A DNA stretch of 64,000 nucleotides from Sedimentisphaerales bacterium (GCA_963708075.1 OY970194.1:6880001-6944000), one strand, 5' to 3'; counted from the first letter of the stretch, positions 1 to 64,000 are shown. The notes: generated by a model from the letters alone, not told the origin. Made by a program: numbers and translations.

Positions 1-29
1 CGGCGTCTGATGTTGGGAGGACGAGTGGC

Positions 30-1214
30 ATGGCGATTCGCGATGAGAGAATACGGGTTGGCGGGTTTCCTCGGGCCATCGGCATGTTCTGTCTCCTTGT
101 TTGGTTTGCCGGTCCCGGCTTGCTGCTTGCCGCGGGCGAGGATCTGCCTCGCGTGGAGCCCGGGATCGAGTACCTTCACCACCGGATCGGGGACGGCCCC
201 TGGTCAATCCACGTGGTGAAAGTGGATCGGCTTGGCGGGAAGTTCGGGCTTGTCTCGGCCCTGGCCCAAGGTCACATTTACGGATTGGCCACCGTCAGCG
301 AGCAGGTGGAAAGCCTCGGCGATGCCTGGGGCCGGCCCGTCGCGGCCATCAATGGGGACTTCTTTGTCATTCGCTCCGGTCCATACCAGGGCGACCCCAC
401 CGGTCTGCACGTCACCCAGGGCGAATTGGTCAGTGCGCCGACCGGGGCGAGCTTCTGGGTGGATAAGGAAGGCGACCCTCATATCGGCCAGGTCACGGCC
501 AAGTTCCGAGCCACCGGCTCGAACGGCCTGGATATCACGTTCTCTCTCAATCAGGCGAGGGCCGATGATGCGGCTGTGCTGTATACGCCTGCCATCGGAG
601 AATCGACGCGCACGGGGCCCGGACTCGAACTGGTCCTGGAGAAGTCCGGCGAGGGCGATTGGCTGCCGCTGCGTCCGGGCGGCCGGTATCAGGCGAGAAT
701 CTCCGCTCTCAACGGGCAAGGAGACGTCCGGCTAACACCTCAGATCATGGTCCTATCCATTGGGCCCAAGCTGGCCAGAGGACTGCCGGCGTCGGCGGTC
801 GGGATGGTGATCTCGCTTCACATGAAGACATCGCCCGACCTGACCGGAGTGATGACGGCTCTCGGTGGGGGACCTGTTTTGCTGGACGCGGGCGAATCGC
901 CTGACTGGCCGCCGCCCCAGCCGAGACATCCGCGAACGGTACTGGGATGGAATGACAAGCAGTTTTTCCTTGCGGTTGTCGACGGCCGCCAGGAGTCGCT
1001 GTCGGCAGGCATGACCTATCCCGAGTTGGCTTCGCTCATGAGCGGACTGGGCTGCACCCACGCCATCAACCTCGACGGCGGCGGCTCCTCCACGCTCTGG
1101 CTGGATGGGCACATCATGAATTCCCCCTCCGACGGCCACGAACGCCGGGTCGCCAACAGCCTGATCGTCGTCGCGAACAAACAGGACGAGAGCGAGACGA
1201 ATCCGGGACGTTGA
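30..1214 (+). CDS. Phosphodiester glycosidase (NAGPA/DUF2233) family secreted protein
   Basis: Signal peptide; AAINGDFF, HPRT, VVDGRQ, AINLDGGGSS, NSPSDG..R.VAN motifs. Confidence 0.85.
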   Translation: MAIRDERIRVGGFPRAIGMFCLLVWFAGPGLLLAAGEDLPRVEPGIEYLHHRIGDGPWSIHVVKVDRLGGKFGLVSALAQGHIYGLATVSEQVESLGDAWGRPVAAINGDFFVIRSGPYQGDPTGLHVTQGELVSAPTGASFWVDKEGDPHIGQVTAKFRATGSNGLDITFSLNQARADDAAVLYTPAIGESTRTGPGLELVLEKSGEGDWLPLRPGGRYQARISALNGQGDVRLTPQIMVLSIGPKLARGLPASAVGMVISLHMKTSPDLTGVMTALGGGPVLLDAGESPDWPPPQPRHPRTVLGWNDKQFFLAVVDGRQESLSAGMTYPELASLMSGLGCTHAINLDGGGSSTLWLDGHIMNSPSDGHERRVANSLIVVANKQDESETNPGR

Positions 1215-1256
1215 GGATGTATGACGGCGGTAAGATAAGCTCCGCCCAGCGATGCT

Positions 1257-1545
1257 CTACGGAAGATGCTCCAGATCAGCGAGGTCCTGGTGGCGGCCCA
1301 AGGCTTGTTTGTTGCGCTTGAGGTCTTTGAGGCTGATTAGATTCACGGGGACATCGTCGAGCGTATCTTCCACTCGATCCGCGTAACATTCCGCAAAATC
1401 GACGCCCGAGATTGTGGTGGCGATCTCGATTCTGACAGGCGGCACACCCAGGCGGATGATCTGCCATTGGCGCAGGAACAACTCCGCGGACAGATCGGGC
1501 AGATCGAAGCCGAACTTTTGAAGGGCCGCGACGATTCTCTCCGCG
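1257..1545 (-). pseudogene. 5'-truncated nucleotidyltransferase-like (MNT-type) gene remnant
   Basis: C-terminal half NAERIVAALQKFGF...IRLGVPPVRIEI.T.ISGVDF...NKQALGR.QDLADLE; no N-terminal catalytic region or credible start. Confidence 0.55.
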
Positions 1546-1684
1546 TTGCCTGCCGCTGCCGCCCGATTACCCGATTGTCTTCGCAGACACTCTGCATCGT
1601 GTGCCGCGGCCGGAATAGGATTTACAGGCGGTGGGGCGCGCGATATGAATATGCGGTTGGTTTCTCGGTTATCTGGAGAATAGT

Positions 1685-3457
1685 GTGTCACAGGCGAAAG
1701 AACGGGCCAGGGCATTTGTGGAAGGGGAGAAGGCGTTTCGGCTGGGCGAACTGCTGACGGAGTCGTTCCATCCGAAGACGCGCGAACTCTCACGGGTCAT
1801 GGAGAGGGACATTCACGCGGGCATCCGGCTGTTGCAGTCGGTGGATGAGGACATTCCGCTCGCTCTGGATCGGATCTTTGCCCAGGAGTCGTTCAGGCGT
1901 CTCGTCGAAGCTCTGCGCGAGGCGATACTTGCGGGCCGGCGGATCTTCTTCACAGGCTGCGGAGCGACAGGCCGATTGAGTATCCTGCTGGAAGCGGCGT
2001 GGCGGGAGTTCTGGCGCACGGCCGGACGGGACAATCCACAGGCGGCCAGGATGGCGGACCTGTGCATCAGCGTCATGGCGGGTGGCGACTTCGCGCTGAT
2101 CAAGTCCGTGGAAGGGTTTGAGGATTTCCCGGACTTCGGCCGGCATCAACTCAAGGAGGCCGGAGTGCAGCAGGGCGATGTCGTCGTCGCGATCACCGAG
2201 GGCGGCGAGACGTCCTTCGTCATCGGCACCGCCTGGCAGGGACTCGACTCGGGGGCGAGGGTCTTCTTCGTCTACAACAACCCGACGGACTTGTTACGCG
2301 GACACGTCCAGCGGTCACGCGAGGTCATCGACGAGCCCCGCATCCGGAAGCTCGACCTGGCGACCGGCCCGATGGCGATCACCGGCTCGACCCGGATGCA
2401 GGCCACGACCACGGAGCTTCTCGTCGTCGGCGCGGCCCTCGAAATGGCCTTGGCGCAGACCGTAGGGTGTGCCATGCACACCGCCTCCACCGACCGCGCC
2501 GAGCCACGGTCGGCGGAGCCCACCCTGCGCGACACGGCACAGTATCAGCGGCTCTTTGAAAAGCTGCTCAAGCAGTTGTCCATCGCCGAGGGAGTCAATG
2601 CGATGGCCCGGCTGGTGCAGTTTGAGGAACAGATCTATCGTCAGCACGGCTTGGTGACGTACCTGGCCGACTCGGCCCTCTTGGACATTCTGACCGACAC
2701 GACGGAGCGGGCGCCGACGTTCATGCTCCCGCCGTTTCGCAAGAGCGGCGACACGATTTCGCCCGTGTCTTGGGCGTTTGTCAAGGACCCGGGCCGGCCG
2801 ACGCAGGAGGCGTGGCGTCAGATGCTCCAGCGTGAGCCTCGCGGCCTGACCTGGGGTCCGGAAGTCTACAGGCGGTTGGACGCGCCGGTGGCGCTGCAGA
2901 CGAATCCGCCGAAACTCGACAACAGCGAGATATACAGATTTCAGATCGGCAACGAGCCCGATCCTTCCCGGACGAGTGTCCCGGAGTCCGCGATAGTGTT
3001 CGTCGGCGTCGGGGGGGACGGTGTGCACGGCACACCCTACGGCCGGGCCGGGTTCAAGAGGACGGCGGCGATTACAGTGGGGCCGGAAGCAGCGTCGCCG
3101 GCTGTGGATGAGCACTTTCACTTCTCGTGCGATTTGCCTGCGTCGCCGTTGCGGCTGTGGGAGCATCTGGCGATCAAGCTCGTTTTGAACACAGTCTCGA
3201 CGGCGACGATGGTCCGCATGGGCCGGGTGATCGGCAACGCGATGGTCTGGGTGTCGCCGAGTAACAAGAAGCTGATCGACCGCGGGACGCGCTTAATCTC
3301 GCTATCGACCGGCTACAGTTACGAGCAGGCATGCGAGGCGTTGCACGAGGCGATAGACGAGGTCGCCCGCCGCGCGCAGTCCGGCGAGGAGGTCCCTTCG
3401 CCCGTCGCATTGGCCATCGAACGAATCCTCGCCGGCGGCAAGGAGAGATCCGCATGA
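1685..3457 (+). CDS. SIS-domain MurQ/glucokinase-regulator-like sugar-phosphate etherase
   Basis: LLTES.HP, GCGATGRL, ITGSTRMQA, KLVLNTVST, N.KLIDRG.R motifs. Confidence 0.8.
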   Translation: MSQAKERARAFVEGEKAFRLGELLTESFHPKTRELSRVMERDIHAGIRLLQSVDEDIPLALDRIFAQESFRRLVEALREAILAGRRIFFTGCGATGRLSILLEAAWREFWRTAGRDNPQAARMADLCISVMAGGDFALIKSVEGFEDFPDFGRHQLKEAGVQQGDVVVAITEGGETSFVIGTAWQGLDSGARVFFVYNNPTDLLRGHVQRSREVIDEPRIRKLDLATGPMAITGSTRMQATTTELLVVGAALEMALAQTVGCAMHTASTDRAEPRSAEPTLRDTAQYQRLFEKLLKQLSIAEGVNAMARLVQFEEQIYRQHGLVTYLADSALLDILTDTTERAPTFMLPPFRKSGDTISPVSWAFVKDPGRPTQEAWRQMLQREPRGLTWGPEVYRRLDAPVALQTNPPKLDNSEIYRFQIGNEPDPSRTSVPESAIVFVGVGGDGVHGTPYGRAGFKRTAAITVGPEAASPAVDEHFHFSCDLPASPLRLWEHLAIKLVLNTVSTATMVRMGRVIGNAMVWVSPSNKKLIDRGTRLISLSTGYSYEQACEALHEAIDEVARRAQSGEEVPSPVALAIERILAGGKERSA

Positions 3458-4791
3458 CACGAGTTGCGAATTGTCACGCTGCAATGTCGAGTAAGCTCCC
3501 GGGTGGCAGCGGCAAGCGCCAGCTTGCCGATGGCTCCAAGATGTGGCCCAATACCATCGGCAAACTCCGCAGGCTCCGCTTGCCGATGCCACTCATTGAT
3601 GGTCTATCATGTAGAGCGTTAGATGGTGTGCAATGCACACCCTACGCGAGAACGCCGGGCCTTGTCATTCTTGCGGTGTTCTTTTCTCTGCTTCCGGGCT
3701 GTCGATTGGATAGCAGCCGGGATGCGCGTCTGATGCAGATCGACGGCGTGGTGACAGAGGAAATCGCGGCGGGGCACCTGCCGGGAGCGGTGGTCCTCGT
3801 CGGGCGGGGGAACAAGGTCTTGTACCACAAAGCATTCGGCGTCGAGGTGAACGAGCCGTTCCAGGAGGCCATGGAGAAGGACACGATCTTCGACATGGCC
3901 TCGCTGACCAAGCCCATCGCCACCGCGACCTCCATCATGATCCTGGTGGATCGGGGCAAGGTCGACGTGAACGACTACGTGTCCGAGTACCTGCCGGCCT
4001 TCGCCTGCAACGGCAAGGAGCAGGCCCGGATCCGGCACCTCCTGACGCACACCTCCGGCCTGCCCGCGTACACGGATGCCAACAGCCTGCGGACCCGCTT
4101 CGGCGAGTCCTGTCCCGACAAGGTCGTCGAGACGATCTGCGGCTTGAAGGCCCAGAGCCCGCCGGGCGAACAATTCCGCTATAGCTGCCTCGGGTATATC
4201 ACCCTGGCGCGAATCGTGAAGACCGTCACCGGCCAGGACATCGACGAATTCAGCCGGGCCAATATCTTCAAACCGCTTGGCATGAAGCACACAAGGTTCT
4301 GCCCGCCGGCCTCGTGGCAAAGGGAAATCGCCGCGACGGAAATCGTCAACGGAAAGCTGCTCCGCGGCACCGTCCACGACCCGCTGGGCCGGCTGATGGA
4401 CGGCACGAGCGGCAACGCCGGCCTGTTCTCCACCGCCTCCGACCTGTCCATCTACTGCCGCATGCTCCTCAACGACGGCACCTGGAAGGGTAAACGCATC
4501 CTCAGTCCCGCCGCCGTCGCCATGTTGACCACCGCCCAATCCCACGGCCGTGCCTGCGGCTTCGATGTCAGCTCCAACTACGCCTGGGTGAAAGGTCCAA
4601 GCGCCTCACCGAACGCTTTCTGCCACACCGGCTACACCGGAACCAGTCTCGTCTGCGACCCGGACACCGACACCTACCTCATCCTCCTGACCAACAGCGT
4701 CCATCCGTACGACAAGGGCCGCTCCAAACCCATCCGCCAGAAGCTCGCCGAGATTGTCTTCACCCCTCTATCGAATGGAACACAATCCTGA
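3454..4791 (+). CDS. Serine hydrolase, beta-lactamase class C-like
   Basis: FDMASLTK (SxxK), LLTHTSGL, FRYS, HTGYTGT; ATG overlaps upstream stop (ATGA); start uncertain because N-terminus is repeat-derived. Confidence 0.85.
   Translation: MTRVANCHAAMSSKLPGGSGKRQLADGSKMWPNTIGKLRRLRLPMPLIDGLSCRALDGVQCTPYARTPGLVILAVFFSLLPGCRLDSSRDARLMQIDGVVTEEIAAGHLPGAVVLVGRGNKVLYHKAFGVEVNEPFQEAMEKDTIFDMASLTKPIATATSIMILVDRGKVDVNDYVSEYLPAFACNGKEQARIRHLLTHTSGLPAYTDANSLRTRFGESCPDKVVETICGLKAQSPPGEQFRYSCLGYITLARIVKTVTGQDIDEFSRANIFKPLGMKHTRFCPPASWQREIAATEIVNGKLLRGTVHDPLGRLMDGTSGNAGLFSTASDLSIYCRMLLNDGTWKGKRILSPAAVAMLTTAQSHGRACGFDVSSNYAWVKGPSASPNAFCHTGYTGTSLVCDPDTDTYLILLTNSVHPYDKGRSKPIRQKLAEIVFTPLSNGTQS
3501..3594. repeat. 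GGGTGGC...GCCACCC long palindromic repeat family (also 4818-4897, 23969-24060, 51297-51390, 60741-60834)
   Basis: Inverted ends gggtggcagcggcaagcg / cgcttgccgatgccac with internal hairpins, five related copies. Confidence 0.8.
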
Positions 4792-4982
4792 TCGTGTACG
4801 ACAAATGGATCAGCGGTGGGTGGCAGCGTCAAGCGCAGCTTGGCGATGGTTTGCCCATCCGCCATCGCCAAGGCCTTCGGCCTTGACGATGCCACCCGTG
4901 TGTGTAGCTCGTATCAGGGCCACCTCAAGGATTTGGGACGAACCCAACAGGTTTGGCGGTGCCGCCCGGAGACACAGAATAC

Positions 4983-6084
4983 TCAGGTCTGAATCGTGTC
5001 CAGCTCGATAAACGCGATCGGCACGAAAATGAACAGGGGCAGCCAGGCCCATAGCTCGGGCATGACCCGGCCGGCGATGACGACCTCCGTCGCGAGCATC
5101 TTGCAGACGAAGGTCACCACGAAGCACGTCGCCGTCAGGGCGAAGCTGACCAGGATCCTTGACTTCATCGTCCGGGGGTCCCGGCAGATCAGCACGGGCA
5201 GGCTTACCATGAGCATCGTCAGGTTGATGATGGGGTCCGTGATGCGGAAATGCTTCAGGCTGCTCAATTGAGCGACGTCACGGATCTTCGTGCTCTGGGC
5301 GGCCAGGATGGACAACTGGTGCGAGCTGAACAGGGACGCGTGCTTGGACTCGCAGATGATCGGAATGTCTTTGGGCAGGAGATTGGGGGCGGAGTAGGTG
5401 GTCGCCTGCCGCACGCCGTCCTGCGGCCCCGTCCCGATGAACACGCCATTGACCAGGTCCCAGACGCCCGTCTCGTAGTTGAAGACAGCTTTGTCGGCGG
5501 TGATCCGGCCCGTCACCTTCCAGATCCCCGGCCGGTCCGTGCCCTCCCGCGTGATGATCATCGGCTTGTAGAACGACGACGTCTTGACGTCGAATTGGCG
5601 GGAGTAGATCAGCGAGCCGTTGCCGTCCACGATGAACTGGACATCGAAGGACTCCTCGCCCGGCACGTCGTCGTGGCTGCGCCAGCTTGTCGCTGATGGC
5701 GGGGATCACCAGCTCCTGATCGACCACCCAAACGCCCGTGAACAGGATGGCCAGCACCAGGACGGGGCCAACGATCCGCTGAGCGCTGACGCCGGAGGCG
5801 ATCATGGCCACCAGCTCGTTTGTCCGCACCATGCGGCCAAGCGAAAACGCGGCCGCCACGACGGTGATCACGCCCGCGAGATCGCGGAAATACAGGGTCA
5901 TGTTCAGCCCGTAAAACGTCGCAACGTTCTTGGCGATGGCCCACGCCCCCATGTCCATGCGCTCGGCAAACTCGTCGAGGTGCACGAACAGATCGATGAT
6001 CGTCCACAGCCCGATCAGCACGCAGAACGCGATGGCGTACCCGATCAGAAAATTCGTTGCAATGTACCGGTCCAGAATCTTCAT
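4983..6084 (-). CDS. LptF/LptG family LPS export permease, frameshifted near 5680
   Basis: MKILDRYI start, NELVAMIASGVS motif, C-terminal TM helices in a second frame. Confidence 0.8.
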
Positions 6085-6148
6085 CGCTTCCCATAATAGC
6101 CGCACGCCCCATGACAAGCAACGCCAAACCGCTCCGATCCGTCCGCAG

Positions 6149-6520
6149 GGGTGCGGTCGGCCTTCGGTGGCGGATTCGGATTCCAGCCGACACAAGAGCA
6201 CAGCCCAGTCTTCTTTCGCCCCTACGGGGCTTTGAGATAGGATTGACTATCGTACCCACCGTTGAAACGGTGGGCTAGTGTCGATCGCCCCCGTGGGGCG
6301 GACGGGCCGACGCAAGAGGACTGGGGCGAAGTCCAGGCTCGAAGGGCGATAGAGAATAGCCTTCAATTTGACAGGACCACAAAGCTCAGCCATGGCGCAG
6401 TCCAAGCCCGGAGGGCGATAGAGAATAGCCCAGCGATTGATCGCTGGGGAACTGGGGCCGAGGACAAAAGCCAGTCCCGTAAGGGACGAAAGAGGCGCAG
6501 TCCGCACACGGCGGCGGATT
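6149..6520. repeat. ~370-bp composite REP-hairpin element (inverted copy at ~35900-36272)
   Basis: Near-identical reverse-complement copy; hairpins GCCCCTACGGGGC, CCCACCGTTGAAACGGTGGG, CCCAGCGATTGATCGCTGGG, GTCCCGTAAGGGAC. Confidence 0.9.
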
Positions 6521-6581
6521 AAGATGTCCCCGAAATTCCCCCAAATCACAAATCTCAAATCATAGATCATAGATCCATAGA

Positions 6582-7322
6582 TCAAACCGCCTTTTGCTTC
6601 GCCCGTTCCCGCAGCCACCGGGCGTGGACCTGCCGTCGCCTCTTGACCGGCCACTCCTCGGGAAAGTTCGGCCGGGCCGACTCCCCGAATACCTGGGCCG
6701 CCTTGTAGTCATACGCCCGCGCCGCCTCCACCTCGCTGTCGAACCGCCCAAGACTGTAGTGCTCCTTGCGACAGTCCAGGCCTGCCCGCCATCGACCGGT
6801 CGCCTTGCACCGAGCGACGCCCTTGTAGATGGAACTGCCGCCGGCCCGCTTTCTCGTATTGTGCTGGTTCACCTGATGCGTGGTGTTCCGCAGATTGGCC
6901 CGGGTATTGTCGTACTTGTTGCCGTTGCCGTGATCCACGATCTTGCCCTTCGGCGGCTTCATGATCTCGCGATGCATCAGGACAACCCTGCGTTTGCCGT
7001 TGCGTTTCTCATGCCGTGCCGCGTACCCGCCTTTTGTTCCCCAACGCCATTGATTGAGCCACTCGAAGTCCGCAGCGTCCACATACGCATACAACCCGTC
7101 GCCCAGCGGGATCGTCTTGACCCCCTCTCCCTCCGGCACAGGCGGCCGCACCCGATAATTCCGACACACTGCCCCAACGGGACACGCCTTCATCAGCCCC
7201 GGCGACTCCGGCTGGTTCCCGCACGTCGGCCCAGCCGCCCACCCCGTCCCCAGACTCCGCATCCACAACGCCCGATCCAGATGAGCATAAACACACCTGT
7301 GACAACTCGCCCGCGTCGCCAT
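6582..7322 (-). CDS. HNH endonuclease (HNH_3) + AP2 DNA-binding domain protein with Cys-rich N-terminus
   Basis: MHREIM...VDHGNGNKYDNTRANLR (HNH); S.YKGV..., LGRFDSEVEAARAYD..A...FGE.ARPNF (AP2). Confidence 0.9.
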   Translation of the reverse strand: MATRASCHRCVYAHLDRALWMRSLGTGWAAGPTCGNQPESPGLMKACPVGAVCRNYRVRPPVPEGEGVKTIPLGDGLYAYVDAADFEWLNQWRWGTKGGYAARHEKRNGKRRVVLMHREIMKPPKGKIVDHGNGNKYDNTRANLRNTTHQVNQHNTRKRAGGSSIYKGVARCKATGRWRAGLDCRKEHYSLGRFDSEVEAARAYDYKAAQVFGESARPNFPEEWPVKRRRQVHARWLRERAKQKAV

Positions 7323-7881
7323 GATTCGCCCCTCTCAATCACGTTTGATGTTTGATGTTTGATGTTTGATTTCTCAAGTAGGACGGCCTCTCTTACTTCT
7401 CACATCAACCATCATAAATCAACCATGATCATAGCCGCACTATGATCCTTTGTCCATACAGTTGTTCAAAAATCACCAAATTTTTCTGTGCACACGGTAA
7501 CCCCTTTGTGGCACACGGATTAGGAGTCGCTTTGTCCGCAGATTGCACCGATTTTTGCAGATTTCCAGGACGAATCACAAATCCTAATTCGTAAATCGTA
7601 AATCCGATAGGCCACGGAGAGCGCCGAGCCCACGGAGCGGAATATAAGGATGTAGGGTGGGTTCTTAACCCACGCGGATTCTGATCCTCTCACGCAGAGA
7701 CGCCGAGACGCAGAGGGTGGAAGGAGAAGGGAGAAACGCAGGAAGGGAAGCAGGGAAGGAGGTAAGAACTGCCCCATCGGCACTCAGGGATCGGGGATCA
7801 GGGGCCAGAAATGATTGCTCTGCTGAACCCCGGCCCCTGACCCCCGACACCTGCTGGCCATTCCGCCCACAGTAAGGGGTT

Positions 7882-8656
7882 TCAGCCCACTGGCAATGTG
7901 CCATACGCCCCTTTCTTGAACACATAAATCGCCCACCCCAACGTTTCTCGTCCCCACCTCAGATACGCTGTCTTGCTTTCCCGCACTCGTTTCAGCACGG
8001 TTCTCCACATCAGGATCATCCCGATGGCCACTCGCCCAGCTTTCTGCTGCATACCATTGCAACCCTTCATACTTGTCCCAGTCATCTTGGCTGCTTACGA
8101 GTGTGTAGACGGCCTCCAACCCGTGTTCTTGCCCAGCCTTAACATTCTCATCATGTGTTCCGCAGTTGTTCCTTGTCTGGCCGATGGCCTCTAAATACTC
8201 TCTTTCCGGTTCATGCCGCCAGTAGGGTTCACCCACGACGATCCAACTTTCTGGCGCTGCCATCTTGTATAACGCGTTCAACGTCCCTCCATGCCCGCCA
8301 TAAATCCAACTCGCACCGATGCAGGCCACCAGATCAAAACTCTCTAAGGTCTCTGGGACATACTTAGCCCCATCCATCTCTAAGAAGTGGAGTTGAGCAT
8401 CTGGAACGCGTGTTTGGTGCTTTTTGCGGACATCTGCAATGCAGTAAGGAGAGAAATCAACCCCTGTCCCCGTCATTTGTCGGTGCCGCTCTGCGAGCCT
8501 GATGAGAAATTCGCCCTTGCCAGTGGCGATTTCAAGCACGCATGCACCAGGTTTCAGACGCAGAAGCGTGATGAGCTCTTCAAATTTCTCAGAACTCATC
8601 GGGTTGCAGAACACGTGCTCCCGATGCGTGATGTCAAAGAACTTCCACATGTCCAT
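7882..8656 (-). CDS. Class I SAM-dependent methyltransferase, frameshifted near 8000
   Basis: VLEIATGKGE motif I, ACIGASWIYGG, IVVGEPYW; C-terminus (YLRWGRETLGWAIYVF) in another frame; SD GAGGAGG. Confidence 0.8.
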
Positions 8657-8834
8657 GAGTTTACCTCCTCTGGCGCATTAACATGCTAAGTGCAACACGG
8701 CTCAGCGATCACGAGCCATCCGGTCGCCTATTCACTTGCGTAGATCTGAAGAAACTAGGGACGGACCCTATTTTAGTCGGGGCAATCCGGTTCTTCCAGT
8801 CCGAGTTCTCAAAATCCGACAGCCATCGCACATT

Positions 8835-8944
8835 TCGGCCTCACCACATCTGTCCGGCCCGTGGGGGCCGGCGACCAACTTGTCGCAGCTTCATCAGAGG
8901 TGCAGAACTGACGGGATTATAGCCCTTGCAGGCATGGTCTGCAA
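8835..8944 (-). ncRNA. Promoter + conserved ~85-nt element, copy 1 (putative ncRNA/leader)
   Basis: TTGCAG-17-TATAAT then cacctctgatgaagctgcgacaagttggt...cccccacgggccggacagatgtggtgagg. Confidence 0.55.
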
Positions 8945-9027
8945 GAGGGATGTGACAAGTTTGAAGTGTGATGTTTGAAGTGGGAAGTCGGAGGCTCCGC
9001 CACGCCCAGGATTCCATCATTCCAGAG

Positions 9028-9150
9028 GGAATTCGGGGGACACATTACTTATTTGGCAGGAATTAAGTATTGTGTCCCCAGATCCCCGGCAGTGGACATC
9101 TGGGGACACTATACTCAACTCGGGGCGGAGATAGGTGTCCCCGGAATTCC
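9028..9150. repeat. Two tandem GGGGACAC...GTGTCCCC inverted-repeat units
   Basis: ggggacacattactt...aagtattgtgtcccc and ggggacactatac...ataggtgtcccc. Confidence 0.8.
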
Positions 9151-9162
9151 GCTGTCATGGCT

Positions 9163-11244
9163 TCAGCTACCATAACCCATCAGTTCGTCATTAGACAACT
9201 CCTTGTTTGGCACAAGTCGGTAATGCTTTTCCTCTTTGATCTTTATTTCTCCCTCGGATAACTCGAATTCGAACATCGCAACTAACTCTCCGTCTACAAA
9301 CTGCGTGGCAATCGGACGGCACTTTATCGCTGGAAATTTCGATTTGCAGATGGCAAGGTCTTGTTCTATCTGGATGATGCCAATCATATCTTTGGCGCCC
9401 TTGGCCTGGATAGGAAAAACAAACTGTTCGCCACTCTTGCTGATACCGATGTACAGTTCGTCGATTTCACCTCCACCCATACCCGGTACAGAGGTCCTTA
9501 GATGGCTCTGGAGCGAATAGCAGGTCACCCCTGTAAAGATGTCTATGAGTCGATTATACCGTACTATCGCCAAAAGGGCCTGCTCGTCGCTCAGTGCATA
9601 CCGCCGGATCACCTCTGGCGTAGCATCAGGTACCTTGATCGTGGACAATCTGGGATTTGGCCTAATCTGGTGCATTGAGGCTTTTGCAAATACGTACTTT
9701 GACCGCCCCACAGATCGTATCACCCACTCCTGGTCTGCATCAAGAAGCTTCCTCATGCTTTCGGGTAACGCACCTCTATACCGGAAGGTGTAGGGAATAT
9801 CGCCAAGATTGAGCGGGACTTCTATGCCCAACTCGCCAGCAGCGTCAACAAACTCCTGCCGCTCGAAGTATACCTCGGTGGCACCCTCCTTGTAGTGCTT
9901 GAAGAACACATGCTCGATGATCTGGGCATAACGAGTGGGGTTTCTCCCTTCCTTTGTCTTCTTTTTCGCCATCTTCTTCTCCCCTGGCCATTCCAGAACC
10001 AAGACTTCTTCACGTAGTTGTTCACCTGTCGCTGTCGATAAACGTGTTCTAAACAAGTCAAGCGAAAGGACTTCGTACCCGATCTCGTGGGCGATATCGG
10101 CCAGAAGCTCTCCCGTGCGGATTAGGACCTGTAGGAATGATGCTTGGTCACCAACAACGTAGGCCAACTTCGCACCAGGTTTCAGGACCCGTTTCATCTG
10201 CTCGAAATGTCGTTTCATTCCGCCAAAGTACAGTTTTGTGACTCGATGGTATAGGCGTTCAAAGCCAGAGTCCTTGTTAAGATCTATGCGCCGCCTCTCG
10301 ATTTCATCTGCAATCGCGTTTATTCTGCGATTGCCTGAGACGGCCAGGTCATCGTCATCACTACGATAGACATTTCGCGTATTGGAACGGAGCAGGCTCT
10401 CTTTAAGCAAACGCAAATCCTGCTTGGATCTTACGAAACCGAGGAGGACACTCTCAAGGCGTGTCGTACGCGTATAGTCCTTCTCATTCGGGTATGGAGG
10501 CGATGTAATCAGTCCATCGACAGAGCCTGGCGGAAGGTCACTAAGCATTTGCCTTGCATCTCCGAGCACACATTTCGCGTCAACGGAGGTAAGAGCCGCA
10601 AACTCTCTGAGGTCGCCAGCCATTTCATTGATCTTGTTCAACCAACTCTCAAGAACAGGCGCGTCAGTCTTCTTGTTGCTCCCTACGCCCACCTCAGGTC
10701 CAAACTTCAGATTGCTCGCAACAAACACTGAAACGAACGCAAATGCTAGCAACTCAATGTTGCGCAGCGATGGATCGCGCCCTCTCTCTATCGCTTCACG
10801 AAGGATGAGACACTTATGGAGTGGGAGCGGACTGATTGAATCCGTAAGAAGCAGATTCTCCTCTTCGCCGGGCAAGGTCCGTCGTTCACCGTTCCATTCC
10901 TCCATTGCGCGGTGCGCGCGTTGAACGACTGCGCCCGCATGCTGAACAAGTCGCTCAGGCTCGACAGACCAGTTTGTTTTCACCTTTGATGCGAAGCATG
11001 CCATAGGATGAGCTTCAACGCCGTAAGCTCTGATCCCATTCTTCTTCGCCTCTACAAGAGTTGTTCCCGTTCCGCAGAACGGGTCCAGAACCAGATGATC
11101 CCGGGTCAGTCCAAAGCGGGAGAAATAGGTCCGCACAAGATGCGGCGGGTAGGACAAGACAAAACGGTACCAATCGTGGAACGCGCGATCCGCGTCTTTC
11201 AACTTGTTGTGACGCAAGTCTTTAGGTGCTAACAATTCTTCCAT
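9163..11244 (-). CDS. Amino-DNA methyltransferase (SPPY, N4C-type) fused in-frame to putative restriction endonuclease
   Basis: VLDPFCGTGTT and ITSPPY motifs; C-terminal EIDELY...PIQAK PD-(D/E)xK-like motif; internal SD+ATG at 9972. Confidence 0.8.
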   Translation of the reverse strand: MEELLAPKDLRHNKLKDADRAFHDWYRFVLSYPPHLVRTYFSRFGLTRDHLVLDPFCGTGTTLVEAKKNGIRAYGVEAHPMACFASKVKTNWSVEPERLVQHAGAVVQRAHRAMEEWNGERRTLPGEEENLLLTDSISPLPLHKCLILREAIERGRDPSLRNIELLAFAFVSVFVASNLKFGPEVGVGSNKKTDAPVLESWLNKINEMAGDLREFAALTSVDAKCVLGDARQMLSDLPPGSVDGLITSPPYPNEKDYTRTTRLESVLLGFVRSKQDLRLLKESLLRSNTRNVYRSDDDDLAVSGNRRINAIADEIERRRIDLNKDSGFERLYHRVTKLYFGGMKRHFEQMKRVLKPGAKLAYVVGDQASFLQVLIRTGELLADIAHEIGYEVLSLDLFRTRLSTATGEQLREEVLVLEWPGEKKMAKKKTKEGRNPTRYAQIIEHVFFKHYKEGATEVYFERQEFVDAAGELGIEVPLNLGDIPYTFRYRGALPESMRKLLDADQEWVIRSVGRSKYVFAKASMHQIRPNPRLSTIKVPDATPEVIRRYALSDEQALLAIVRYNRLIDIFTGVTCYSLQSHLRTSVPGMGGGEIDELYIGISKSGEQFVFPIQAKGAKDMIGIIQIEQDLAICKSKFPAIKCRPIATQFVDGELVAMFEFELSEGEIKIKEEKHYRLVPNKELSNDELMGYGS

Positions 11245-11874
11245 GAATCCCAGAGCCGTCTGCATTACAGGGTACACCTATCTGTCCCGAATACAACGAG
11301 ACCGGGTCATTGTAGGGCCGTTGCCCCGCTTCCGCAAGCCGCTTACGGGGAATTCCACGCTGACCTCGATTAGTCTCAAGGTGAGGGTCTGGAGCCTTGG
11401 GGCAGGGGAATCAGTGTCCGTGGCTTGGTCTTTTTCCGGTTGTTGGCATGTCAGGCGAGGGTATAATGGCTCATGGCTGGGAGAAATCAGCCGGGGGGGA
11501 AACGGGGTCAGGTCCTGCAATGTGGAATTATTAGGAAGATGTGGTGTGCGGTGCACGCCCTACAGGATTGTGTCTCTCGCGAAGGCGCGAAGGGCAGAGA
11601 GGGTTTCGGGTTGTTAGTTGTTGGTTGCCCATAGGGGAGGTGGGGATATAATGGCTTTGGCTGGGGGCATCAGCAGGCAGAAATCTGCGGCGCCGGGCGA
11701 ATGTGAGGGCGCCTACTGGTGAAGGGCCGAATAATGAGCACGTGTCAGGAGTTGCGGGCCGGTGCAGACGAGGGGACTGGATAGAGGAATTGCATGGACG
11801 AGCTAGGGAAGGTGGAACAACCGGAGGGGCGGGACACGCCGAGCCAAGCTGAGCCGGTGGGCGGCCAGATCCTA

Positions 11875-12049
11875 GGAGGACCGGGGGTCGCACCTGCGCA
11901 CCTACACATTTCACTTTCCGCAAATCTCCGCGTCCTCTTCGGTTCTCACCACAACTGTCCGGCCCGTGGGGGCTGGCTACCAACTTCTCGCAGCTTCATC
12001 AGAGGTGCACAACTGACGGTATTATGGCAGACGCGGGCGGAGGCCGCAA
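11875..12049 (-). ncRNA. Promoter + conserved element, copy 2, followed by gtgaaatgtgtaggtgc-gacccc site
   Basis: TTGCGG-17-CATAAT; same core as copy 1. Confidence 0.55.
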
Positions 12050-12756
12050 GCCGAAAGTGATAGGCGATACGTGATAAGTGGCAAGTGTGAAGCGGGAAGC
12101 CGGGGGGGGCGGGAGGCCCGGATTTCGGATTGCGGAATGACCAGCAGGTGTCGGGGGTCAGGGGCCGGGGTTCAGCAGGGCAATCATTTCTGACCCCTGA
12201 TCCCTAATCAGTGTTCATCCGGGTTCATCAGCGGTTTTCATTTTCTCCGTGGCCTCCGTGCCTCCGTGGTGAGAGACTCTGGATTCCCGCCTCCGCGAGA
12301 ATGACATGGAATCCGCGTGGATTGAGAATCCACCCTACACACTACTCTCTGCGTCCCTGCGTCTCCGCGTGAGTTGATCTTTTTTCGCGTAGTTCGCGTC
12401 CCCCGATCGGGTCGAGGGCAAGCCTTCGCGGTCGAGAATACGCGTGGGTTAAGAACCCACCCTACTACTTCGTGGTCTTCGGGCCCTTCGTGGTGGAGAG
12501 CCTGGATTCCTGCCCTCGCGGGAATGGTATGGAATCCGCGTGGGTTGAGAACCCACCCTACATACTGAAAACAGCCGGAATGGTCGTGCGGGGACGCATG
12601 ACCCCCGATCAGGTCGGGGGCAGGCTCTACGAAGAGGCTTATGGATGGCCACCGTATTCCGGCCGTGACTCCCGGTGCGCGGAGGGCGATTGTGCGAAAC
12701 GAAACCAGTCGGCGGGCTTGGCTCAGGACACAACGGGTCAGGATTGGCGTTCCGGA

Positions 12757-14304
12757 TCAGGCCTGAGCGGGTTTCAGCGTCTCCTCGTGGGTGCGGGGGG
12801 AGTGTACGACGTTGATGCCGTACATCTGGCAGAAGGCCTCAACGTCGCGCCGGTGATTGCCGTAGAAGACGACCTGGTGAAATCCCAGGACGTCCCGGCA
12901 ATCCTCAATGCCGTCCATCTGGATCTCGACACTCGTTCGGCAGCCGCCGGCCGGAGGCGTGTTCACGTTGCCGACCACGGTGCCTGTGTCGAGATAGAGT
13001 GCGTCGGGCGTGAAGAATTGCACGAGCGTCACCGGCCGGCCGACCGGCCAGAGGACCTGCGGCGAGACGCCCAGGCTCGATTCGGAGTGGCTGCGGAGAA
13101 TGTACGGGGCGTGCTCTTTTTGGCGATCCAGGCCGTAGATCCGCGTGCCGCTGACGCAGTGCGCCGCGATCAGCACGTTCTTGACGGTCTCGGGCACCGG
13201 ATCATTCATGAATCCGGGCTTGTCGAACAGATAGCTCGTCAGCATGAGCGAGACCGCCGGGGCAACCGCCGCTTCGCAGCCGTAGGTCACCCCCGCATCC
13301 TGGAAGATCGACGCGCCCATGCACGGCGGGGTCGGCACTTTCTTCTGCGTGACCATGCCCAGACAGTCGGTTGTCAGTGCGTTGCAGCTTTCGTTCTTGA
13401 GCAGTTGCTTGGCGGCAATGTACGACCGTGCGGCGTTGAGGCCGTCCTGTTTCGTCGGCTCCACCACCTTCTCGGCCTCGCGGAATCGCTGATGCGCGAC
13501 CCACTTGGCTTCCTCGCTGACCGGCGTCTGGCTGAACATCTCCTCGAAGGTCGCCCGGGGGACATGCTGGAGGCTCACGAGACCGAATTTGTCTTCCTGA
13601 CGCTCGTTGCCGCTTAGAACGAGCATTCTGGTTGCTTCGAGCTGCCGTTTGGCGCGGATCATGCGCAGGGCCTGCTCGATGGCCGGCGTTTCCAGTGATG
13701 AGATGACGTGGACGCCTCTTTGGAAGGCGAGGCTGTTCACGTGTCCCGTGAAGGCGGTGCCGACGGGAGCAAAGACGATCGTGGGCACGCCGGCCTTGGC
13801 AATCTCGCTCGCCATGCCCCAGTACGCGAAATGCTGGAGGGTGACCAGGACGGCGTCGGGTTTCTCGGCCTGCACTTTCTGGACGAACGAGGCGACGGCC
13901 GCATTCTCTTCGAGGGGCTGCGCCTCTTGGATGATTTCGACGCCCACTCGCTGGGCGGCATCGGCGGTTGCCTTGGCGTACCTTGCCCGCTCGCCCTCGA
14001 CATCGTACGACGTACCCGGCCAGCCGAGCCAATAAGGCGGCTTCTGGCGTGCGACCACGCTCATCACCCGGACCTTCGGTCGCGGCCGGAACGAGGCCAG
14101 ACTGATCTCCTCGTTCGATTTGGGCGCGGTGTGGAGTGAACGGGCGAAAGATGTTTCGCCCCTACCGGCACACCCTGTCGCCAGCGCCGCTGTGCAAGCC
14201 GCGGCTGTGCCCAGGAACGCTCGCCGGGACATCGCGCAGCAACTGCATGGATGATTGTGGATAATGGGTCTTTCGCTTGATGTGGGCCGATTCCTTGGCG
14301 ACAT
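12757..14304 (-). CDS. Tat-exported protein, L-fucose/L-arabinose isomerase-like fold
   Basis: SRRAFL Tat motif; DCLG..P.PC, YGCEA, GFMNDP, AHC, CRT, GFHQV pattern. Confidence 0.55.
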   Translation of the reverse strand: MSPRNRPTSSERPIIHNHPCSCCAMSRRAFLGTAAACTAALATGCAGRGETSFARSLHTAPKSNEEISLASFRPRPKVRVMSVVARQKPPYWLGWPGTSYDVEGERARYAKATADAAQRVGVEIIQEAQPLEENAAVASFVQKVQAEKPDAVLVTLQHFAYWGMASEIAKAGVPTIVFAPVGTAFTGHVNSLAFQRGVHVISSLETPAIEQALRMIRAKRQLEATRMLVLSGNERQEDKFGLVSLQHVPRATFEEMFSQTPVSEEAKWVAHQRFREAEKVVEPTKQDGLNAARSYIAAKQLLKNESCNALTTDCLGMVTQKKVPTPPCMGASIFQDAGVTYGCEAAVAPAVSLMLTSYLFDKPGFMNDPVPETVKNVLIAAHCVSGTRIYGLDRQKEHAPYILRSHSESSLGVSPQVLWPVGRPVTLVQFFTPDALYLDTGTVVGNVNTPPAGGCRTSVEIQMDGIEDCRDVLGFHQVVFYGNHRRDVEAFCQMYGINVVHSPRTHEETLKPAQA

Positions 14305-14615
14305 AGTTTTTCTCCTTAATGGTCTCCGGGACAGGACAGACTCTACACGGGGGTCGTGGCGCTTTCAAGCCCAAAAGCCCGGTGAGCTGTAGGGGTTTCT
14401 GTGCCTGCCGTGGCGGGTGCCGGCGTCACAATCACGGGCTCGCCCGGAACCATCCCGTGAGCCAATGTCGAATGTACAGACATTGGGCGGAGAAAAGGCG
14501 GGGTGTGCTTTGAATATACACTGTCCGAAGGGCGAGACGATCAGGCCTTTAGATTGCTCGGACGGTGTGCCCGATTCGGGGGCGGAATCGCAGATATGGA
14601 GGTTCTCTGCGTATC

Positions 14616-14813
14616 TCAGGTGCGCGGCTCGCCTTCCTGGACCGCATCCTTCAACTGGTCCCTGAGGTCCGGCGTGTCATCATAACCGTGAACCTTCACC
14701 ATGTGCTCCGCCGCGGTCTCGATGACTTCCTCGTCGGTGTCGGCCGAAATGGCTATGGTGCATTTCTGGGATGGATCCGGGTGCTCTCTACAATCGATGT
14801 ACTTTCTGGTCAT
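14616..14813 (-). CDS. DUF1059 family small protein
   Basis: YIDCRE.P....CTIAISADT..E....AAEH...VHG; SD AGGAGG. Confidence 0.85.
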   Translation of the reverse strand: MTRKYIDCREHPDPSQKCTIAISADTDEEVIETAAEHMVKVHGYDDTPDLRDQLKDAVQEGEPRT

Positions 14814-14927
14814 AGTAACCTCCTTTTTCGCACAGTACTATCACTTCCGGCGGGACCGTTGGAACTGGGGAAAACCTGATATCACATGCTCCAAACCCCG
14901 AGAGGGGGATGCTCCGGCATCGCTCGC

Positions 14928-15404
14928 TCAGGCGGGGGGCCGGGCGATGGGGCCGATGGTGGCGCCGGTGGCACGGATGTAGTCCTGCGGAGCGAGCAGG
15001 ATTTGCGTGCCGCGGATGCCGGCGGAAACGGAAATGATGTCGTAGAGTTGGGCGGTTTCATCGAGGTAAACAGGGTAGTCCTTTTTGCCCGCCAGGGCCG
15101 TCACGCCGCCGCGGATGTAGCCGGTCAGCGCCTGCAACTGGCTGACGGGCGTCAACTCGACCCGGCGATTGCCGGAGAGCCGGGCCAGGGCCTTCAGGTC
15201 CACCTCCGCATCGCCCGGCACGACCGCCATGAGGATGCCGTGCACATCGCCCCTGGCCACCAGGGTCTTGAAGACCTGGTCCGGCGGCAGACCGACCTGG
15301 CCGGCGACTTTGATTGCGCTGAGATCGTCCGGGTCCACCTCGTACTCCCGCAGCTCGTAGTGGATGCCCAGCTTGTCAAGTTGTCGTGTCGCGTTGGTCT
15401 TCAT
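14928..15404 (-). CDS. ybaK: Cys-tRNA(Pro) deacylase
   Basis: MKTNA.R.LD, QVFKTLV, TGYIRGG, ISVSAG.RG motifs. Confidence 0.9.
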   Translation of the reverse strand: MKTNATRQLDKLGIHYELREYEVDPDDLSAIKVAGQVGLPPDQVFKTLVARGDVHGILMAVVPGDAEVDLKALARLSGNRRVELTPVSQLQALTGYIRGGVTALAGKKDYPVYLDETAQLYDIISVSAGIRGTQILLAPQDYIRATGATIGPIARPPA

Positions 15405-15414
15405 CTCGAAGGAA

Positions 15415-15489
15415 TCGGGGTGACTGGACTTGAACCAGCGACCTTGTGGTCCCAAACCACACGCTCTAGCCAAACTGAGCTACACCCCG
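15415..15489 (-). tRNA. tRNA-Pro(UGG), CCA not encoded
   Basis: CGGGGTG acceptor, D arm AGCTCAGTTTGGCTAGAGC, anticodon loop TT-TGG-GA, T loop GTTCAAGT. Confidence 0.97.
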
Positions 15490-15599
15490 TGAATCTTACC
15501 CCAGAGATTATACCCGCCCCCCGGCCCCGACGCAACACGCCAATTGCCGCCGCCCCCCAAAATTCCGCCGCCCGCACGTGGCAAGGATGCGGCCGCCAT

Positions 15600-15765
15600 T
15601 CGGTGGCGGATTCGGGGCTCCGCGTAGGACGAGCGTCCTCGCTCGTCCTCTTTCGGCTGTGGCCTTGTACAGGATCCAGTCCGTTGCAAGGGCCCGGACT
15701 GGTCGTGCGGGGACGCACGGCCTACGAAGAGGCTCGCCGACTGCCACCGTATTCCGACCACACCC
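15600..15765. repeat. REPIN-like doublet of GTAG-hairpins (also ~35750-35910 inverted, 45897-46056, partial 12580-12665)
   Basis: GTAG-GACGAGCG-TCCT-CGCTCGTC facing GGTCGTGCG-GGGA-CGCACG(A/G)C-CTAC with conserved spacer. Confidence 0.85.
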
Positions 15766-16195
15766 CGTGGCAAGGGCGTCCGGCCCTTGTCTGCAACGGC
15801 AAGAGGGGCGCCGCCGGAGCTTGCCAAGCATAGAGGCCACTCCGCCGCCGGGAAGAGCTCTGCGCGGCCTCCGACCGCAACCAAATCAACTCGCGCAGAG
15901 ACGCCGAGGCGCAGAGATAATGCAACCGCCGATAAACGCGGATGCCGACCCTGTCATTCCTGCGGAAGCAGGAATCCATCTTCTGGGAACTGACAACCCA
16001 CAACTGACAACTGACCATTCTGCCACAGAGGACACGGAGCCCGCAGAGGAAGACTCCAAGAACCGGCAACTGACAACTGTCCTCAATCCGCAATCCCCAG
16101 TCCCTTACTGCCTCCGACTTCTCACTTCGAACATCAAACTTCACACTTGACACTTCCTCCCAATCATAAATCATAAATCATAAATCCCAACGCTC

Positions 16196-16408
16196 TTGCC
16201 TTCTCCGCCTGCCTTCGCCATAATACCGGTAGTTTTGCACCTCTGAGAAAGCTGCGACAAGTTGGTTGGCGGTCCCCATGGGCCGGACTGATGTGGTGAG
16301 GCCGATATGAGTGGGACGGCCATAACGGCGTCAAGGCCGAGGGATAAATGAGACTGAGGAAGGCGGAAATAGGTGACTGTCCCTAGATTCCACCTCTAGA
16401 TTCCACCT
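16196..16408 (+). ncRNA. Promoter + conserved element, copy 3, followed by ataggtgactgtccctag site
   Basis: TTGCCT-17-CATAAT; diverged core (ctgagaaagctgcgacaag...ccccatgggccggac). Confidence 0.5.
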
Positions 16409-16448
16409 CCGTTCTTCCTCATGCTTCGACCAGCACCCGGAATTTGCC

Positions 16449-17822
16449 TCAGCCCTCGGCGACTGCCAGCTTCGCGTCGGGAATCGCTGAAGCGTCGATG
16501 TCCCCATTCCACAGGTACCTGCGCGTTTCGAGGACCACGACGCCCGACAGCGCGAACAGAGAAATAACGTTCGGAATGACCATCAGGGCATTGGCGATGT
16601 CGGCGAACGACCATACCGCTCGCAGCGTCGACAGCGAGCCGACCATCACGGCCGCCACCCAGAGCAATCGATAGGGTTTTACGACGCGCGAACCCAACAG
16701 GTATTCCGCTGCCTTCTCGCCATAGTACGACCACCCGAGGATCGTTGAAAAGACGAAGGTGAGGAGGCTCACGCTCAAGACGATGGGCCCGACAAACGAC
16801 ATGCCTTCGAACGCCACCTTTGTCAGCGCGGCCCCGTTATGCCCCTGTATCCACTGGCCGGAATTGACGATCACCAGGCCCGTCAGGGCGCAGACAACGA
16901 CCGTATCCCAGAACGTGCCGGTCGAGGACACGAGGGCCTGCCTCACCGGATTCTTCGTCTGGGCGGCGGCGGCGACGATCGGCGCGCTGCCGAGCCCCGA
17001 CTCGTTGCTGAAGAGCCCCCGGGCGATCCCGTACCGCGCCGCCTCCCTGACCGTTGTCCCGAGAAATCCTCCGACGGCCGCCTGTCCCGTGAAGGCCCCT
17101 GAGACGATCAGGCGGATGGTCTCGGGAATCGTTTCGTAGCGCATAGCCAGTAGAATGATCGAACCGATGACGAAGAAGATGGCCATGAATGGCACGAGCC
17201 ATTCGCACCAGGCGGCGATGGATTTGATGCCGCCGAGAATGACCAGGGCGGTGAGCGCCGTGATAACGATCCCTGTGATCCACTGCGGCACGCCGAAGGT
17301 CTCGCGGACCATGGCGGCCACCGAGTTCGCCTGCACCATGTTCCCGATGCCGAAGGCGGCGATCGTCGTGAGCCCCGCGAAGACGAGTCCGAGCCAGCGG
17401 CAGTGCATCCCGCGTTCGAGCACGTACATCGGGCCGCCCGCCATGGCTCCCGATTTCGTCGTGATGCGGTACTTGACCGACAGCACCGCTTCCGCGTACT
17501 TGGTCGCGATCCCGAAGACGCCCGTAAGCCAGAGCCAGAGGACCGCGCCCGGCCCGCCCGATGCTACGGCCGTGGCGACGCCGACGATATTGCCGGTGCC
17601 GATCGTCGCCGCCAGCGCCGTCGTCAGGGCGCCGAACTGACTGATGTCGCCCTGGCCCTCCTGCGAACGCTTCACGGACAGCCGGATCGCTTTGCCCACA
17701 TACCTCTGAATGAAACGCAGCCGAATCGTGAGGAAGATATGAGTCCCGAACAGGAGGATGAGCATGGGGGGACCCCACACGAGATCGCTTAACCACGCGA
17801 GTAACTTATCAACGGCCTCCAT
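16449..17822 (-). CDS. Alanine/glycine:cation symporter (AGCS family)
   Basis: ALAATIGTGNIVGVA, GGPGA, RGLFSNESGLGSAP, FSTILGWSYYGE. Confidence 0.95.
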   Translation of the reverse strand: MEAVDKLLAWLSDLVWGPPMLILLFGTHIFLTIRLRFIQRYVGKAIRLSVKRSQEGQGDISQFGALTTALAATIGTGNIVGVATAVASGGPGAVLWLWLTGVFGIATKYAEAVLSVKYRITTKSGAMAGGPMYVLERGMHCRWLGLVFAGLTTIAAFGIGNMVQANSVAAMVRETFGVPQWITGIVITALTALVILGGIKSIAAWCEWLVPFMAIFFVIGSIILLAMRYETIPETIRLIVSGAFTGQAAVGGFLGTTVREAARYGIARGLFSNESGLGSAPIVAAAAQTKNPVRQALVSSTGTFWDTVVVCALTGLVIVNSGQWIQGHNGAALTKVAFEGMSFVGPIVLSVSLLTFVFSTILGWSYYGEKAAEYLLGSRVVKPYRLLWVAAVMVGSLSTLRAVWSFADIANALMVIPNVISLFALSGVVVLETRRYLWNGDIDASAIPDAKLAVAEG

Positions 17823-18150
17823 GCCTTGGCTCCTTTGCCGAGATTCCAAATGACAGAACGAATGAGAAGATTCTATCAAAGGCAAGCCATCGGTCAATGA
17901 TCTGCATCAATGGGCTAAGGTGCCGCATCATGCGGCGTTCCGTCATCGCCCGGCCCCGCCGTGCCCCCAACCGGCAACTGCCAACGGATTATCAACCGCG
18001 GATAAACGCAGGTGAACGCCGATTTTCAACCTGTAATTGCCTTTTCATTCCGCATTCATCATCGCCTCCGACTTCCCACTTCACACTTCAAACCACTTAT
18101 CACCTATCACTTCTCACTTGCGGGCCCCGCCTGACAGGCACACACGCTGC

Positions 18151-19593
18151 TCAAGTATACGCAGCGCCGATCCGATCGCCGGTTCTTCTCACCCAGTCCT
18201 TCAGAAGTCGCCTGTGCCTGTCCAGGACGTTCTCCATCCCCGGGGCTTCGGCAAGATTCTTCATCTCACCCGGGTCGTCCTTCAGATCCACAAGCCACTC
18301 ACGCCGTTCACCGGAATCATAGATGCTGTACTTGAACCGATCCGTCCGCAGCATCCTGCCGTTCTGGCTCTCCGAGACGACGAAATCACGCCATCCCTCC
18401 ACGGGCCTGTTTTGCGTCAGCGGTCGCAGACTCCTGCCGGGGAGTCCCGCAGGCGTCTCTATCCCCGCGAAGTCACACAGGGTGGGAAGCAGGTCGAGAC
18501 CGTTGGAAACCAGGTGCAGGTCGTCAACCACTCCCCTGGGGATCCCGCCGCCGAGACTCATTACGAATGGAACCCGCACGGCTTCTTCATAGAGCACCGA
18601 CTTGTGCTCCAGCCTGTGTGATGCGTCCATATCGCCGTGATCGCTGGTGAAGACGATGAGGGTATTGTCTTCGAGGCCCGCCTCCCGGACGGCGTCGAGG
18701 AGTATCCCGATCTGCTCGTCCACCATCTCGGTCAACCGGCAGTAGGCCCAGCGGTGTAATCGCCACTGGTCTTCGCTCCAGTTCGCACGGACATGCGCTC
18801 GAAACGCGCTCGCATCGACGTACTTGTGCGTTATGCATCCCGGCTCATCCTCCGGGATCCCGTAGTTTGACGGCAGCGGCGGACAGTTGTTCCGCACGAA
18901 ATCGGCCAGGTCTCCAGCTCCCCTCACCCGATCCAGCACGGCCTCACAGGTCTTGGAACCCACAGTGCCGGCTGGGGGCTGTCCATTGGCACGCGAGTGG
19001 GCGTTGATCGCCATGTAACAGATATCGTGCGGATTCATGAACGACGCGAAGAGCAGGAACGGGCTCGCATGGGGACTCTTGATGAATTTCGCACAGGCAT
19101 CCGCCAATCCCTGGCGCGAATCGTTGGTGAGATTCCGATATCCGATATTCTGCAGGTTCTCCATCCTGGCCGGCAGGTGCACCTTGCCGCCATACACGGT
19201 CTCGTAGCCCGCCTTCCGGAAGAGGGAGCCAAGCGATTGCTGCACCATGATCTCGGTCACGGCGGCCCGTTCTATGTCGCCGTTATGGCTCATTCCGATG
19301 GCACTGGGCATGAGCCCCGTCTGCAGGCTGAACCGGCTTGGCACGCAGACCGGGTTAGAGGCATAGGTCTTTTCGAATCGGATGCCTGAGGCGGCGAGCC
19401 TGTCCATGGCAGGGGTTTTAAGCCACTTGTTGCCCGTGCAGCTCATCATGCCGGCGTGTTGCTGGTCGGTCATGATGAACAGGATGTTGGGCCGGCGTTG
19501 TCCCGGTTGGCCGTGCGCGGTCATCGGGGTCCGCGCGAACGTCAGCCCACCGGCCGCCGTCATCGCCGCGGCAATAAACTCTCGTCTCCTCAT
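18151..19593 (-). CDS. Tat-exported sulfatase
   Basis: RRREF Tat; PNILFIMTDQ; CVPSR; FTSDHGD. Confidence 0.92.
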   Translation of the reverse strand: MRRREFIAAAMTAAGGLTFARTPMTAHGQPGQRRPNILFIMTDQQHAGMMSCTGNKWLKTPAMDRLAASGIRFEKTYASNPVCVPSRFSLQTGLMPSAIGMSHNGDIERAAVTEIMVQQSLGSLFRKAGYETVYGGKVHLPARMENLQNIGYRNLTNDSRQGLADACAKFIKSPHASPFLLFASFMNPHDICYMAINAHSRANGQPPAGTVGSKTCEAVLDRVRGAGDLADFVRNNCPPLPSNYGIPEDEPGCITHKYVDASAFRAHVRANWSEDQWRLHRWAYCRLTEMVDEQIGILLDAVREAGLEDNTLIVFTSDHGDMDASHRLEHKSVLYEEAVRVPFVMSLGGGIPRGVVDDLHLVSNGLDLLPTLCDFAGIETPAGLPGRSLRPLTQNRPVEGWRDFVVSESQNGRMLRTDRFKYSIYDSGERREWLVDLKDDPGEMKNLAEAPGMENVLDRHRRLLKDWVRRTGDRIGAAYT

Positions 19594-20028
19594 AAGTCGT
19601 GATCCTCCTGGCCTGCGACAATCAAAACCACCTGCTCCAACGGTTCTCTGTTCAGTAGTGATCCTACCAGCGATTTGGCTCACAATCAAGGCCGGCCATT
19701 CTCCCAATGCCCGGAACCTCACGCCGCCCCCTGATCCCTCTGTCCACCGTCAACTGACAACTGAGAACTGACAACAACTGATCATCTCGCGCAGAGACGC
19801 CGAGGCGCAGAGGATAGTACGTAGGGTGGATTCTCAACCCACGCGGATTCTGATTGTTCGCCACGGAGAGCACCGAGAACACGGAGAACAGAGCATCAAA
19901 GGCGATGGGGGAGGAACGTAGGAAGGGAAGAAGGTAAGGACTGCCCAATCCGCATTCCGCAATCACACGGCCCCGCCGTGCCTTCTCATTCCGCATTCCG
20001 CAATCCGCACTCCGCAATCGGAAGCCTC

Positions 20029-20192
20029 TTGCCGGCCCCGCCCGCGTCTGCCATAATACCGGCAGTTTCACACCTCTGATGAAGCTGCGAGAAGTTGGTC
20101 GGTGGCCCCCACGGGCCGGACAGATGTGGTGAGGCCAAAGAGGACGCGGAGATTTGCGGAAAGTGAAATGTGTAGGTGCGACCCCCGGTCCT
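20029..20192 (+). ncRNA. Promoter + conserved element, copy 4, with site
   Basis: TTGCCG-17-CATAAT; core; gtgaaatgtgtaggtgcgacccc. Confidence 0.55.
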
Positions 20193-20407
20193 CCCCGCTA
20201 GCGCTCTGAGTGCCGAGGGCTTTGCCGAGGCCTTTCGACGGTTCGCATCTGATGAGGACGCTTCGCGTGTCCCTCCGGGGACTTTGGCGTCTGTCTTGTG
20301 GAGCGTCGAACGGCTGGGCCGGAGAACCATCACTTTCGACGGGTCACAGTAGCAGGGTGGGCTGTGTCCATCGCTCTTGTCTGAGTACCGGCTACCGCCT
20401 TTTTCCC

Positions 20408-20573
20408 TTGCGGGCCCCGCCTGCTCGTGCCATAATACCGCCAGTTCTGCACCTCTGATGAAGCTGCGAGAAGTTGGTTGCGGGCCCCCACGGGCCGGAC
20501 AGATGTAGTGAGGCCGAAGATGACGTGGGGATTTGCGGAAAGTGAAATGTGTAGGTGCGACCCCCGGTCCTCC
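20408..20573 (+). ncRNA. Promoter + conserved element, copy 5, with site directly before cargo genes
   Basis: TTGCGG-17-CATAAT; core; gtgaaatgtgtaggtgcgacccc; ATG at 20591. Confidence 0.55.
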
Positions 20574-20590
20574 GGTGAGGAATTGACGAA

Positions 20591-21514
20591 ATGAGCGACA
20601 CAGAACCGAACCAGAACGAGACCACCCTGGGCACGAAGCCTAAGCCGTTCGTCTTTGTGCTGATGCCGTTTGCGAAGGAGTTTGATGATACCTACCAGCT
20701 TGGCATTAAGGCAGCTTGTGAGAAGGCAGGAGCATATGCACAGAGGCTTGACGAGCAGCTATTTAACGAGAGCATGCTGCAACGCATTTACAACCAGATC
20801 GCCAAAGCTGATGTCATTGTGGCAGATATGACTGGCAGGAATCCCAACGTCTTCTACGAAGTAGGGTATGCTCATGCTCTCGGTAAGGTCGTGATCCTGC
20901 TGACGCAGAAGAACGAGGATATACCTTTTGATCTGAAACATTACCGGCACATCGTCTATGAGAATGTGGTTAGTTTACAACCACAACTTGAGACGGCCGT
21001 TCAATGGGGAGTGAAGCAGGCCAGCGGGGAGGCACTGCCTAAACCCCCGATTGCGGTCTATCATGAAGATAGGCCTTTGATTGACAAACCAACTATTGTG
21101 TTCACGCTATACCATCCTAAGACACAGTTGGACCGGTCACGCATTCGATTCTCTTTGACGTACGGCAATATTGATGAAGTAAATACGGTGCGGTGTAGAA
21201 TGGCCATATGGACCTCCAAGCTGTTCCGAACCGCTCAATGGTACGACAACCTGGGTCCGCCGCCTGTGGATGGAGGACCAACAATATATCCAATACTACA
21301 TCCTACTCAACGGAAGATTTTCACTTGTCCAGTGGTCATGTCCTTGCTACCGGAAGAATGGCGATCAGATGTGTTAGTGCTTGGAATGCGAACCGATGAC
21401 CTGAAACATGGTGAGCAGTATTTCACCGAAGATATGGTACTCCGCGTCTCCACACAATCCGGCAGCTATAGCTATCCCTTCACAGCAAGGATCGAGCAGG
21501 ATAAGAAACAATGA
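20591..21514 (+). CDS. Nucleoside 2-deoxyribosyltransferase/TIR-like N-terminal domain + unknown C-terminal domain
   Basis: FVLMPF, ADVIVADMTGRNPNVFYEVGYAHALGK, IPFDL. Confidence 0.75.
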   Translation: MSDTEPNQNETTLGTKPKPFVFVLMPFAKEFDDTYQLGIKAACEKAGAYAQRLDEQLFNESMLQRIYNQIAKADVIVADMTGRNPNVFYEVGYAHALGKVVILLTQKNEDIPFDLKHYRHIVYENVVSLQPQLETAVQWGVKQASGEALPKPPIAVYHEDRPLIDKPTIVFTLYHPKTQLDRSRIRFSLTYGNIDEVNTVRCRMAIWTSKLFRTAQWYDNLGPPPVDGGPTIYPILHPTQRKIFTCPVVMSLLPEEWRSDVLVLGMRTDDLKHGEQYFTEDMVLRVSTQSGSYSYPFTARIEQDKKQ

Positions 21515-22410
21515 TTGCCACAAAGACCGTACTGGTGTTGGGAGCAGGAGCGAGTGCTCCGTATGGATTCCCTACAGGTGGGGCATTGGTCGAACTAATC
21601 GCGAATGATTTTGCATCACCACGATTTGCGAAAGCCGAAAAAGTCATGCCGGAAGGATACCGAATCTTGACAGGCAGACTAAGACAGGCACAACACAATT
21701 CCATTGATGAGTTCCTTGAAAACCATCCATCATTTGCGGACATTGGGCGACAAGCCATAGCACTTCACTTGCTCCCGGCGGAATCCCATTCAGGAGCCAC
21801 CCTGATGGATTTGACCAAGAAGGATCACTGGTACAGATACCTGAAAGGGCAGTTGGGCCCTCTTGGTACATTCGGAAAGAATCAACTCAGGATCATCTCC
21901 TTCAATTACGACAGATCAGTGGAGCACTACCTGTACGAGACTTCGCGGACAAGCGATGAGCGGATCAATGATCAACAGTGTGTGGAGATATTGAAGCAAC
22001 TCCCTGTACTTCATGTCTATGGCAACTTGGGGCCATTACCTTGGCAGTCGCGTATCGGGACCATACCCTATGGTGGTAGTACCCCAGAACCATGTGCAGA
22101 GGAGATTCGACAAGCAGCCATGAACATCAAGATTCTACATCAGGGAACTGATGACGAAGTGCAACAGAATTTTCGGATTGCTCAAGAATGGCTGAAATGG
22201 GCTGAGAGGATCGTCGTTCTGGGCTTCGGATTTCACCACGCCAATGTTGAACGACTCGCACTCACTGAGACGTTTCAAGGCAAAAGAGAAGTTGTAGGTA
22301 CATGTAAAGACTTGGCTCTGACGAACAGGGCGGCTGCTTTACATGTTACTTTCCCCCGACCTGCTGCCGATTGCTACACACTACTGCACGATCATGTTGT
22401 TCTGTTATAG
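21511..22410 (+). CDS. SIR2-like (SIR2_2/AbiH-like) protein
   Basis: LVLGAGAS.PYGFP, IISFNYD, LHVYG, IVVLGFGF; ATGA-coupled to upstream gene. Confidence 0.75.
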   Translation: MIATKTVLVLGAGASAPYGFPTGGALVELIANDFASPRFAKAEKVMPEGYRILTGRLRQAQHNSIDEFLENHPSFADIGRQAIALHLLPAESHSGATLMDLTKKDHWYRYLKGQLGPLGTFGKNQLRIISFNYDRSVEHYLYETSRTSDERINDQQCVEILKQLPVLHVYGNLGPLPWQSRIGTIPYGGSTPEPCAEEIRQAAMNIKILHQGTDDEVQQNFRIAQEWLKWAERIVVLGFGFHHANVERLALTETFQGKREVVGTCKDLALTNRAAALHVTFPRPAADCYTLLHDHVVLL

Positions 22411-22746
22411 GTGCGAGGGGACAATGGGGGGAATAGAGGGTCACACCTACGGGGGAATAGAGGGTCACACCTACACATTTCACATTCCCGTCATTTCGGA
22501 GGGTAGCCAAATGTATAGAAGGGACCTTCGCGGGGTCACATTGCGAATTAGGAATGATTCCGGAATCGGCTCGCGAACACCCTGGAGTTCGCTGTCCGTC
22601 GTCACTCGGTTTCAGGTTTCTGTGCGAACGGCGCGACTTGCCGGTACAACCGGGAAGGGACGGCAAGTCACGATGGGACAAGAGGCAAGTAGTTGCACAA
22701 TCCGAGTCATTTCTCTATAATGGGCAGGGTGCACGAGGATCAGTCA

Positions 22747-23163
22747 ATGTCAACGTCGAGCGACAAGGGAAACGCCATGGACAATGCCTGCATACGATGT
22801 TTGGCCTGTTGCATCGAGAAGGTCGATCTGCCCACCAAGCCGGGCCAATTGGGGGGCCACCTTGTCGAAGTCCGCAGGCATGCCAAGTGGTGCGAGACGA
22901 CGCACCCTGATCCGCGCATCAAGCTCTTCATCCCATGCCATTTCCTGGACTACGTCGCGCGATGCTGCACGATTCACGACCATTTGCCGGGAGAGTGCCA
23001 GCTTCTTGAGCCGGGTAGTCCGGCCTGCCTGAGACACCGGCGGAAATTGTACGGCAGGGAGAATCCATCCGCATCTCACGTCGAGATGATGGTGCCCCAT
23101 AACCGGGGCATGGCTTGCTGGTCCCAGATGGATCGTGACTTCTCCGACGAGTCTATGTCGTAG
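22747..23163 (+). CDS. YkgJ-like cysteine-cluster protein
   Basis: CxxCxxCC, C.IH...P.EC..LEPGSPAC...R pattern; start uncertain. Confidence 0.55.
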   Translation: MSTSSDKGNAMDNACIRCLACCIEKVDLPTKPGQLGGHLVEVRRHAKWCETTHPDPRIKLFIPCHFLDYVARCCTIHDHLPGECQLLEPGSPACLRHRRKLYGRENPSASHVEMMVPHNRGMACWSQMDRDFSDESMS

Positions 23164-24320
23164 ACCTTCCTGCCTGCGAGCCGGGGGCTCCACGTAGGAC
23201 GCGGGGGCCTTCGATGGCCTTAAGTCAAGCTTTAGCGGGCACTTCAATTGTCACGGGGGGCAGGCCGGGATCGTTTGTCTTGGGTAGAACAAGGGGAGAC
23301 GTCATCGGGTGGGGGACGGCCCAATGCGGAGTGCGGAGTGCGGAATGAAGAGGGAGGGGTCAGGGCTCGAGGCCCAGGGGTCAGGTGGTTTCTTCCCTTC
23401 CTGCGTTCTTACCTTCTTACATTCTGCTCTGTGTCCTCCGGGCCCTCTGTGGCTAAACAATCAGTTGTCAGTTCACGGTTGTTAGTTCTCAGTTGACGGA
23501 TTTCCTCTCCGCGGACGCAGTGCTCTCTGTGGTGAACAATCAGAATCCGCGTGGGTTGAGAACCCACCCTGCATACTATCCTCCGCGTCTCGGCGTCTCT
23601 GCGTGAGATGATCAGTTGTTTTCAGTTCTCGGTTGTCAGTTGACGGTGGACAGAGGGGTCAAGGGGCGGGGGAAACGGTCTGAAGTGTGATGTTTGACGT
23701 GTGAAGTAGGAAGAGCCCACAGATTTCAAGAATCAAACATCAAAAATCAAACATCAAACTTAGCGATGTGTGACGTGTGAGGTCGGAGGCTCTGGCAACT
23801 CAATATTCCATCATTCCAGGGTTCCATTGTTCCCGCCGTCTCGGTCGGCGGACTGGATCGGGGTTATCCCGGATGCGTCACGAGGGCAGGCGGCGCGAAG
23901 ATTCTCGGACCTTCCGTGACTCGGCTGGCTGTCCTTTGTACCGGTTCAGCCTGGGAAGGCCCGATCCTGGGTGGCACGGGCAGACTCGTTTGCCCGTGGG
24001 GTTTCGAGTGAACAGGCCACGTCGAATGAGCACCGTCAAATGAGTCTGGCGGTGCCACCCGGCAAGCGAGAGGCTTCGCGCTAGACACATACTGGCCGTT
24101 GGGGCGGTGTGACTGGGCGATTGAGACTCGTCACGCACTGAGCACATAAAAACCCGTCTGCTTCGCCTGAAAAAGGCATTATATGTCACGGATCGATGTC
24201 GAAAGCCCCAGAAAAAACTTGCATAAACTGCGTCCTTGCGGTAAAATACGTATCTTAGGGAACTATGTCCGGGGATATAGACGCGGTGCAGTCGCGTGTT
24301 CGGTTAGGAGAAGGCAAATT

Positions 24321-25757
24321 ATGGCAGGCATGTTCTACTCGATCAAAGAAACAGCGGACCGACTGGGCAAGACCGAGGACGATGTGAGGAGACTGGCGAG
24401 GGCCGGAAAACTCCGCGAGTTCCGCGATGGTTCCCACACCTTGTTCAAGGTCGATGAGGTCAATGCCATCCTGGCGGAGAAGATCGACGTTGACGAGTTG
24501 CTTGCCGAGCCTGACGTCCCTGCGGAGCCCGCTGAGGTGCTGGAGGCCGAGCCTGTAGCGACGTCGGACGGGGCTTCCGATGATGATGTGCTCAATCTGC
24601 TGGAGGAGGAACCGACTGCGGCCGAGCCGGCGGCGGCAGCGGAGGCAAGCTCCGAGATGGAACTGGCTGCCGAGCCTGAGGCGGAGGCAAGTTCTGAGAT
24701 GGAGCTGACTGCGGAGCCGGAAGCAGAAGCAAGCTCTGAGATGGAGCTGACTGCGGAGCCGGAGGCGGAGGCAAGCTCCGAGTTCGACCTGGCTGCTGAG
24801 TCCGGAGCCGAGGCCACGAGCGAGGAGGACGAGTTGTTCTTTCTTGAAGAGGACGAGAAGCCGGCGGAATCGGGTGCTGAAACGGCCGCCGAAACAGACG
24901 AAGAGATTGCCCTGGCGGCAGAGAGCGGTGCTCCGGCTGAAAGCGACATCACGGACATGGACACAGCCCTGACCGGCGAGGGAGTCCCCGTACTCGGCGA
25001 AACCGATACCGAATACGACGTGACCGAGGATTCAATGGCCGAGACGGCCGGGCCCGCGGCTTCGGCCGGGGCGACCGGGACCGGGACAGGATCCGACGCC
25101 GAGGCTTCGCTTGAAGAGATTGAAGATGATGTAAATCTAGATAGCTTCGGCAGCGGCTCCGGTCTGCTGGATCTGTCGCTCCAGGCGGACGACACGTCCC
25201 TCGGCGGCATCCTGGATGAGATTTATACGGCCGAAGGCGGCGAGGAAGGCCCTGCGGCGGCCGAGCCGGGAAGCGTTGAGGACATCACCGCCGAGGTGGA
25301 CCATGTGGCTCCGGAAGAGGAATTGGGCGCTCCGGAAGCTGCTGTGGCGGCACCGGTCGTGGCGGCCGCCTATCCCGCCTACGCGGAGGCTGCGCCCGAC
25401 ACCCAGAGCAATGTCCTGGGCATGCTCCTGATCCTGCCCCTGCTGGCGCTATTATATACCGCTATTATCGCCATCTCCGGCCAGAGGGGGGTCGTGCCCT
25501 CCATCCTGTCCTCGATCCAGGGCATGATCTGGTACATCATCGGCGGACTGATTGTCCTGGCGCTGCTGATCTCCGGCGCCTCCTTCGTCATGGGCGGCGA
25601 GAAAGCTCCCAGGGCGGCGGCCCCCAAGAAGGTCAAAGCCGCCAAGGCCGAAAAATCCAGGAAGGAAAAGGCCCCCAAGGCCGAAAGGCCCACTGAAAAA
25701 CCCGCCAAAGAAAAGAAGGGCTTCAGCCTCTTCGGCAAGAAGAAAGAGAAGAAGTAG
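24321..25757 (+). CDS. HTH_17/excisionase-like HTH protein with acidic repeat linker and two TM helices
   Basis: N-terminal FYSIKETADRLG...GKLREFRDG; GSGSGLLDLSL.ADDTSLG; 13-aa repeats; Lys-rich tail. Confidence 0.75.
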   Translation: MAGMFYSIKETADRLGKTEDDVRRLARAGKLREFRDGSHTLFKVDEVNAILAEKIDVDELLAEPDVPAEPAEVLEAEPVATSDGASDDDVLNLLEEEPTAAEPAAAAEASSEMELAAEPEAEASSEMELTAEPEAEASSEMELTAEPEAEASSEFDLAAESGAEATSEEDELFFLEEDEKPAESGAETAAETDEEIALAAESGAPAESDITDMDTALTGEGVPVLGETDTEYDVTEDSMAETAGPAASAGATGTGTGSDAEASLEEIEDDVNLDSFGSGSGLLDLSLQADDTSLGGILDEIYTAEGGEEGPAAAEPGSVEDITAEVDHVAPEEELGAPEAAVAAPVVAAAYPAYAEAAPDTQSNVLGMLLILPLLALLYTAIIAISGQRGVVPSILSSIQGMIWYIIGGLIVLALLISGASFVMGGEKAPRAAAPKKVKAAKAEKSRKEKAPKAERPTEKPAKEKKGFSLFGKKKEKK

Positions 25758-25781
25758 CCGGACAGGACGGAACCCCCTTAT

Positions 25782-26159
25782 ATGACTACTGCACCAGAAA
25801 CCAAGAAGGATACGAGGCGTCGCGGTCCGAGGGTTCCGGCCCTGCCCGACGAGAAGACTGGCAAGATCAAGCGGTCGTTCTACATCATGCCCCAGGACTA
25901 TTAGCCCTTCTCGGACGCCTTCGGCGGCGACATCTCCGACCACCAGCCGCTGATGATCGCCGTCTGGATGGCGATGGACGGCAACGTGCAAGACTTTGTC
26001 CGGGAGACTCACAAGAAACACGGCATGGTCGAGACCATCAGCATCCTGAAAAAGCGACTGCCAGAGAAGATGGCTGATATGCTCCTGGCACAGTGGGCCG
26101 CCAGTTTGCCTACCGGGCGCAAGTCACAACTGATCCAGGAAGCCCGTAAGAGAGTATAG
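25782..26159 (+). pseudogene. Hypothetical ORF interrupted by in-frame TAG at 25902-25904
   Basis: ATG 25782 is in frame with downstream 25953-26159 ORF across one TAG. Confidence 0.4.
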
Positions 26160-26495
26160 AGGCTACAAGTTCCATCACATGCAGCGCCGCAGATGACATA
26201 AAGAACACCCCAAATGCCCCGCCTCCTGCAATAGTTGAGAACCCACGCAGTGAAATCATAGGGGATCAAGAGAGGAGGGGTGCTGCCGTGGGTTAGCGCG
26301 CTGTCCCTCTCGCGAGGGTATCCCGACAACACCCCATGCTTACAGACGCTTCTCGCGGGCTGGATATGGATGGAAGAATGAAAATCCTGTATTTGCACGG
26401 GCGGAAAACGGCCCGTACACCGCCCAGACCGCCATGAGCGATGACGTCATCCTTGGCCGCCGCGATGGAGCGGGCGACACAGACAGCTCACATGG

Positions 26496-27443
26496 CTATT
26501 GCAGCAGGGCCTTGAGCTGGCTTTGGAGTTGGCGGTCGGTCTGCAAACGCTGCTCGGCCCGGCGGCAGGCGTGCGAAACCGCTGACTCGCCTACACCGAA
26601 ATGCTCGGCAATCTCGCCCAGGCGAAATCGACCCTGCCGCCACAGCAGGTATATCAGCACCTCCCGCATGGGTCGCTCCCGGTGCCGGATCGGCCGAAGT
26701 AGCGACGCATACTCCTGCGAATCGATCCTCAGCCTGCGGCGGTATTCCGCCAGATGCTCCTGGATCGTCCCATGCGATTGCAGGGCTCGCAACTGGGGCT
26801 TGTCTGGCTCTCGCAGGCCTTGCACACGCTGACGCAGCTCCTCCACCACGGCCTCGCTGCCCAGCACCAGGCCATAGTGCAGGCTCGAAAACAGCTCATC
26901 CGCCCGTTCATCGTATCGCCGCACCGCCTGGCGAAAGCCCCTGGCGTCGAGATCCAATTGCTCGTACACCAGCCGTGCATCAAACCACGCCGGCCCGCCC
27001 CGGCCATACGCCAACGCCCGGTAGCTGCTCCAGCGGTAATCCTCCAGTCGTTCCGCGAGCCTGGCCCGCAGGGGATTGCGATGGATATACAGCAGCAATC
27101 GCTGGAGATACTCGGTCTCTTGAATGAGAAAGCTCTTGAATCTCCCCTGGAACAGGTGCCCGCTTCGCCGATGTCGGCGATTATGCCATGAGCCGTACGC
27201 CACTTGCAGCCACTGCATCGCCGCCGAGAGGTTCGCTTCTTGGGTCTTGACCAGAAGATGATAGTGGTTGCCCATGAGCACATAGGCGTAGATGTCGAGA
27301 GAGAACCGTTCCGAGCACCGGCCCAGTCGGTCAAGAAAGTCCTCGTAGTCGTGCTCATCGCGAAAGATCGCTCGCCGCTCATTGCCGCGATTGAGCACGT
27401 GATAGAATGTATCTTCCTGATCGATGCGTAACGGCCGTGCCAT
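26496..27443 (-). CDS. RAYT-like Y1 (HUH) transposase with C-terminal HTH
   Basis: MARPLR, YHVLNRGNER, YVLMGNHYHL (HUH), GHLFQGRF, YIHRNP, YRWSSY; C-terminal EIAEHFG..SAVSHA. Confidence 0.9.
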   Translation of the reverse strand: MARPLRIDQEDTFYHVLNRGNERRAIFRDEHDYEDFLDRLGRCSERFSLDIYAYVLMGNHYHLLVKTQEANLSAAMQWLQVAYGSWHNRRHRRSGHLFQGRFKSFLIQETEYLQRLLLYIHRNPLRARLAERLEDYRWSSYRALAYGRGGPAWFDARLVYEQLDLDARGFRQAVRRYDERADELFSSLHYGLVLGSEAVVEELRQRVQGLREPDKPQLRALQSHGTIQEHLAEYRRRLRIDSQEYASLLRPIRHRERPMREVLIYLLWRQGRFRLGEIAEHFGVGESAVSHACRRAEQRLQTDRQLQSQLKALLQ

Positions 27444-27544
27444 GAACAGCAGAGTACAACGTCACGAACGGTGCCGTCAAGCAAATAATTCCTTATTCAA
27501 GACGTGACCCCGTTTCCGCTTTTCATTGTCCGCTCCCCCGTCTA

Positions 27545-28108
27545 TTATAAGCCAATGATTATATACTTGATATAGCATGCAGAACCAAGCCTTTCATTGT
27601 AGAGCAGAAGGTTAGCATCAAGCCAACTCAGACCGACATTGTCCTCTCCCACGTAGTAAGTCTCCCACGCGTCCCATTTCGCCAGATCAAACCAACCCGG
27701 CTGCGGGCGTCCCTCTGTGTACAATTCTATGTCCATGTAGTACTTATCGGTAGTCTTGAAGCGGAGGACTCCTTTGGAATATTGAGCCGCTTCCCATTGC
27801 TTGAACTTTCGTGCAGCAATCAGATGTGACAGGTCCTCCCGGGTAATCAGAAAGCGCAGCACATATGCATGCTCGCGAGATCCGTACAGCCCTATGAGAT
27901 GCGACATCTGGCAGTGGTCCGCTTCAATCCTGTGCACCGACCCTGGAATCGGCTGCACCACGAAACGCCGGAACATGAGTGGTCCATACAGGAAAGACCT
28001 GGTGACAATCAGCGTTACTAATAGAAGCACCGCAATACAGCAGACGGCTCCCACCACGACCGGATGTCGGCATTTCCTAATCATGTCCAACGATCCTCGC
28101 AATTTCAA
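27545..28108 (-). CDS. Hypothetical membrane-anchored protein, putative immunity protein
   Basis: N-terminal TM; AT-richer; immediately downstream of Rhs tip; start uncertain. Confidence 0.55.
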   Translation of the reverse strand: MKLRGSLDMIRKCRHPVVVGAVCCIAVLLLVTLIVTRSFLYGPLMFRRFVVQPIPGSVHRIEADHCQMSHLIGLYGSREHAYVLRFLITREDLSHLIAARKFKQWEAAQYSKGVLRFKTTDKYYMDIELYTEGRPQPGWFDLAKWDAWETYYVGEDNVGLSWLDANLLLYNERLGSACYIKYIIIGL

Positions 28109-28114
28109 CTGCTA

Positions 28115-28892
28115 TTAGGGCACAGTCTGGGGTACGGCCCAAAGCCAACTGCTGCCCGGTAGCGCCTTAGCTGCAGACTCATATATACCCCATTGTCCTC
28201 TGATCACATACGGAGTACCGTTGTCAAACTCCAAATAGCCCATTTTAGCATCATCAAATATGTTCCACATATCAAAGGCATCGCGGAACCAGTCCTCGAA
28301 CCAGAAGTTGAATTTGATGTCAATAGCCCCACTGCCGTCCATGTTGTAAGCAACCACAACCGTCGCGTCTAGATTCAAGTAGCCACGTCCAAGCACCACT
28401 AGATTGTCCAGCCAACTAATATATGGAGGTCCGAAGTTATACAACTTCCTTACATTATGAGGGAATTCCTGGCGCCCGAGTGGCCGGTCGCCCAGTTCTT
28501 CAGCGGAAATCTCCCCATGCCTGTAGCGTGCGGCCCTTGCGAGCCATTCTGCATCCGCTTCGGCAATCTTGTCGAATCGATCGGTAGCCATCTGCCGCAC
28601 CTCGCTGCAGAAATCCCGCACATATTTCTCTATTTGGCGACTTCCCTTAAATACATCAAGCAGACCTGTCTGGGCCAGATCAAGTGTTTCGCCACCTTTA
28701 TTCACATACCACCACCAGAAGTTCTTCTTAGTCCATCGTGACACACTAGCCGGGTCCTCCATTGCTCCAGGAGCGACGAATGCCGCAGGCCATCTGGAGC
28801 CAATCATAACCATCTTCCCATCCCTCTCCTGCCATACAGTCACATCACCTGAAGGATCTAACGCATTCAATGGGCTGTTCGCACAATAGAGA
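28115..28892 (-). pseudogene. Orphan Rhs C-terminal toxin tip
   Basis: Begins LYCANSPLNALDPSG (Rhs PxxxxDPxG junction) with no proper start. Confidence 0.75.
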
Positions 28893-28923
28893 TCATAGAG
28901 GGTCACACCTACACATTTCACAT

Positions 28924-29934
28924 TCATCGCAGTGCTTTAAGGCTCTGTTCGATCTGCGACCAGGCTTCCAGGAGTTTCTTGTCCCGACGAAGCGTCTGCT
29001 CGGCGCGGTCGCGGGCCATCGTCAGGCCACTCAGTGAGATGTCGAAGCGTTTCGCCAACGCGGTCAAGCTCTCTCCCGCTCGGCTGTAGCGGCACACGCC
29101 GTAGATCAGTAGTTGCCTCGCACGGCGGTCCGAGCCGCGCAGCGTCAGCAGGCTCTCCGGCCGGACTCCGCAGTGGCGCCCCACACAGCCGGCCACCGCG
29201 TCAAAAGGAATCGACTGCCGGGCCCGCTCGAACGCCGGCTGCTCTCGCCGATCGGCGTTTCGCGTCAGCACGTAGGTCCGCCGAATGTGGTCAAGGAAGG
29301 TCTCCGTCCCCAGGATCGTCTGGCCCTCCAGTCGGGCCAGCGGGTTGTCCAACTCCCGCAGCAGGCCTTCCTCGACGTACTGGCCATATCGCCGCATCTG
29401 AACGCGTCGGCTCGCCCCCCAGTCCGACAGAAGCGGCCCGGGATCAAACCACTTCGGGCCCGGCGACAAGCCGATGCAGGCTGCATAGCTCGACCAGCCA
29501 AACGCACGCAGCGCCCGCCGTCTGGCCGACACGGACGCCGGCCGCAGTGCCTTGGTCCGGACCGGATTGAGATGGATGTAGCGTGAGACCTCGCCGCCGT
29601 AGGCGTCATTCTCGACCAGATGGGCCGTGAAGCGGCCCTGGAAGACGTGCCCGCGGCTGCGCCGACGGCGGTTGAGGCTGATCGTGAAGCTCGTCAGAAG
29701 GCTCTGCATGAAGCGGCTGAGATTCGCCTGCTCGGTCCGCAGGTACAGATGGAAGTGATTCGGCATGCAGCAGTAACACAACAGCCCCACCTCGAACTGC
29801 CGGCTGAACTGGCCCAGCCGCTCCAGGAACAGCTCATAGTCTCTCGCCTCCGTGAACACGGCCTGCCGCCCATTGCCCCGATTCATCACATGATAGCAGG
29901 CACCCGCATACTCGATCCGCAACGGACGAGCCAT
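28924..29934 (-). CDS. RAYT-like Y1 (HUH) transposase with C-terminal HTH, second paralog
   Basis: MARPLRIEY.GA.YHVMNRGN, MPNHFHL, GHVFQGRF, YIHLNP, WSSY. Confidence 0.9.
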   Translation of the reverse strand: MARPLRIEYAGACYHVMNRGNGRQAVFTEARDYELFLERLGQFSRQFEVGLLCYCCMPNHFHLYLRTEQANLSRFMQSLLTSFTISLNRRRRSRGHVFQGRFTAHLVENDAYGGEVSRYIHLNPVRTKALRPASVSARRRALRAFGWSSYAACIGLSPGPKWFDPGPLLSDWGASRRVQMRRYGQYVEEGLLRELDNPLARLEGQTILGTETFLDHIRRTYVLTRNADRREQPAFERARQSIPFDAVAGCVGRHCGVRPESLLTLRGSDRRARQLLIYGVCRYSRAGESLTALAKRFDISLSGLTMARDRAEQTLRRDKKLLEAWSQIEQSLKALR

Positions 29935-30109
29935 ACACAGTCTCCTTTCAGACAAGCAGATCTGCAACGTCCGCCAGAATACACCGGACCCGTGGGCCTC
30001 GTCAAGAGCAAATATGAAATGTGTAGGTGTGACCCCGTATTCTCTGGAGGACTGGCCCTCCAGGGTCGGTCGGCGAGGGCAGGCGGCAAAGGCGGCAAAT
30101 CGCCCCGGT

Positions 30110-30255
30110 TTCCGCCGCTCATTGCCGCGATTGAGCACGTGATAGAACGTATCCTCCTGATCGATGCGTAAGGGTCGTGCCATGAGCACCAGAGTACAAC
30201 GTCACGAACGGTGCCGTCAAGCAAATAATTCCTTATTCAAGACGTGACCCCGTTT
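30110..30255 (-). pseudogene. Truncated duplicate of first RAYT 5' end with its promoter and site
   Basis: Near-identical to 27375-27515 (MARPLRIDQEDTFYHVLNRGNERR). Confidence 0.85.
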
Positions 30256-30331
30256 ACCCCCCCCCGAGTATTGTGTCCCCGGAACCCGGAGGTGGCTGTT
30301 CCCTGTATACACAAATGCTATATCGCGACTC

Positions 30332-30967
30332 CTACTCTCCAAGGAGCGGGGCAATGCACGTCACCACTTCCTGTGCCTCTGCCAACTCCTTGAGTTGCGG
30401 GTATAACTCTCGCAGTATTGTCGATATCCTTCGATCATTTTGTCTTATGACCAAGCAGAACCGCAAATAGCGAGGCTCCGGTGGGCGCACTGCGGCTGGG
30501 CCATTGGCGATTTGCCCATCATAAGACACTCTGAGTCGTTCGCCTGCCAGTGGCTGGCATGAAAATGACCGTTTCTCCAGACCCTGTATCTGTCCGATTC
30601 TTCTGCGACCTGTTGGGATTAGGAGCCCCTCTGCAAGTCGATATGAAACACGTGGTTCCTGTGTGGCATCGCGCTGCAGACAGAGGATGATTGTCATAGC
30701 CTCTGCGCTCAACTGGCCGCTGCCCTCCCAGCGTAGAATTGCCACAACGCGATCCCGTGATGCGCAATGCCAGCCTTTGAAGTGATAATTGTAGCTTCCT
30801 CCGGGCTCCGAAGACCAAGCTACATTGGGCTTCTTAAATGGCATCTCAACACCCTTGTCACATGATGAGCAGAACAATCCGAAAGAAATCAATACGCCAG
30901 TCATACCATAGACGGCCCTATGCATTGGCATCCTCCACGTCAATTGTCTCAATCTGAAGAACATCAC
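30332..30967 (-). CDS. Hypothetical lipoprotein-like protein, possible orphan immunity
   Basis: Hydrophobic stretch + CSSC lipobox-like; AT-richer; bracketed by inverted sites. Confidence 0.5.
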   Translation of the reverse strand: MMFFRLRQLTWRMPMHRAVYGMTGVLISFGLFCSSCDKGVEMPFKKPNVAWSSEPGGSYNYHFKGWHCASRDRVVAILRWEGSGQLSAEAMTIILCLQRDATQEPRVSYRLAEGLLIPTGRRRIGQIQGLEKRSFSCQPLAGERLRVSYDGQIANGPAAVRPPEPRYLRFCLVIRQNDRRISTILRELYPQLKELAEAQEVVTCIAPLLGE

Positions 30968-31029
30968 AGGTCAAACCTCACTCATTTAGCTCCTGTGGGG
31001 TTCCGGGGACACAGTACTTACAGTACTTA

Positions 31030-31520
31030 TTTCTCATAGGATCGTTTCCGCAATACTCGTAGGGATTCGTCCCGTCGCCAGCCGGGTCGGTTTGGAGGCA
31101 TCTTCCGATGTAGGGGTTGTAGTATCTGGCGCGGTAGTAGTACAGGCCGGTGTCGGCGTCGAACTCCCGGCCGGTGAACAGGAAACGGTTCGGATGGTTC
31201 GGATCGCTGGCGCTTGTCTCGCCATAGACGCTGTACTCGTAGAGGTTCACTACCGAGCCTGCGGAGTTCGTCAGGGCTACACAGGAGCCCAGGCCATCGA
31301 AGTGATAGTAGTACGTGGCGTTGCTGTTGGCCACGTCGATCATGCAGATCGGCTGATCCACGCCGGGACCGTAGATGTACTTGTGCAAGAGGCTGTCGCT
31401 GCCGTCGTACTCGGCGATGATGTGCTGGCCATCGTAGAGGTACTTCATCACCGTCTGGCCGTCATAGGCCTTCTCGATCCGCCGCCCGGCCGAGTCATAG
31501 CCGTACGTGCTCGTCAGCCA
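31030..31520 (-). pseudogene. Rhs repeat-associated core fragment
   Basis: YGYDSAGRRIEK, YHFDGLGS, FTGREFDADTGLYYYRARYYNP.IGR.LQTDP, NPYEYCGNDP. Confidence 0.9.
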
Positions 31521-31890
31521 ATCCGTGGTGCCGCTGATGCGCCCTGGCGAACGCTGTCGATATCCAACTCTCGCACAATCCCAAGCATGGGTGACTATGT
31601 TGACTGTTGGCGGTCTGGCTGTCAACAGGGGGCAGCCATGCATGCTCCAGATATACGGACAGTCCACGTTCCGCAGTCACGGCGCGAATAGTGAATGATG
31701 AAGGCCTGGGCCAGGTTCTTTCGGGTACACGGCGTGGCTCTTGGGGTATTGCAGGGGCGTCGCCGATATGATACCATAGCTACGCAAGAGGTATGATTCT
31801 CGGATGGTCGCGCTGGTGCGCTATGGAGGGTACACCTGGGCGAAACGCGGACAGGGTCGGAGAGGCCGCTCTACGTAAAGGAGGAATGTC

Positions 31891-34800
31891 ATGCATAAGA
31901 CAGCGATTTGCTGGGTGATCGTACTGGTCATGGGTGTGACTATCCCAGTTTCCGCCGAGCTGGTCGGCTACTGGAAGCTGGACAAGGGCTCCGGTGACAA
32001 GTTCCTGGATGAGACCGACTATTGGCACGACGGGACCATCAGTCCGTGGGATGAGTCGGTTGTGAAGTGGACGACCGACGGGTACGACAGCAACGCGCTG
32101 GATTTCCTGTCTGCCACATCGCTGTCCACGCTTGTGGAGGCTCCGCTGCCGGCGGGCATCCTGGATATCAGCGAGGCGACCTGCTCGTTCTGGATGAACA
32201 TGCCGACAGCCTACCAGGCGTGGGGCGTCATATTGGACCTTCTTGGCACGGCGGCGGATAACAGCATAGAGCCCGACGCGGCGGGCGGCCTGGGCATCGG
32301 AAACGCCGGCGGCGCCGGTCCCTGGTACTGGTTCCAGACTACGGGTGTCCGGCTCAACGACAACCAGTGGCATCACGTAGTCGTGACCTACAGCCGGACT
32401 GCGAATAAGTGTATCGCGTATATAGATGGCAGGCAAAATGCCAGCGCTGCGTTCAACTATAGTGAGTCCATCACCAAGGTGCGTATCGGCGGCCCTCGCA
32501 ACTACTTCAATGTGTGGCGACGTTACCTGGGGCGGCTGGATGAAGTGGCGGTGTACAACCATGCTCTGAGCGCGGCGGAGGTTCAGAGACTGTCCTGGTA
32601 CGGCCCGCAGTGGGCAAAGTTTGCCGGCGGCCCGGAGCCGGCGAACGGCGCGACCCTCGCGACCGTGGGCGTGACCCTTCGCTGGACGGCCGGCGAGACG
32701 GCGGTTCGGCACCATGTGTATGTCGGCGAGAACCGGGATGAGGTGAAGAATGCCGTCGCGGGCGCCGATCAGGGCGTGACCACCACGACAACATTCTCGA
32801 ACTATCCGTGGAAGATCGGCAAGACTTACTTTTGGCGGGTGGACGAGGTCGAGGCGGACGGCGTCACCGTCCATCCCGGCGTGGTTTGGAGCTTCACGAT
32901 CGCCATGAAATCCGCCTCCGAACCGGTTCCCGCCAACGGGGCCGTGCTGGTGGACCCGAACGCCGTGCTGACGTGGGCAGCGGGCTCGGGGGCCCTCTTC
33001 CACAGCGTTTACCTGGGCGCCGATCCCGCGAAGCTGACGTCTGTGGCGCCGGCGCAGATGGACGCCACGTATGACCCGGCGCAGCTCGCTTTCGGCACAA
33101 CCTATTACTGGCGGGTCGACGAATTCGACGGCACTGTCTTCATCAAGGGAGACGTGTGGAGCTTCAAGACGACTCCCGACATCCCAATCACGGATCCGAA
33201 CCTCGTCGGCTTCTGGAACTTCGACCAGGACGAGAAGGGCGTCGCCATCGACTGGTCCGGCCACGGGCGTCACGGACGCATTTCGGGTGAGCCCAACAGT
33301 ATCGCCGGCTATAACCTCAACGCCTGGGCATTCGACGGCGTGGATGATTGCATCGAGGTCCCGCAGGTCGTCGGGCGGGACTTGACCCTGATGGCGTGGA
33401 TCCGGGCGGAGACACCCGGCGCCGCGGGCACGACGGCACGCGCCGGCAGCGGGCTGCTGTGGTCGGATGCGGCAGGGGGCGGGGACCACTTCACCATGGC
33501 CGTGCTGGGCACGAAGCTGGCGTTCGAAACCGGGCCCGGCAATCCGAATACGATCTCCAGCCGGGATGTCGTCACGGGCGAGTGGACCCACGTGGCAGTG
33601 ACCAGGACGGAAAGCTCTCGTCAGGTGCAGCTTTATGTCAATGGGGCCATCGACGCAACAGGCGATCATACGGGCGACAGAAATGTTGGCTCGTGCTCGC
33701 TGATCGTGATCGGCGCCAATACGCTCGATTCGCGGTACTTCCGGGGGGCCATCGATGAGGTCCGGGCATACGACCGCGTGCTCAATCAATCGGAGGTCGC
33801 GTCGCTGATGCGAGGCAACCTGCTGCTGGCCTGGAACCCCAGCCCTGCCATGGGGGAGATCGTCGATGTTCGATACCCCGGGCCGCTGGGCTGGTCTGCC
33901 GGGGACAAGGCGGCCCAGCACGACGTGTACCTGGGAACGGACAAAGCGGCGGTGGAAGCCGCGACTCCCGCCACCGTCGGCATCTACAGGGGACGCCAGG
34001 CGGACACCACGTACGTCCTCGCCGAACCACTGCTATGGAAGCAGACCTACTATTGGCGCGTGGATGAGATCAATGCTGATTCTACGGTGGCCAAGGGGAG
34101 GTTGTGGAGCTTCGCCGTAGCTGATTATCTTATTGTTGACACGTTTGAGAGTTACACGAATGACTCGCCGCATCGGGTCTTCCAGACCTGGATCGACGGC
34201 ATGGGCTTCTCGGAGGATGAATTCTTCCCCGACGGCAGCGTCGGCAACGGCACCGGTGCGGCGGTGGGACACGATATCTGGAGCCAAGGCGCCACGCATA
34301 CCACGATCATGGAGACAAGGATTGTCCACAGCGGCAGGCAGTCCATGCCCCTGTACTACGACAACAGCCAGGCGGATACGAAGTACAAGTCCGAGGCCGA
34401 GCGCACGTGGACTACAGCCCAGGATTGGACCGTCGGTCCCGTCGACGCGCTCCAACTGTTCTTCCGAGGCAACCCGGTGGACTTCCTGGAGAATCCGTCA
34501 GGCAGTATCGTGCTCAGCGGCGCCGGCGCCGACATCTGGGGCACGGCGGATGAGTTCCGCTTTGCCTTCAAGACGCTCAGTGGCAACGGGTCGATTGTGG
34601 CGAAGGTTGATCGGCTCGTGGATCGCGACGCATGGACAAAGGCGGGCGTGATGATTCGCCGGACGCTGGACCCGGATTCGGCATTTGCGGCGGTTTACGT
34701 GACAGGCGACAGCGGTGTACATTACCAGGCCCGGCTCAGGGCCATGGTGGACGCGGTGAGCGACAGCAACGTGGCCACCGCCGAGCAGACCGCCTTGCGA

Positions 34801-35304
34801 GAGCCTGCCTGGATCAAGATCGAACGCACGGGCGACCTGTTCAACGGCTATTACTCCACGGACGGTGTCAAATGGACCGCCATGTCCTGGAATCCGCAAA
34901 CGCTCGTTGTGACCGGTTCCGTCTATGTCGGTCTGGCGGTGACGAGCCATGTCGTCGGCAATCCGGCCGTGGCCGAGTTCTCCGGGATCAAGACGACGGG
35001 CAGTATCTCCGGCTCCTGGAAGGCCGAGGTGATCGGCGGGGTCCATCCGGCCAACAGCCGCGCGGACCTGTACGTCACATTGCAGGACAGCGGCAACCGG
35101 ACTGCCACAGTCAGGTATCCCGATGGAGCCGTCACCACCGATTGGACACAGTGGGACATCCCGCTCAGCAGCTTTACCGGCGTGAATATGGCGACGATCA
35201 GAAAGATGATCGTTGGCGTGGGCGAGCGGGATAACCCGCAAGCCGACGGCGCCGGCCTTGTGTACGTCGACGACATCCGCGTGATTAAGATCGCGGGCCA
35301 GTAG
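31891..35304 (+). CDS. Large secreted LamG/concanavalin-like multidomain protein
   Basis: Signal peptide; two LamG-like domains (WHHV, DEV..Y); repeated TYYWRVDE modules; SD AAGGAGG. Confidence 0.85.
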   Translation: MHKTAICWVIVLVMGVTIPVSAELVGYWKLDKGSGDKFLDETDYWHDGTISPWDESVVKWTTDGYDSNALDFLSATSLSTLVEAPLPAGILDISEATCSFWMNMPTAYQAWGVILDLLGTAADNSIEPDAAGGLGIGNAGGAGPWYWFQTTGVRLNDNQWHHVVVTYSRTANKCIAYIDGRQNASAAFNYSESITKVRIGGPRNYFNVWRRYLGRLDEVAVYNHALSAAEVQRLSWYGPQWAKFAGGPEPANGATLATVGVTLRWTAGETAVRHHVYVGENRDEVKNAVAGADQGVTTTTTFSNYPWKIGKTYFWRVDEVEADGVTVHPGVVWSFTIAMKSASEPVPANGAVLVDPNAVLTWAAGSGALFHSVYLGADPAKLTSVAPAQMDATYDPAQLAFGTTYYWRVDEFDGTVFIKGDVWSFKTTPDIPITDPNLVGFWNFDQDEKGVAIDWSGHGRHGRISGEPNSIAGYNLNAWAFDGVDDCIEVPQVVGRDLTLMAWIRAETPGAAGTTARAGSGLLWSDAAGGGDHFTMAVLGTKLAFETGPGNPNTISSRDVVTGEWTHVAVTRTESSRQVQLYVNGAIDATGDHTGDRNVGSCSLIVIGANTLDSRYFRGAIDEVRAYDRVLNQSEVASLMRGNLLLAWNPSPAMGEIVDVRYPGPLGWSAGDKAAQHDVYLGTDKAAVEAATPATVGIYRGRQADTTYVLAEPLLWKQTYYWRVDEINADSTVAKGRLWSFAVADYLIVDTFESYTNDSPHRVFQTWIDGMGFSEDEFFPDGSVGNGTGAAVGHDIWSQGATHTTIMETRIVHSGRQSMPLYYDNSQADTKYKSEAERTWTTAQDWTVGPVDALQLFFRGNPVDFLENPSGSIVLSGAGADIWGTADEFRFAFKTLSGNGSIVAKVDRLVDRDAWTKAGVMIRRTLDPDSAFAAVYVTGDSGVHYQARLRAMVDAVSDSNVATAEQTALREPAWIKIERTGDLFNGYYSTDGVKWTAMSWNPQTLVVTGSVYVGLAVTSHVVGNPAVAEFSGIKTTGSISGSWKAEVIGGVHPANSRADLYVTLQDSGNRTATVRYPDGAVTTDWTQWDIPLSSFTGVNMATIRKMIVGVGERDNPQADGAGLVYVDDIRVIKIAGQ

Positions 35305-35404
35305 CGCAATGCGGCATACGGGCTAAAGTGTCCCCGGTGCTGGCACCGATAGACTGATGGATGTGTTGTCCGCCTAAGGTGGACTATTTCTGAAAGGGCA
35401 CGGA

Positions 35405-35497
35405 ATGTGCAATAAATGTGGATGCAGTGGTGCGAAGAAGGCGAAACCCGCCGCCAAGCCGAAATCGACCAGCAAGAGTAAGGCCAAGAAGAAGTGA
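35405..35497 (+). CDS. 30-aa Cys/Lys-rich small protein MCNKCGCSGAKKAKPAAKPKSTSKSKAKKK
   Basis: ATG with upstream GAAAGGG; strongly biased composition; TGA at 35495. Confidence 0.6.
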   Translation: MCNKCGCSGAKKAKPAAKPKSTSKSKAKKK

Positions 35498-36344
35498 TGT
35501 AGTCGTCTGACCGACAGGCCCGCAGGCACTTGGCTCCGGGGGTGCGAGGAGGCTTCTCGCCGCGCGGAGACAAGAGTCCGGGCCTGTTTCATTTCCTGCC
35601 CGGCCACCCATTCTGCTCGTAGTGACGCCGTAAGGCGTTTCTTTTGATGCCCTTACGGGCACACTACAAACGAGCTATGCTTGACAATGCCACCCACGGT
35701 ATGGAGATTGGGATTGCGGCACGCGGCCCTGAAACAGCCATCCCCTGTGGGGTGTGGCCGGAATACGGTGGCAATCGGCGAGCCTCTTCGTAGGTCGTGC
35801 GTCCCCGCACGACCGGTCCGGGCCCTTGCAACGGACTGGATACTGTACAAGGCCACAGCCGAAAGAGGACGAGCGAGGACGCTCGTCCTACGCGGAGCCC
35901 CGAATCCGCCGTGTGCGGACTGCGCCTCTTTCGTCCCTTACGGGACTGGCTTTTGCCCTCGGTGCCGGTTCCCCAGCGATCAATCGCTGGGCTATTCTCT
36001 ATCGCCCTGCGGGCTTGGACTGCGCCATGGCTGAGCTTCGTGGTCCTGTCAAACTGAAGGCCATTCTCTATCGCCCTGCGGGCTTGGACTTCGCTCCAGT
36101 CCTCTTGCGTCGGCCCGTCCGCCCCACGGGGGCGATCGACACTAGCCCACCGTTTCAACGGTGGGTACGATAGTCAATCCTATCTCAAAGCCCCGTAGGG
36201 GCGAAAGAAGACTGGGCTGCGCTCTTGTGTCCGGTGAAATCCGAATCCGCCACCGAAGGCCGACCGCACCCCCCCCTGTGGTGTCCGTGAAGACAATCTG
36301 CCACCCGGTACAATGCCCAAGAGCCTGCACAACCATCCCCTGTG

Positions 36345-37880
36345 GGTGTGCGACTAATTTTCGTGGGGATCGTATGGCCTGTGGGCAGTTGGACAGCGTA
36401 TGATGAGAATGGAATTATTCAGTCATTCAGTCATACAGCAAGGAAGTACTCATGCACGAGAAGCTCACTGCCTCACAGTTGAAAAAGGCGATGAGGGGAG
36501 AGGTCGATACCTTGATCGAGGACGTGGTCAAGGCCGTCAATCAGGCCCAGGCCGGACGCATCATTGCCGATAGCGAAGAACTCGTTCGCCAGGCCAGTGC
36601 GTTGTTTCGCCAGCGTCTCTATGAGAGAGCCCTTCAATTACGCCAGCAGCACAGTGAGGCGGCTTTTTCCCCCGATGCCCAGCGACGACGGCCCCAGGTA
36701 CGAGAGTAAAGGCTGCCGTTCGATTGAGTATCTGACGGTCAATGGTCCTGTTCAGATCCGCCGCCGGGTCTATTGGAATCGCGGCAAGGGCTCCATCACC
36801 CCGGTGGATCAATGGCTGGGCATGAGCCACAGTCGCTACAGCGTGGGGGTTCGCCAGTTATGCTGCCGGGCGGCGGTCGGCAGTGACTTTCGCACCGCCG
36901 CCGAGAATCTGGCCTACGTCGGTCAATTGCACATCAGCCATGAGACGGTCCGCGGCCTTGTCGAGGGTGAGGGCCGGCAAGTCCTGACGCAGCAGCGTTC
37001 GGGGGCTCTGGGCCCCGACTGGGCGGCCGAGGACTGCCGGTCCGGACCGAACAAATCCACCTGCATCATCACCGGAGCCGATGGGGTTAAGGTGCCCTTG
37101 GTCACCCAGGTGGAGAAAGAGAAACGCCGCAAGCGACGGGCCCGTCGCCGTAAGGGCCAGCCCAAGCGTCGGCCGATGCATCCCGGCAGTGATCTGCCGT
37201 ACAAGGAGTTCAAGATCGTGGCGTTCTACGATCCCTCGAAACAGCACCAATATGCCATCGGCACCAGCGGCAATGCCCAGACGCTGGGCCAGTTGATGCG
37301 TCAGCACGCCGGCCAACTCAAGCTGGATCAAGCCGCTCTGGCCTACTCGGTGAGCGACGGGGCCGAGTGGATTCGCAAGCAATACCACCTCCAATTGCCG
37401 ATGCTCAAGGCCAACATCCTGGATTACTATCACCTGCGGGACAACGTGATCAAGGCCAGTCAAAGCGTCTATGGCCAAGGCAGTGTGCAAAGCCAGCATT
37501 GGCGTGAGCAGATCTGTGGCTGCTTCTTAGAGCAAGGCCCCGAGCAGGCCCTGGAGCAGATCCAAGCCCTGCGTAAGACGCTTCGAGCCGCCGACAAACG
37601 CAAAGCCCTGGAGCAGTTGATCAAGTTCATTGATGTCCGCCAGGAGATGACGCAGTATCCACAATTCAAAGCGGCCGGCTATGAGATCGGCTCGGGCCCG
37701 ACAGAGGCCTTCTGCAAGACGTTGACGGTCCGGCTCAAAGGCCCAGGGATGCGCTGGGACAAACCCAATGCTGAGGCCATGATGGCCCTGGCGTCAGTGC
37801 GTTCCAGCCATCTATGGCATAACTACTGGGACATCCAACGCAAGATACCCGCCTGACCCCACGAAATGTAGTCGCACACC
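36345..37880 (+). mobile_element. ISKra4-family-like insertion sequence
   Basis: TIRs ggtgtgcgacta(a/c)(t/a)tttcgtgggg; direct repeat CCCTGTG both sides; DDE transposase. Confidence 0.85.
36452..37856 (+). CDS. ISKra4-like DDE transposase split in two overlapping frames
   Basis: GADG, SDGAEWI, LDYYHL, IGSGPTEAFCK, RLKGPGMRW; TTTTTCCCCC at ~36664. Confidence 0.85.
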
Positions 37881-38023
37881 CCCTGTGCTGCGTAGAGGAT
37901 TGGAATGGCAATTCATTCGGGTTGGTGGTATTCTTCGACGTTTTCGAGCCCGCGATTGGCGGGAATTGACTTCAGGTCGCAGATATCCCGACAAGAGTCG
38001 GGGCGGCCGCAGTGGAGACGTGG

Positions 38024-40606
38024 ATGGCACGGATAAGTCTTAAAGACAGATTGAAGGAAGGGGCCGGTTTCGCAGTTTTGGCGGAGTTGACGGGCGGGCC
38101 GGGGTTCAGCTTTGAGCCCATCGAGAGATTTCTCGAAGCGTACCGGCAGGCGGCCTCGGGCGGCCAAGGCGCACTTCCGGCGGGTTTCGATCTCGCCGGC
38201 GTCACGCTGCCGCAGAGTCCGGGCGGCGTAGCCAATATCGAGCCGGGCAGTGTCATCAGCGTCGTGCAGGCGAAGGGCCTTCTGGAAGGGCTTGACGTTG
38301 TCCCTCACGTCACCTGCAAGGACATGAACGCCGACGCCATCGTCAGCTCGCTCGTAAGCCTGCGGAAAATGGGCGTTCGCAGCGTGCTGGCGCTGACGGG
38401 CGACAAGCCGGTCAAGGCACAGGGGGTCTTTGAGCTGGAGTCGCTCGGCCTGCTGCGGCTGATCAAGCGGATCAACCACGAGGCGTACATCCAGGCCAAG
38501 CCGCAAGCGCTGGCCGACACGCACCAATTCTTCGCGGGGGCGGCCGTCTCGCCGTTCAAGTACTCCGAAGCGTCGCAGATGCAGCAGTACTATAAAATGG
38601 AAAAGAAGATCGCCTGCGGCGCCGAGTTCCTCATCACCCAGGTTGGCTGGGATTGGCGAAAGTCGCTCGAATTGTTCACCTACATGCGCGAGAACGGCCT
38701 GAGTGTGCCGGTGCTCGGCAACGTGTACTTGCTCAGCACACTGACGCCGGCCCCGCGGCTCATGCACGATATCAAGCTGCCCGGCTGCTTCGTCAGCGAC
38801 GAGTTGCTGGCCAAGGTCAACTCCGAGCGTGTTGACGATCACCTGGAGCGGGCGGCTCAGCAGGTGGCGATGTACAAGGCGATGGGCGCTTTCGGCGTCG
38901 ATCTCGGCGGCGTGCCCAGCTTTGAGCTGTTCAGTCGAATCCTGCACCGTGCCGCGGAGATCGGCCGCAATTGGGAGCAGTTCAAGGACAACCTCTGCTG
39001 GCCGCCGCGAATGCGGAGTGCGGAGTGCGGAGTGCGGAATAGCGGCCCGGAAACCCATCCGAAATCCCAGGAGGTATTCTACCTCTATGACGAGTCCGGC
39101 GCGAGGGCGGTGCTCTCGACCCCGCGGCCGACGTGCGGGAAACGCTTCTTCGATCTTATGCATCGGGCGATTCTGGACCCGAAGCACACCGGTTTCCATG
39201 CGTTCAGGAGGACAATGGCTTTCCTGGGCGCCAATAAGGGCAAAGGGGCGATCTACAAGCTGTTCAACAGCAGCGAAAAGGGCTTCAAGTACCAGCTGTT
39301 CGACTGCGAGGAATGCGGCGACTGTTTCCTGCCGGAGAATTTCAGTCTGTGCACGATCGGCGGCTGCGAGAAGGGGATGGACAACGCCCCGTGCGGCGAC
39401 GCGACCGTGGACGGCCGCTGCGGGAACAATCTTGACCGTGTCTGCATCGGCGAGCGAATCTATCAGGCGGCCGCGTCCGAAGACCTGAAATCTCAAATCT
39501 CAGATTCCGGAATTCTCGATTCTCGCGGGCGCGAGCGGCTGCGGACCACGATCAACAAGCCGCGAAACCCGGCCCTGCAGCATACGTCATCCATCATCAA
39601 CTACCTGTTCGCAAAGGACCACACGATGAGGAGTCCGCTGATCTCCATTGGCGAGGCGATCCACGCCTCGATCCCCAAGACCGGCAAGATCATGAAGCAG
39701 TTGCACGATCTCGGTCGCGACGCCTATTCGAAACCGAGCGAGCCGCTTGAATACATCAAGGCTCTGATCGAGACGCAGGCCGACGAAGGGGCAGACTACA
39801 TCGCCGTCAATCTCGACGCGTTCGGCGAGGACAATCCGCAGCAGGCGGTGGATATGATGGTCGAGTACGTCCGGCTTGTCCGCCAATTCAGCCACGGCGT
39901 GCCCATCTGCCTCGACAGCAGCAACGACAACGTCCTGATCGCCGGCCTCAAGGAGTGGTACGGCAGCAAATCTCAAATCTCAGATTCAAAATCTGAAAGC
40001 CGACCCCCTCTTCTCAACTCCATCAAGATCTACACGATGGACAAGATGCTGCCGCTGAAGAGAGATCACGACTTCTCCTTCATCGGCCTGCTCGTCAGCG
40101 AGGACAAGCCGATAGGCCCCGGCGGGTCGCACTCCGTCGATGAGCTTTACGGCCTGGCGAAGAAGATCTTCGAGCGGGCCGTCGGCCAGTACGGTTTTCG
40201 GCCGGAGCAGATATTCTTCGACTCGACGGTCTTTCCGCTGGCCATCGACATGCCGATGGAGCCGGGTGTCCCCGGGTACACATACCGCACATTCGAGACC
40301 ATCAAGAAGATCAAGAGCGATCCGGCGATGAAGGGCGTGCACTGCTCGCTGGGCATCAGCAATAGCGTACGCGATCTGCCCGCCCGCAAGATCGGCGTCT
40401 GCCGGGCCTACGTGGCCAAAGCCATGGAGTACGGCCTCGACGCCGGCATCGTCAACACCTCGCATCAATACGGCTCCGTCGAGGCCCCGCCCGAGCTGCT
40501 CGAACTCGTCGCCGTCTACGCCCGCATGGACGGTTCCATGGAGAAGATGAGCAAAGCCATGGAGCTGATGGGCCAGTTCTGCCGCGAGAACCGCAAGGCA
40601 ACCTGA
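38024..40606 (+). CDS. Methylenetetrahydrofolate reductase + MTHFR_C (MetV-like) + pterin-binding domain fusion
   Basis: PHVTCKD.N, LALTGD, GAEFLITQ; CEECGDC...CEKGMDNAPCG...C; IGE.IH, CLDSS, LLNSI, SLGISN, GLDAGI. Confidence 0.85.
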   Translation: MARISLKDRLKEGAGFAVLAELTGGPGFSFEPIERFLEAYRQAASGGQGALPAGFDLAGVTLPQSPGGVANIEPGSVISVVQAKGLLEGLDVVPHVTCKDMNADAIVSSLVSLRKMGVRSVLALTGDKPVKAQGVFELESLGLLRLIKRINHEAYIQAKPQALADTHQFFAGAAVSPFKYSEASQMQQYYKMEKKIACGAEFLITQVGWDWRKSLELFTYMRENGLSVPVLGNVYLLSTLTPAPRLMHDIKLPGCFVSDELLAKVNSERVDDHLERAAQQVAMYKAMGAFGVDLGGVPSFELFSRILHRAAEIGRNWEQFKDNLCWPPRMRSAECGVRNSGPETHPKSQEVFYLYDESGARAVLSTPRPTCGKRFFDLMHRAILDPKHTGFHAFRRTMAFLGANKGKGAIYKLFNSSEKGFKYQLFDCEECGDCFLPENFSLCTIGGCEKGMDNAPCGDATVDGRCGNNLDRVCIGERIYQAAASEDLKSQISDSGILDSRGRERLRTTINKPRNPALQHTSSIINYLFAKDHTMRSPLISIGEAIHASIPKTGKIMKQLHDLGRDAYSKPSEPLEYIKALIETQADEGADYIAVNLDAFGEDNPQQAVDMMVEYVRLVRQFSHGVPICLDSSNDNVLIAGLKEWYGSKSQISDSKSESRPPLLNSIKIYTMDKMLPLKRDHDFSFIGLLVSEDKPIGPGGSHSVDELYGLAKKIFERAVGQYGFRPEQIFFDSTVFPLAIDMPMEPGVPGYTYRTFETIKKIKSDPAMKGVHCSLGISNSVRDLPARKIGVCRAYVAKAMEYGLDAGIVNTSHQYGSVEAPPELLELVAVYARMDGSMEKMSKAMELMGQFCRENRKAT

Positions 40607-40662
40607 CCGGAGCATACCGGTACGTCGTGCTTCTTAATGTCTGACGATGAGGACATACAGGC

Positions 40663-41577
40663 ATGTACTTGGCTGAACTACATGGCAAACTCTCTTCGAG
40701 GGTAGAGAGAGCAGAAGACATCCTTACATCAAATGTCTTCTCTTTCTTCAAGTACTGCAATCGGACTGTGTTCCTGCGACAGTATCTAATCCTGCTCGGC
40801 TTCAATGTTTCTGAAGACGAGGCCAATGATGCCGAATTCACGTTCTGGCCTCGATTTGATGAGAATACTGAGCCGGATTTGGTGATTCGGGTTGGAGGTC
40901 GTTATCTCCTGTTTGAGGCAAAGTACCGCTCAGGATTTGGAGAGGCGAGCCGCACGAGTGACGCACAGCTTGTGCGCGAAATGAAAGGTGGCATGCTGGA
41001 AGCTGGCAACGACGGCAGACACTTCTCCTTGGTAGCGATCACAGCGGATTACTTCTTCAGACCAGACAAGTTCACATGCATACTACCAAAGCACCAAGAC
41101 ACATTTAGATGGACCAGTTGGCAGAAGGTAGCCGCGCTCCTTTACCATGTCCTTGAGAGTGATATTCAATTAGACAACCATGAGAGAGGATTTGCAGAGG
41201 ATCTTTACGACCTGCTATGTAAGAAGAACCTGCGAGTTTATGGAGGTGTTCGAGCATTCGCGAACGCCCGATACAAACCCATGGCATATGATACTGTCTT
41301 CTTTGATGCTGCAACAGCAGCATTCCGAGGGGATTTCGTTGGGTTTTCCAAGAGTCTGTCTTACGAGTCCAGGCTGATACCTCCATCTATCTCGATATTT
41401 CTGAACACAGAGATTGCATCGCATCGTCCCGACAGCCATCCTCGGATAGGTCCCAAGGACAGGACGCAACATCGAGCATCCGCCCATCGGGTACTCTTCA
41501 GGTCTGTCCTGGACAGAGATATTCAGCGCACAACGAGTCCATCCATTTTCTTCAGGAGAGACGCACGTGGAGAATAG
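40663..41577 (+). CDS. PD-(D/E)XK nuclease-like protein
   Basis: EDILTSNVF, TEPDLVI...LFEAKY.SG, QL.RE; AT-richer. Confidence 0.7.
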   Translation: MYLAELHGKLSSRVERAEDILTSNVFSFFKYCNRTVFLRQYLILLGFNVSEDEANDAEFTFWPRFDENTEPDLVIRVGGRYLLFEAKYRSGFGEASRTSDAQLVREMKGGMLEAGNDGRHFSLVAITADYFFRPDKFTCILPKHQDTFRWTSWQKVAALLYHVLESDIQLDNHERGFAEDLYDLLCKKNLRVYGGVRAFANARYKPMAYDTVFFDAATAAFRGDFVGFSKSLSYESRLIPPSISIFLNTEIASHRPDSHPRIGPKDRTQHRASAHRVLFRSVLDRDIQRTTSPSIFFRRDARGE

Positions 41578-42168
41578 ACCGCAGATCGTACAGCAGTGTC
41601 AGTACGCATTTGAGTTCATTCAGAAGCTGTTCCTGGAAGTCTCATACCTGGTAAAGGAGGTTGAAGGGCTGCTTCTGGAAGAGGACTTTGTGATCGGCAG
41701 GCCCTCGGGTTATCAGATTAGCTCAAGGGGCTCATCTGGCCTTGAACCCGTGCATGTGAACATGTGGTTACTCCGGAAGTTTGCCGTCTTTTTTGCGCAA
41801 GCGACACGATCGCCACAGACAAGGGGCAGACGAGACTGTCAATCGAGAATCCAACAAAGGTGGTCTATCTGAGAGTGATCTTGCGCGACGAGAAGCTGGC
41901 AGAGCCCACGGTTTATGCAGGTGCATTGTACAACATCCAAAAGGCTCCTGATACAGGGTGGCCTACGAAGTTCGAGCAGGCAATGCAGCATATTGAATAC
42001 AATGATGAGAAGATATTCAAAGGGGACCTGCGCAGACTGGAGTATCGCGATTCGAAGATCATGTTGAGGGGTGACTTGCTTAGCATGCCCCTGTTCGACA
42101 TAAATGACAGCGAAGCTATCGTAGAGAAGCTTGTCAAGCCGTGCCTTGAGTTGCATAAGCAGCACTGA
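41567..42168 (+). CDS. Hypothetical protein, frameshifted near 41800
   Basis: Two overlapping ORFs 41567-41872 and 41764-42168 of the same composition. Confidence 0.55.
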
Positions 42169-42443
42169 GCAACTGCTATAAGGCGCGATGGGAAAATCGG
42201 CCCTCTGAAATCTTGGTAGTTCCTCGACTTCCATGCGCGTGCGTAGGAACGACATCTCGTGGATCTCAGGAGACGCATTTCCGTTGGCCGACTATGGGCC
42301 GATCTGGGGGGCTTGCAGGGTGCGGGCTTGTCGGTGAAGACGCCGGGCTGGTATGTCAATGACGGATGGACACAGTCGGCCTGGCGTTTCAACGAGCACT
42401 TGGTAACACTTGCCCCGTTTGACCGTCTTTACTGTGACGAGTC

Positions 42444-44768
42444 AATGAGAGTTGTTCGTGTGAGGAGCAGAACTGTGGTCCAGTTGCTGGCGTCGACGCC
42501 CGGAAGCATGCTTGTATCCGCATCTATTGTCTTGGTTTGCCTCGGGTCTGCTTTGGGGCAGAATGCTTCGTTCACGAATCCTGATTTTGAGGAGGGCGAG
42601 CCGGGGCAAGCGCCAAGCGGCTGGATGGTCCCGAAGATGCTGGCGGACCAGGGATTCACGGCGGTGCTGACAGCACAGGGACCTCAGTCCGGCAAGCTCT
42701 GCGCGGAGATCCGCTGGCCGACGCGCGGGACGCCGACGGTCCCGTTTGCGAACCTCATGCAATCGATTGACGCTGCGCCTGGCGGGGCAAGCAGATCAAG
42801 GTCACAGCAGCCATTCGGGTCGCCTCGGCCGAGAGCGGCAAACGTGCCCAGATGTGGCTGCGCGTGGACCGCGCGGGCGGCATGGGAGCGTTCGACAACA
42901 TGGGCAACCGCCCCGTGCGAGGGCAAACCTGGGCCGATTATTCGATCACTGCCGAGATCGCAGATGATGCACAAAAGATCAACCTCGGACTGATGACTTT
43001 CAACGGCGTGACGGCGTGGTGGGACAACATCCGGATGGAAGTCGTCGGCGAGTTCACAACGCTCAAGGACCCGCCGCGACCGCTGGAGGATGCAGGCCTG
43101 GGCAATCTCGTGGCCTTCACCCGCCTTCTGGGCTACGTGCGTCACTTCCATCCATCCGATGCAGCCGCAACCAGCGATTGGCTGCGGTTCGTTGTCCAGG
43201 CGTTGCCTGAGGTGGAGAATGCACGGGATTCCATCGCTCTGGCGACCGAGCTCCAGGCGGCGTTTCAGTCCATCGCTCCCACTGTCCGGGTATTCCAGAC
43301 CGGCAAGGAGCCGGCACTACCCGCGGAACTGCAGCCGCCGGCAGACAGCGATGGATTGAAGGTCCGCTTCTGGGAACATATCGGCTGTGGTCCCGCCGCG
43401 GGAGGAGTTGCCGGGAGCATCTATAGCAGTCAGCGGTTGACGGTGGATGCGCGGGACCCTGCTTCTCTGCCGCAGTATGCGCAACCGGCCAATGTCTTTC
43501 GTGCCGATCTCGGCGAGGGCGTGAGTTGCTGCGTGCCTGTCGCTCTCTTTGCGGATGCTGCGGGTACGTTGTCCCACCAGAAGCCGGACGCTCCGGCTAC
43601 GGACGCAAGCCAGACGCGATTCTCTGTCGCACATCGAGGTGCACGCCTGGCGATGGTGATGCTGACTTGGAACATACTCCAGCATTTCTATCCGTACTTC
43701 GATGTCGTGGGAACGGATTGGGGCAAGGAACTGGAGATCGCGTTGCGGGCCGCTGCTACCGACGCGGATGATGCCGCCTTCTACGGGACGCTCAATCGGC
43801 TGGTTGTGCAACTGCATGACGGCCACGGCAGTCTAAGCGGACCGGGGATACCGCTAGTGGCACCCTTGCAGGCAAGAGTCGAGTTGATCGAGGATCAGAT
43901 CGTGGTGACTGGCGTGCCGTCGGAAACGCCGGACCTGAAGGCGGGCGACGTGGTGGAGCGGATCGGGGGCCGTCCTGCGCGGGAGGTCTTCGACGAGATT
44001 GCCGGCGAGATTTCAGCCGCGACGCCGCAATGGAGGAACTGGAAGGCGGCCCAGCAATTCGGCCCGAGGCCGCCGGCAAGCACAGCAACGCTGGAAGTCC
44101 GGGGCACCGACGGCCAGATCCGCACGGCGAAAGTGGCATGCGGAGGTTCAAAGGCAGACGACGCGATCCGCCGCTTGCCCAAGCTGCATGAGATCAAGCC
44201 CGGCATCTGGTATGTCGATGTCACCCGACTGACGGACGCCGAATTCAACGCGGCCCTTCCGGACCTGGCGAAGGCCGGGGGCCTCGTCTTCGAAATGCGA
44301 GGCTACCCCGCGGGGCACCAGTGGCTCGGCCACCTCAGCTCCAGGAAGCTCGAATCGGCTCTCTGGAACGTGCCCAAGTTACATCGTCCGGACCGTACGG
44401 ACGTGGAATGGATCATGACTGGCCGCTGGAATCTCGACGTGAAGCAGCCGCAACTGACCACAAACCGGGCATTCCTCACGGACGGCTCGGCGATCAGCTA
44501 TGCGGAGAGCGTGATGGGAATCGTCGAAGCCTACAAGCTCGGCGAGATCGTGGGCGGTCCCACCGCCGGCACCAACGGCAACGTCAATCCGACCGAGTTA
44601 CCGCTCGGCTATCGCGTCTGGTGGACCGGCATGAAAGTCCTCAAGCACGACGGCAGCCGGCATCACGGCGTAGGCATTCAGCCGACCGTTCCTGTCTCCA
44701 AGACCATCCAGGGCATTCGCGAGGGTCGCGACGAGCAATTGGATCGAGCCCTGAGCCTGCTGAAATGA
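42444..44768 (+). CDS. S41 family peptidase with N-terminal carbohydrate-binding-like domain, frameshifted near 42780
   Basis: NPDFEEG domain; L.DGH, PDZ-like, MRGYP, SAISYAES, TAGTNGN, GVGIQP; start uncertain. Confidence 0.8.
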
Positions 44769-44778
44769 GCCATCTGCA

Positions 44779-45812
44779 TCACAGCCACAGGGTGGCGAGG
44801 GTGAAGTAGAACAGCAGGGTGAGGATGTCGGTCAGGGCGAAGGTGAGGGGGCCGGCGGCGATTTTCGGGTCCAGGCGCAGGGCGTGCAGCAGGGTCGGTA
44901 TGGTCAAGCCGGAGACGCACGCGGAGCACAGTGACAGCACGATACTGCCTCCGATGACCAGCGCGGGGGCCGCCTCCTGCCGCCATAGCCCGGCGATCAG
45001 GGCCACTATGCTGCCGCAGGAGACTCCAAGGAGGACCGCCGTCTTCAACTCCCGGCGAAGCGTTCTGATGTACCAGCGCAGGGTCGGCCGGGCGGCGCCA
45101 AGGCCTGGATCGTCACGGCCATGGACTGGCTACTCACGCTCTCGCCGAGGCCCAGGATCAGCGTGATGAAGAATGCCAGCACGAGGCTCTGTGCCAGCGT
45201 CGCCTCGAATGCACCCGCCAGCAGGGCACAGAAGATACCGCTGGTGATCGTCGCCAGGAGCCAGGGGAATCGGAATCGGAACACGCGGACCGGCGAGGCG
45301 TCGCGGACCTGGGCCACGCGAAAGCCGATGAGCTCGAAGACCTCGTTGGTCTTCTGCCGCTCGGCGATATCGAAGACCTCATCCGTGAACATGCTCACGT
45401 CCACGATGCCCACCATATGCTGCTGATCATCGACGACCGGGAAGGCGAGAAACCTGTACATGACGAAGAACTCGCAGGCGTCGAGAAGGGAAGCCGTGTC
45501 GGGGATGGTGACCACGTGGCGAATCATGATATCCGAGAGGCATTGCTGCAGGTTCGCCGTGAGGAGCTGGCGCGTGGGCACCACGCCCACGAGGCGATCC
45601 TGCTCATCCACGATGTAGAAGTAGACGATCCGTTCGCCGTTTTCATGGTCCGATGGCGCCGGTTCGCCGGAGTCCGCCGCCTCACGGGCGTGGCTGCCGC
45701 TTCGAATCGCATCGAGGGCCTGCTGGACCGTCAGGTCTTGCCGCAGGACGATGAAGTCCTTGCGTGCGACGGTCGCCACGGGCCGATCAGAATGTGCCAG
45801 GCTCTGAATCAT
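44779..45812 (-). CDS. mgtE: Magnesium transporter, frameshifted near 45095
   Basis: CBS pair, R.RFPWL, LDPKIAAGP....LTD. Confidence 0.85.
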
Positions 45813-46373
45813 GTCAAACGATCTACTTCCTTTATCGGAGGGCGGCCGTGCAAAACTTGGAAAATCCCCGTGCACCGGGCATGGGCATGGTCGGCAATCG
45901 GTGGCGGATTCAGGGCTCAACGTAGGACGAGCGTCCTCGCTCGTCCCTCTTGGGCTGTGGCCCTGCACAGCATCCGATTCACGGCAAGGGCCCGGGATGG
46001 TCGTGCGGGGACGCACGACCTACGAAGAGGCTCGCCGCTTACCACCATATTCCGACCGAACCGCCAGGCGTTCACACCGACCCTTACGACTTGGGGCACG
46101 CGATGTGCGGCCTGTCGGGGCTTTGATTTTGGAAGGGCCGGACTGTAGAATTGTGGAGTCGTTGTCTGGACGGGGGAGTTTTTGGTTGGATGTCCGGATT
46201 TTTTGAAGAAACCGGCCCTGTCGGGAGTCTGTTTAGGAGAATGCCAGGGATCAAGGCTGGGCAGTCGTCAGTTGTCAGCCACCAGTGGCCCGGGCTGCTC
46301 AACGTTTCGCTGAGGACCGACAACTGACAACTGGGAACCAGGACGGTTTTTTGGCATTCTGAGGTGTTCAGAA

Positions 46374-47003
46374 GTGGGCACGGTATGCGAAGAAAACGCG
46401 GCGGCCTTGTGGGACTCCGGGCAGAGTCCGCGCGAGGCCTTTGAAGGCATTGTCAAAAGGCACATGAAAGATGCCTACTTCATCGCATTGGGCCTGGTCG
46501 GCAACCGTGAGGACGCTTTGGAGCTTTCACAGGAGGCGTTTTATCGGGCCTACAAACACTTCGATCAACTCAACTCCAAGGGCAAGTTCTTCCCCTGGTT
46601 CTACCAGATCCTGCGAAACCTGTGCTTCAGCCACCTTCGTAAGAGGCGCGTCCGGCGAGACTATCAAGTGCGGAATTCGGAATGCGGAGTGCGGAGTAAC
46701 GACTGCGAATCCAGCTCGCAATCGGAAATCCGCGATGCGCAATCAGACGAGATCGCCGATCATTTCGATCCGGAGATGGTTGCGGAGCGAAACGAAACTA
46801 AGGATCGCATCTGGCGGGCGATCGGCCAGCTCGATGAAAAGCACCGGGAGGTGATCGTGCTGCGGCATTTCCAGGACATGTCGTACGACGAGATGGCGCA
46901 GGTGCTCTTCTGTAATCGGGGGACGGTGACCAGCCGCCTGTTTTACGCCCGCCAGCGGCTCAAAGAAATACTGGACCATGAGAAAGGAGGTCAGGAACAA
47001 TGA
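46374..47003 (+). CDS. ECF RNA polymerase sigma factor
   Basis: DALELSQEAF, FFPWFYQI.RN, SYDEMA...GTVTSRL..AR. Confidence 0.92.
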   Translation: MGTVCEENAAALWDSGQSPREAFEGIVKRHMKDAYFIALGLVGNREDALELSQEAFYRAYKHFDQLNSKGKFFPWFYQILRNLCFSHLRKRRVRRDYQVRNSECGVRSNDCESSSQSEIRDAQSDEIADHFDPEMVAERNETKDRIWRAIGQLDEKHREVIVLRHFQDMSYDEMAQVLFCNRGTVTSRLFYARQRLKEILDHEKGGQEQ

Positions 47004-47446
47004 CCTGCCAGGATCACAAAGACCTCATGATGGCTTATTTGGATGACGAACTGGATGATGAGCAGAAGCGAGCCTTCGAGGCACATCTTGCCTCGTGCGG
47101 CGATTGTGCGAAGGATATGGAGGAATTCAAGAAGCTCAAACAGATGACGGATTGCGTAGCGTTTGCGGAGCCGGAGGACCGGATCTGGGACGAGTACTGG
47201 AATCACCTCTACAATCGGATCGAGCGAGGCGCGGGCTGGATCCTGTTCTCCGTGGCTGCGATTTCTCTGCTCCTCTATGGTGGTTTCGAGCTCATCGAGA
47301 CCATCATCGAAGATCGGACCGTTGGGGTCCTGGCCAAGGTCGGCCTGCTGGCTCTCATTGGCGGGCTGGCCATCCTGTTTGTCTCTGTATTGCGCGAGAG
47401 AGTTTACTTCTGGGGCAGGGACCGCTATAAAGATGTCAGGAGATGA
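47000..47446 (+). CDS. Zinc-finger (zf-HC2) anti-sigma factor
   Basis: YLDDEL, HLASCGDC, two TM helices. Confidence 0.9.
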   Translation: MTCQDHKDLMMAYLDDELDDEQKRAFEAHLASCGDCAKDMEEFKKLKQMTDCVAFAEPEDRIWDEYWNHLYNRIERGAGWILFSVAAISLLLYGGFELIETIIEDRTVGVLAKVGLLALIGGLAILFVSVLRERVYFWGRDRYKDVRR

Positions 47447-47450
47447 CACT

Positions 47451-47765
47451 ATGTTGTTGTCAACGACAGAATCGATACCGGGAAAGAAGGTCGTCAAGCA
47501 CCTCGGCTTAGTACGGGGCAACACGATCCGCGCCCGGCACGTCGGCAAAGACATCGTGGCGGGCCTGCGGAACCTCGTCGGCGGCGAGGTCGTCGAATAC
47601 ACCAAGCTGCTGGCCGAATCGCGCGAGCAGGCCATCGACCGGATGTGCGAGGAGGCGAAGAAGCTCGGGGCCAATGCGATCGTTGGAATGCGCTTCTCGA
47701 CGGCTGAGGTGATGACACATGCGGCCGAGATTCTCGCCTATGGCACCGCCGTGGTCGTCGAATAG
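47451..47765 (+). CDS. YbjQ/UPF0145 family protein
   Basis: LGLVRG, R.LVGGE...YT.LL.ESR, GANAIVG, AYGTAV. Confidence 0.92.
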   Translation: MLLSTTESIPGKKVVKHLGLVRGNTIRARHVGKDIVAGLRNLVGGEVVEYTKLLAESREQAIDRMCEEAKKLGANAIVGMRFSTAEVMTHAAEILAYGTAVVVE

Positions 47766-47847
47766 AAATCCTGCCTTGTCCCTGCTGACGCTGGAGACCA
47801 TCGCCAAGGGGATCGAAGTGCACGGCAAACAACAATGACAGAGGTGA

Positions 47848-48393
47848 ATGAACGTGGATGAAAAGCAGATCGATCCGGGGCATAGCTCCGCGCGAGATAC
47901 CCTGCGAATCGTTGGACCGGTGATTGCACTGGTGGGCCTGATCTTCATCATGGTGGGGACCGTGGATTTCTTCCGTGCCTTTGGCGGCGATGGGCCGCCG
48001 AAGCTGTTCTGGTGCCCATTCATCGGCATACCGTTGTTGTTCGTCGGCGGTGTCTTGAGCTCCTATGGCTACATGGGTAAAGTGGCACGCTACCAGGCCC
48101 AGGAGATGGCTCCCGTAGTGAAGGACACATTCAACTACGTGGCCGAGGGGACGAGCGAAGGGATCAAGACCGTCGCGGGCGCTATCGGACAAGGTCTTCG
48201 CGAAGGGGGCCTGGGCAGCGGCTCGCAAACGATGGTTCGCTGCCACAAGTGCAACGCCCTGGTTGGAGTCGATGCGAAGTTCTGCAGTCAGTGCGGCCAG
48301 GCAACGGGAAAGGCGAAAGCGTGCCCACAGTGCCGGGAGTTGAACGATCCGGACGCGGCATTCTGCGACAACTGCGGCTACAAGTACACCTAA
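47848..48393 (+). CDS. Membrane protein with double zinc-ribbon domain
   Basis: Two TM helices and four CxxC motifs. Confidence 0.85.
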   Translation: MNVDEKQIDPGHSSARDTLRIVGPVIALVGLIFIMVGTVDFFRAFGGDGPPKLFWCPFIGIPLLFVGGVLSSYGYMGKVARYQAQEMAPVVKDTFNYVAEGTSEGIKTVAGAIGQGLREGGLGSGSQTMVRCHKCNALVGVDAKFCSQCGQATGKAKACPQCRELNDPDAAFCDNCGYKYT

Positions 48394-49172
48394 AGCATGA
48401 GTAGGCTGACGGCCATCACGAGCATGCCGAGAACGATGCCGCTGATGACCAGGTGCCCGTGACCATAGCGATGAGCCATGGGCAGCAGCTCATCGAGAGA
48501 GATGTAGATCATGATGCCCGCCACGGCTGCCAGGATGCCCGCCAGCAGGCCGGGCGTCAGGAACGGCATCAGCAAAAGGTAGCCGAGCAGGGCCCCAACG
48601 GGCTCCGCCACGCCGGAGAGGAAGGAATAGAAGAACGCCTTGTTCTTGCTTTTCGTCGCGTAGAAGATCGGCACGGATACGGCGATTCCCTCAGGAATGT
48701 TGTGGATCGCGATGGCGATCGCAATGAAGGCCCCGACACGCACATTGCTCAAGGCGGAGGCGAACGTGGCCAGGCCTTCCGGCAGGTTATGGATCCCGAT
48801 TGCCAGCGCCGTCATGACCCCCATACGCATCAGTTGGCGGTCGTCATGCTCGAGTGCCTCGGGCGCGTCCAGTCCCTCGTAGTTATGCGGATTCTCCGGC
48901 TCCGGGACGAGCAGGTCCACCATCGCGATGAAAGCAATCCCGATGAAGAAGAAGAACACACCGGTCGCCTCTCCCACGCTGGCGATGGCGCTGGGAAGCA
49001 GCTCCATGAAGGAGACATACACCATCACACCCGCCGACAGGCCCAGCGAGAACGAGAGATAAACGACTCTGGGATGCCCGATGAAATAGGCGATGGCGCT
49101 GCCGATGCCGGTGGACAACCCCGCCAGCAGCGTCAGTCCCAGTGCCACACCTACATTCTGTGATCCATCCAT
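48390..49172 (-). CDS. zupT: ZIP-family zinc transporter
   Basis: AGVMVYVSF.E, HNLPEG, HNIPEG, SLDELLP. Confidence 0.92.
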   Translation of the reverse strand: MDGSQNVGVALGLTLLAGLSTGIGSAIAYFIGHPRVVYLSFSLGLSAGVMVYVSFMELLPSAIASVGEATGVFFFFIGIAFIAMVDLLVPEPENPHNYEGLDAPEALEHDDRQLMRMGVMTALAIGIHNLPEGLATFASALSNVRVGAFIAIAIAIHNIPEGIAVSVPIFYATKSKNKAFFYSFLSGVAEPVGALLGYLLLMPFLTPGLLAGILAAVAGIMIYISLDELLPMAHRYGHGHLVISGIVLGMLVMAVSLLML

Positions 49173-49315
49173 GTCAGCCTGTACGCAAGTTGCAGTGCGC
49201 GGTGCGTGATAACCCCGCCATCTTACTGCTTTCGTCACGTGCTATCATCGTTTAGGATAGCGTCACGTCGTCCCTGGAACAAGAACGTATTACCCACAGG
49301 TCACGGGGTGAGCAA

Positions 49316-51250
49316 ATGGCAAATGCGTTTGTGATCATTAGCATCTGTACTGTGATGGCCGCTGGATCGCCGGCTGGGACAAATGAATCTGGGGATTCTA
49401 CCGCGTTCTTCGTGGCGCCCGGGGGCAGCGACAGTTGGTCTGGGCGGCTGGCGCAGGTCAACGCCGATCGCACGGACGGGCCACTGGCGACGCTGGAGGC
49501 AGCGTGCCGGGCGGCACGTAAAGTGGGTACGAAGCAGACGCGGACGATCGTGGTTCAGGAGGGGCAGTACTCCGTCAACGAGCCGCTGGTGCTTACGAGC
49601 GAAGACAATGGCCTGCGCATCGTTGGCGAATCGGGCGGAAAGGCTTGCCTGTACGGCGGCAGGAAGGTGGGGGGATGGGAGAAGGACGGGGACAGGTTCT
49701 ATGCGGCTGAATTGCCGGGCGTCAAGGAGGGCAAATGGGACTTCCGAGCCCTGATCGTCAACGGGCGATTCTGCCCGCGGGCACGGCTCCCGAAGCAGGG
49801 CTACTTTGAGCACTTGAGCCAGTTCGATGTTCCGTGGATGTCCACCACCGGAGGCGGCTGGAAACGCAAGCCGACGAACGAGGAACTGACCACCATGAAG
49901 TATAAGCCCGAGGACCTTGGCCCCTGGCTCGATATCCGCAGTGCCGAGATCACTGTCTACCACATGTGGGATGAGTCGCTTGTCGGCGTCTCCGCCAATG
50001 ACCCGAACTCGCACGCGCTGACCTTTTCGACCCCGGCGGGGCATCCGCCCGGCGCGTTTGGCGTTAAGAAGTATATCCTGTGGAACGTGCGGGAAGGCAT
50101 GACCGAGCCGGGACAGTGGTACCTGGACCGGACCCGGGGCAAGGTCGTCTATTGGCCGCTGCCGGGTGAGGACATGGCTGCGGCAGAAGTTATCGCTCCC
50201 ACCGTCGAATCCATCATTACAGTCAAAGGCACGAAGGACAACCCTGCAAAGGATATTGTGGTCCAGGGGCTGACTCTGGCCGTCACGACAACGCCGCTGG
50301 AGGCGGGCGGTTTTGGCGCGGAGAAGTTCGGCGGAGCGGTCAACGCCGCCTTTGCCCAGGGCTGCACGTTTGCCGATCTTGAGATTGTCAACGCCGGCGG
50401 GCAGGCCATCAAGGTGTCCGGCTCAAACCTGCGCATCGAGAGATGTCACACGCATCACGTCGGCGCGTGCGGCATCCGCTTCAACGGCAGCGGCACGAAG
50501 ATTACAGACAATCGCGTTCACGATGTTGGCCTGACGTATCCCAGCGCCATCGCCCTGACCGGCAGCGGGCAGAATTGCGAGATCAGCCACAACCACATGT
50601 ACAATACGCCGTACTCCGCCATGACCTGCGGCGGCAAGAACAATCGCATCGAGGCCAACCGCATCCACAACGCCATGCAGGAACTGCACGATGGGGCGGG
50701 CATCTACTGCTTTGGCGGCAAGGGCCTGGTTCTGCGCGGCAACTTCATTTACGATATCACCGACACGGGCGGTTACGGCGCCTCGGCGTACTACCTCGAT
50801 GAGCAGTGCGAGGGCTGCCTCGTGGAGAATAACCTGTCCGTGAACGTAGTCCGGCCCTCGCACAATCACATGGCGACGAACAACGCGATCCGCAATAACG
50901 TCTTCATCAGCGACACGGACATGCAGATCACATTCCCTCGTTCCTCCGGCTATACGTTCGAGAGGAATATCCTGTGCGCCAGGGGCAAGATCACGTTCGA
51001 CAACTACGAGGGGATCGCCACGACGGCGAACAACATCCTGTTCAGCGCAGAAGGCGTGATCCAATGTCACAAGCTGGACCAGTACAATCGAACCGGCAGC
51101 TACACCCTTGAGCCCAGCGGCTCCGATCGTCACGCCGATCCGAAGCTGGCAGCCTGGCAGCAGGGCAAGGTTCAGTTCGCTCCCGGCTCGCCCGCTGCCG
51201 AGCTGGGCATCCAGCCCATCGACGTCAGTACCGCCGGACCACGGGACTAG
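49316..51250 (+). CDS. Right-handed beta-helix protein, GH141-like
   Basis: FFVAPGG.D, DGPLATL, PGQWYLD, DGAGIY, YYLDE. Confidence 0.75.
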   Translation: MANAFVIISICTVMAAGSPAGTNESGDSTAFFVAPGGSDSWSGRLAQVNADRTDGPLATLEAACRAARKVGTKQTRTIVVQEGQYSVNEPLVLTSEDNGLRIVGESGGKACLYGGRKVGGWEKDGDRFYAAELPGVKEGKWDFRALIVNGRFCPRARLPKQGYFEHLSQFDVPWMSTTGGGWKRKPTNEELTTMKYKPEDLGPWLDIRSAEITVYHMWDESLVGVSANDPNSHALTFSTPAGHPPGAFGVKKYILWNVREGMTEPGQWYLDRTRGKVVYWPLPGEDMAAAEVIAPTVESIITVKGTKDNPAKDIVVQGLTLAVTTTPLEAGGFGAEKFGGAVNAAFAQGCTFADLEIVNAGGQAIKVSGSNLRIERCHTHHVGACGIRFNGSGTKITDNRVHDVGLTYPSAIALTGSGQNCEISHNHMYNTPYSAMTCGGKNNRIEANRIHNAMQELHDGAGIYCFGGKGLVLRGNFIYDITDTGGYGASAYYLDEQCEGCLVENNLSVNVVRPSHNHMATNNAIRNNVFISDTDMQITFPRSSGYTFERNILCARGKITFDNYEGIATTANNILFSAEGVIQCHKLDQYNRTGSYTLEPSGSDRHADPKLAAWQQGKVQFAPGSPAAELGIQPIDVSTAGPRD

Positions 51251-51430
51251 TACTCCGGCTATCCGAAAACGGTGCTTACAGAATATTGCTTATGATGGGT
51301 GGCAGCGGCAAGCGCCGGCTTGCCGATGGCCCATGTCTACGTCTGCACGCCATCGGCAAGCTCCGAAGACTCCGCTTGGTGCTGCCATCCGGTATCCACC
51401 AGATCAGAATAGCCAGAGCACTGGAGCCTG

Positions 51431-52795
51431 TCAGAGTTTCATCGGCTCGAGGCGCGGGTTCAGCAGGTGAATGATCAGCAAGTTCACCAGGTACGCACAG
51501 GCCGCAATGATAAACAACACGCGGTACTGCCCTGTCCACTGGAGCACGCGCCCAATGAGCATGGCGCTGAACATGCCGGCGATGGCTCCCGCCATGCCGC
51601 CGATGCCTACGATGGAGCTGACGACCTTGCGGGGCGCGGTATCGGAGACGAGCGTGTAAAGATTGGCGGCGAATCCCTGATGAGCCGAGGCAGCTAACCC
51701 TACCAGAAATGTGGCCACCCAAAGATTGGAGACACTCGAAGCAGTAAACACCGGCACGACACACAACGCGCACACCAGCATGGCCGTCTTGCGGGCGGCA
51801 TTCACGCTCCAGCCTCGCTTGAGCAGCCATGACGACAGCCACCCGCCGCCGATGCTGCCCACGTCCGCCATCAGGTAGATCACGACCAGCGGCGGGCCCA
51901 ACTGCAACAGGTTCAGGCCGTGCTTCTTGTTGAGGAAGTCCGGTATCCAGTACAGGTAGAACCACCAGATCGGCGCACAGAGGAACATCCCTGCGATAAA
52001 CGCCCACGTCTGGCGGTAGCGCAGCAACGACAACCAGGGAATCCTGGCGACAGGATCAGGCGGGTCGCTGCGGATGTAGGCGAGTTCCGCCGGCGAAATG
52101 CGAGGGTGTCTTTCCGGGTTGTGGTATAGCCTCCACCAGCCCGCCACCCAAACGAACCCCATGGCACCGGTAACCAGGAACGCCGTCGGCCACCCGTACT
52201 TTACTGCCAGCCATGGCACCAGCAGGGGGGCCACCAGGGCCCCGACGTTGCTGCCCGCGTTGAAAATGCCTGTGGCCAGGGCTCGTTCCTTTTTTGGGAA
52301 CCATTCGGTGACGGTCTTGACCGCCGCCGGGAAGTTGCCTCCCTCCGCCAGTCCGAGAGCAAAACGGGCGGCGCTGAAGCCGATCACCGTCGCCGGGGCG
52401 GCCAATAACCAGAATCGTGAGGTCTGCAGGGCCGGGGACATCCAGTCGGCCAGCTTCGATTCGGGCGGGATGAACCAGGTCAGGGCGTGGGCCATGGCGG
52501 CCAGGCTCCAGAACAGGACGGCCAGCGCGTAGCCGAGTCGGACGCCCAGGCGGTCGATGAGCCTGCCGGCGCCCGCATAGCCGATGGCATAGGCGACCTG
52601 GAAGGCGAAGACGATGTTGCTGTAATCGATCTCGTTCCAGCCGAGTTGTTTGGCAAGATCGGGCTTGAGGAGGCCGATCACCTGGCGGTCGATGTAGTTG
52701 AGGGTCGTGGCGAAGAACAGCAGGGCACAGACGCCCCAGCGGGACCAGCCCACTGACGCCACGGCCGGTACACTCAACGCTCGATCATTCGACAC
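51431..52795 (-). CDS. MFS hexuronate transporter (ExuT-like)
   Basis: NYIDRQ, EGGNFP, WFPKKERALATGIFNAGSN, WFYLYWIP. Confidence 0.9.
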   Translation of the reverse strand: MSNDRALSVPAVASVGWSRWGVCALLFFATTLNYIDRQVIGLLKPDLAKQLGWNEIDYSNIVFAFQVAYAIGYAGAGRLIDRLGVRLGYALAVLFWSLAAMAHALTWFIPPESKLADWMSPALQTSRFWLLAAPATVIGFSAARFALGLAEGGNFPAAVKTVTEWFPKKERALATGIFNAGSNVGALVAPLLVPWLAVKYGWPTAFLVTGAMGFVWVAGWWRLYHNPERHPRISPAELAYIRSDPPDPVARIPWLSLLRYRQTWAFIAGMFLCAPIWWFYLYWIPDFLNKKHGLNLLQLGPPLVVIYLMADVGSIGGGWLSSWLLKRGWSVNAARKTAMLVCALCVVPVFTASSVSNLWVATFLVGLAASAHQGFAANLYTLVSDTAPRKVVSSIVGIGGMAGAIAGMFSAMLIGRVLQWTGQYRVLFIIAACAYLVNLLIIHLLNPRLEPMKL

Positions 52796-53029
52796 CGGAA
52801 GATCTCCAATAACGCCTCAACGAGAGCCTTGGGCACGACTTGCGATCTGCAAATCATGGCCCACAGCAGACCATAGACTCCATCCCCCAGTCAAGGGATT
52901 CCCTTGACTGGCGGCACGCTCTCGGCTAAAAAGAAAGACAGGCTGGCAGGATGCGTAAGAACGAGAGTCCGCCCAGAGCAGGCGGAGTATGGCAAGAGAG
53001 TCCATCGCTTTTGTGAACGGAGTCGGAAC

Positions 53030-53470
53030 ATGACAAACATGAACGATGTCCCCGGGGCGGGCGAGCCGCAAGGGCCGCCCAGTGTGCCGCCTGTGATCGA
53101 GCCGGGCCAGATGGATCGAGAGATGAACCGCGACGCACGCATGTGGGCAATGCTTTGCCACCTGGCAGGCCTTGCTTTCCTGGTAGTGCCCGCCATTGGC
53201 AGCGTGATTGGGCCGCTCATCATCTGGCTGATCAAGAAGGATCAGCATCCATTCGTTGATGAGCAGGGCAAGGAGGCTCTCAATTTTCAGATCACGATGC
53301 TCATCTACGGCGTCGTGGCGGGGTTGCTGATATTTGCCTGCGTTGGTGTCGTGCTGCTGCCGGCGGTCGCAATCGTGGACATCGTGTTGCTCATTATCGC
53401 CGCGATCAAGGCCAATGACGGCTATCACTATCGCTACCCGTATCCCTTGATCATACGTTTCATCAAGTAA
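53030..53470 (+). CDS. DUF4870 membrane protein
   Basis: WAMLCHL, GPLIIWL.KKD, GKEALNFQIT, YRYP. Confidence 0.9.
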   Translation: MTNMNDVPGAGEPQGPPSVPPVIEPGQMDREMNRDARMWAMLCHLAGLAFLVVPAIGSVIGPLIIWLIKKDQHPFVDEQGKEALNFQITMLIYGVVAGLLIFACVGVVLLPAVAIVDIVLLIIAAIKANDGYHYRYPYPLIIRFIK

Positions 53471-53612
53471 TGCTGCGATTCGCCGTCAAACTCTCGATCA
53501 GCGTGGCGGTCTGGCTGCTTGGGGCCTTCGTGTGCTAATGGCTCCTGCTTCGGCCATGAGCTTTCACTCGTTCGTCTTGACGCGACGCGACGGGGCGGTT
53601 ATAAGTGGGCCC

Positions 53613-55034
53613 ATGCAGAACGTGCGTGTCGCGAAATCCATCGCTATCCATGCAGTTGTTCTTTCCTCGCTGGCCGGCTGTGCTCGGTTTGAGGCCAAGC
53701 CGCTGTCGCCCCAGCAAACGGCGGAGCGGTTCGAAGCTCGCACGTTGGATGCCCCGCAGTTGAGGGAGTTTTTGCAGGCCAATCTGAAGGGGGAAATCGC
53801 CGATTGGCCGTTGCGGGAGTGGGATTTCGATACGCTCACGCTGGCGGCCCTTTTCTACCATCCCGGCCTCGACGTGGCGCGGGCCCAGTGGGCGGTTGCA
53901 CAGGCGGGCATCACCACTGCCGGCGGGCGTCCCAACCCTGCCGCCGCGGTATCGCCGCAATACACGACCAATGCTGAGAGCGGGGTTTCGCCCTGGGTGG
54001 CAGCGTTGACTTTGGACGCCACGATTGAGACGGCCGGCAAGCGCGGCTACCGCATCGAGCGGGCGAAGCAGGAATCCGAGTCCGCTCGTCTTAACCTTAT
54101 CACGCAGGCCTGGGAGATTCGCAGTCGGCTGCGGAGCCGTTTGCTGGACTATGCCGGCGCCAATCGCCGTGTCGCACTGTTACGGGATGTGCAGGATGTG
54201 CAGCAGCAAATCCTGAAGCTGCTGGAGGGCCGTCTGGCTGCCGGCGAGATCGCAACGACGGAGTTGACAATCGCGCGTGTAGCCCAGATCAAGACACAGA
54301 CTGATCTTGGAGACGCCCGGCGTCAGGCAGTGGAGAATCGCGCCAGCGTGGCCGAAGCCCTCGGCGTGCCGCTACGAGCCATCGAGGGACATGATCTGAG
54401 GTTCGATCTGTCGCTACCGGCCGACGCCAGGCGTGACTTGGAATCCATGGAGGTCCGGCGTCAGGCATTGCACAGCCGGGCCGACATCGTAGCGGCGCTG
54501 GCCGGCTATGCCGCCAGCCAATCGGCGCTCCAGCTCGAAATCGCCAAGCAGTACCCTGACATCCGCCTGAGCCCCGGCTACGAGTACGATCAGGGCGAGC
54601 ACAAGTGGGGGCTTGGCGTGGGGGTCGAGTTGCTCGTGCTCAACCGCAACGAAGGCCCAATCGCCGAAGCAGAAGCGAAACGCGATGAAAGCGCAGTCCG
54701 GTTCCTTGCGCTGCAAGCTCAGGTAATCGCCGAGATCGACCGCGCACTTGCGGCCCGCGCGGCCTCGCAGGAGCAGTTGCGGTGGATGGACGGCCTCCTC
54801 GATACGCAGCGCCGGCACGTTCGGTCCGTAGAGGCCATGGTGAAGGCCGGCGCCGCAGACCAGTTCGAGCTCACTTCGGCCCGGCTCGAAGTGTCCCTCA
54901 CCGAAGTGGCCCGGCTCGATGCGATAGTCAAGGCTCGGCAGGCGCTCGGTCAGCTTGAGGACGCCGTTCGGGTCCCCGTTGACGCTCTGAAATCTGTCGA
55001 GCAGGACCCGCGTGCCCGAGTCGGGAAGGAGTAG
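53613..55034 (+). CDS. TolC-family outer membrane efflux lipoprotein
   Basis: LAGC lipobox, PNP, QYPD motifs; first gene of RND operon. Confidence 0.85.
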   Translation: MQNVRVAKSIAIHAVVLSSLAGCARFEAKPLSPQQTAERFEARTLDAPQLREFLQANLKGEIADWPLREWDFDTLTLAALFYHPGLDVARAQWAVAQAGITTAGGRPNPAAAVSPQYTTNAESGVSPWVAALTLDATIETAGKRGYRIERAKQESESARLNLITQAWEIRSRLRSRLLDYAGANRRVALLRDVQDVQQQILKLLEGRLAAGEIATTELTIARVAQIKTQTDLGDARRQAVENRASVAEALGVPLRAIEGHDLRFDLSLPADARRDLESMEVRRQALHSRADIVAALAGYAASQSALQLEIAKQYPDIRLSPGYEYDQGEHKWGLGVGVELLVLNRNEGPIAEAEAKRDESAVRFLALQAQVIAEIDRALAARAASQEQLRWMDGLLDTQRRHVRSVEAMVKAGAADQFELTSARLEVSLTEVARLDAIVKARQALGQLEDAVRVPVDALKSVEQDPRARVGKE

Positions 55035-55039
55035 AAATC

Positions 55040-56047
55040 GTGAGCAAAGTCATTTTGGGCATCCTGGCTGGCTTGGCCCTCGGTGCGGCCGGCACAGCCC
55101 TCTATTTCAAGTATCCGCAAGCCTGGAAAGGACAGGAATCCGAAGACCCGGCATCCGAGGAGCAAGTCGCGGAATCATTCATTCAACACGACGTCGATGG
55201 CCGGACGCTTGTCAAGCTCGATCAGGAGACACAGACCCGCACGGGGCTGAAGGTGGAGTCCCTGCCCGCAGCCCAGGTAGCGCCGGAGGTGAGGGGCTTC
55301 GGCCGTGTCCTGGACCCGTCGCCGTTGGCAGCGTTGGCTGTGGAAGCCGCAACGGCTCAAGCGTCACTGGAAGGCTCCACCAAAGAATACGAGAGGCTCA
55401 GGACCCTGTATTCGCAGAACCAGAATGCTTCCGCCCGCGCCCTGGAGACCGCTGAGGTGGCCATGAAGCGAGACCAGATTTCACTTGAGTCCGTGCGGTC
55501 TCGCCTGCTGCTGGGCTGGGGTCAGGCGGTTATGGCACAGCCGGACGTGCCTGCGTTTGTCCAGTCTCTGGTCTCGCAGCAAGCTGCATTGGTCCGCGTG
55601 GATGTCCCGCTCGGCGAGCGCTTGGCGGCTCCGCCTACCGGCGGGCGCATCGCCCCGCTGGCGGCGCCGGAGAATCTGGTGGAAGCCCAGTATCTTGGGC
55701 CCGCCCCGAATGCCGACCCGCAGACGCAAAGCCTGGGCTTTCTCTTTCTCGTGAAGGTCAGTCCGCCGCCCCCGGGCATGGCGGTGCTTGCGTGGCTGAC
55801 CATCCCCGGCCCAGCGCAATCCGGTGTGATCGTGCCTCACGAGGCGCTGCTGCGTCACGAAAGCCGGACCTTTGTCTATCTTCAGGCCGCCAAGGATATC
55901 TTCCAGCGAAAGGCTGTAGTTATCGGGCGTCCGGCCGGCAACGGATGGTTTGTCGGCGAGGGGTTCAAGCCGGGGGACAAGGTCGTCGTCGTTGGGGCGC
56001 AGGAACTGCTCTCCGAGGAGCTCAAAGGACAGGGGGGAGGCGAGTAG
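55040..56047 (+). CDS. RND periplasmic adaptor (MFP)
   Basis: N-terminal anchor, coiled coil, G.KVVVVGA.ELL; position in operon. Confidence 0.85.
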   Translation: MSKVILGILAGLALGAAGTALYFKYPQAWKGQESEDPASEEQVAESFIQHDVDGRTLVKLDQETQTRTGLKVESLPAAQVAPEVRGFGRVLDPSPLAALAVEAATAQASLEGSTKEYERLRTLYSQNQNASARALETAEVAMKRDQISLESVRSRLLLGWGQAVMAQPDVPAFVQSLVSQQAALVRVDVPLGERLAAPPTGGRIAPLAAPENLVEAQYLGPAPNADPQTQSLGFLFLVKVSPPPPGMAVLAWLTIPGPAQSGVIVPHEALLRHESRTFVYLQAAKDIFQRKAVVIGRPAGNGWFVGEGFKPGDKVVVVGAQELLSEELKGQGGGE

Positions 56048-56053
56048 AGTTCC

Positions 56054-59000
56054 ATGCTGCAAGCGCTGGTCCGGTTTTGCCTGAAGTACCGTGGGGTGGT
56101 CGTGGTGCTGGCCTGCATCCTTCTTGCCTATGGACTCTATGTCGCCAAGAATGCCAAGCTCGACGTGTTTCCGAATTTTGTCCAGCCGCAGGTGGTGATT
56201 CAGACCGAGGCGCCCGGGTTGTCGCCGGAACAGGTCGAGCTGCTGATCACGCAGCCGGTCGAAACGATGGTCAATGGCCTCGGTGACATGGAGTCGCTGC
56301 GCTCGGAGTCGATCCAGGGGCTGTCGATCATCACTGCCGTGTTCAAGGAAGGGACGGACGTATTCCTTGCCCGCCAGATGCTGGCGGAGAAACTGGCGGA
56401 GACGGCGGGGGAGTTGCCTGCCAGTGCCAGGACGCCGCGCATGACGCCCCTGACGTCGTCCACGATGGACTTGCTGAAGATCGGCTTGGTTTCGGACAAC
56501 ATGACGGCGATGCAACTGCGGACATTCGCGGACTGGACGCTCAAGCCGCGGCTGCTTTCCGTGCCCGGCGTCGCCAAGTGCAGCACCTTCGGTGGTGAGG
56601 TCCGCCAGCTTCAGATTCAGGTCCTGCCGGACCGCCTGCTCGCCTATGACTTGACGCTGTCCGACGTACTGACAGCCTCGCGGGCCTCGACCGCCGTGAT
56701 GGGCGCCGGCTTCGTCGAGACCAGCAACCAGCGCATCACGATTCAGACGGAAGGCCAGGCGCTGACGCCCGACGCCCTTGGCGGGGTCGTCGTGGCGTAC
56801 AAGGACGGCATCAGTGTGCGGCTCAAGGATGTGGCTCGCGTGGTGGAAGGCGCCGAGCCGAAATTCGGCGACACGGTCATCATGGGCCGGCCCGGCGTCC
56901 TGATGACGATGTCCAGCCAGTTCGGCGCCAACACGATGGAGGTGACGAGGGCGCTGGAGACGGCGCTGGCGGAGATGAAGCCGGTATTCGAGAAGGAAGG
57001 AATCACGCTGTACCCGCGTCTGCACCGGCCGGCAACATTCATCGAGAATGCGCTGCGGAACATGAAGCACTCGCTTGCGCTCGGTGCGATCCTTGTGGCG
57101 GCCGTGCTGTTTCTGCTGCTGGGCAGCGTGCGCACGGCGTTCATCTCACTGACGGCCATTCCCCTGTCGCTGCTGACGGCCGTCGTTGTGCTTGAGAAAC
57201 TCGGCGTCACGATCAACACGATCACACTCGGCGGCCTGGCCATCGCGCTGGGCGAAGTCGTGGACGACTCCATCATCGATGTGGAGAACATCTTCCGGCG
57301 GCTCCGCGAGAATAAGACGCTGCCGCAACCGCGACCTGTGTTCCGGGTCGTGCTGGACGCTTCACTGGAGGTGCGGCGGGCCGTCGTGTACGCCACGTTC
57401 ATTGTGGCGCTTGTATTCCTGCCGGTGCTCACACTGACGGGTCTGCATGGCAGTTTCTTTTCTCCGCTGGCGTTAAGCTACATCCTGGCGATTCTGGCAT
57501 CCCTGCTGATGGCGCTGACACTGACGCCGGCGCTGGCCTATCTGGTATTCGACAAGGGCGCACGCAGGGCCGAGGAGCCTCGCATCCAGCACGTGTTGAA
57601 AGTCATCTATCGCGGAATCCTGAGATTCACCACCCGCCGGCCGCGAGCGATCATGGTGGTCGTGGCCGTCATCTGCATCGCCGCCCTGACGCGGGTGCCG
57701 TTCTTCGGAGGCGAATTTCTGCCGGAGTTCCGCGAGGGCCATTTCGTCCTCCAGGTGTTTGCCGCCCCGGGCACCTCGTTGCCGGAGATGCTCCGAATCG
57801 GCAAACAGATTTCGCAGGAGATGCTGAAACATCCGAGGATCGACACCATCGAGCAGCAGGTCGGCCGCGCCGAGCTTGGCGAGGACCCATGGGGCCCGAA
57901 CCGCAGCGAATTTCACATGGATCTCAAACCCATGCCGGGCCGCGAAGAGGCGAAGATGGCCGACGAAGTGCGTGACGTCCTCAAGAAGTTTCCCGGTATT
58001 CAGTTTGAGGTGCTGACCTTCCTCGGAGATCGCATCGGCGAGACGCTCACCGGCGAGACGGCACCCGTGGTTGTCAACATTTTCGGCGACGACCTCGACC
58101 TGCTGGACGCCAAGGCGGCCGAGGTGGCGAAGATCCTGGCCGCCGTACCGGGTGCGGCGGACGTGCAGGTGAAGGCCCCGCCGGGCCAGCCTCGCTTCGC
58201 CGTGAGCCTGCGGCCGGAGCGATTGACACAGTTGGGTTTTCGGCCGGTGGAGGTGCTCGAAGCCGTGCAGACTGCCTACCAGGGAACGGTTGTGGCCGAA
58301 ACGCATCGCGCCAACGTGGTCGCCGACGTGGCGGTGATCCTGGATGAGTCCGCCCGCCGGGACCCGGAGACTATCGGCGAGCTGATGCTGTCCGGCACGC
58401 AGGGGACACGCGTGCCGCTGCGGGAGTTGGCGGATATCTATCCGACGAGCGGGCGACAATCCATCATGCACGAGGGGGCCCGCCGCCGCCAGACGGTGAC
58501 TTGCGCCACGAGCGGGCGGGACGTGACGTCGTTCGTGGCGGAGGCGAAGAAGCAGGTGGCTGCGAAGGCCAGCTTTCCCGGAGGCACCTACGCCGTCTTC
58601 AGCGGCGCCGCCCAGGCCAAGGCGGCAGCACAACAACAACTGCTGCTTCATTCGGCCATTGCCGGCGTGGGGATTCTGTTGCTGCTGGCCATCGCTTTCG
58701 GCAACGGAAGCAACCTCCTCCTGGTGCTGGCCAATGTCCCCTTTGCACTGGTCGGCGGCGTGCTGGCGATCTGGCTGGTCGGCGTGCTCGCCGGCTCGGA
58801 CGACAATGCGCTGACCATCGGCTCGCTCGTCGGCTTCGTCACCCTCTTCGGCATCACGACGCGCAACTCCATCATGATGATCTCTCATTTCGAGCACCTG
58901 GTGAACGAGGAAGGCATGACCTGGGGCCCGGAGGCCGCCATTCGCGGGGCCTCCGAACGGCTGATCCCGATTCTGATGACGGCAACCGTCACGGCGCTGG

Positions 59001-59179
59001 GCCTGCTGCCGCTGGCGCTCGGCACGGGCGAAGCGGGTCGCGAGATTGAAGGCCCGATGGCAATCGTCATTGTCGGCGGCCTGGTGACCTCGACCGTGCT
59101 CAACCTGTTTGTACTGCCACCCCTGGCGCTGCGGTACGGGAAGTTCGTGGTGGAAAAACGCGAGGAGATGGTGCTATGA
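56054..59179 (+). CDS. CzcA/CusA-family RND permease
   Basis: DVFP, TEAPGLSPEQVE, GEVVDDSIIDVEN, ERL.PILMTA, 1041 aa. Confidence 0.93.
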   Translation: MLQALVRFCLKYRGVVVVLACILLAYGLYVAKNAKLDVFPNFVQPQVVIQTEAPGLSPEQVELLITQPVETMVNGLGDMESLRSESIQGLSIITAVFKEGTDVFLARQMLAEKLAETAGELPASARTPRMTPLTSSTMDLLKIGLVSDNMTAMQLRTFADWTLKPRLLSVPGVAKCSTFGGEVRQLQIQVLPDRLLAYDLTLSDVLTASRASTAVMGAGFVETSNQRITIQTEGQALTPDALGGVVVAYKDGISVRLKDVARVVEGAEPKFGDTVIMGRPGVLMTMSSQFGANTMEVTRALETALAEMKPVFEKEGITLYPRLHRPATFIENALRNMKHSLALGAILVAAVLFLLLGSVRTAFISLTAIPLSLLTAVVVLEKLGVTINTITLGGLAIALGEVVDDSIIDVENIFRRLRENKTLPQPRPVFRVVLDASLEVRRAVVYATFIVALVFLPVLTLTGLHGSFFSPLALSYILAILASLLMALTLTPALAYLVFDKGARRAEEPRIQHVLKVIYRGILRFTTRRPRAIMVVVAVICIAALTRVPFFGGEFLPEFREGHFVLQVFAAPGTSLPEMLRIGKQISQEMLKHPRIDTIEQQVGRAELGEDPWGPNRSEFHMDLKPMPGREEAKMADEVRDVLKKFPGIQFEVLTFLGDRIGETLTGETAPVVVNIFGDDLDLLDAKAAEVAKILAAVPGAADVQVKAPPGQPRFAVSLRPERLTQLGFRPVEVLEAVQTAYQGTVVAETHRANVVADVAVILDESARRDPETIGELMLSGTQGTRVPLRELADIYPTSGRQSIMHEGARRRQTVTCATSGRDVTSFVAEAKKQVAAKASFPGGTYAVFSGAAQAKAAAQQQLLLHSAIAGVGILLLLAIAFGNGSNLLLVLANVPFALVGGVLAIWLVGVLAGSDDNALTIGSLVGFVTLFGITTRNSIMMISHFEHLVNEEGMTWGPEAAIRGASERLIPILMTATVTALGLLPLALGTGEAGREIEGPMAIVIVGGLVTSTVLNLFVLPPLALRYGKFVVEKREEMVL

Positions 59180-60694
59180 AAGCTGGGATGACTCGACGGG
59201 ATGTTCTTAGACTCATGGGGGGCTGTGGTGCGTCGCTCGCTTTGGGCGCGGCCTCCGGTCTCGCTCAATCAACCGAGCTTGTCGGCAAGAGAACCCAACA
59301 TCATTTTCATTCTCGCGGATGATCTCGGGTACGGTGATCCGACTTGCTACAGCCGTGAATCGAAGATTCCGACGCCACAGATAGATCGATTGGCGGGGCA
59401 GGGGATTCGGTTCACGGACGCGCACTCGCCCTCGGCGGTTTGCACACCCACGCGGTACGGCCTGTTGACGGGCCGGTACTGCTGGCGGTCGCGCCTCAAG
59501 CAGGGGGTGCTGAATGGCTACAGCGAGCCGCTGATCGAGGCCGACCGGCTGACGCTCGCGTCACTGCTGAAGAGGCACGGCTACAACACCGGATGCGTCG
59601 GCAAATGGCATCTTGGCTTGGGCTGGGCGGCAAAGGACGCGGGCAAAAAGCCCGGGGGTGACAACGTCGATTGGGTTGGGCCTGTGACGCACGGGCCGCA
59701 GTCGGTCGGGTTCGATTACAGCTACGTCATCCCGGCCTCGCTGGACATGGATCCATACTGCTGGCTGGAGAACGGCCGGCTCGTGGAGGCCCCGACCGGG
59801 CACACGCCCGGAAGCAAGCGACAATGGGAGGGCGGCGACGGCTTCTGGCGAGCCGGGCCCATCGCCCCGTCGTTCGATTTCTACGCTGTTCTGCCCACCA
59901 TCACGACCAAGTCGGTCGAATTCCTCAAACGCCAGGCCACCGAAAAGCCCTTCTTCCTCTATGTCCCTCTCACCGCCCCGCATACCCCGTGGATGCCGAC
60001 GGCAGAGTTTCGGGGAAAGACCAAGGTGGACTGGTACGGGGACTTCGTCACGCAGGTCGACTCGACCGTGGGACAGATCGTCAAGACGCTGGATGACGCC
60101 GGGCTCAAGGACAACACGCTGGTGGTTTTCACCTCAGACAACGGCTCACCCTGCATGGCCGAGCAGATCGATAAGTCTGGTCACCGTGCCAATGGCGCCT
60201 GGCGCGGGCAGAAATCCGATATCCACGAGGCCGGTCATCGAGTCCCGTTCATCTGCCGCTGGCCCGGCCACATCCAGCCCGGTACACAGAGCGACCAGAC
60301 CATCTGCCTGACGGACATGCTGCGCACCTTCGCGGCCGTTGTCGGCGACCCGCTGCCTGCAGAGGCCGGTCCGGACAGCTACAATTTCCTGCCGGCGATT
60401 CTGAATCCCGGTTTGGAGACGCCGATCCGCGAGGCCACGATCCATCACTCGGGCAACGGCATGTTTGCCATCCGGCAGGGGCCGTGGAAACTGGTTCAAG
60501 GCCTTGGCTCGGGCGGCTTCACGCCTCCCCGGCAGATCAAGCCGAAGCCCGGCGAACCCGAAGGCCAGCTCTACAACCTTGATGACGACCCGGGCGAGCA
60601 GAAGAACCTTTGGGCCGCGCGGCCGGAGATCGTCAAACGTCTTGCCGACCTGCTCGAACGCTACAAGCAGCAGGGTTACAGCCGACCTGTGTGA
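59176..60694 (+). CDS. Arylsulfatase; Tat leader frameshifted near 59290
   Basis: MKAGMTRRDVL leader from 59176 in another frame; PNIIFILADDLG, CTPTR. Confidence 0.88.
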
Positions 60695-60856
60695 CGAATG
60701 TGTTTACTTGTGGCCCCGCTATTCTAATCTGGTGGATACCGGGTGGCAGCGGCAAGCGGAGTCTTCGGAGCTTGCCGATGGTGTCCAGACGCAGACACGA
60801 GCCATCGGCAAGCGGGCGCTTGCCGATGCCACCCATAGTGAAGGAGATGAGTCAAA

Positions 60857-62593
<1,737 letters not shown>

Positions 62594-62609
62594 GTGGAGT
62601 CAACGCAAG

Positions 62610-64000
62610 ATGAGATTTGAAATGAACCGACGGGAATTCCTGAAAGGAATCGGCTTGACGGTCGCCGCGGTGGTCATGCCGGGATGCAGCCGTTCTTTGC
62701 GAGAGGTATCGGCGAGCGACAAGGATCGGCCCCCGAACTTTGTGATCGTCTTCATTGACGATATGGGCTATGCCGATGTCGGGTGCTTCGGCGCTCAGGG
62801 GTACGAGACGCCGAACATCGACCGGTTGGCGGCCGAGGGTACGCGATTCACCGACTTCTATGCGGCCTCCTCTGTGTGCACGCCGTCCCGGGCGGCGCTG
62901 CTGACCGGCTGCTATCCCCAGCGGGTGGGTCTGCCCAACGTCTTGGGCCCGCGAGCGAAAATCGGCATCAGCGATCAGGAAGTGACAATAGCCCAGATGC
63001 TCAAGCCGCTCGAGTACGCCACGGCATGCTTTGGCAAATGGCACTTGGGCGATGAGCCGCAATTTCTGCCCACCCGCCACGGCTTCGACGAGTATTTCGG
63101 CCTGCCCTATTCCAACGATATGCGGCCGCGTCATCCGGAGAATCCGAAGGCCTATCCGGAGTTGCCGCTCATCGAGGGCGACAAGGTTATCCAACTCGAT
63201 CCCGACCAGACGCAACTGACGACATGGTACACGGAACACGCCGTGCAATTCATCGAGAAGAACAAGGACCGCCCGTTCTTTCTGTACCTGCCGCACTCGA
63301 TGGTCCACGTTCCGCTGCACGTCTCGGACAAATTCAAAGGCAAGTCAAAACGCGGTCTCTTCGGCGATGTCGTCATGGAGATCGACTGGTCGGTCGGCCA
63401 GATCATGTCCACGCTGAAGCGCCTGGGTCTCGACAGGAACACGATGGTCGTATTCTGCTCGGACAACGGTCCCTGGCTCAGTTACGGCGATCATGCGGGC
63501 TCGGCCAAGCCGCTGCGCGAGGGCAAGGGTACAACCTTCGACGGTGGCCAGCGCGAGCCGACGATCATGCGATGGCCGGGCAGGATTCCCGGCGGCAAAG
63601 TCTGCCGCGAGCCGGTCTCCACGATGGATATCCTGCCGACGATTGCCCGCCTGACCGGCGCCAAGCTGCCCGACCACACCATCGACGGCAAAGACATCTG
63701 GCCGCTGATCGCCGGCGAGCGCGGGGCCAAGAGCCCGCACGAGGCGTTCTTCTACTATCAGGCTTGGGCTCTGGAGGCGGTCCGTAGCGGCAAGTGGAAG
63801 CTGCACCTGCCGCACAATTACCGCACGCTGAACGGCCGGCCGGGTGGCACCGGAGGCATACCCGCCAAGTACGAGCAGGCTGAGATCGATGTGGCCCTGT
63901 TCGACCTCGAAAACGATATCGGCGAGCAGCATAACGTGGCGGTAGAACACTCGGACGTCGTGGAACGCCTCACGCAGATGGCCGACCGTATGCGACAGGA
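62610..64000 (+). CDS. Tat-exported sulfatase, truncated by window end
   Basis: NRREFL; IDDMGY; CTPSR; GKWHLG; open to 64000. Confidence 0.9.
   Translation, partial: MRFEMNRREFLKGIGLTVAAVVMPGCSRSLREVSASDKDRPPNFVIVFIDDMGYADVGCFGAQGYETPNIDRLAAEGTRFTDFYAASSVCTPSRAALLTGCYPQRVGLPNVLGPRAKIGISDQEVTIAQMLKPLEYATACFGKWHLGDEPQFLPTRHGFDEYFGLPYSNDMRPRHPENPKAYPELPLIEGDKVIQLDPDQTQLTTWYTEHAVQFIEKNKDRPFFLYLPHSMVHVPLHVSDKFKGKSKRGLFGDVVMEIDWSVGQIMSTLKRLGLDRNTMVVFCSDNGPWLSYGDHAGSAKPLREGKGTTFDGGQREPTIMRWPGRIPGGKVCREPVSTMDILPTIARLTGAKLPDHTIDGKDIWPLIAGERGAKSPHEAFFYYQAWALEAVRSGKWKLHLPHNYRTLNGRPGGTGGIPAKYEQAEIDVALFDLENDIGEQHNVAVEHSDVVERLTQMADRMRQ

Follow-up and report, generated by a model that had tools for sequence, protein, structure and literature searches.

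Terminal repeats of TIRYT transposons and a promoter module at accessory-gene borders in a Sedimentisphaerales genome

Gene content and repeat sites of the locus

We analyzed a 64,000-nucleotide stretch of a Sedimentisphaerales bacterium (GCA_963708075.1 OY970194.1:6880001-6944000), referred to here as the window, which carries accessory genes (cargo), two intact Y1 genes, short repeats, and copies of a promoter module (Table 1). At the cargo borders, the GC content falls to 0.49-0.53. The HNH-AP2 gene at 6582-7322 (GC 0.64) is a multi-copy host-type gene, not cargo. The fused methyltransferase-endonuclease matches PADLOC REase_II (E 2e-109) and MTase_II. In the two-gene operon, 20591-21514 encodes a nucleoside-deoxyribosyltransferase/TIR-like protein (Pfam PF05014; PADLOC TIR effector, E 3e-11), and 21511-22410 encodes a SIR2-like protein (PADLOC SIR2, E 3e-7). 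The RHS-type tip ORF between the two Y1 genes opens with a YC.N.P...DP.G motif and shares its reading frame with an ATG that lies within the R2 end. Motif and position suggest toxin and immunity roles for this ORF and its neighbor; searches of Pfam and NCBIfam returned no match for either, and in the ESM Atlas the two RHS-side cargo proteins fell into unnamed clusters only. The RHS core fragment, the only Rhs core of the genome, is cut at its YCGNDP motif by a TIR tail, and the orphan ORF at 30332-30967 has a GC content of about 0.51. RHS cores also occur close to TIRYT fragments at a number of congener loci, which were selected by those same matches; RHS-specific targeting is at most a lead.

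The initial annotation had listed about 17 short related sites. We found 19, each within about 25 nt of a position given there. The 20-mers of 12 of the 19 have 4-31 genome copies at ≤3 mismatches, versus 0-1 after the genome was shuffled (seed 11884 alone was out of register), and a position weight matrix returned 157 genome sites at ≥18 bits versus 6 in the shuffle. These sites are GGGGWSAS terminal inverted repeats (TIRs) of TIRYT/TIRtrons, not REPs; as had been suspected, they belong to the neighboring Y1 enzymes, whose terminal repeats they are. The core at 9142 closes the restriction-modification cargo 21 nt past its stop codon.

Table 1. Features of the window. Core, first base of the G core (strand).
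Feature	Coordinates	Strand	Core	Remarks
TIR, degenerate	6506..6537	-	6531(-)	G core towards 3' end of HNH-AP2 gene
SAM-dependent methyltransferase cargo	7784..8656	-		Pfam Methyltransf_25; GC 0.54
TIR type D	8751..8782	+	8757(+)	Behind module E1; core towards methyltransferase start
Module E1	8831..8947	-		-35/-10, leader, RBS, short ORF
Two type-C TIR dimers	9030..9148	.	9036(+)/9079(-), 9102(+)/9142(-)	Tails inward
Fused type II methyltransferase-endonuclease cargo	9163..11277	-		GC 0.51; TIRs 11504 and 9142, cores inward
TIR, B-like	11498..11530	+	11504(+)	5' border of restriction-modification cargo
TIR type A	11875..11917	+	11884(+)	7-nt internal stutter; behind module E2
Module E2	11942..12050	-		
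Module E3	16193..16309	+		
TIR type D	16359..16410	-	16384(-)	13-nt outer stutter; no cargo
Na/alanine symporter gene	16449..17897	-		Host flank
Module E4 fused to type-A TIR	20026..20194	+	20185(-)	Includes 9 outer bases
Module E5 fused to type-A TIR	20405..20573	+	20564(-)	Cargo ATG 27 nt on
Cargo operon	20591..22410	+		GC 0.49; two genes
Closing TIRs	22428..22557	+	22461(+), 22532(+)	Type A at 22461 with 24-nt stutter copy at 22437; further TIR at 22532
TIRYT R1 gene, 315 aa	26496..27443	-		PF01797; cognate of type-B TIRs
Left TIR of R1, type B	27483..27517	-	27511(-)	Core towards cargo stop, 34 nt off
Cargo between R2 and R1	27545..28927	-		GC 0.51; RHS-type tip ORF and candidate immunity gene
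TIRtron R2, 1150 bp	28893..30042	-	28899(+), 30036(-)	Inverted type-A TIRs plus 6 outer bases per side
TIRYT R2 gene, 335 aa	28924..29934	-		PF01797, alignment
Partial copy of R1 left end	30112..30263	-	30251(-)	TIR, promoter, first 24 codons
Type-C TIRs	30266..31030	.	30280(-), 31005(+)	Cores inward; flank orphan ORF
RHS core fragment	30978..31667	-		TIGR03696, E 9e-19

TIRYT enzymes and their repeats across the genome

R2 carries an HUH motif (H60-x-H62) and a catalytic Tyr119 within YIHLNP; H60, H62, Y119, N123, and P124 are invariant in 13 of 13 aligned proteins. Its C terminus is a DnaA domain IV-like helix-turn-helix (HTH), with profile matches to DnaA at 237-330 (E 9e-9). The AF2 model of R2 matches 4ER8 and DnaA-DBD 3PVP (TM 0.85 by target for 3PVP), and IS608/ISDra2 structures are among the structure matches. 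R1 gave a weak DnaA match and, like R2, an NF047646 match below the cut-off (75 and 66 bits for the two window proteins; cut-off, 80). Only the left TIR of R1 was recognized, not the right one. The R1 and R2 flanks hold TIRs, and no GTAG-tagged palindromic REPs were found in them; the GTAG REPs of this genome flank other Y1 genes (C1:2264463, 2148789, 3442532) and have their own, different RAYTs. Judged by sequence, R1 and R2 are TIRYT enzymes and not the RAYTs acting on REP hairpins that had first been proposed: unlike in GTAG REP systems, the TIR has neither GTAG tag nor hairpin, and TIRYT has an extra DNA-binding domain. Domain content, length, and TIR consensus point to Y1 subclass 2.1.2.

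The ends of TIRtron R2 could be read from a second copy at C1:478624-479773, which is 99.6% identical, has other flanks, and ends 6 nt outside the GGGG; comparison of the R2 copies revealed neither a target-site duplication nor a contiguous empty target. An independent soil contig spans 28895-30042 with 36 differences and then diverges. Further TIRtrons with flanking TIRs lie at C1:4612301-4613077 and C1:4636826-4637604, with relatives in other phyla. The partial R1 copy, also found by tblastn, is 96% identical to 27373-27515. At locus L101, a 13-nt core-to-core junction joins two elements.

Do the repeats mark cargo borders beyond the window? The genome holds about 150 TIRs, many of them solo 27-mers; they bracket intact genes and turn their G end to AT-richer DNA. 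The GC content was lower on the core side in 85 of 123 TIRs (71 of 105 outside the window, P = 3e-5), and core-side GC was <0.56 at 74 of 123 TIRs versus a background of 6.7%. Two of four control repeat families showed no such polarity; the DNA was also AT-richer on one side of the GTAG REP and of a single control repeat (n = 9). Type-A TIRs of five congeners gave a polarity of 12/21, which was not significant (P = 0.23), and polarity was absent (13/26) in an Aminicenantes genome whose TIRs are mostly dimers. Samples G043 (3 TIR matches) and G041 (5 usable) were too small for testing. The placement of sites at cargo borders, as first described, extends across this genome with a fixed polarity, but site 16384 abuts the 3' end of the symporter gene without cargo and the polarity was not replicated in two outside samples. 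TIR pairs 0.4-6 kb apart were cores-inward in 29 cases versus tails-inward in 9 (P = 0.002). Perfect outer-flank stutters of at least 8 nt occurred at 14 of 162 TIRs, compared to 2 of 162 on the tail side and 6 of 642 controls.

The promoter module and cargo at orthologous loci

Five window copies of a conserved element precede sites 8757, 11884, 16384, 20185, and 20564. The initial annotation had described these five as a promoter with a noncoding RNA. The five copies and the promoter stand, but the element is a promoter-leader-RBS-short ORF module, with 36 matches in this genome and copies in 20 of 23 congeners. A hammerhead, riboswitch, or other ncRNA was rejected: an Rfam search gave no match at the element, RNAalifold found 0 consensus pairs on 26 copies, and folding z-scores ranged from -1.0 to +0.8. 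A sigma70-like promoter with a 17-nt spacer is present in 85 of 114 module copies. This repeated promoter stands ahead of site and cargo, at the Pc position, as had been proposed.

A tail-to-core TIR follows the module in 19 of 31 copies here (control, 0.6%) and in 37 of 97 outside this genome, where 6 of 97 have the wrong orientation and the calls were made with a matrix trained on this genome. The TIR was decayed or missing in 12 of 31 and 60 of 97 copies, respectively. The first gene downstream of the module is in the sense direction in 58 of 65 cases (antisense in 7), and this genome has it too in 7 of 65 cases, versus 27 of 65 for the upstream gene (P = 2e-4). GC was lower downstream than upstream of the module in 62 of 83 cases. 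Among first genes, 37 of 63 had no Pfam match at E 1e-7, and some modules stand ahead of host-type genes (sulfatase, oxidoreductases, hisC). PADLOC hits were not significantly enriched downstream of the module (13/65 versus 6/64 upstream, P = 0.13); what had been called conflict cargo is accessory rather than strictly conflict-related.

Cargo polymorphism, for which the initial annotation had asked as a check, was found at orthologous loci. Ten cross-genome pairs have host flank and module in common and a different first cargo (rough chance expectation, 0.6-3.8). This count excludes L186/L190 (same species), within-locus pairs, and three weaker upstream-sharing pairs. The window's own locus is among the ten: the symporter ortholog in L185 (87% amino acid identity) lies beside two tandem promoter modules with different cargo. 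In half of the pairs (5 of 10), an additional gene separates the module from the host gene in one member. Between accD and hisC, cargo bracketed by TIRs here is absent in G013, the one empty/filled pair among the ten loci. Three pairs, whose host loci differ, have the same cargo following the module; L204/L224 was dropped from this group because it gave no protein match. At congener locus L083, the module lies ahead of an ortholog of the window's SAM-dependent methyltransferase. The species compared are only ~75 to 87% alike with poor synteny, and many host loci carry the module in one genome only. GTDB congeners had too little synteny with the window's flanks for an empty/filled comparison, which was achieved only from the collected module loci. 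Within the parts covered by assembled contigs, no circle or excision junction was seen. Contigs of run X1 match the window in arrangement, at low depth, and are possibly its source; joints in X4 contigs stem from repeats of other organisms.

Candidate mechanism, alternatives, and known systems

How might these ends have come to border foreign genes? We rate as an even call the reading that these loci are dispersed expression and capture platforms, at which TIRYT, the putative catalyst of the junctions, would add and exchange cargo at one TIR end per step. TIRYT (HUH/Y1) transposon ends would then be co-opted as gene-acquisition junctions, with each enzyme using its own 26- to 27-bp TIR. The AT-rich TIR tail is probably the target of the DnaA-like C-terminal domain, and the HUH domain is predicted to nick 6-10 nt outside the GGGG core. 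Comparison of copies shows that intact TIRtrons, mini-elements, partial copies, and bare TIRs are deposited without target duplication. In this genus, a 120-nt module is fused to the tail side of the TIR, so that transcription would run through the TIR into the DNA at its outer edge. At this edge, foreign genes may be joined, trimmed, and replaced, one end per event, while the far cargo border would arise independently and with any TIR type. Orthologous loci show that the module stays at its host locus as the cargo changes and sometimes travels with it. The outcome would be dozens of dispersed one-to-three-gene platforms acting like Pc plus attI, without integrase or attC. We advance more tentatively the proposal of integrase-free HUH gene capture, in which domesticated TIRYT ends and a dedicated promoter/RBS module would make up the platforms, and the enzyme itself would ligate incoming DNA at the TIR edge and exchange it later on.

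A rather unlikely alternative is that module and TIR form a mobile promoter, a one-ended passenger copied by TIRYT before independently arrived genes; selection would retain copies that activate useful new genes, and cargo differences would reflect ordinary island turnover. Consistent with this, the stretch of upstream DNA shared by module copies varies in length, and a left TIR lies within 700 nt in only 12 of 127, so MITE-type enclosure by a tails-inward TIR pair was not found. Partial TIRYT copies likewise begin at a TIR and end at variable points, module and cargo moved together in the three pairs above, and many host loci have the module in a single genome. However, the module persists at the ten orthologous loci despite their different cargo, a number above the rough chance expectation; in L206/L262 and L186/L250 the TIR is where the breakpoints lie; and solo TIRs closing the far cargo end are left unexplained.

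We consider it improbable that TIRYT only seeded repeats and that homologous recombination followed, with the module and TIR dimers as RecA anchors for swapping the DNA that they enclose. Module copies are 65 to 90% alike over 120 to 190 nt, cargo recurs behind modules at different loci, and TIRs are decayed in many swapped loci, all of which would suit RecA. Yet the outer TIR edge shows stutters and sharp breaks, a solo TIR offers only 27 nt, less than a recombination anchor needs, and the cargo mostly has no homolog in the genome.

Equally improbable is ordinary TIRtron debris, that is, insertion into dispensable AT-rich islands and decay that leaves only ends, without any part in acquiring genes. 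The TIRtron report (PMC3733652) already describes TIR monomers, dimers, and clusters, and G042 shows no polarity. Debris should retain a variable element interior, yet solo type-A TIRs are conserved up to position 27 and unique beyond (15 in this genome, 30 in congeners). It predicts neither polarity nor a promoter module in fixed order and orientation, and these data have already weakened it for this genus.

Least probable of all is a true integron analog, in which cargo with a cognate site pair would leave as a circle and then be re-inserted, or put in a new order, at the promoter-proximal site. The tight bracketing of intact genes (coding fraction at least 0.8 in 17 of 29 cores-inward brackets) and the tandem modules and direct TIR repeats at some loci would fit, but bracketing TIRs are of the same type in 9 of 29 cases (chance, 8.6) versus 30 of 32 tails-inward pairs, no window cargo has a second genome copy, long cassette arrays are absent, and the contigs gave no circle joint, so that cassette shuffling in the integron sense, as initially envisaged, finds no support.

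The platform reading builds on a transposon family that is known but little studied. TIRtrons and TIRYT were named in 2013 (Di Nocera et al. 2013, PMC3733652), and the earlier statement that no such system had been described does not hold for the sites and enzymes. TIRYT is TnpA-Y1 subclass 2.1.2 of Quentin et al. 2018 (10.1101/279083), and RAYT group 1 in other naming. As far as the accessible portions of these accounts go, the likeness comprises the HUH/Y1 core with Y---NP, the DnaA-like C-terminal HTH, GGGGWSAS TIRs, and TIR monomers and dimers across the genome with no REPs; those portions of the TIRtron account report no transposition, end definition, cargo polarity, or promoter module. 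In contrast to that description, the ends are defined here by a recent copy, every type of enzyme is paired with a TIR tail of its own, and accessory genes are bordered by solo TIRs. Quentin et al. doubted TIR recognition by the HTH and found subclass 2.1 in about 15% of sampled strains (10.1101/279083). A literature search with subscription journals outside its coverage found no described cargo or promoter role for TIRYT.

New here are the R2 copy with exact ends, the bracketing solo TIRs, the promoter module, and the change of cargo at ten loci. We know of no activity for subclass 2.1. This genome offers an element that moved recently and whose ends are exact, several pairs of enzyme and TIR with different tails, and predicted cut positions, which make the role of TIRYT directly testable. 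If the platform reading is true, these loci would be a second, chemically unrelated answer to the integron problem of capturing and expressing promoterless genes, and the module would be a marker for mining new defense genes. If HUH capture is true, the genus would have a standing way to sample and express defense and other accessory genes, and the second-largest Y1 subclass would gain its first function.

The layout of promoter, translation signal, and sense cargo is integron-like at the level of sequence. As in integrons (intI, attI, Pc, ORF-11; PMC8876359), a promoter, RBS, and short ORF lie before the recombination site, accessory genes are in the sense direction and of promoterless type, and cargo changes at a fixed platform. 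Unlike integrons, these loci have inverted rather than direct sites, unmatched far borders, ~30 dispersed platforms with 1-3 genes each, and a candidate HUH nuclease. The integrase is absent, as first noted (IntI profile TIGR02249, 0 matches over the cut-off in the whole genome), as are attC arrays: a heuristic genome scan for attC, run without a covariance model, gave 47 scattered candidates and no array. An attC-like half-hairpin at 8672-8741 recurs, never complete, and four half-hairpins end at a TIR; attC targeting is not claimed, as the half-hairpin is also part of another repeat beside a TIRtron.

IS200/IS605 and IS91/ISCR elements use tyrosine nick-and-join chemistry and make no target duplication. 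As in one-ended transposition of IS91/ISCR, partial copies here begin at one end; unlike in either group, the TIRs are symmetric, instead of asymmetric hairpin or ori/ter ends, and there is no TnpB. REP-associated RAYTs have the same protein fold, and the type-C dimers resemble REPINs as non-autonomous inverted doublets. A part in diversifying recombination has been proposed for subclass 2.1 enzymes that lie next to diversifying genes in a fixed geometry (10.1101/2020.03.09.984088). That TnpA-REP/prochlorosin work found no TIRs and later softened its causal claim, whereas here the TIRs are the junctions.

Enzymes and terminal inverted repeats

The short related sites described by the initial annotation were recovered as 19 sites, each composed of an RGGG(A/T)C core plus an AT-rich tail. 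Seeds from 12 of the 19 had 4 to 31 copies at ≤3 mismatches in this genome (one contig, C1, 7.5 Mb, GC 0.604; the window is C1:6880001-6944000), versus 0 to 1 in a shuffled genome, and the position-matrix scan that had been proposed returned 157 sites at ≥18 bits, versus 6 in the shuffle. Both Y1 enzymes of the window, encoded by R1 and R2, have the HUH motif, a Y---NP tyrosine, and a C-terminal domain resembling DnaA domain IV; the AF2 model of the Y1 protein had a mean pLDDT of 85.5, and its nearest relatives carried Planctomycetota, Phycisphaerae, and Sedimentisphaerales titles. Quentin et al. (2018, 10.1101/279083), in the passage concerned, place such enzymes in subclass 2.1.2, without REPs, and equate them with the TIRYT enzymes described by Di Nocera et al. 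(2013, PMC3733652), whose account of the terminal inverted repeats (TIRs) gives a fit to GGGGWSAS and occurrence as monomers, dimers, and clusters. Because the enzyme features and the GGGGWSAS-type TIRs match the published TIRYT, the window sites are the ends of TIRtrons; enzyme and sites alike are of a known kind. The earlier assignment to RAYTs and REPs was right in linking the sites to Y1 enzymes, but these are ends of a REP-less subclass.

By their tails the TIRs sort into types A, B, C, and D. R2 has type A, R1 type B, and two shorter elements with intact enzymes type D; type C goes with a TIRYT fragment, and the GTAG REPs of the genome flank other Y1 genes. Relatives in Verrucomicrobia, Lentisphaeria, Aminicenantes, and a gammaproteobacterium also have GGGGTCA ends, often as tandem stutters. 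For this RAYT group, Bertels et al. (2017) give a duplication rate of 6.2% in the part cited here.

Is the TIRtron mobile? The element containing R2 (28893-30042) has a second copy at C1:478624-479773 that is 99.6% identical; identity ends 6 nt outside the G core on both sides, the flanks are unlike, and this comparison revealed no target duplication. An independent soil-run contig matches 28895-30042 apart from 36 differences; beyond that stretch it carries other DNA. Other near-identical end pairs had 4 to 10 outer bases in common (a few had 0), and at one locus (L101) the cores of two abutting elements lie 13 nt apart. Comparison of copies thus establishes a mobile TIRtron with defined ends. 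Partial copies begin at a TIR and stop at variable points, and 14 of 162 TIRs had perfect tandem repeats of ≥8 nt on their outer flank, compared with 2/162 on the tail side and 6/642 behind stop codons. The enzyme would cut 6 to 10 nt outside the core, with repeated, partly abortive joining at that outer position.

Several arrangements of these elements are listed in the table. Four partial R1 copies end near codon 101-106, where an internal stretch resembles the outer flank plus G core; the shared stop is possibly a cryptic cut site or a single ancestral truncation. A third TIRYT is present as three tandem re-started 5' copies linked by G/A-rich low-complexity runs, and its right end carries short repeats in iterated form. 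Two gene-less 260-nt mini-TIRtrons, 98% identical, surround two FGE-sulfatase genes in an apparent composite-transposon shape. An ATG overlapping the R2 stop opens a frame that continues through the TIR into an RHS-type tip, and across the other TIR R2 and a partial R1 copy share one reading frame. RHS core genes also lie a few kilobases or less from TIRYT genes or fragments at the congener loci L014, L016, L017, L018, L084, and L085, and a contig of run X4 has R1 with an RHS core <1.7 kb upstream and different DNA between.

Promoter module and cargo turnover

The same 120-nt module precedes five window sites (8757, 11884, 16384, 20185, and 20564), as first noticed. A profile scan found 36 copies in the genome (reversed control, 0); 20 of 23 congeners have the module, and the 17 genomes scanned from outside the genus lack it. 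Of 114 full copies, 91 have the motif TTG-N3-17-(C/T)ATAAT (the spacer being 17 nt in 85), after which come a leader, a GGTGAGG-like ribosome site, and a start codon. The start codon leads into an ORF of ≤45 codons in 65 of 77 cases and continues into a long gene in 7. The suggested noncoding RNA was not borne out: the module had no Rfam match, its folding energy was not unusual, and 26 copies yielded no consensus base pairs.

A tail-to-core TIR of varying type followed the module in 19 of 31 copies in this genome, versus 0.6% of control positions, and in 37/97 elsewhere (wrong orientation, 6/97). The first downstream gene was in sense in 58 of 65 outside loci, at a median distance of 127 nt; the order module-TIR-gene emerges from the compared loci. 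The likening of the promoter to integron Pc stands for the sigma-type motif and the sense gene, with promoter activity itself predicted. The module was ruled out as a MITE, since a left TIR was found at only 12 of 127 copies. Runs of a 7-nt tandem repeat occupy intergenic DNA, commonly just upstream of the module.

At the 65 outside loci, the first downstream gene had a homolog in this genome in 7 cases and the upstream gene in 27 (p 2e-4), and GC was lower on the downstream side in 62/83. PADLOC matched 13/65 downstream versus 6/64 upstream genes (p 0.13); 37 of 63 first downstream genes had no Pfam match, and some others were host-type enzymes. The cargo, earlier read as conflict genes, is accessory and often defence-like, but not defence alone.

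We compared 142 module loci from a metagenome scan, 60 congener regions (containing some of the 163 matches in congeners), and this genome. Among the matches listed, ten cross-genome pairs had the upstream host gene(s) and module in common and a different first cargo; a rough chance estimate was 0.6 to 3.8. In L206/L262 and L186/L250, likeness stops at the TIR. At L185, the alanine symporter ortholog adjoins two tandem modules with other cargo, and in the window symporter and module are separated by an extra sulfatase; one member of 5/10 pairs had such an extra gene. In three pairs, shared cargo follows modules that sit at different host loci. The accD-hisC interval of this genome contains a module, a TIR, 1.7 kb of cargo, and a closing TIR; in G013, another genome, the interval consists of the module plus about 280 nt. 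Cargo thus turns over at module loci by this comparison, with differing cargo and one pair of empty and filled loci of the kind that the initial annotation had proposed to look for. The window symporter gene itself has 88% DNA identity to two congeners versus 71-82% for its neighbors, a possible recent exchange.

TIR polarity and competing explanations

In this genome the TIRs border cargo with a polarity: for 85 of 123 TIRs, the kilobase next to the core was AT-richer than the one next to the tail (GC 0.555 versus 0.584; excluding the window, 71/105, p 3e-5), and fell below GC 0.56 in 74/123, versus 6.7% of random kilobases. Control repeats of 56 and 59 copies had no GC polarity; low GC on one side reached 22% for GTAG REPs (80 copies) and 67% for a 9-copy repeat. 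Opposite neighboring TIRs 0.4 to 6 kb apart, a set including module-linked TIRs admitted at relaxed score, faced cores inward in 29 cases versus 9 tails inward (p 0.002). The brackets enclose complete genes, with a coding fraction ≥0.8 in 17 of 29 by a simple purpose-made gene caller. Among 73 low-GC proteins scanned from 20 selected TIR clusters were Fic, DUF2971, DUF4238, HD-CE, PIN, STAND NTPases, SIR2, MmeI, and CdiI immunity, with many orphans. The counts for type-A TIRs of five congeners (12/21, p 0.23) and for an Aminicenantes genome with mostly dimeric TIRs (13/26) speak against generality of the polarity.

We give about even odds to a model in which TIRYT ends and module serve as expression and capture platforms with replaceable cargo. 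The C-terminal domain would bind the TIR tail, the HUH domain would nick 6 to 10 nt outside the core and join the end to foreign DNA, the module promoter would be active, and cargo replacement would be enzyme driven. That this is a new class of gene-capture system is a tentative proposal. In the literature searched, TIRYT was mentioned in just two works, with nothing relevant on a cargo, promoter, or integron-like role; the nearest earlier proposal places subclass 2.1 enzymes beside prochlorosin genes, where TIRs were not found (10.1101/2020.03.09.984088).

A copied mobile promoter is an unlikely but serious competitor of the platform model, and RecA exchange between repeats is improbable. Plain TIRtron debris is equally improbable: solo type-A TIRs (15 in the genome, 30 in congeners) are conserved through base 27 and unique beyond, a pattern not expected if longer elements had simply decayed. 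Least probable is shuffling of circular cassettes. The module's promoter and short ORF recall class 1 integron Pc and ORF-11 (described in part of PMC8876359), but integrons have an integrase and attC arrays; here no integrase exceeded the cutoff, as the initial annotation held, and a heuristic scan found no attC array. The two TIRs around one cargo were of the same type in 9/29 brackets (chance, 8.6), compared with 30/32 tails-inward pairs, so the two cargo borders would have arisen independently rather than as ends of one cassette. The contigs contained no circle joint, and no window cargo had a second genome copy.

An attC-like half-hairpin starting GCATTAAC, always incomplete, ends at the TIR junction in several loci and may represent the terminus of a different mobile element. 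Dozens of copies of a 370-nt repeat occur in the genome, with no association with low-GC DNA; each window copy has two Acido-Lenti-1 RNA matches, scoring 41.7 and 36.4 bits against a gathering score of 37. The two parts of the split LptF/LptG gene are matched in adjoining alignments by relatives, indicating a frameshift or assembly error.

Positions of features and cargo turnover pairs
Feature	Position or locus	Strand	Remark
attC-like half-hairpin	window 8672-8741; C1:5285919-5285992, 4614387-4614465, 4344857-4344892; L084, L085, L053, L198
7-nt tandem repeat runs	window 6544-6576, 7340-7430, 15990-16190, 19940-20020, 23320-23800
Partial copies beginning at TIR	window 30112-30263; C1:477893, C1:481590
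Seven left ends in tandem	L015
Partial R1 copies	C1:481962, 2287303, 4587453, 4445223
Third TIRYT	C1:5283300-5285900
Mini-TIRtron pair	C1:5813026-5815671
R2 stop to RHS-type tip	window 28115-28927
R2 with partial R1 copy	window 28924-30189
Turnover pair	ilvC		host gene 88% aa
Turnover pair	uxaC		host gene 79%
Turnover pair	L186/L250		93% and 90%
Turnover pair	L206/L262		91% and 85%
Turnover pair	window locus vs L185		alanine symporter ortholog 87%
370-nt repeat	window 6148-6515, 35906-36272
LptF/LptG permease gene	window 4983-6201		split over two frames
tRNA gene	window 15415-15489	minus
Alanine symporter gene	window 16427-17847
ISKra4-like transposase	window 36564-37856		172 bits (below cutoff); several genome copies; outside TIR brackets
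Low-GC ORF	window 40663-41577		weakly like PADLOC PDC-M15A; outside TIR brackets
Periplasmic-binding-type gene	window 12757-14304		88.8% identical paralog at C1:3898475

Follow-up and report, generated by a model that had tools for sequence, protein, structure and literature searches.

A ~190-nt predicted expression head ending in a RAYT-type terminal inverted repeat precedes exchanged, often defence-like genes in Sedimentisphaerales

The window analysed here is a stretch of 64,000 nt from a Sedimentisphaerales bacterium (GCA_963708075.1 OY970194.1:6880001-6944000). It carries five copies of a promoter-like unit, called heads below and numbered by coordinate, together with the genes that follow them (passengers), terminal inverted repeats (TIRs), and two Y1 transposase genes. 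The features are as follows:

7784..8656, minus strand: passenger of head 1, a SAM-dependent methyltransferase (Pfam Methyltransf_25)
8756..8950, minus strand: head 1 (family model, TIR comparison), with −35 box 8944-8939, 17-nt spacer, −10 box 8921-8916, SD-like motif 8845-8839, ATG 8833-8831, and a C-type TIR at 8756-8775 that faces the passenger and matches the ends of a 235-aa RAYT at G000:4612359 (G000 being the genome that holds the window)
9036..9143, no strand: two short inverted TIR pairs, 9036-9079 and 9102-9142 (sequence, site map)
9163..11277, minus strand: Type II methyltransferase-endonuclease fusion (PADLOC REase_II + MTase_II)
11884..12055, minus strand: head 2, with a partly duplicated A-type TIR at 11884-11914
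16190..16384, plus strand: head 3, with a B-type TIR at 16365-16384
18118..18133, plus strand: −35-only remnant, preceded by 7-nt-periodic repeats and unscored by the family model
20023..20186, plus strand: head 4, with an A-type TIR at 20164-20186
20400..20565, plus strand: head 5, with an A-type TIR at 20543-20565
20591..22410, plus strand: two-gene passenger of head 5, its first ATG ~25 nt after the TIR; a nucleoside-deoxyribosyltransferase/TIR-like protein (20591-21514, plus, 49% GC) and a SIR2-like protein (21511-22410, plus)
22438..22485, plus strand: A-type TIR, duplicated and in left-end orientation, that closes the passenger of head 5
26496..27512, minus strand: second Y1 transposase, 315 aa, with a DnaA-like C-terminal HTH and a D-type left TIR
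28897..30037, minus strand: intact TIRtron, with inverted A-type TIRs on either side of a 336-aa Y1 transposase (28924-29934)

The five copies had been reported in an earlier note; all stand at the positions and on the strands given there, and all keep TTG, 17 nt, and (C/T)ATAAT followed by a conserved block of ~85 nt. Searched unfiltered with the family model, the window yields no others: E runs from 8e-28 to 7e-24 for the five and is 0.6 at the following match. Homology continues for ~70 nt beyond the end given in the note, through an SD-like motif and an ATG to the TIR. The TIR-like site that the note placed after each of the five copies is indeed there, and so is the remnant at 18118-18133, which matches just the −35 box and spacer of copy 5.

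The surroundings of the five heads differ. The fusion gene at 9163..11277 lies beyond ~600 non-coding nt downstream of head 2, which has no ATG at the usual position, and is closed by a left-end TIR; the TIR pairs at 9036-9079 and 9102-9142 each consist of a left end and a right end without a gene between them, and are candidates for attC-like separators. Head 3, whose TIR matches the ends of a RAYT at G000:4636885, is "empty": it has no passenger, and next to it is a convergent alanine symporter, 3' end first. A synteny comparison at this empty head yielded three symporter orthologues with nothing else in common. Head 4 has no adjacent passenger, and is followed after ~220 nt by head 5.

The element is not a five-copy one, as had been claimed, but a family of ~26–42 members per genome. 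The 7.5-Mb, single-contig genome G000 has 36 head matches by iterated nhmmer, 26 of them full-length, and 42 with a longer model; a sequence-only model finds heads in 21 of the 23 other genomes of the genus, with 1–29 matches each. With strict filters, one of 150 genomes of a phylum sample has a head, and BLAST found none in the 17 genomes searched outside the genus. An exact pattern scan of metagenomes gave 38 head loci, 33 of them distinct; the search pattern contained neither the −35 box nor the TIR. The alignment used below comprises 96 copies, 26 from G000 and 70 from relatives, the latter being the top scorers among 229 matches, together with one phylum match. Copies from kin are not independent.

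The head is one unit of fixed length, ~190 nt, that joins a predicted promoter (−35 box, 17-nt spacer, −10 box), a leader, an SD-like GGTGAGG, an ATG, ~55 further nt, and an outward-facing TIR. Weighted conservation over the 96 copies is 0.87 for the −35 box, 0.62 for the spacer, and 0.90 for the −10 box, in agreement with the earlier description of fixed boxes around a variable spacer, which is 17 nt long in 82 copies. Out of sample, TTG occurs exactly 17 nt upstream of CATAAT in 29 of the 33 metagenome copies. A simple promoter scan reaches its threshold at only two of the five window copies. Pyrimidine-rich repeats with a 7-nt period precede the −35 box (autocorrelation at period 7, 0.39, vs 0.25 downstream), and the leader between the −10 box and the SD-like motif is purine-rich. 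The matching anti-SD is present at the 16S 3' end. An ATG occupies the head position in 57/96 copies; the short ORF that it opens is unconserved (5 to 382 codons, median 15). Of 55 scored copies, 39 have the outer TIR edge 67–71 nt beyond the end of the model. A TIR score of at least 8 is reached by 16/26 copies from G000 and 18/33 from metagenomes, with 16 of these 18 at 68–70 nt. Subfamilies of heads are distinguished by 2-nt indels. Separately, the region upstream of heads was seen to be crowded with other repeat types.

The first long ORF behind a head is co-oriented with it in 71 of 90 cases, and the upstream ORF in 36 of 71; ORF calls are crude, the longest ORF being taken, and 8 of 98 heads with a short flank or no ORF are left out of the count. 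PADLOC matches are seen for 23/69 co-oriented first downstream ORFs vs 7/69 upstream ones (Fisher p=0.0017), and include TIR, SIR2, GmrSD, FRG, and SLATT proteins, methylases, and kinases. The remaining passengers are secreted repeat proteins or belong to no family, many of them lacking a Pfam family. At some loci the head ATG itself opens the gene: an NYN gene at L280, L292, and L302, where the Pfam match starts at residue 8 counted from that ATG, and a prepilin-type gene at L101, where it starts at residue 1.

An all-against-all comparison of head flanks reveals that a head stays at its chromosomal spot while the genes behind it are swapped. Heads adjacent to ilvC (KARI) in G000, G016, and G023 have unrelated passengers. 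The same upstream host gene is followed by different passengers at L003/L271 (85% identity upstream) and L088/L297 (86%); the pairs L280/L282, L274/L307, and L285/L299 likewise share the upstream gene and have unrelated passengers. Conversely, a passenger may be common to different loci, as in G000:3495751/L271 (84%), L088/L278 (86%), L117/L297 (73%), and L003/L014 (69%). Orthologous heads rank 1–5 of 133 in mutual identity in five of eight pairs, and 13, 23, and 34 in the other three. No empty allele was seen among the orthologous head groups compared. As for the junctions, in L003/L271 and L088/L297 identity extends across the head as far as the TIR; in L280/L282, L285/L299, and L046/L101 homology is already lost at or close to the ATG, before the TIR, and L298/L300 become identical inside the leader. 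Deletion or homologous recombination fits the ATG-end and leader-switch junctions, as does an assembly chimera.

Heads share their TIRs, which are of the GGGGWSAS type, with Y1/HUH transposases encoded in the same genome. Heads 2, 4, and 5 end in the A-type TIR of the 336-aa RAYT of the window (28924-29934), and heads that are 81–94% identical carry three different TIR families. Both window transposases match Pfam Y1_Tnp; the RAYT proteins match NCBIfam REP_Tyr_transpos below its cut-off. The 235-aa RAYT occurs in 18 of the 23 other genus genomes, and records of its close relatives are labelled Sedimentisphaerales or Planctomycetota. With a matrix built from RAYT ends only, at a score of at least 10, a right-end site is found behind 10/30 heads and a left-end site behind 1/30, vs 0.6% of random windows. 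Genome-wide, the scan with the site matrix does no better than in a shuffled genome (508 vs 650), and the site map was built from family seeds in place of the matrix. TIR singles, dimers, and clusters are all present; among 97 sites there are 13 right-to-left pairs at 300–6000 nt and 7 short left-right dimers. Within 6 kb downstream, the next site is a closing left-end TIR for 8 of 30 G000 heads, a same-orientation site for 5, and none for 17. A head differs from a TIRtron in having one TIR and no transposase ORF, intact TIRtrons lying elsewhere in the genome, and it lacks the second terminal inverted repeat of a MITE; nor do autonomous TIRtrons contain a head, the RAYT stop codon there abutting the TIR.

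RAYTs physically belong to some head arrays, in few cases. RAYT genes lie directly, or one short cassette, downstream of heads at L159, L160, and L176, the order at L176 being head, TIR, one gene, TIR, RAYT, TIR, TIR, RAYT. The gene that is intact behind the head of L288 is interrupted ~100 nt into its length at the orthologous head of L274, by an entire A-type TIRtron that comes shortly after the head. Overall, heads occur at only 3/113 RAYT loci, and RAYTs at 2/106 head loci. No head TIR joint was found among the listed low-depth contigs of sequencing runs X1–X3.

Taken together, we consider it probable that the head is a sedentary, vertically inherited, cis-acting expression head for exchangeable cassettes; of the possibilities raised in the earlier note, a cassette-expression leader thus fits best, given the promoter spacing, the SD and ATG, the fixed distance to a RAYT TIR, and the co-oriented, exchangeable passengers. 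Here, a sigma70-type promoter would start a transcript ~150 nt before the single outward-facing TIRtron end; the SD and short ORF would load ribosomes, with translational coupling to the passenger, or at some loci supply its start codon; and promoterless genes would be gained, lost, or replaced at the TIR. The exchange would most likely be the work of the host's HUH tyrosine transposases of the RAYT type, with TIR half-sites as their substrate: they are the likely catalyst because the sites belong to HUH transposases and the integron integrase model TIGR02249 has six matches in G000, none over its cut-off. Somewhat further goes the proposal of a dedicated, RAYT-run cassette system, an integron analogue in which domesticated 3' stubs of RAYT genes would serve as promoter-plus-half-site platforms where defence and surface-protein genes are captured, swapped, and expressed; we put it forward tentatively, as possible rather than probable.

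The main rival process is homologous recombination between the 190-nt heads, which can explain part of the turnover. In its full form, this explanation makes the head loci a passive mosaic hot spot, in which accessory regions collect 7-nt repeats, remains of TIRs, and a repeatedly used promoter repeat, and passengers change by homologous recombination between heads and by unrelated insertions, with no dedicated cassette enzyme. The crossover-like switch in the L298/L300 leader and the three pairs with junctions at the ATG point this way, as do the 17 heads with no further site within 6 kb, the predominance of transitions (981 vs 717), and the other repeats crowded upstream. However, promoter, SD, and TIR make up a single unit whose length is fixed, column conservation is overdispersed 12-fold against the binomial, the TIR marks the end of homology in L003/L271 and L088/L297, and the orientation and defence biases are one-sided; as a whole, the mosaic is unlikely.

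A mobile promoter, in which a non-autonomous transposon, or just its right end, would hop in front of resident genes and switch them on, would account for the transposase TIR at the end of the head and for the spread implied by 26–42 dispersed copies per genome. It is very improbable, as heads have no left TIR (in the 6 kb upstream, 22 of the 30 heads show no site, and two show a left-type one), orthologous loci keep what is upstream and change what is downstream, the reverse of what a hopping promoter would leave, and orthologous heads are mostly each other's close matches by the ranks given above.

The earlier note also offered a structured small RNA, possibly a RAYT cofactor, and described a 5-nt window (N5) that differs in every copy; in this reading the cofactor might be guide-like, with N5 as specificity loop. 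The conserved promoter and the block-like conservation over 85 nt would agree with an RNA, a 4-bp hairpin is possible in ~77% of cells, and the head-1 TIR falls on a terminator-like stem, although such stems number 13 vs 16.4 expected. However, a structured RNA is unsupported, because there is no Rfam match, consensus fold, or covariation. The Rfam scan of the window gave nine matches at E<=5, none overlapping a copy; RNAalifold on 38 copies gave a consensus of −1.87 kcal/mol with 0/4 pairs compensated; in the best of the three-helix models drawn by hand, 76% of cells pair, and 463 of 500 shuffles covary at least as strongly. The top mutual-information pairs over the 96 copies are mostly non-canonical, and folding z-scores are weak (mean −0.38; at or below −2 in 11/96). 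Nor is N5 hypervariable: the majority base is kept in ~40–70% per column over 96 copies, and neighbouring columns are equally or more variable. The hammerhead ribozyme core consists of an invariant CUGANGA and GAAA with three stems; in the head, the word resembling CTGATGA is variable (T 65%, A 71%), no GAAA stands at the needed place, and Rfam gives no match. A structured small RNA or RAYT cofactor is highly improbable. A leader-peptide attenuator or small-protein gene, for which the SD and ATG of most copies and a leader frame open in many rows might speak, is barely credible given the absence of synonymous bias in six leader frames (p 0.14–0.63) and in the mini-ORF (p 0.11), the range of ORF lengths, and the 2-nt indels between subfamilies.

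As to the origin of the expression head, it may be the decayed 3' ~190 nt of the 235-aa RAYT gene with its right TIR; we give this sequence-based suggestion even weight, at moderate confidence. The C-terminal 50 residues of the 235-aa RAYT family are collinear with one reading frame of the head, whose end is in register with the TIR. The idea arose after the consensus had been seen. By hmmsearch, at least 5 bits are reached by 7/96 copies vs 1.25% of shuffles, and by 11/33 metagenome copies vs 1.5%; the metagenome consensus scores 41.1 vs 29.2+-2.5, with 0/300 shuffles as high, while for the genome-set consensus 33/300 shuffles are as high and one of 13 unrelated control proteins reaches 38–39. 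Comparisons by nhmmer and by anchored DNA alignment were negative, as was hhalign (score 13.9 vs nulls of 11–13.5). By eye, no promoter boxes stand out at the matching place in intact RAYT genes; therefore, under a stub origin, the promoter would be an exaptation.

Among the closest known systems are TIRtrons, or TIRYT (PMC3733652; subclass 2.1 in PMC6006769; RAYT group 1 in PMC5581495). The head site fits the GGGGWSAS TIR consensus in the available text of these papers, its TIR type is identical to TIRs flanking the Y1 transposases of this genome, and singles, dimers, and clusters of TIRs, as described there, occur here likewise. In contrast, the available text describes TIRs and genes, with no promoter-leader unit, passengers, or exchange. 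In its layout the head resembles the Pc-attI1-ORF-11 region of class 1 integrons, with a fixed promoter, half a recombination site, and a short ORF with SD and ATG, followed by promoterless, co-oriented, defence-rich cargo, as far as the consulted sections of PMC8876359 go; in ORF-11, according to the same sections, what matters is the SD and start codon rather than the peptide sequence. A predicted promoter and a primary site with variable co-oriented cassettes are found here too, by analogy only. Unlike in integrons, head sites are HUH-transposase TIRs, and dozens of dispersed heads carry one or two genes each, vs one long array. The TnpA-REP/prochlorosin system of picocyanobacteria also has subclass 2.1 RAYTs, with C-terminal fragments among diversifying genes, and diversifying recombination was proposed there, the authors calling causality unresolved; in the part of that preprint covered here, the cargo is one gene family and no promoter head is described (bioRxiv 10.1101/2020.03.09.984088). 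A literature search, mostly of open-access main texts, found no published description of such a head. The parts are known (TIRtron TIRs, RAYTs, integron logic), and the combination in the head is new among the literature searched.

The function of TIR-flanked RAYT transposases is left open in PMC3733652, PMC6006769, and PMC5581495, so far as their available text goes. The head locus names a concrete substrate (head TIR and closing TIR), an enzyme, and a read-out, which makes RAYT function testable. Even if RAYTs exchange no cassettes, the 190-nt head serves as a pointer to defence-like genes. If they do, integron-like gene capture would have evolved a second time, by an independent route, and TIRYT/group 1 RAYTs would have a host function.

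Besides the heads (promoter–leader units of about 190 nt, each ending in one outward-facing TIR of a RAYT-type transposase) and the TIR sites, the window contains several further features:

6148-6514 and 35906-36272, 367-nt inverted repeat, 96% identity between copies
6544-7421, 8945-8995, 12050-12100, 15920-16190, 19720-20025 and 23320-23800, short repeat modules with a strand bias, arranged in chains
15415-15489 (-), tRNA gene, preceding head 3 by 700 nt
27545-31667, Rhs region with a core fragment and tip/immunity-like gene pairs
36564-37856, UPF0236-family transposase-like gene

Each copy of the 367-nt repeat contains two Acido-Lenti-1 matches, and the repeat is probably a small mobile element. 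The strand-biased modules consist of 7-nt periodic runs and REP-like hairpins; short-repeat runs also flank the HNH-AP2 gene (6582-7322).

In the Rhs region, TIRs and RAYT genes separate the core fragment and the tip/immunity-like gene pairs, and TIRs lie close to the Rhs junction motif. Tandem duplication of TIRs together with a few outer bases is frequent, as seen at 22438-22485 and 11884-11914 of the window and in loci L274 and L303 outside it; these duplications are possibly the footprint of a recombination reaction.

Directly upstream of the heads, six loci (L278, L305, L300, L093, L122, and L056) encode a protein family of about 300 aa, whose sole scanned member, that of L093, has no Pfam match. 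In L285, the head leads into a short stretch resembling, by eye, an integrase C-terminal fragment; a Pfam search with 53 residues of this stretch yielded no match. TIR sites are adjoined by a repeat of about 60 nt at 8676-8745 of the window and, elsewhere in the same genome (G000), at 5285928-5285974 and 4614399-4614458; this repeat appears to resemble half of an integron attC site. Integron cassettes may be the source of some passengers, i.e., the genes behind the heads.
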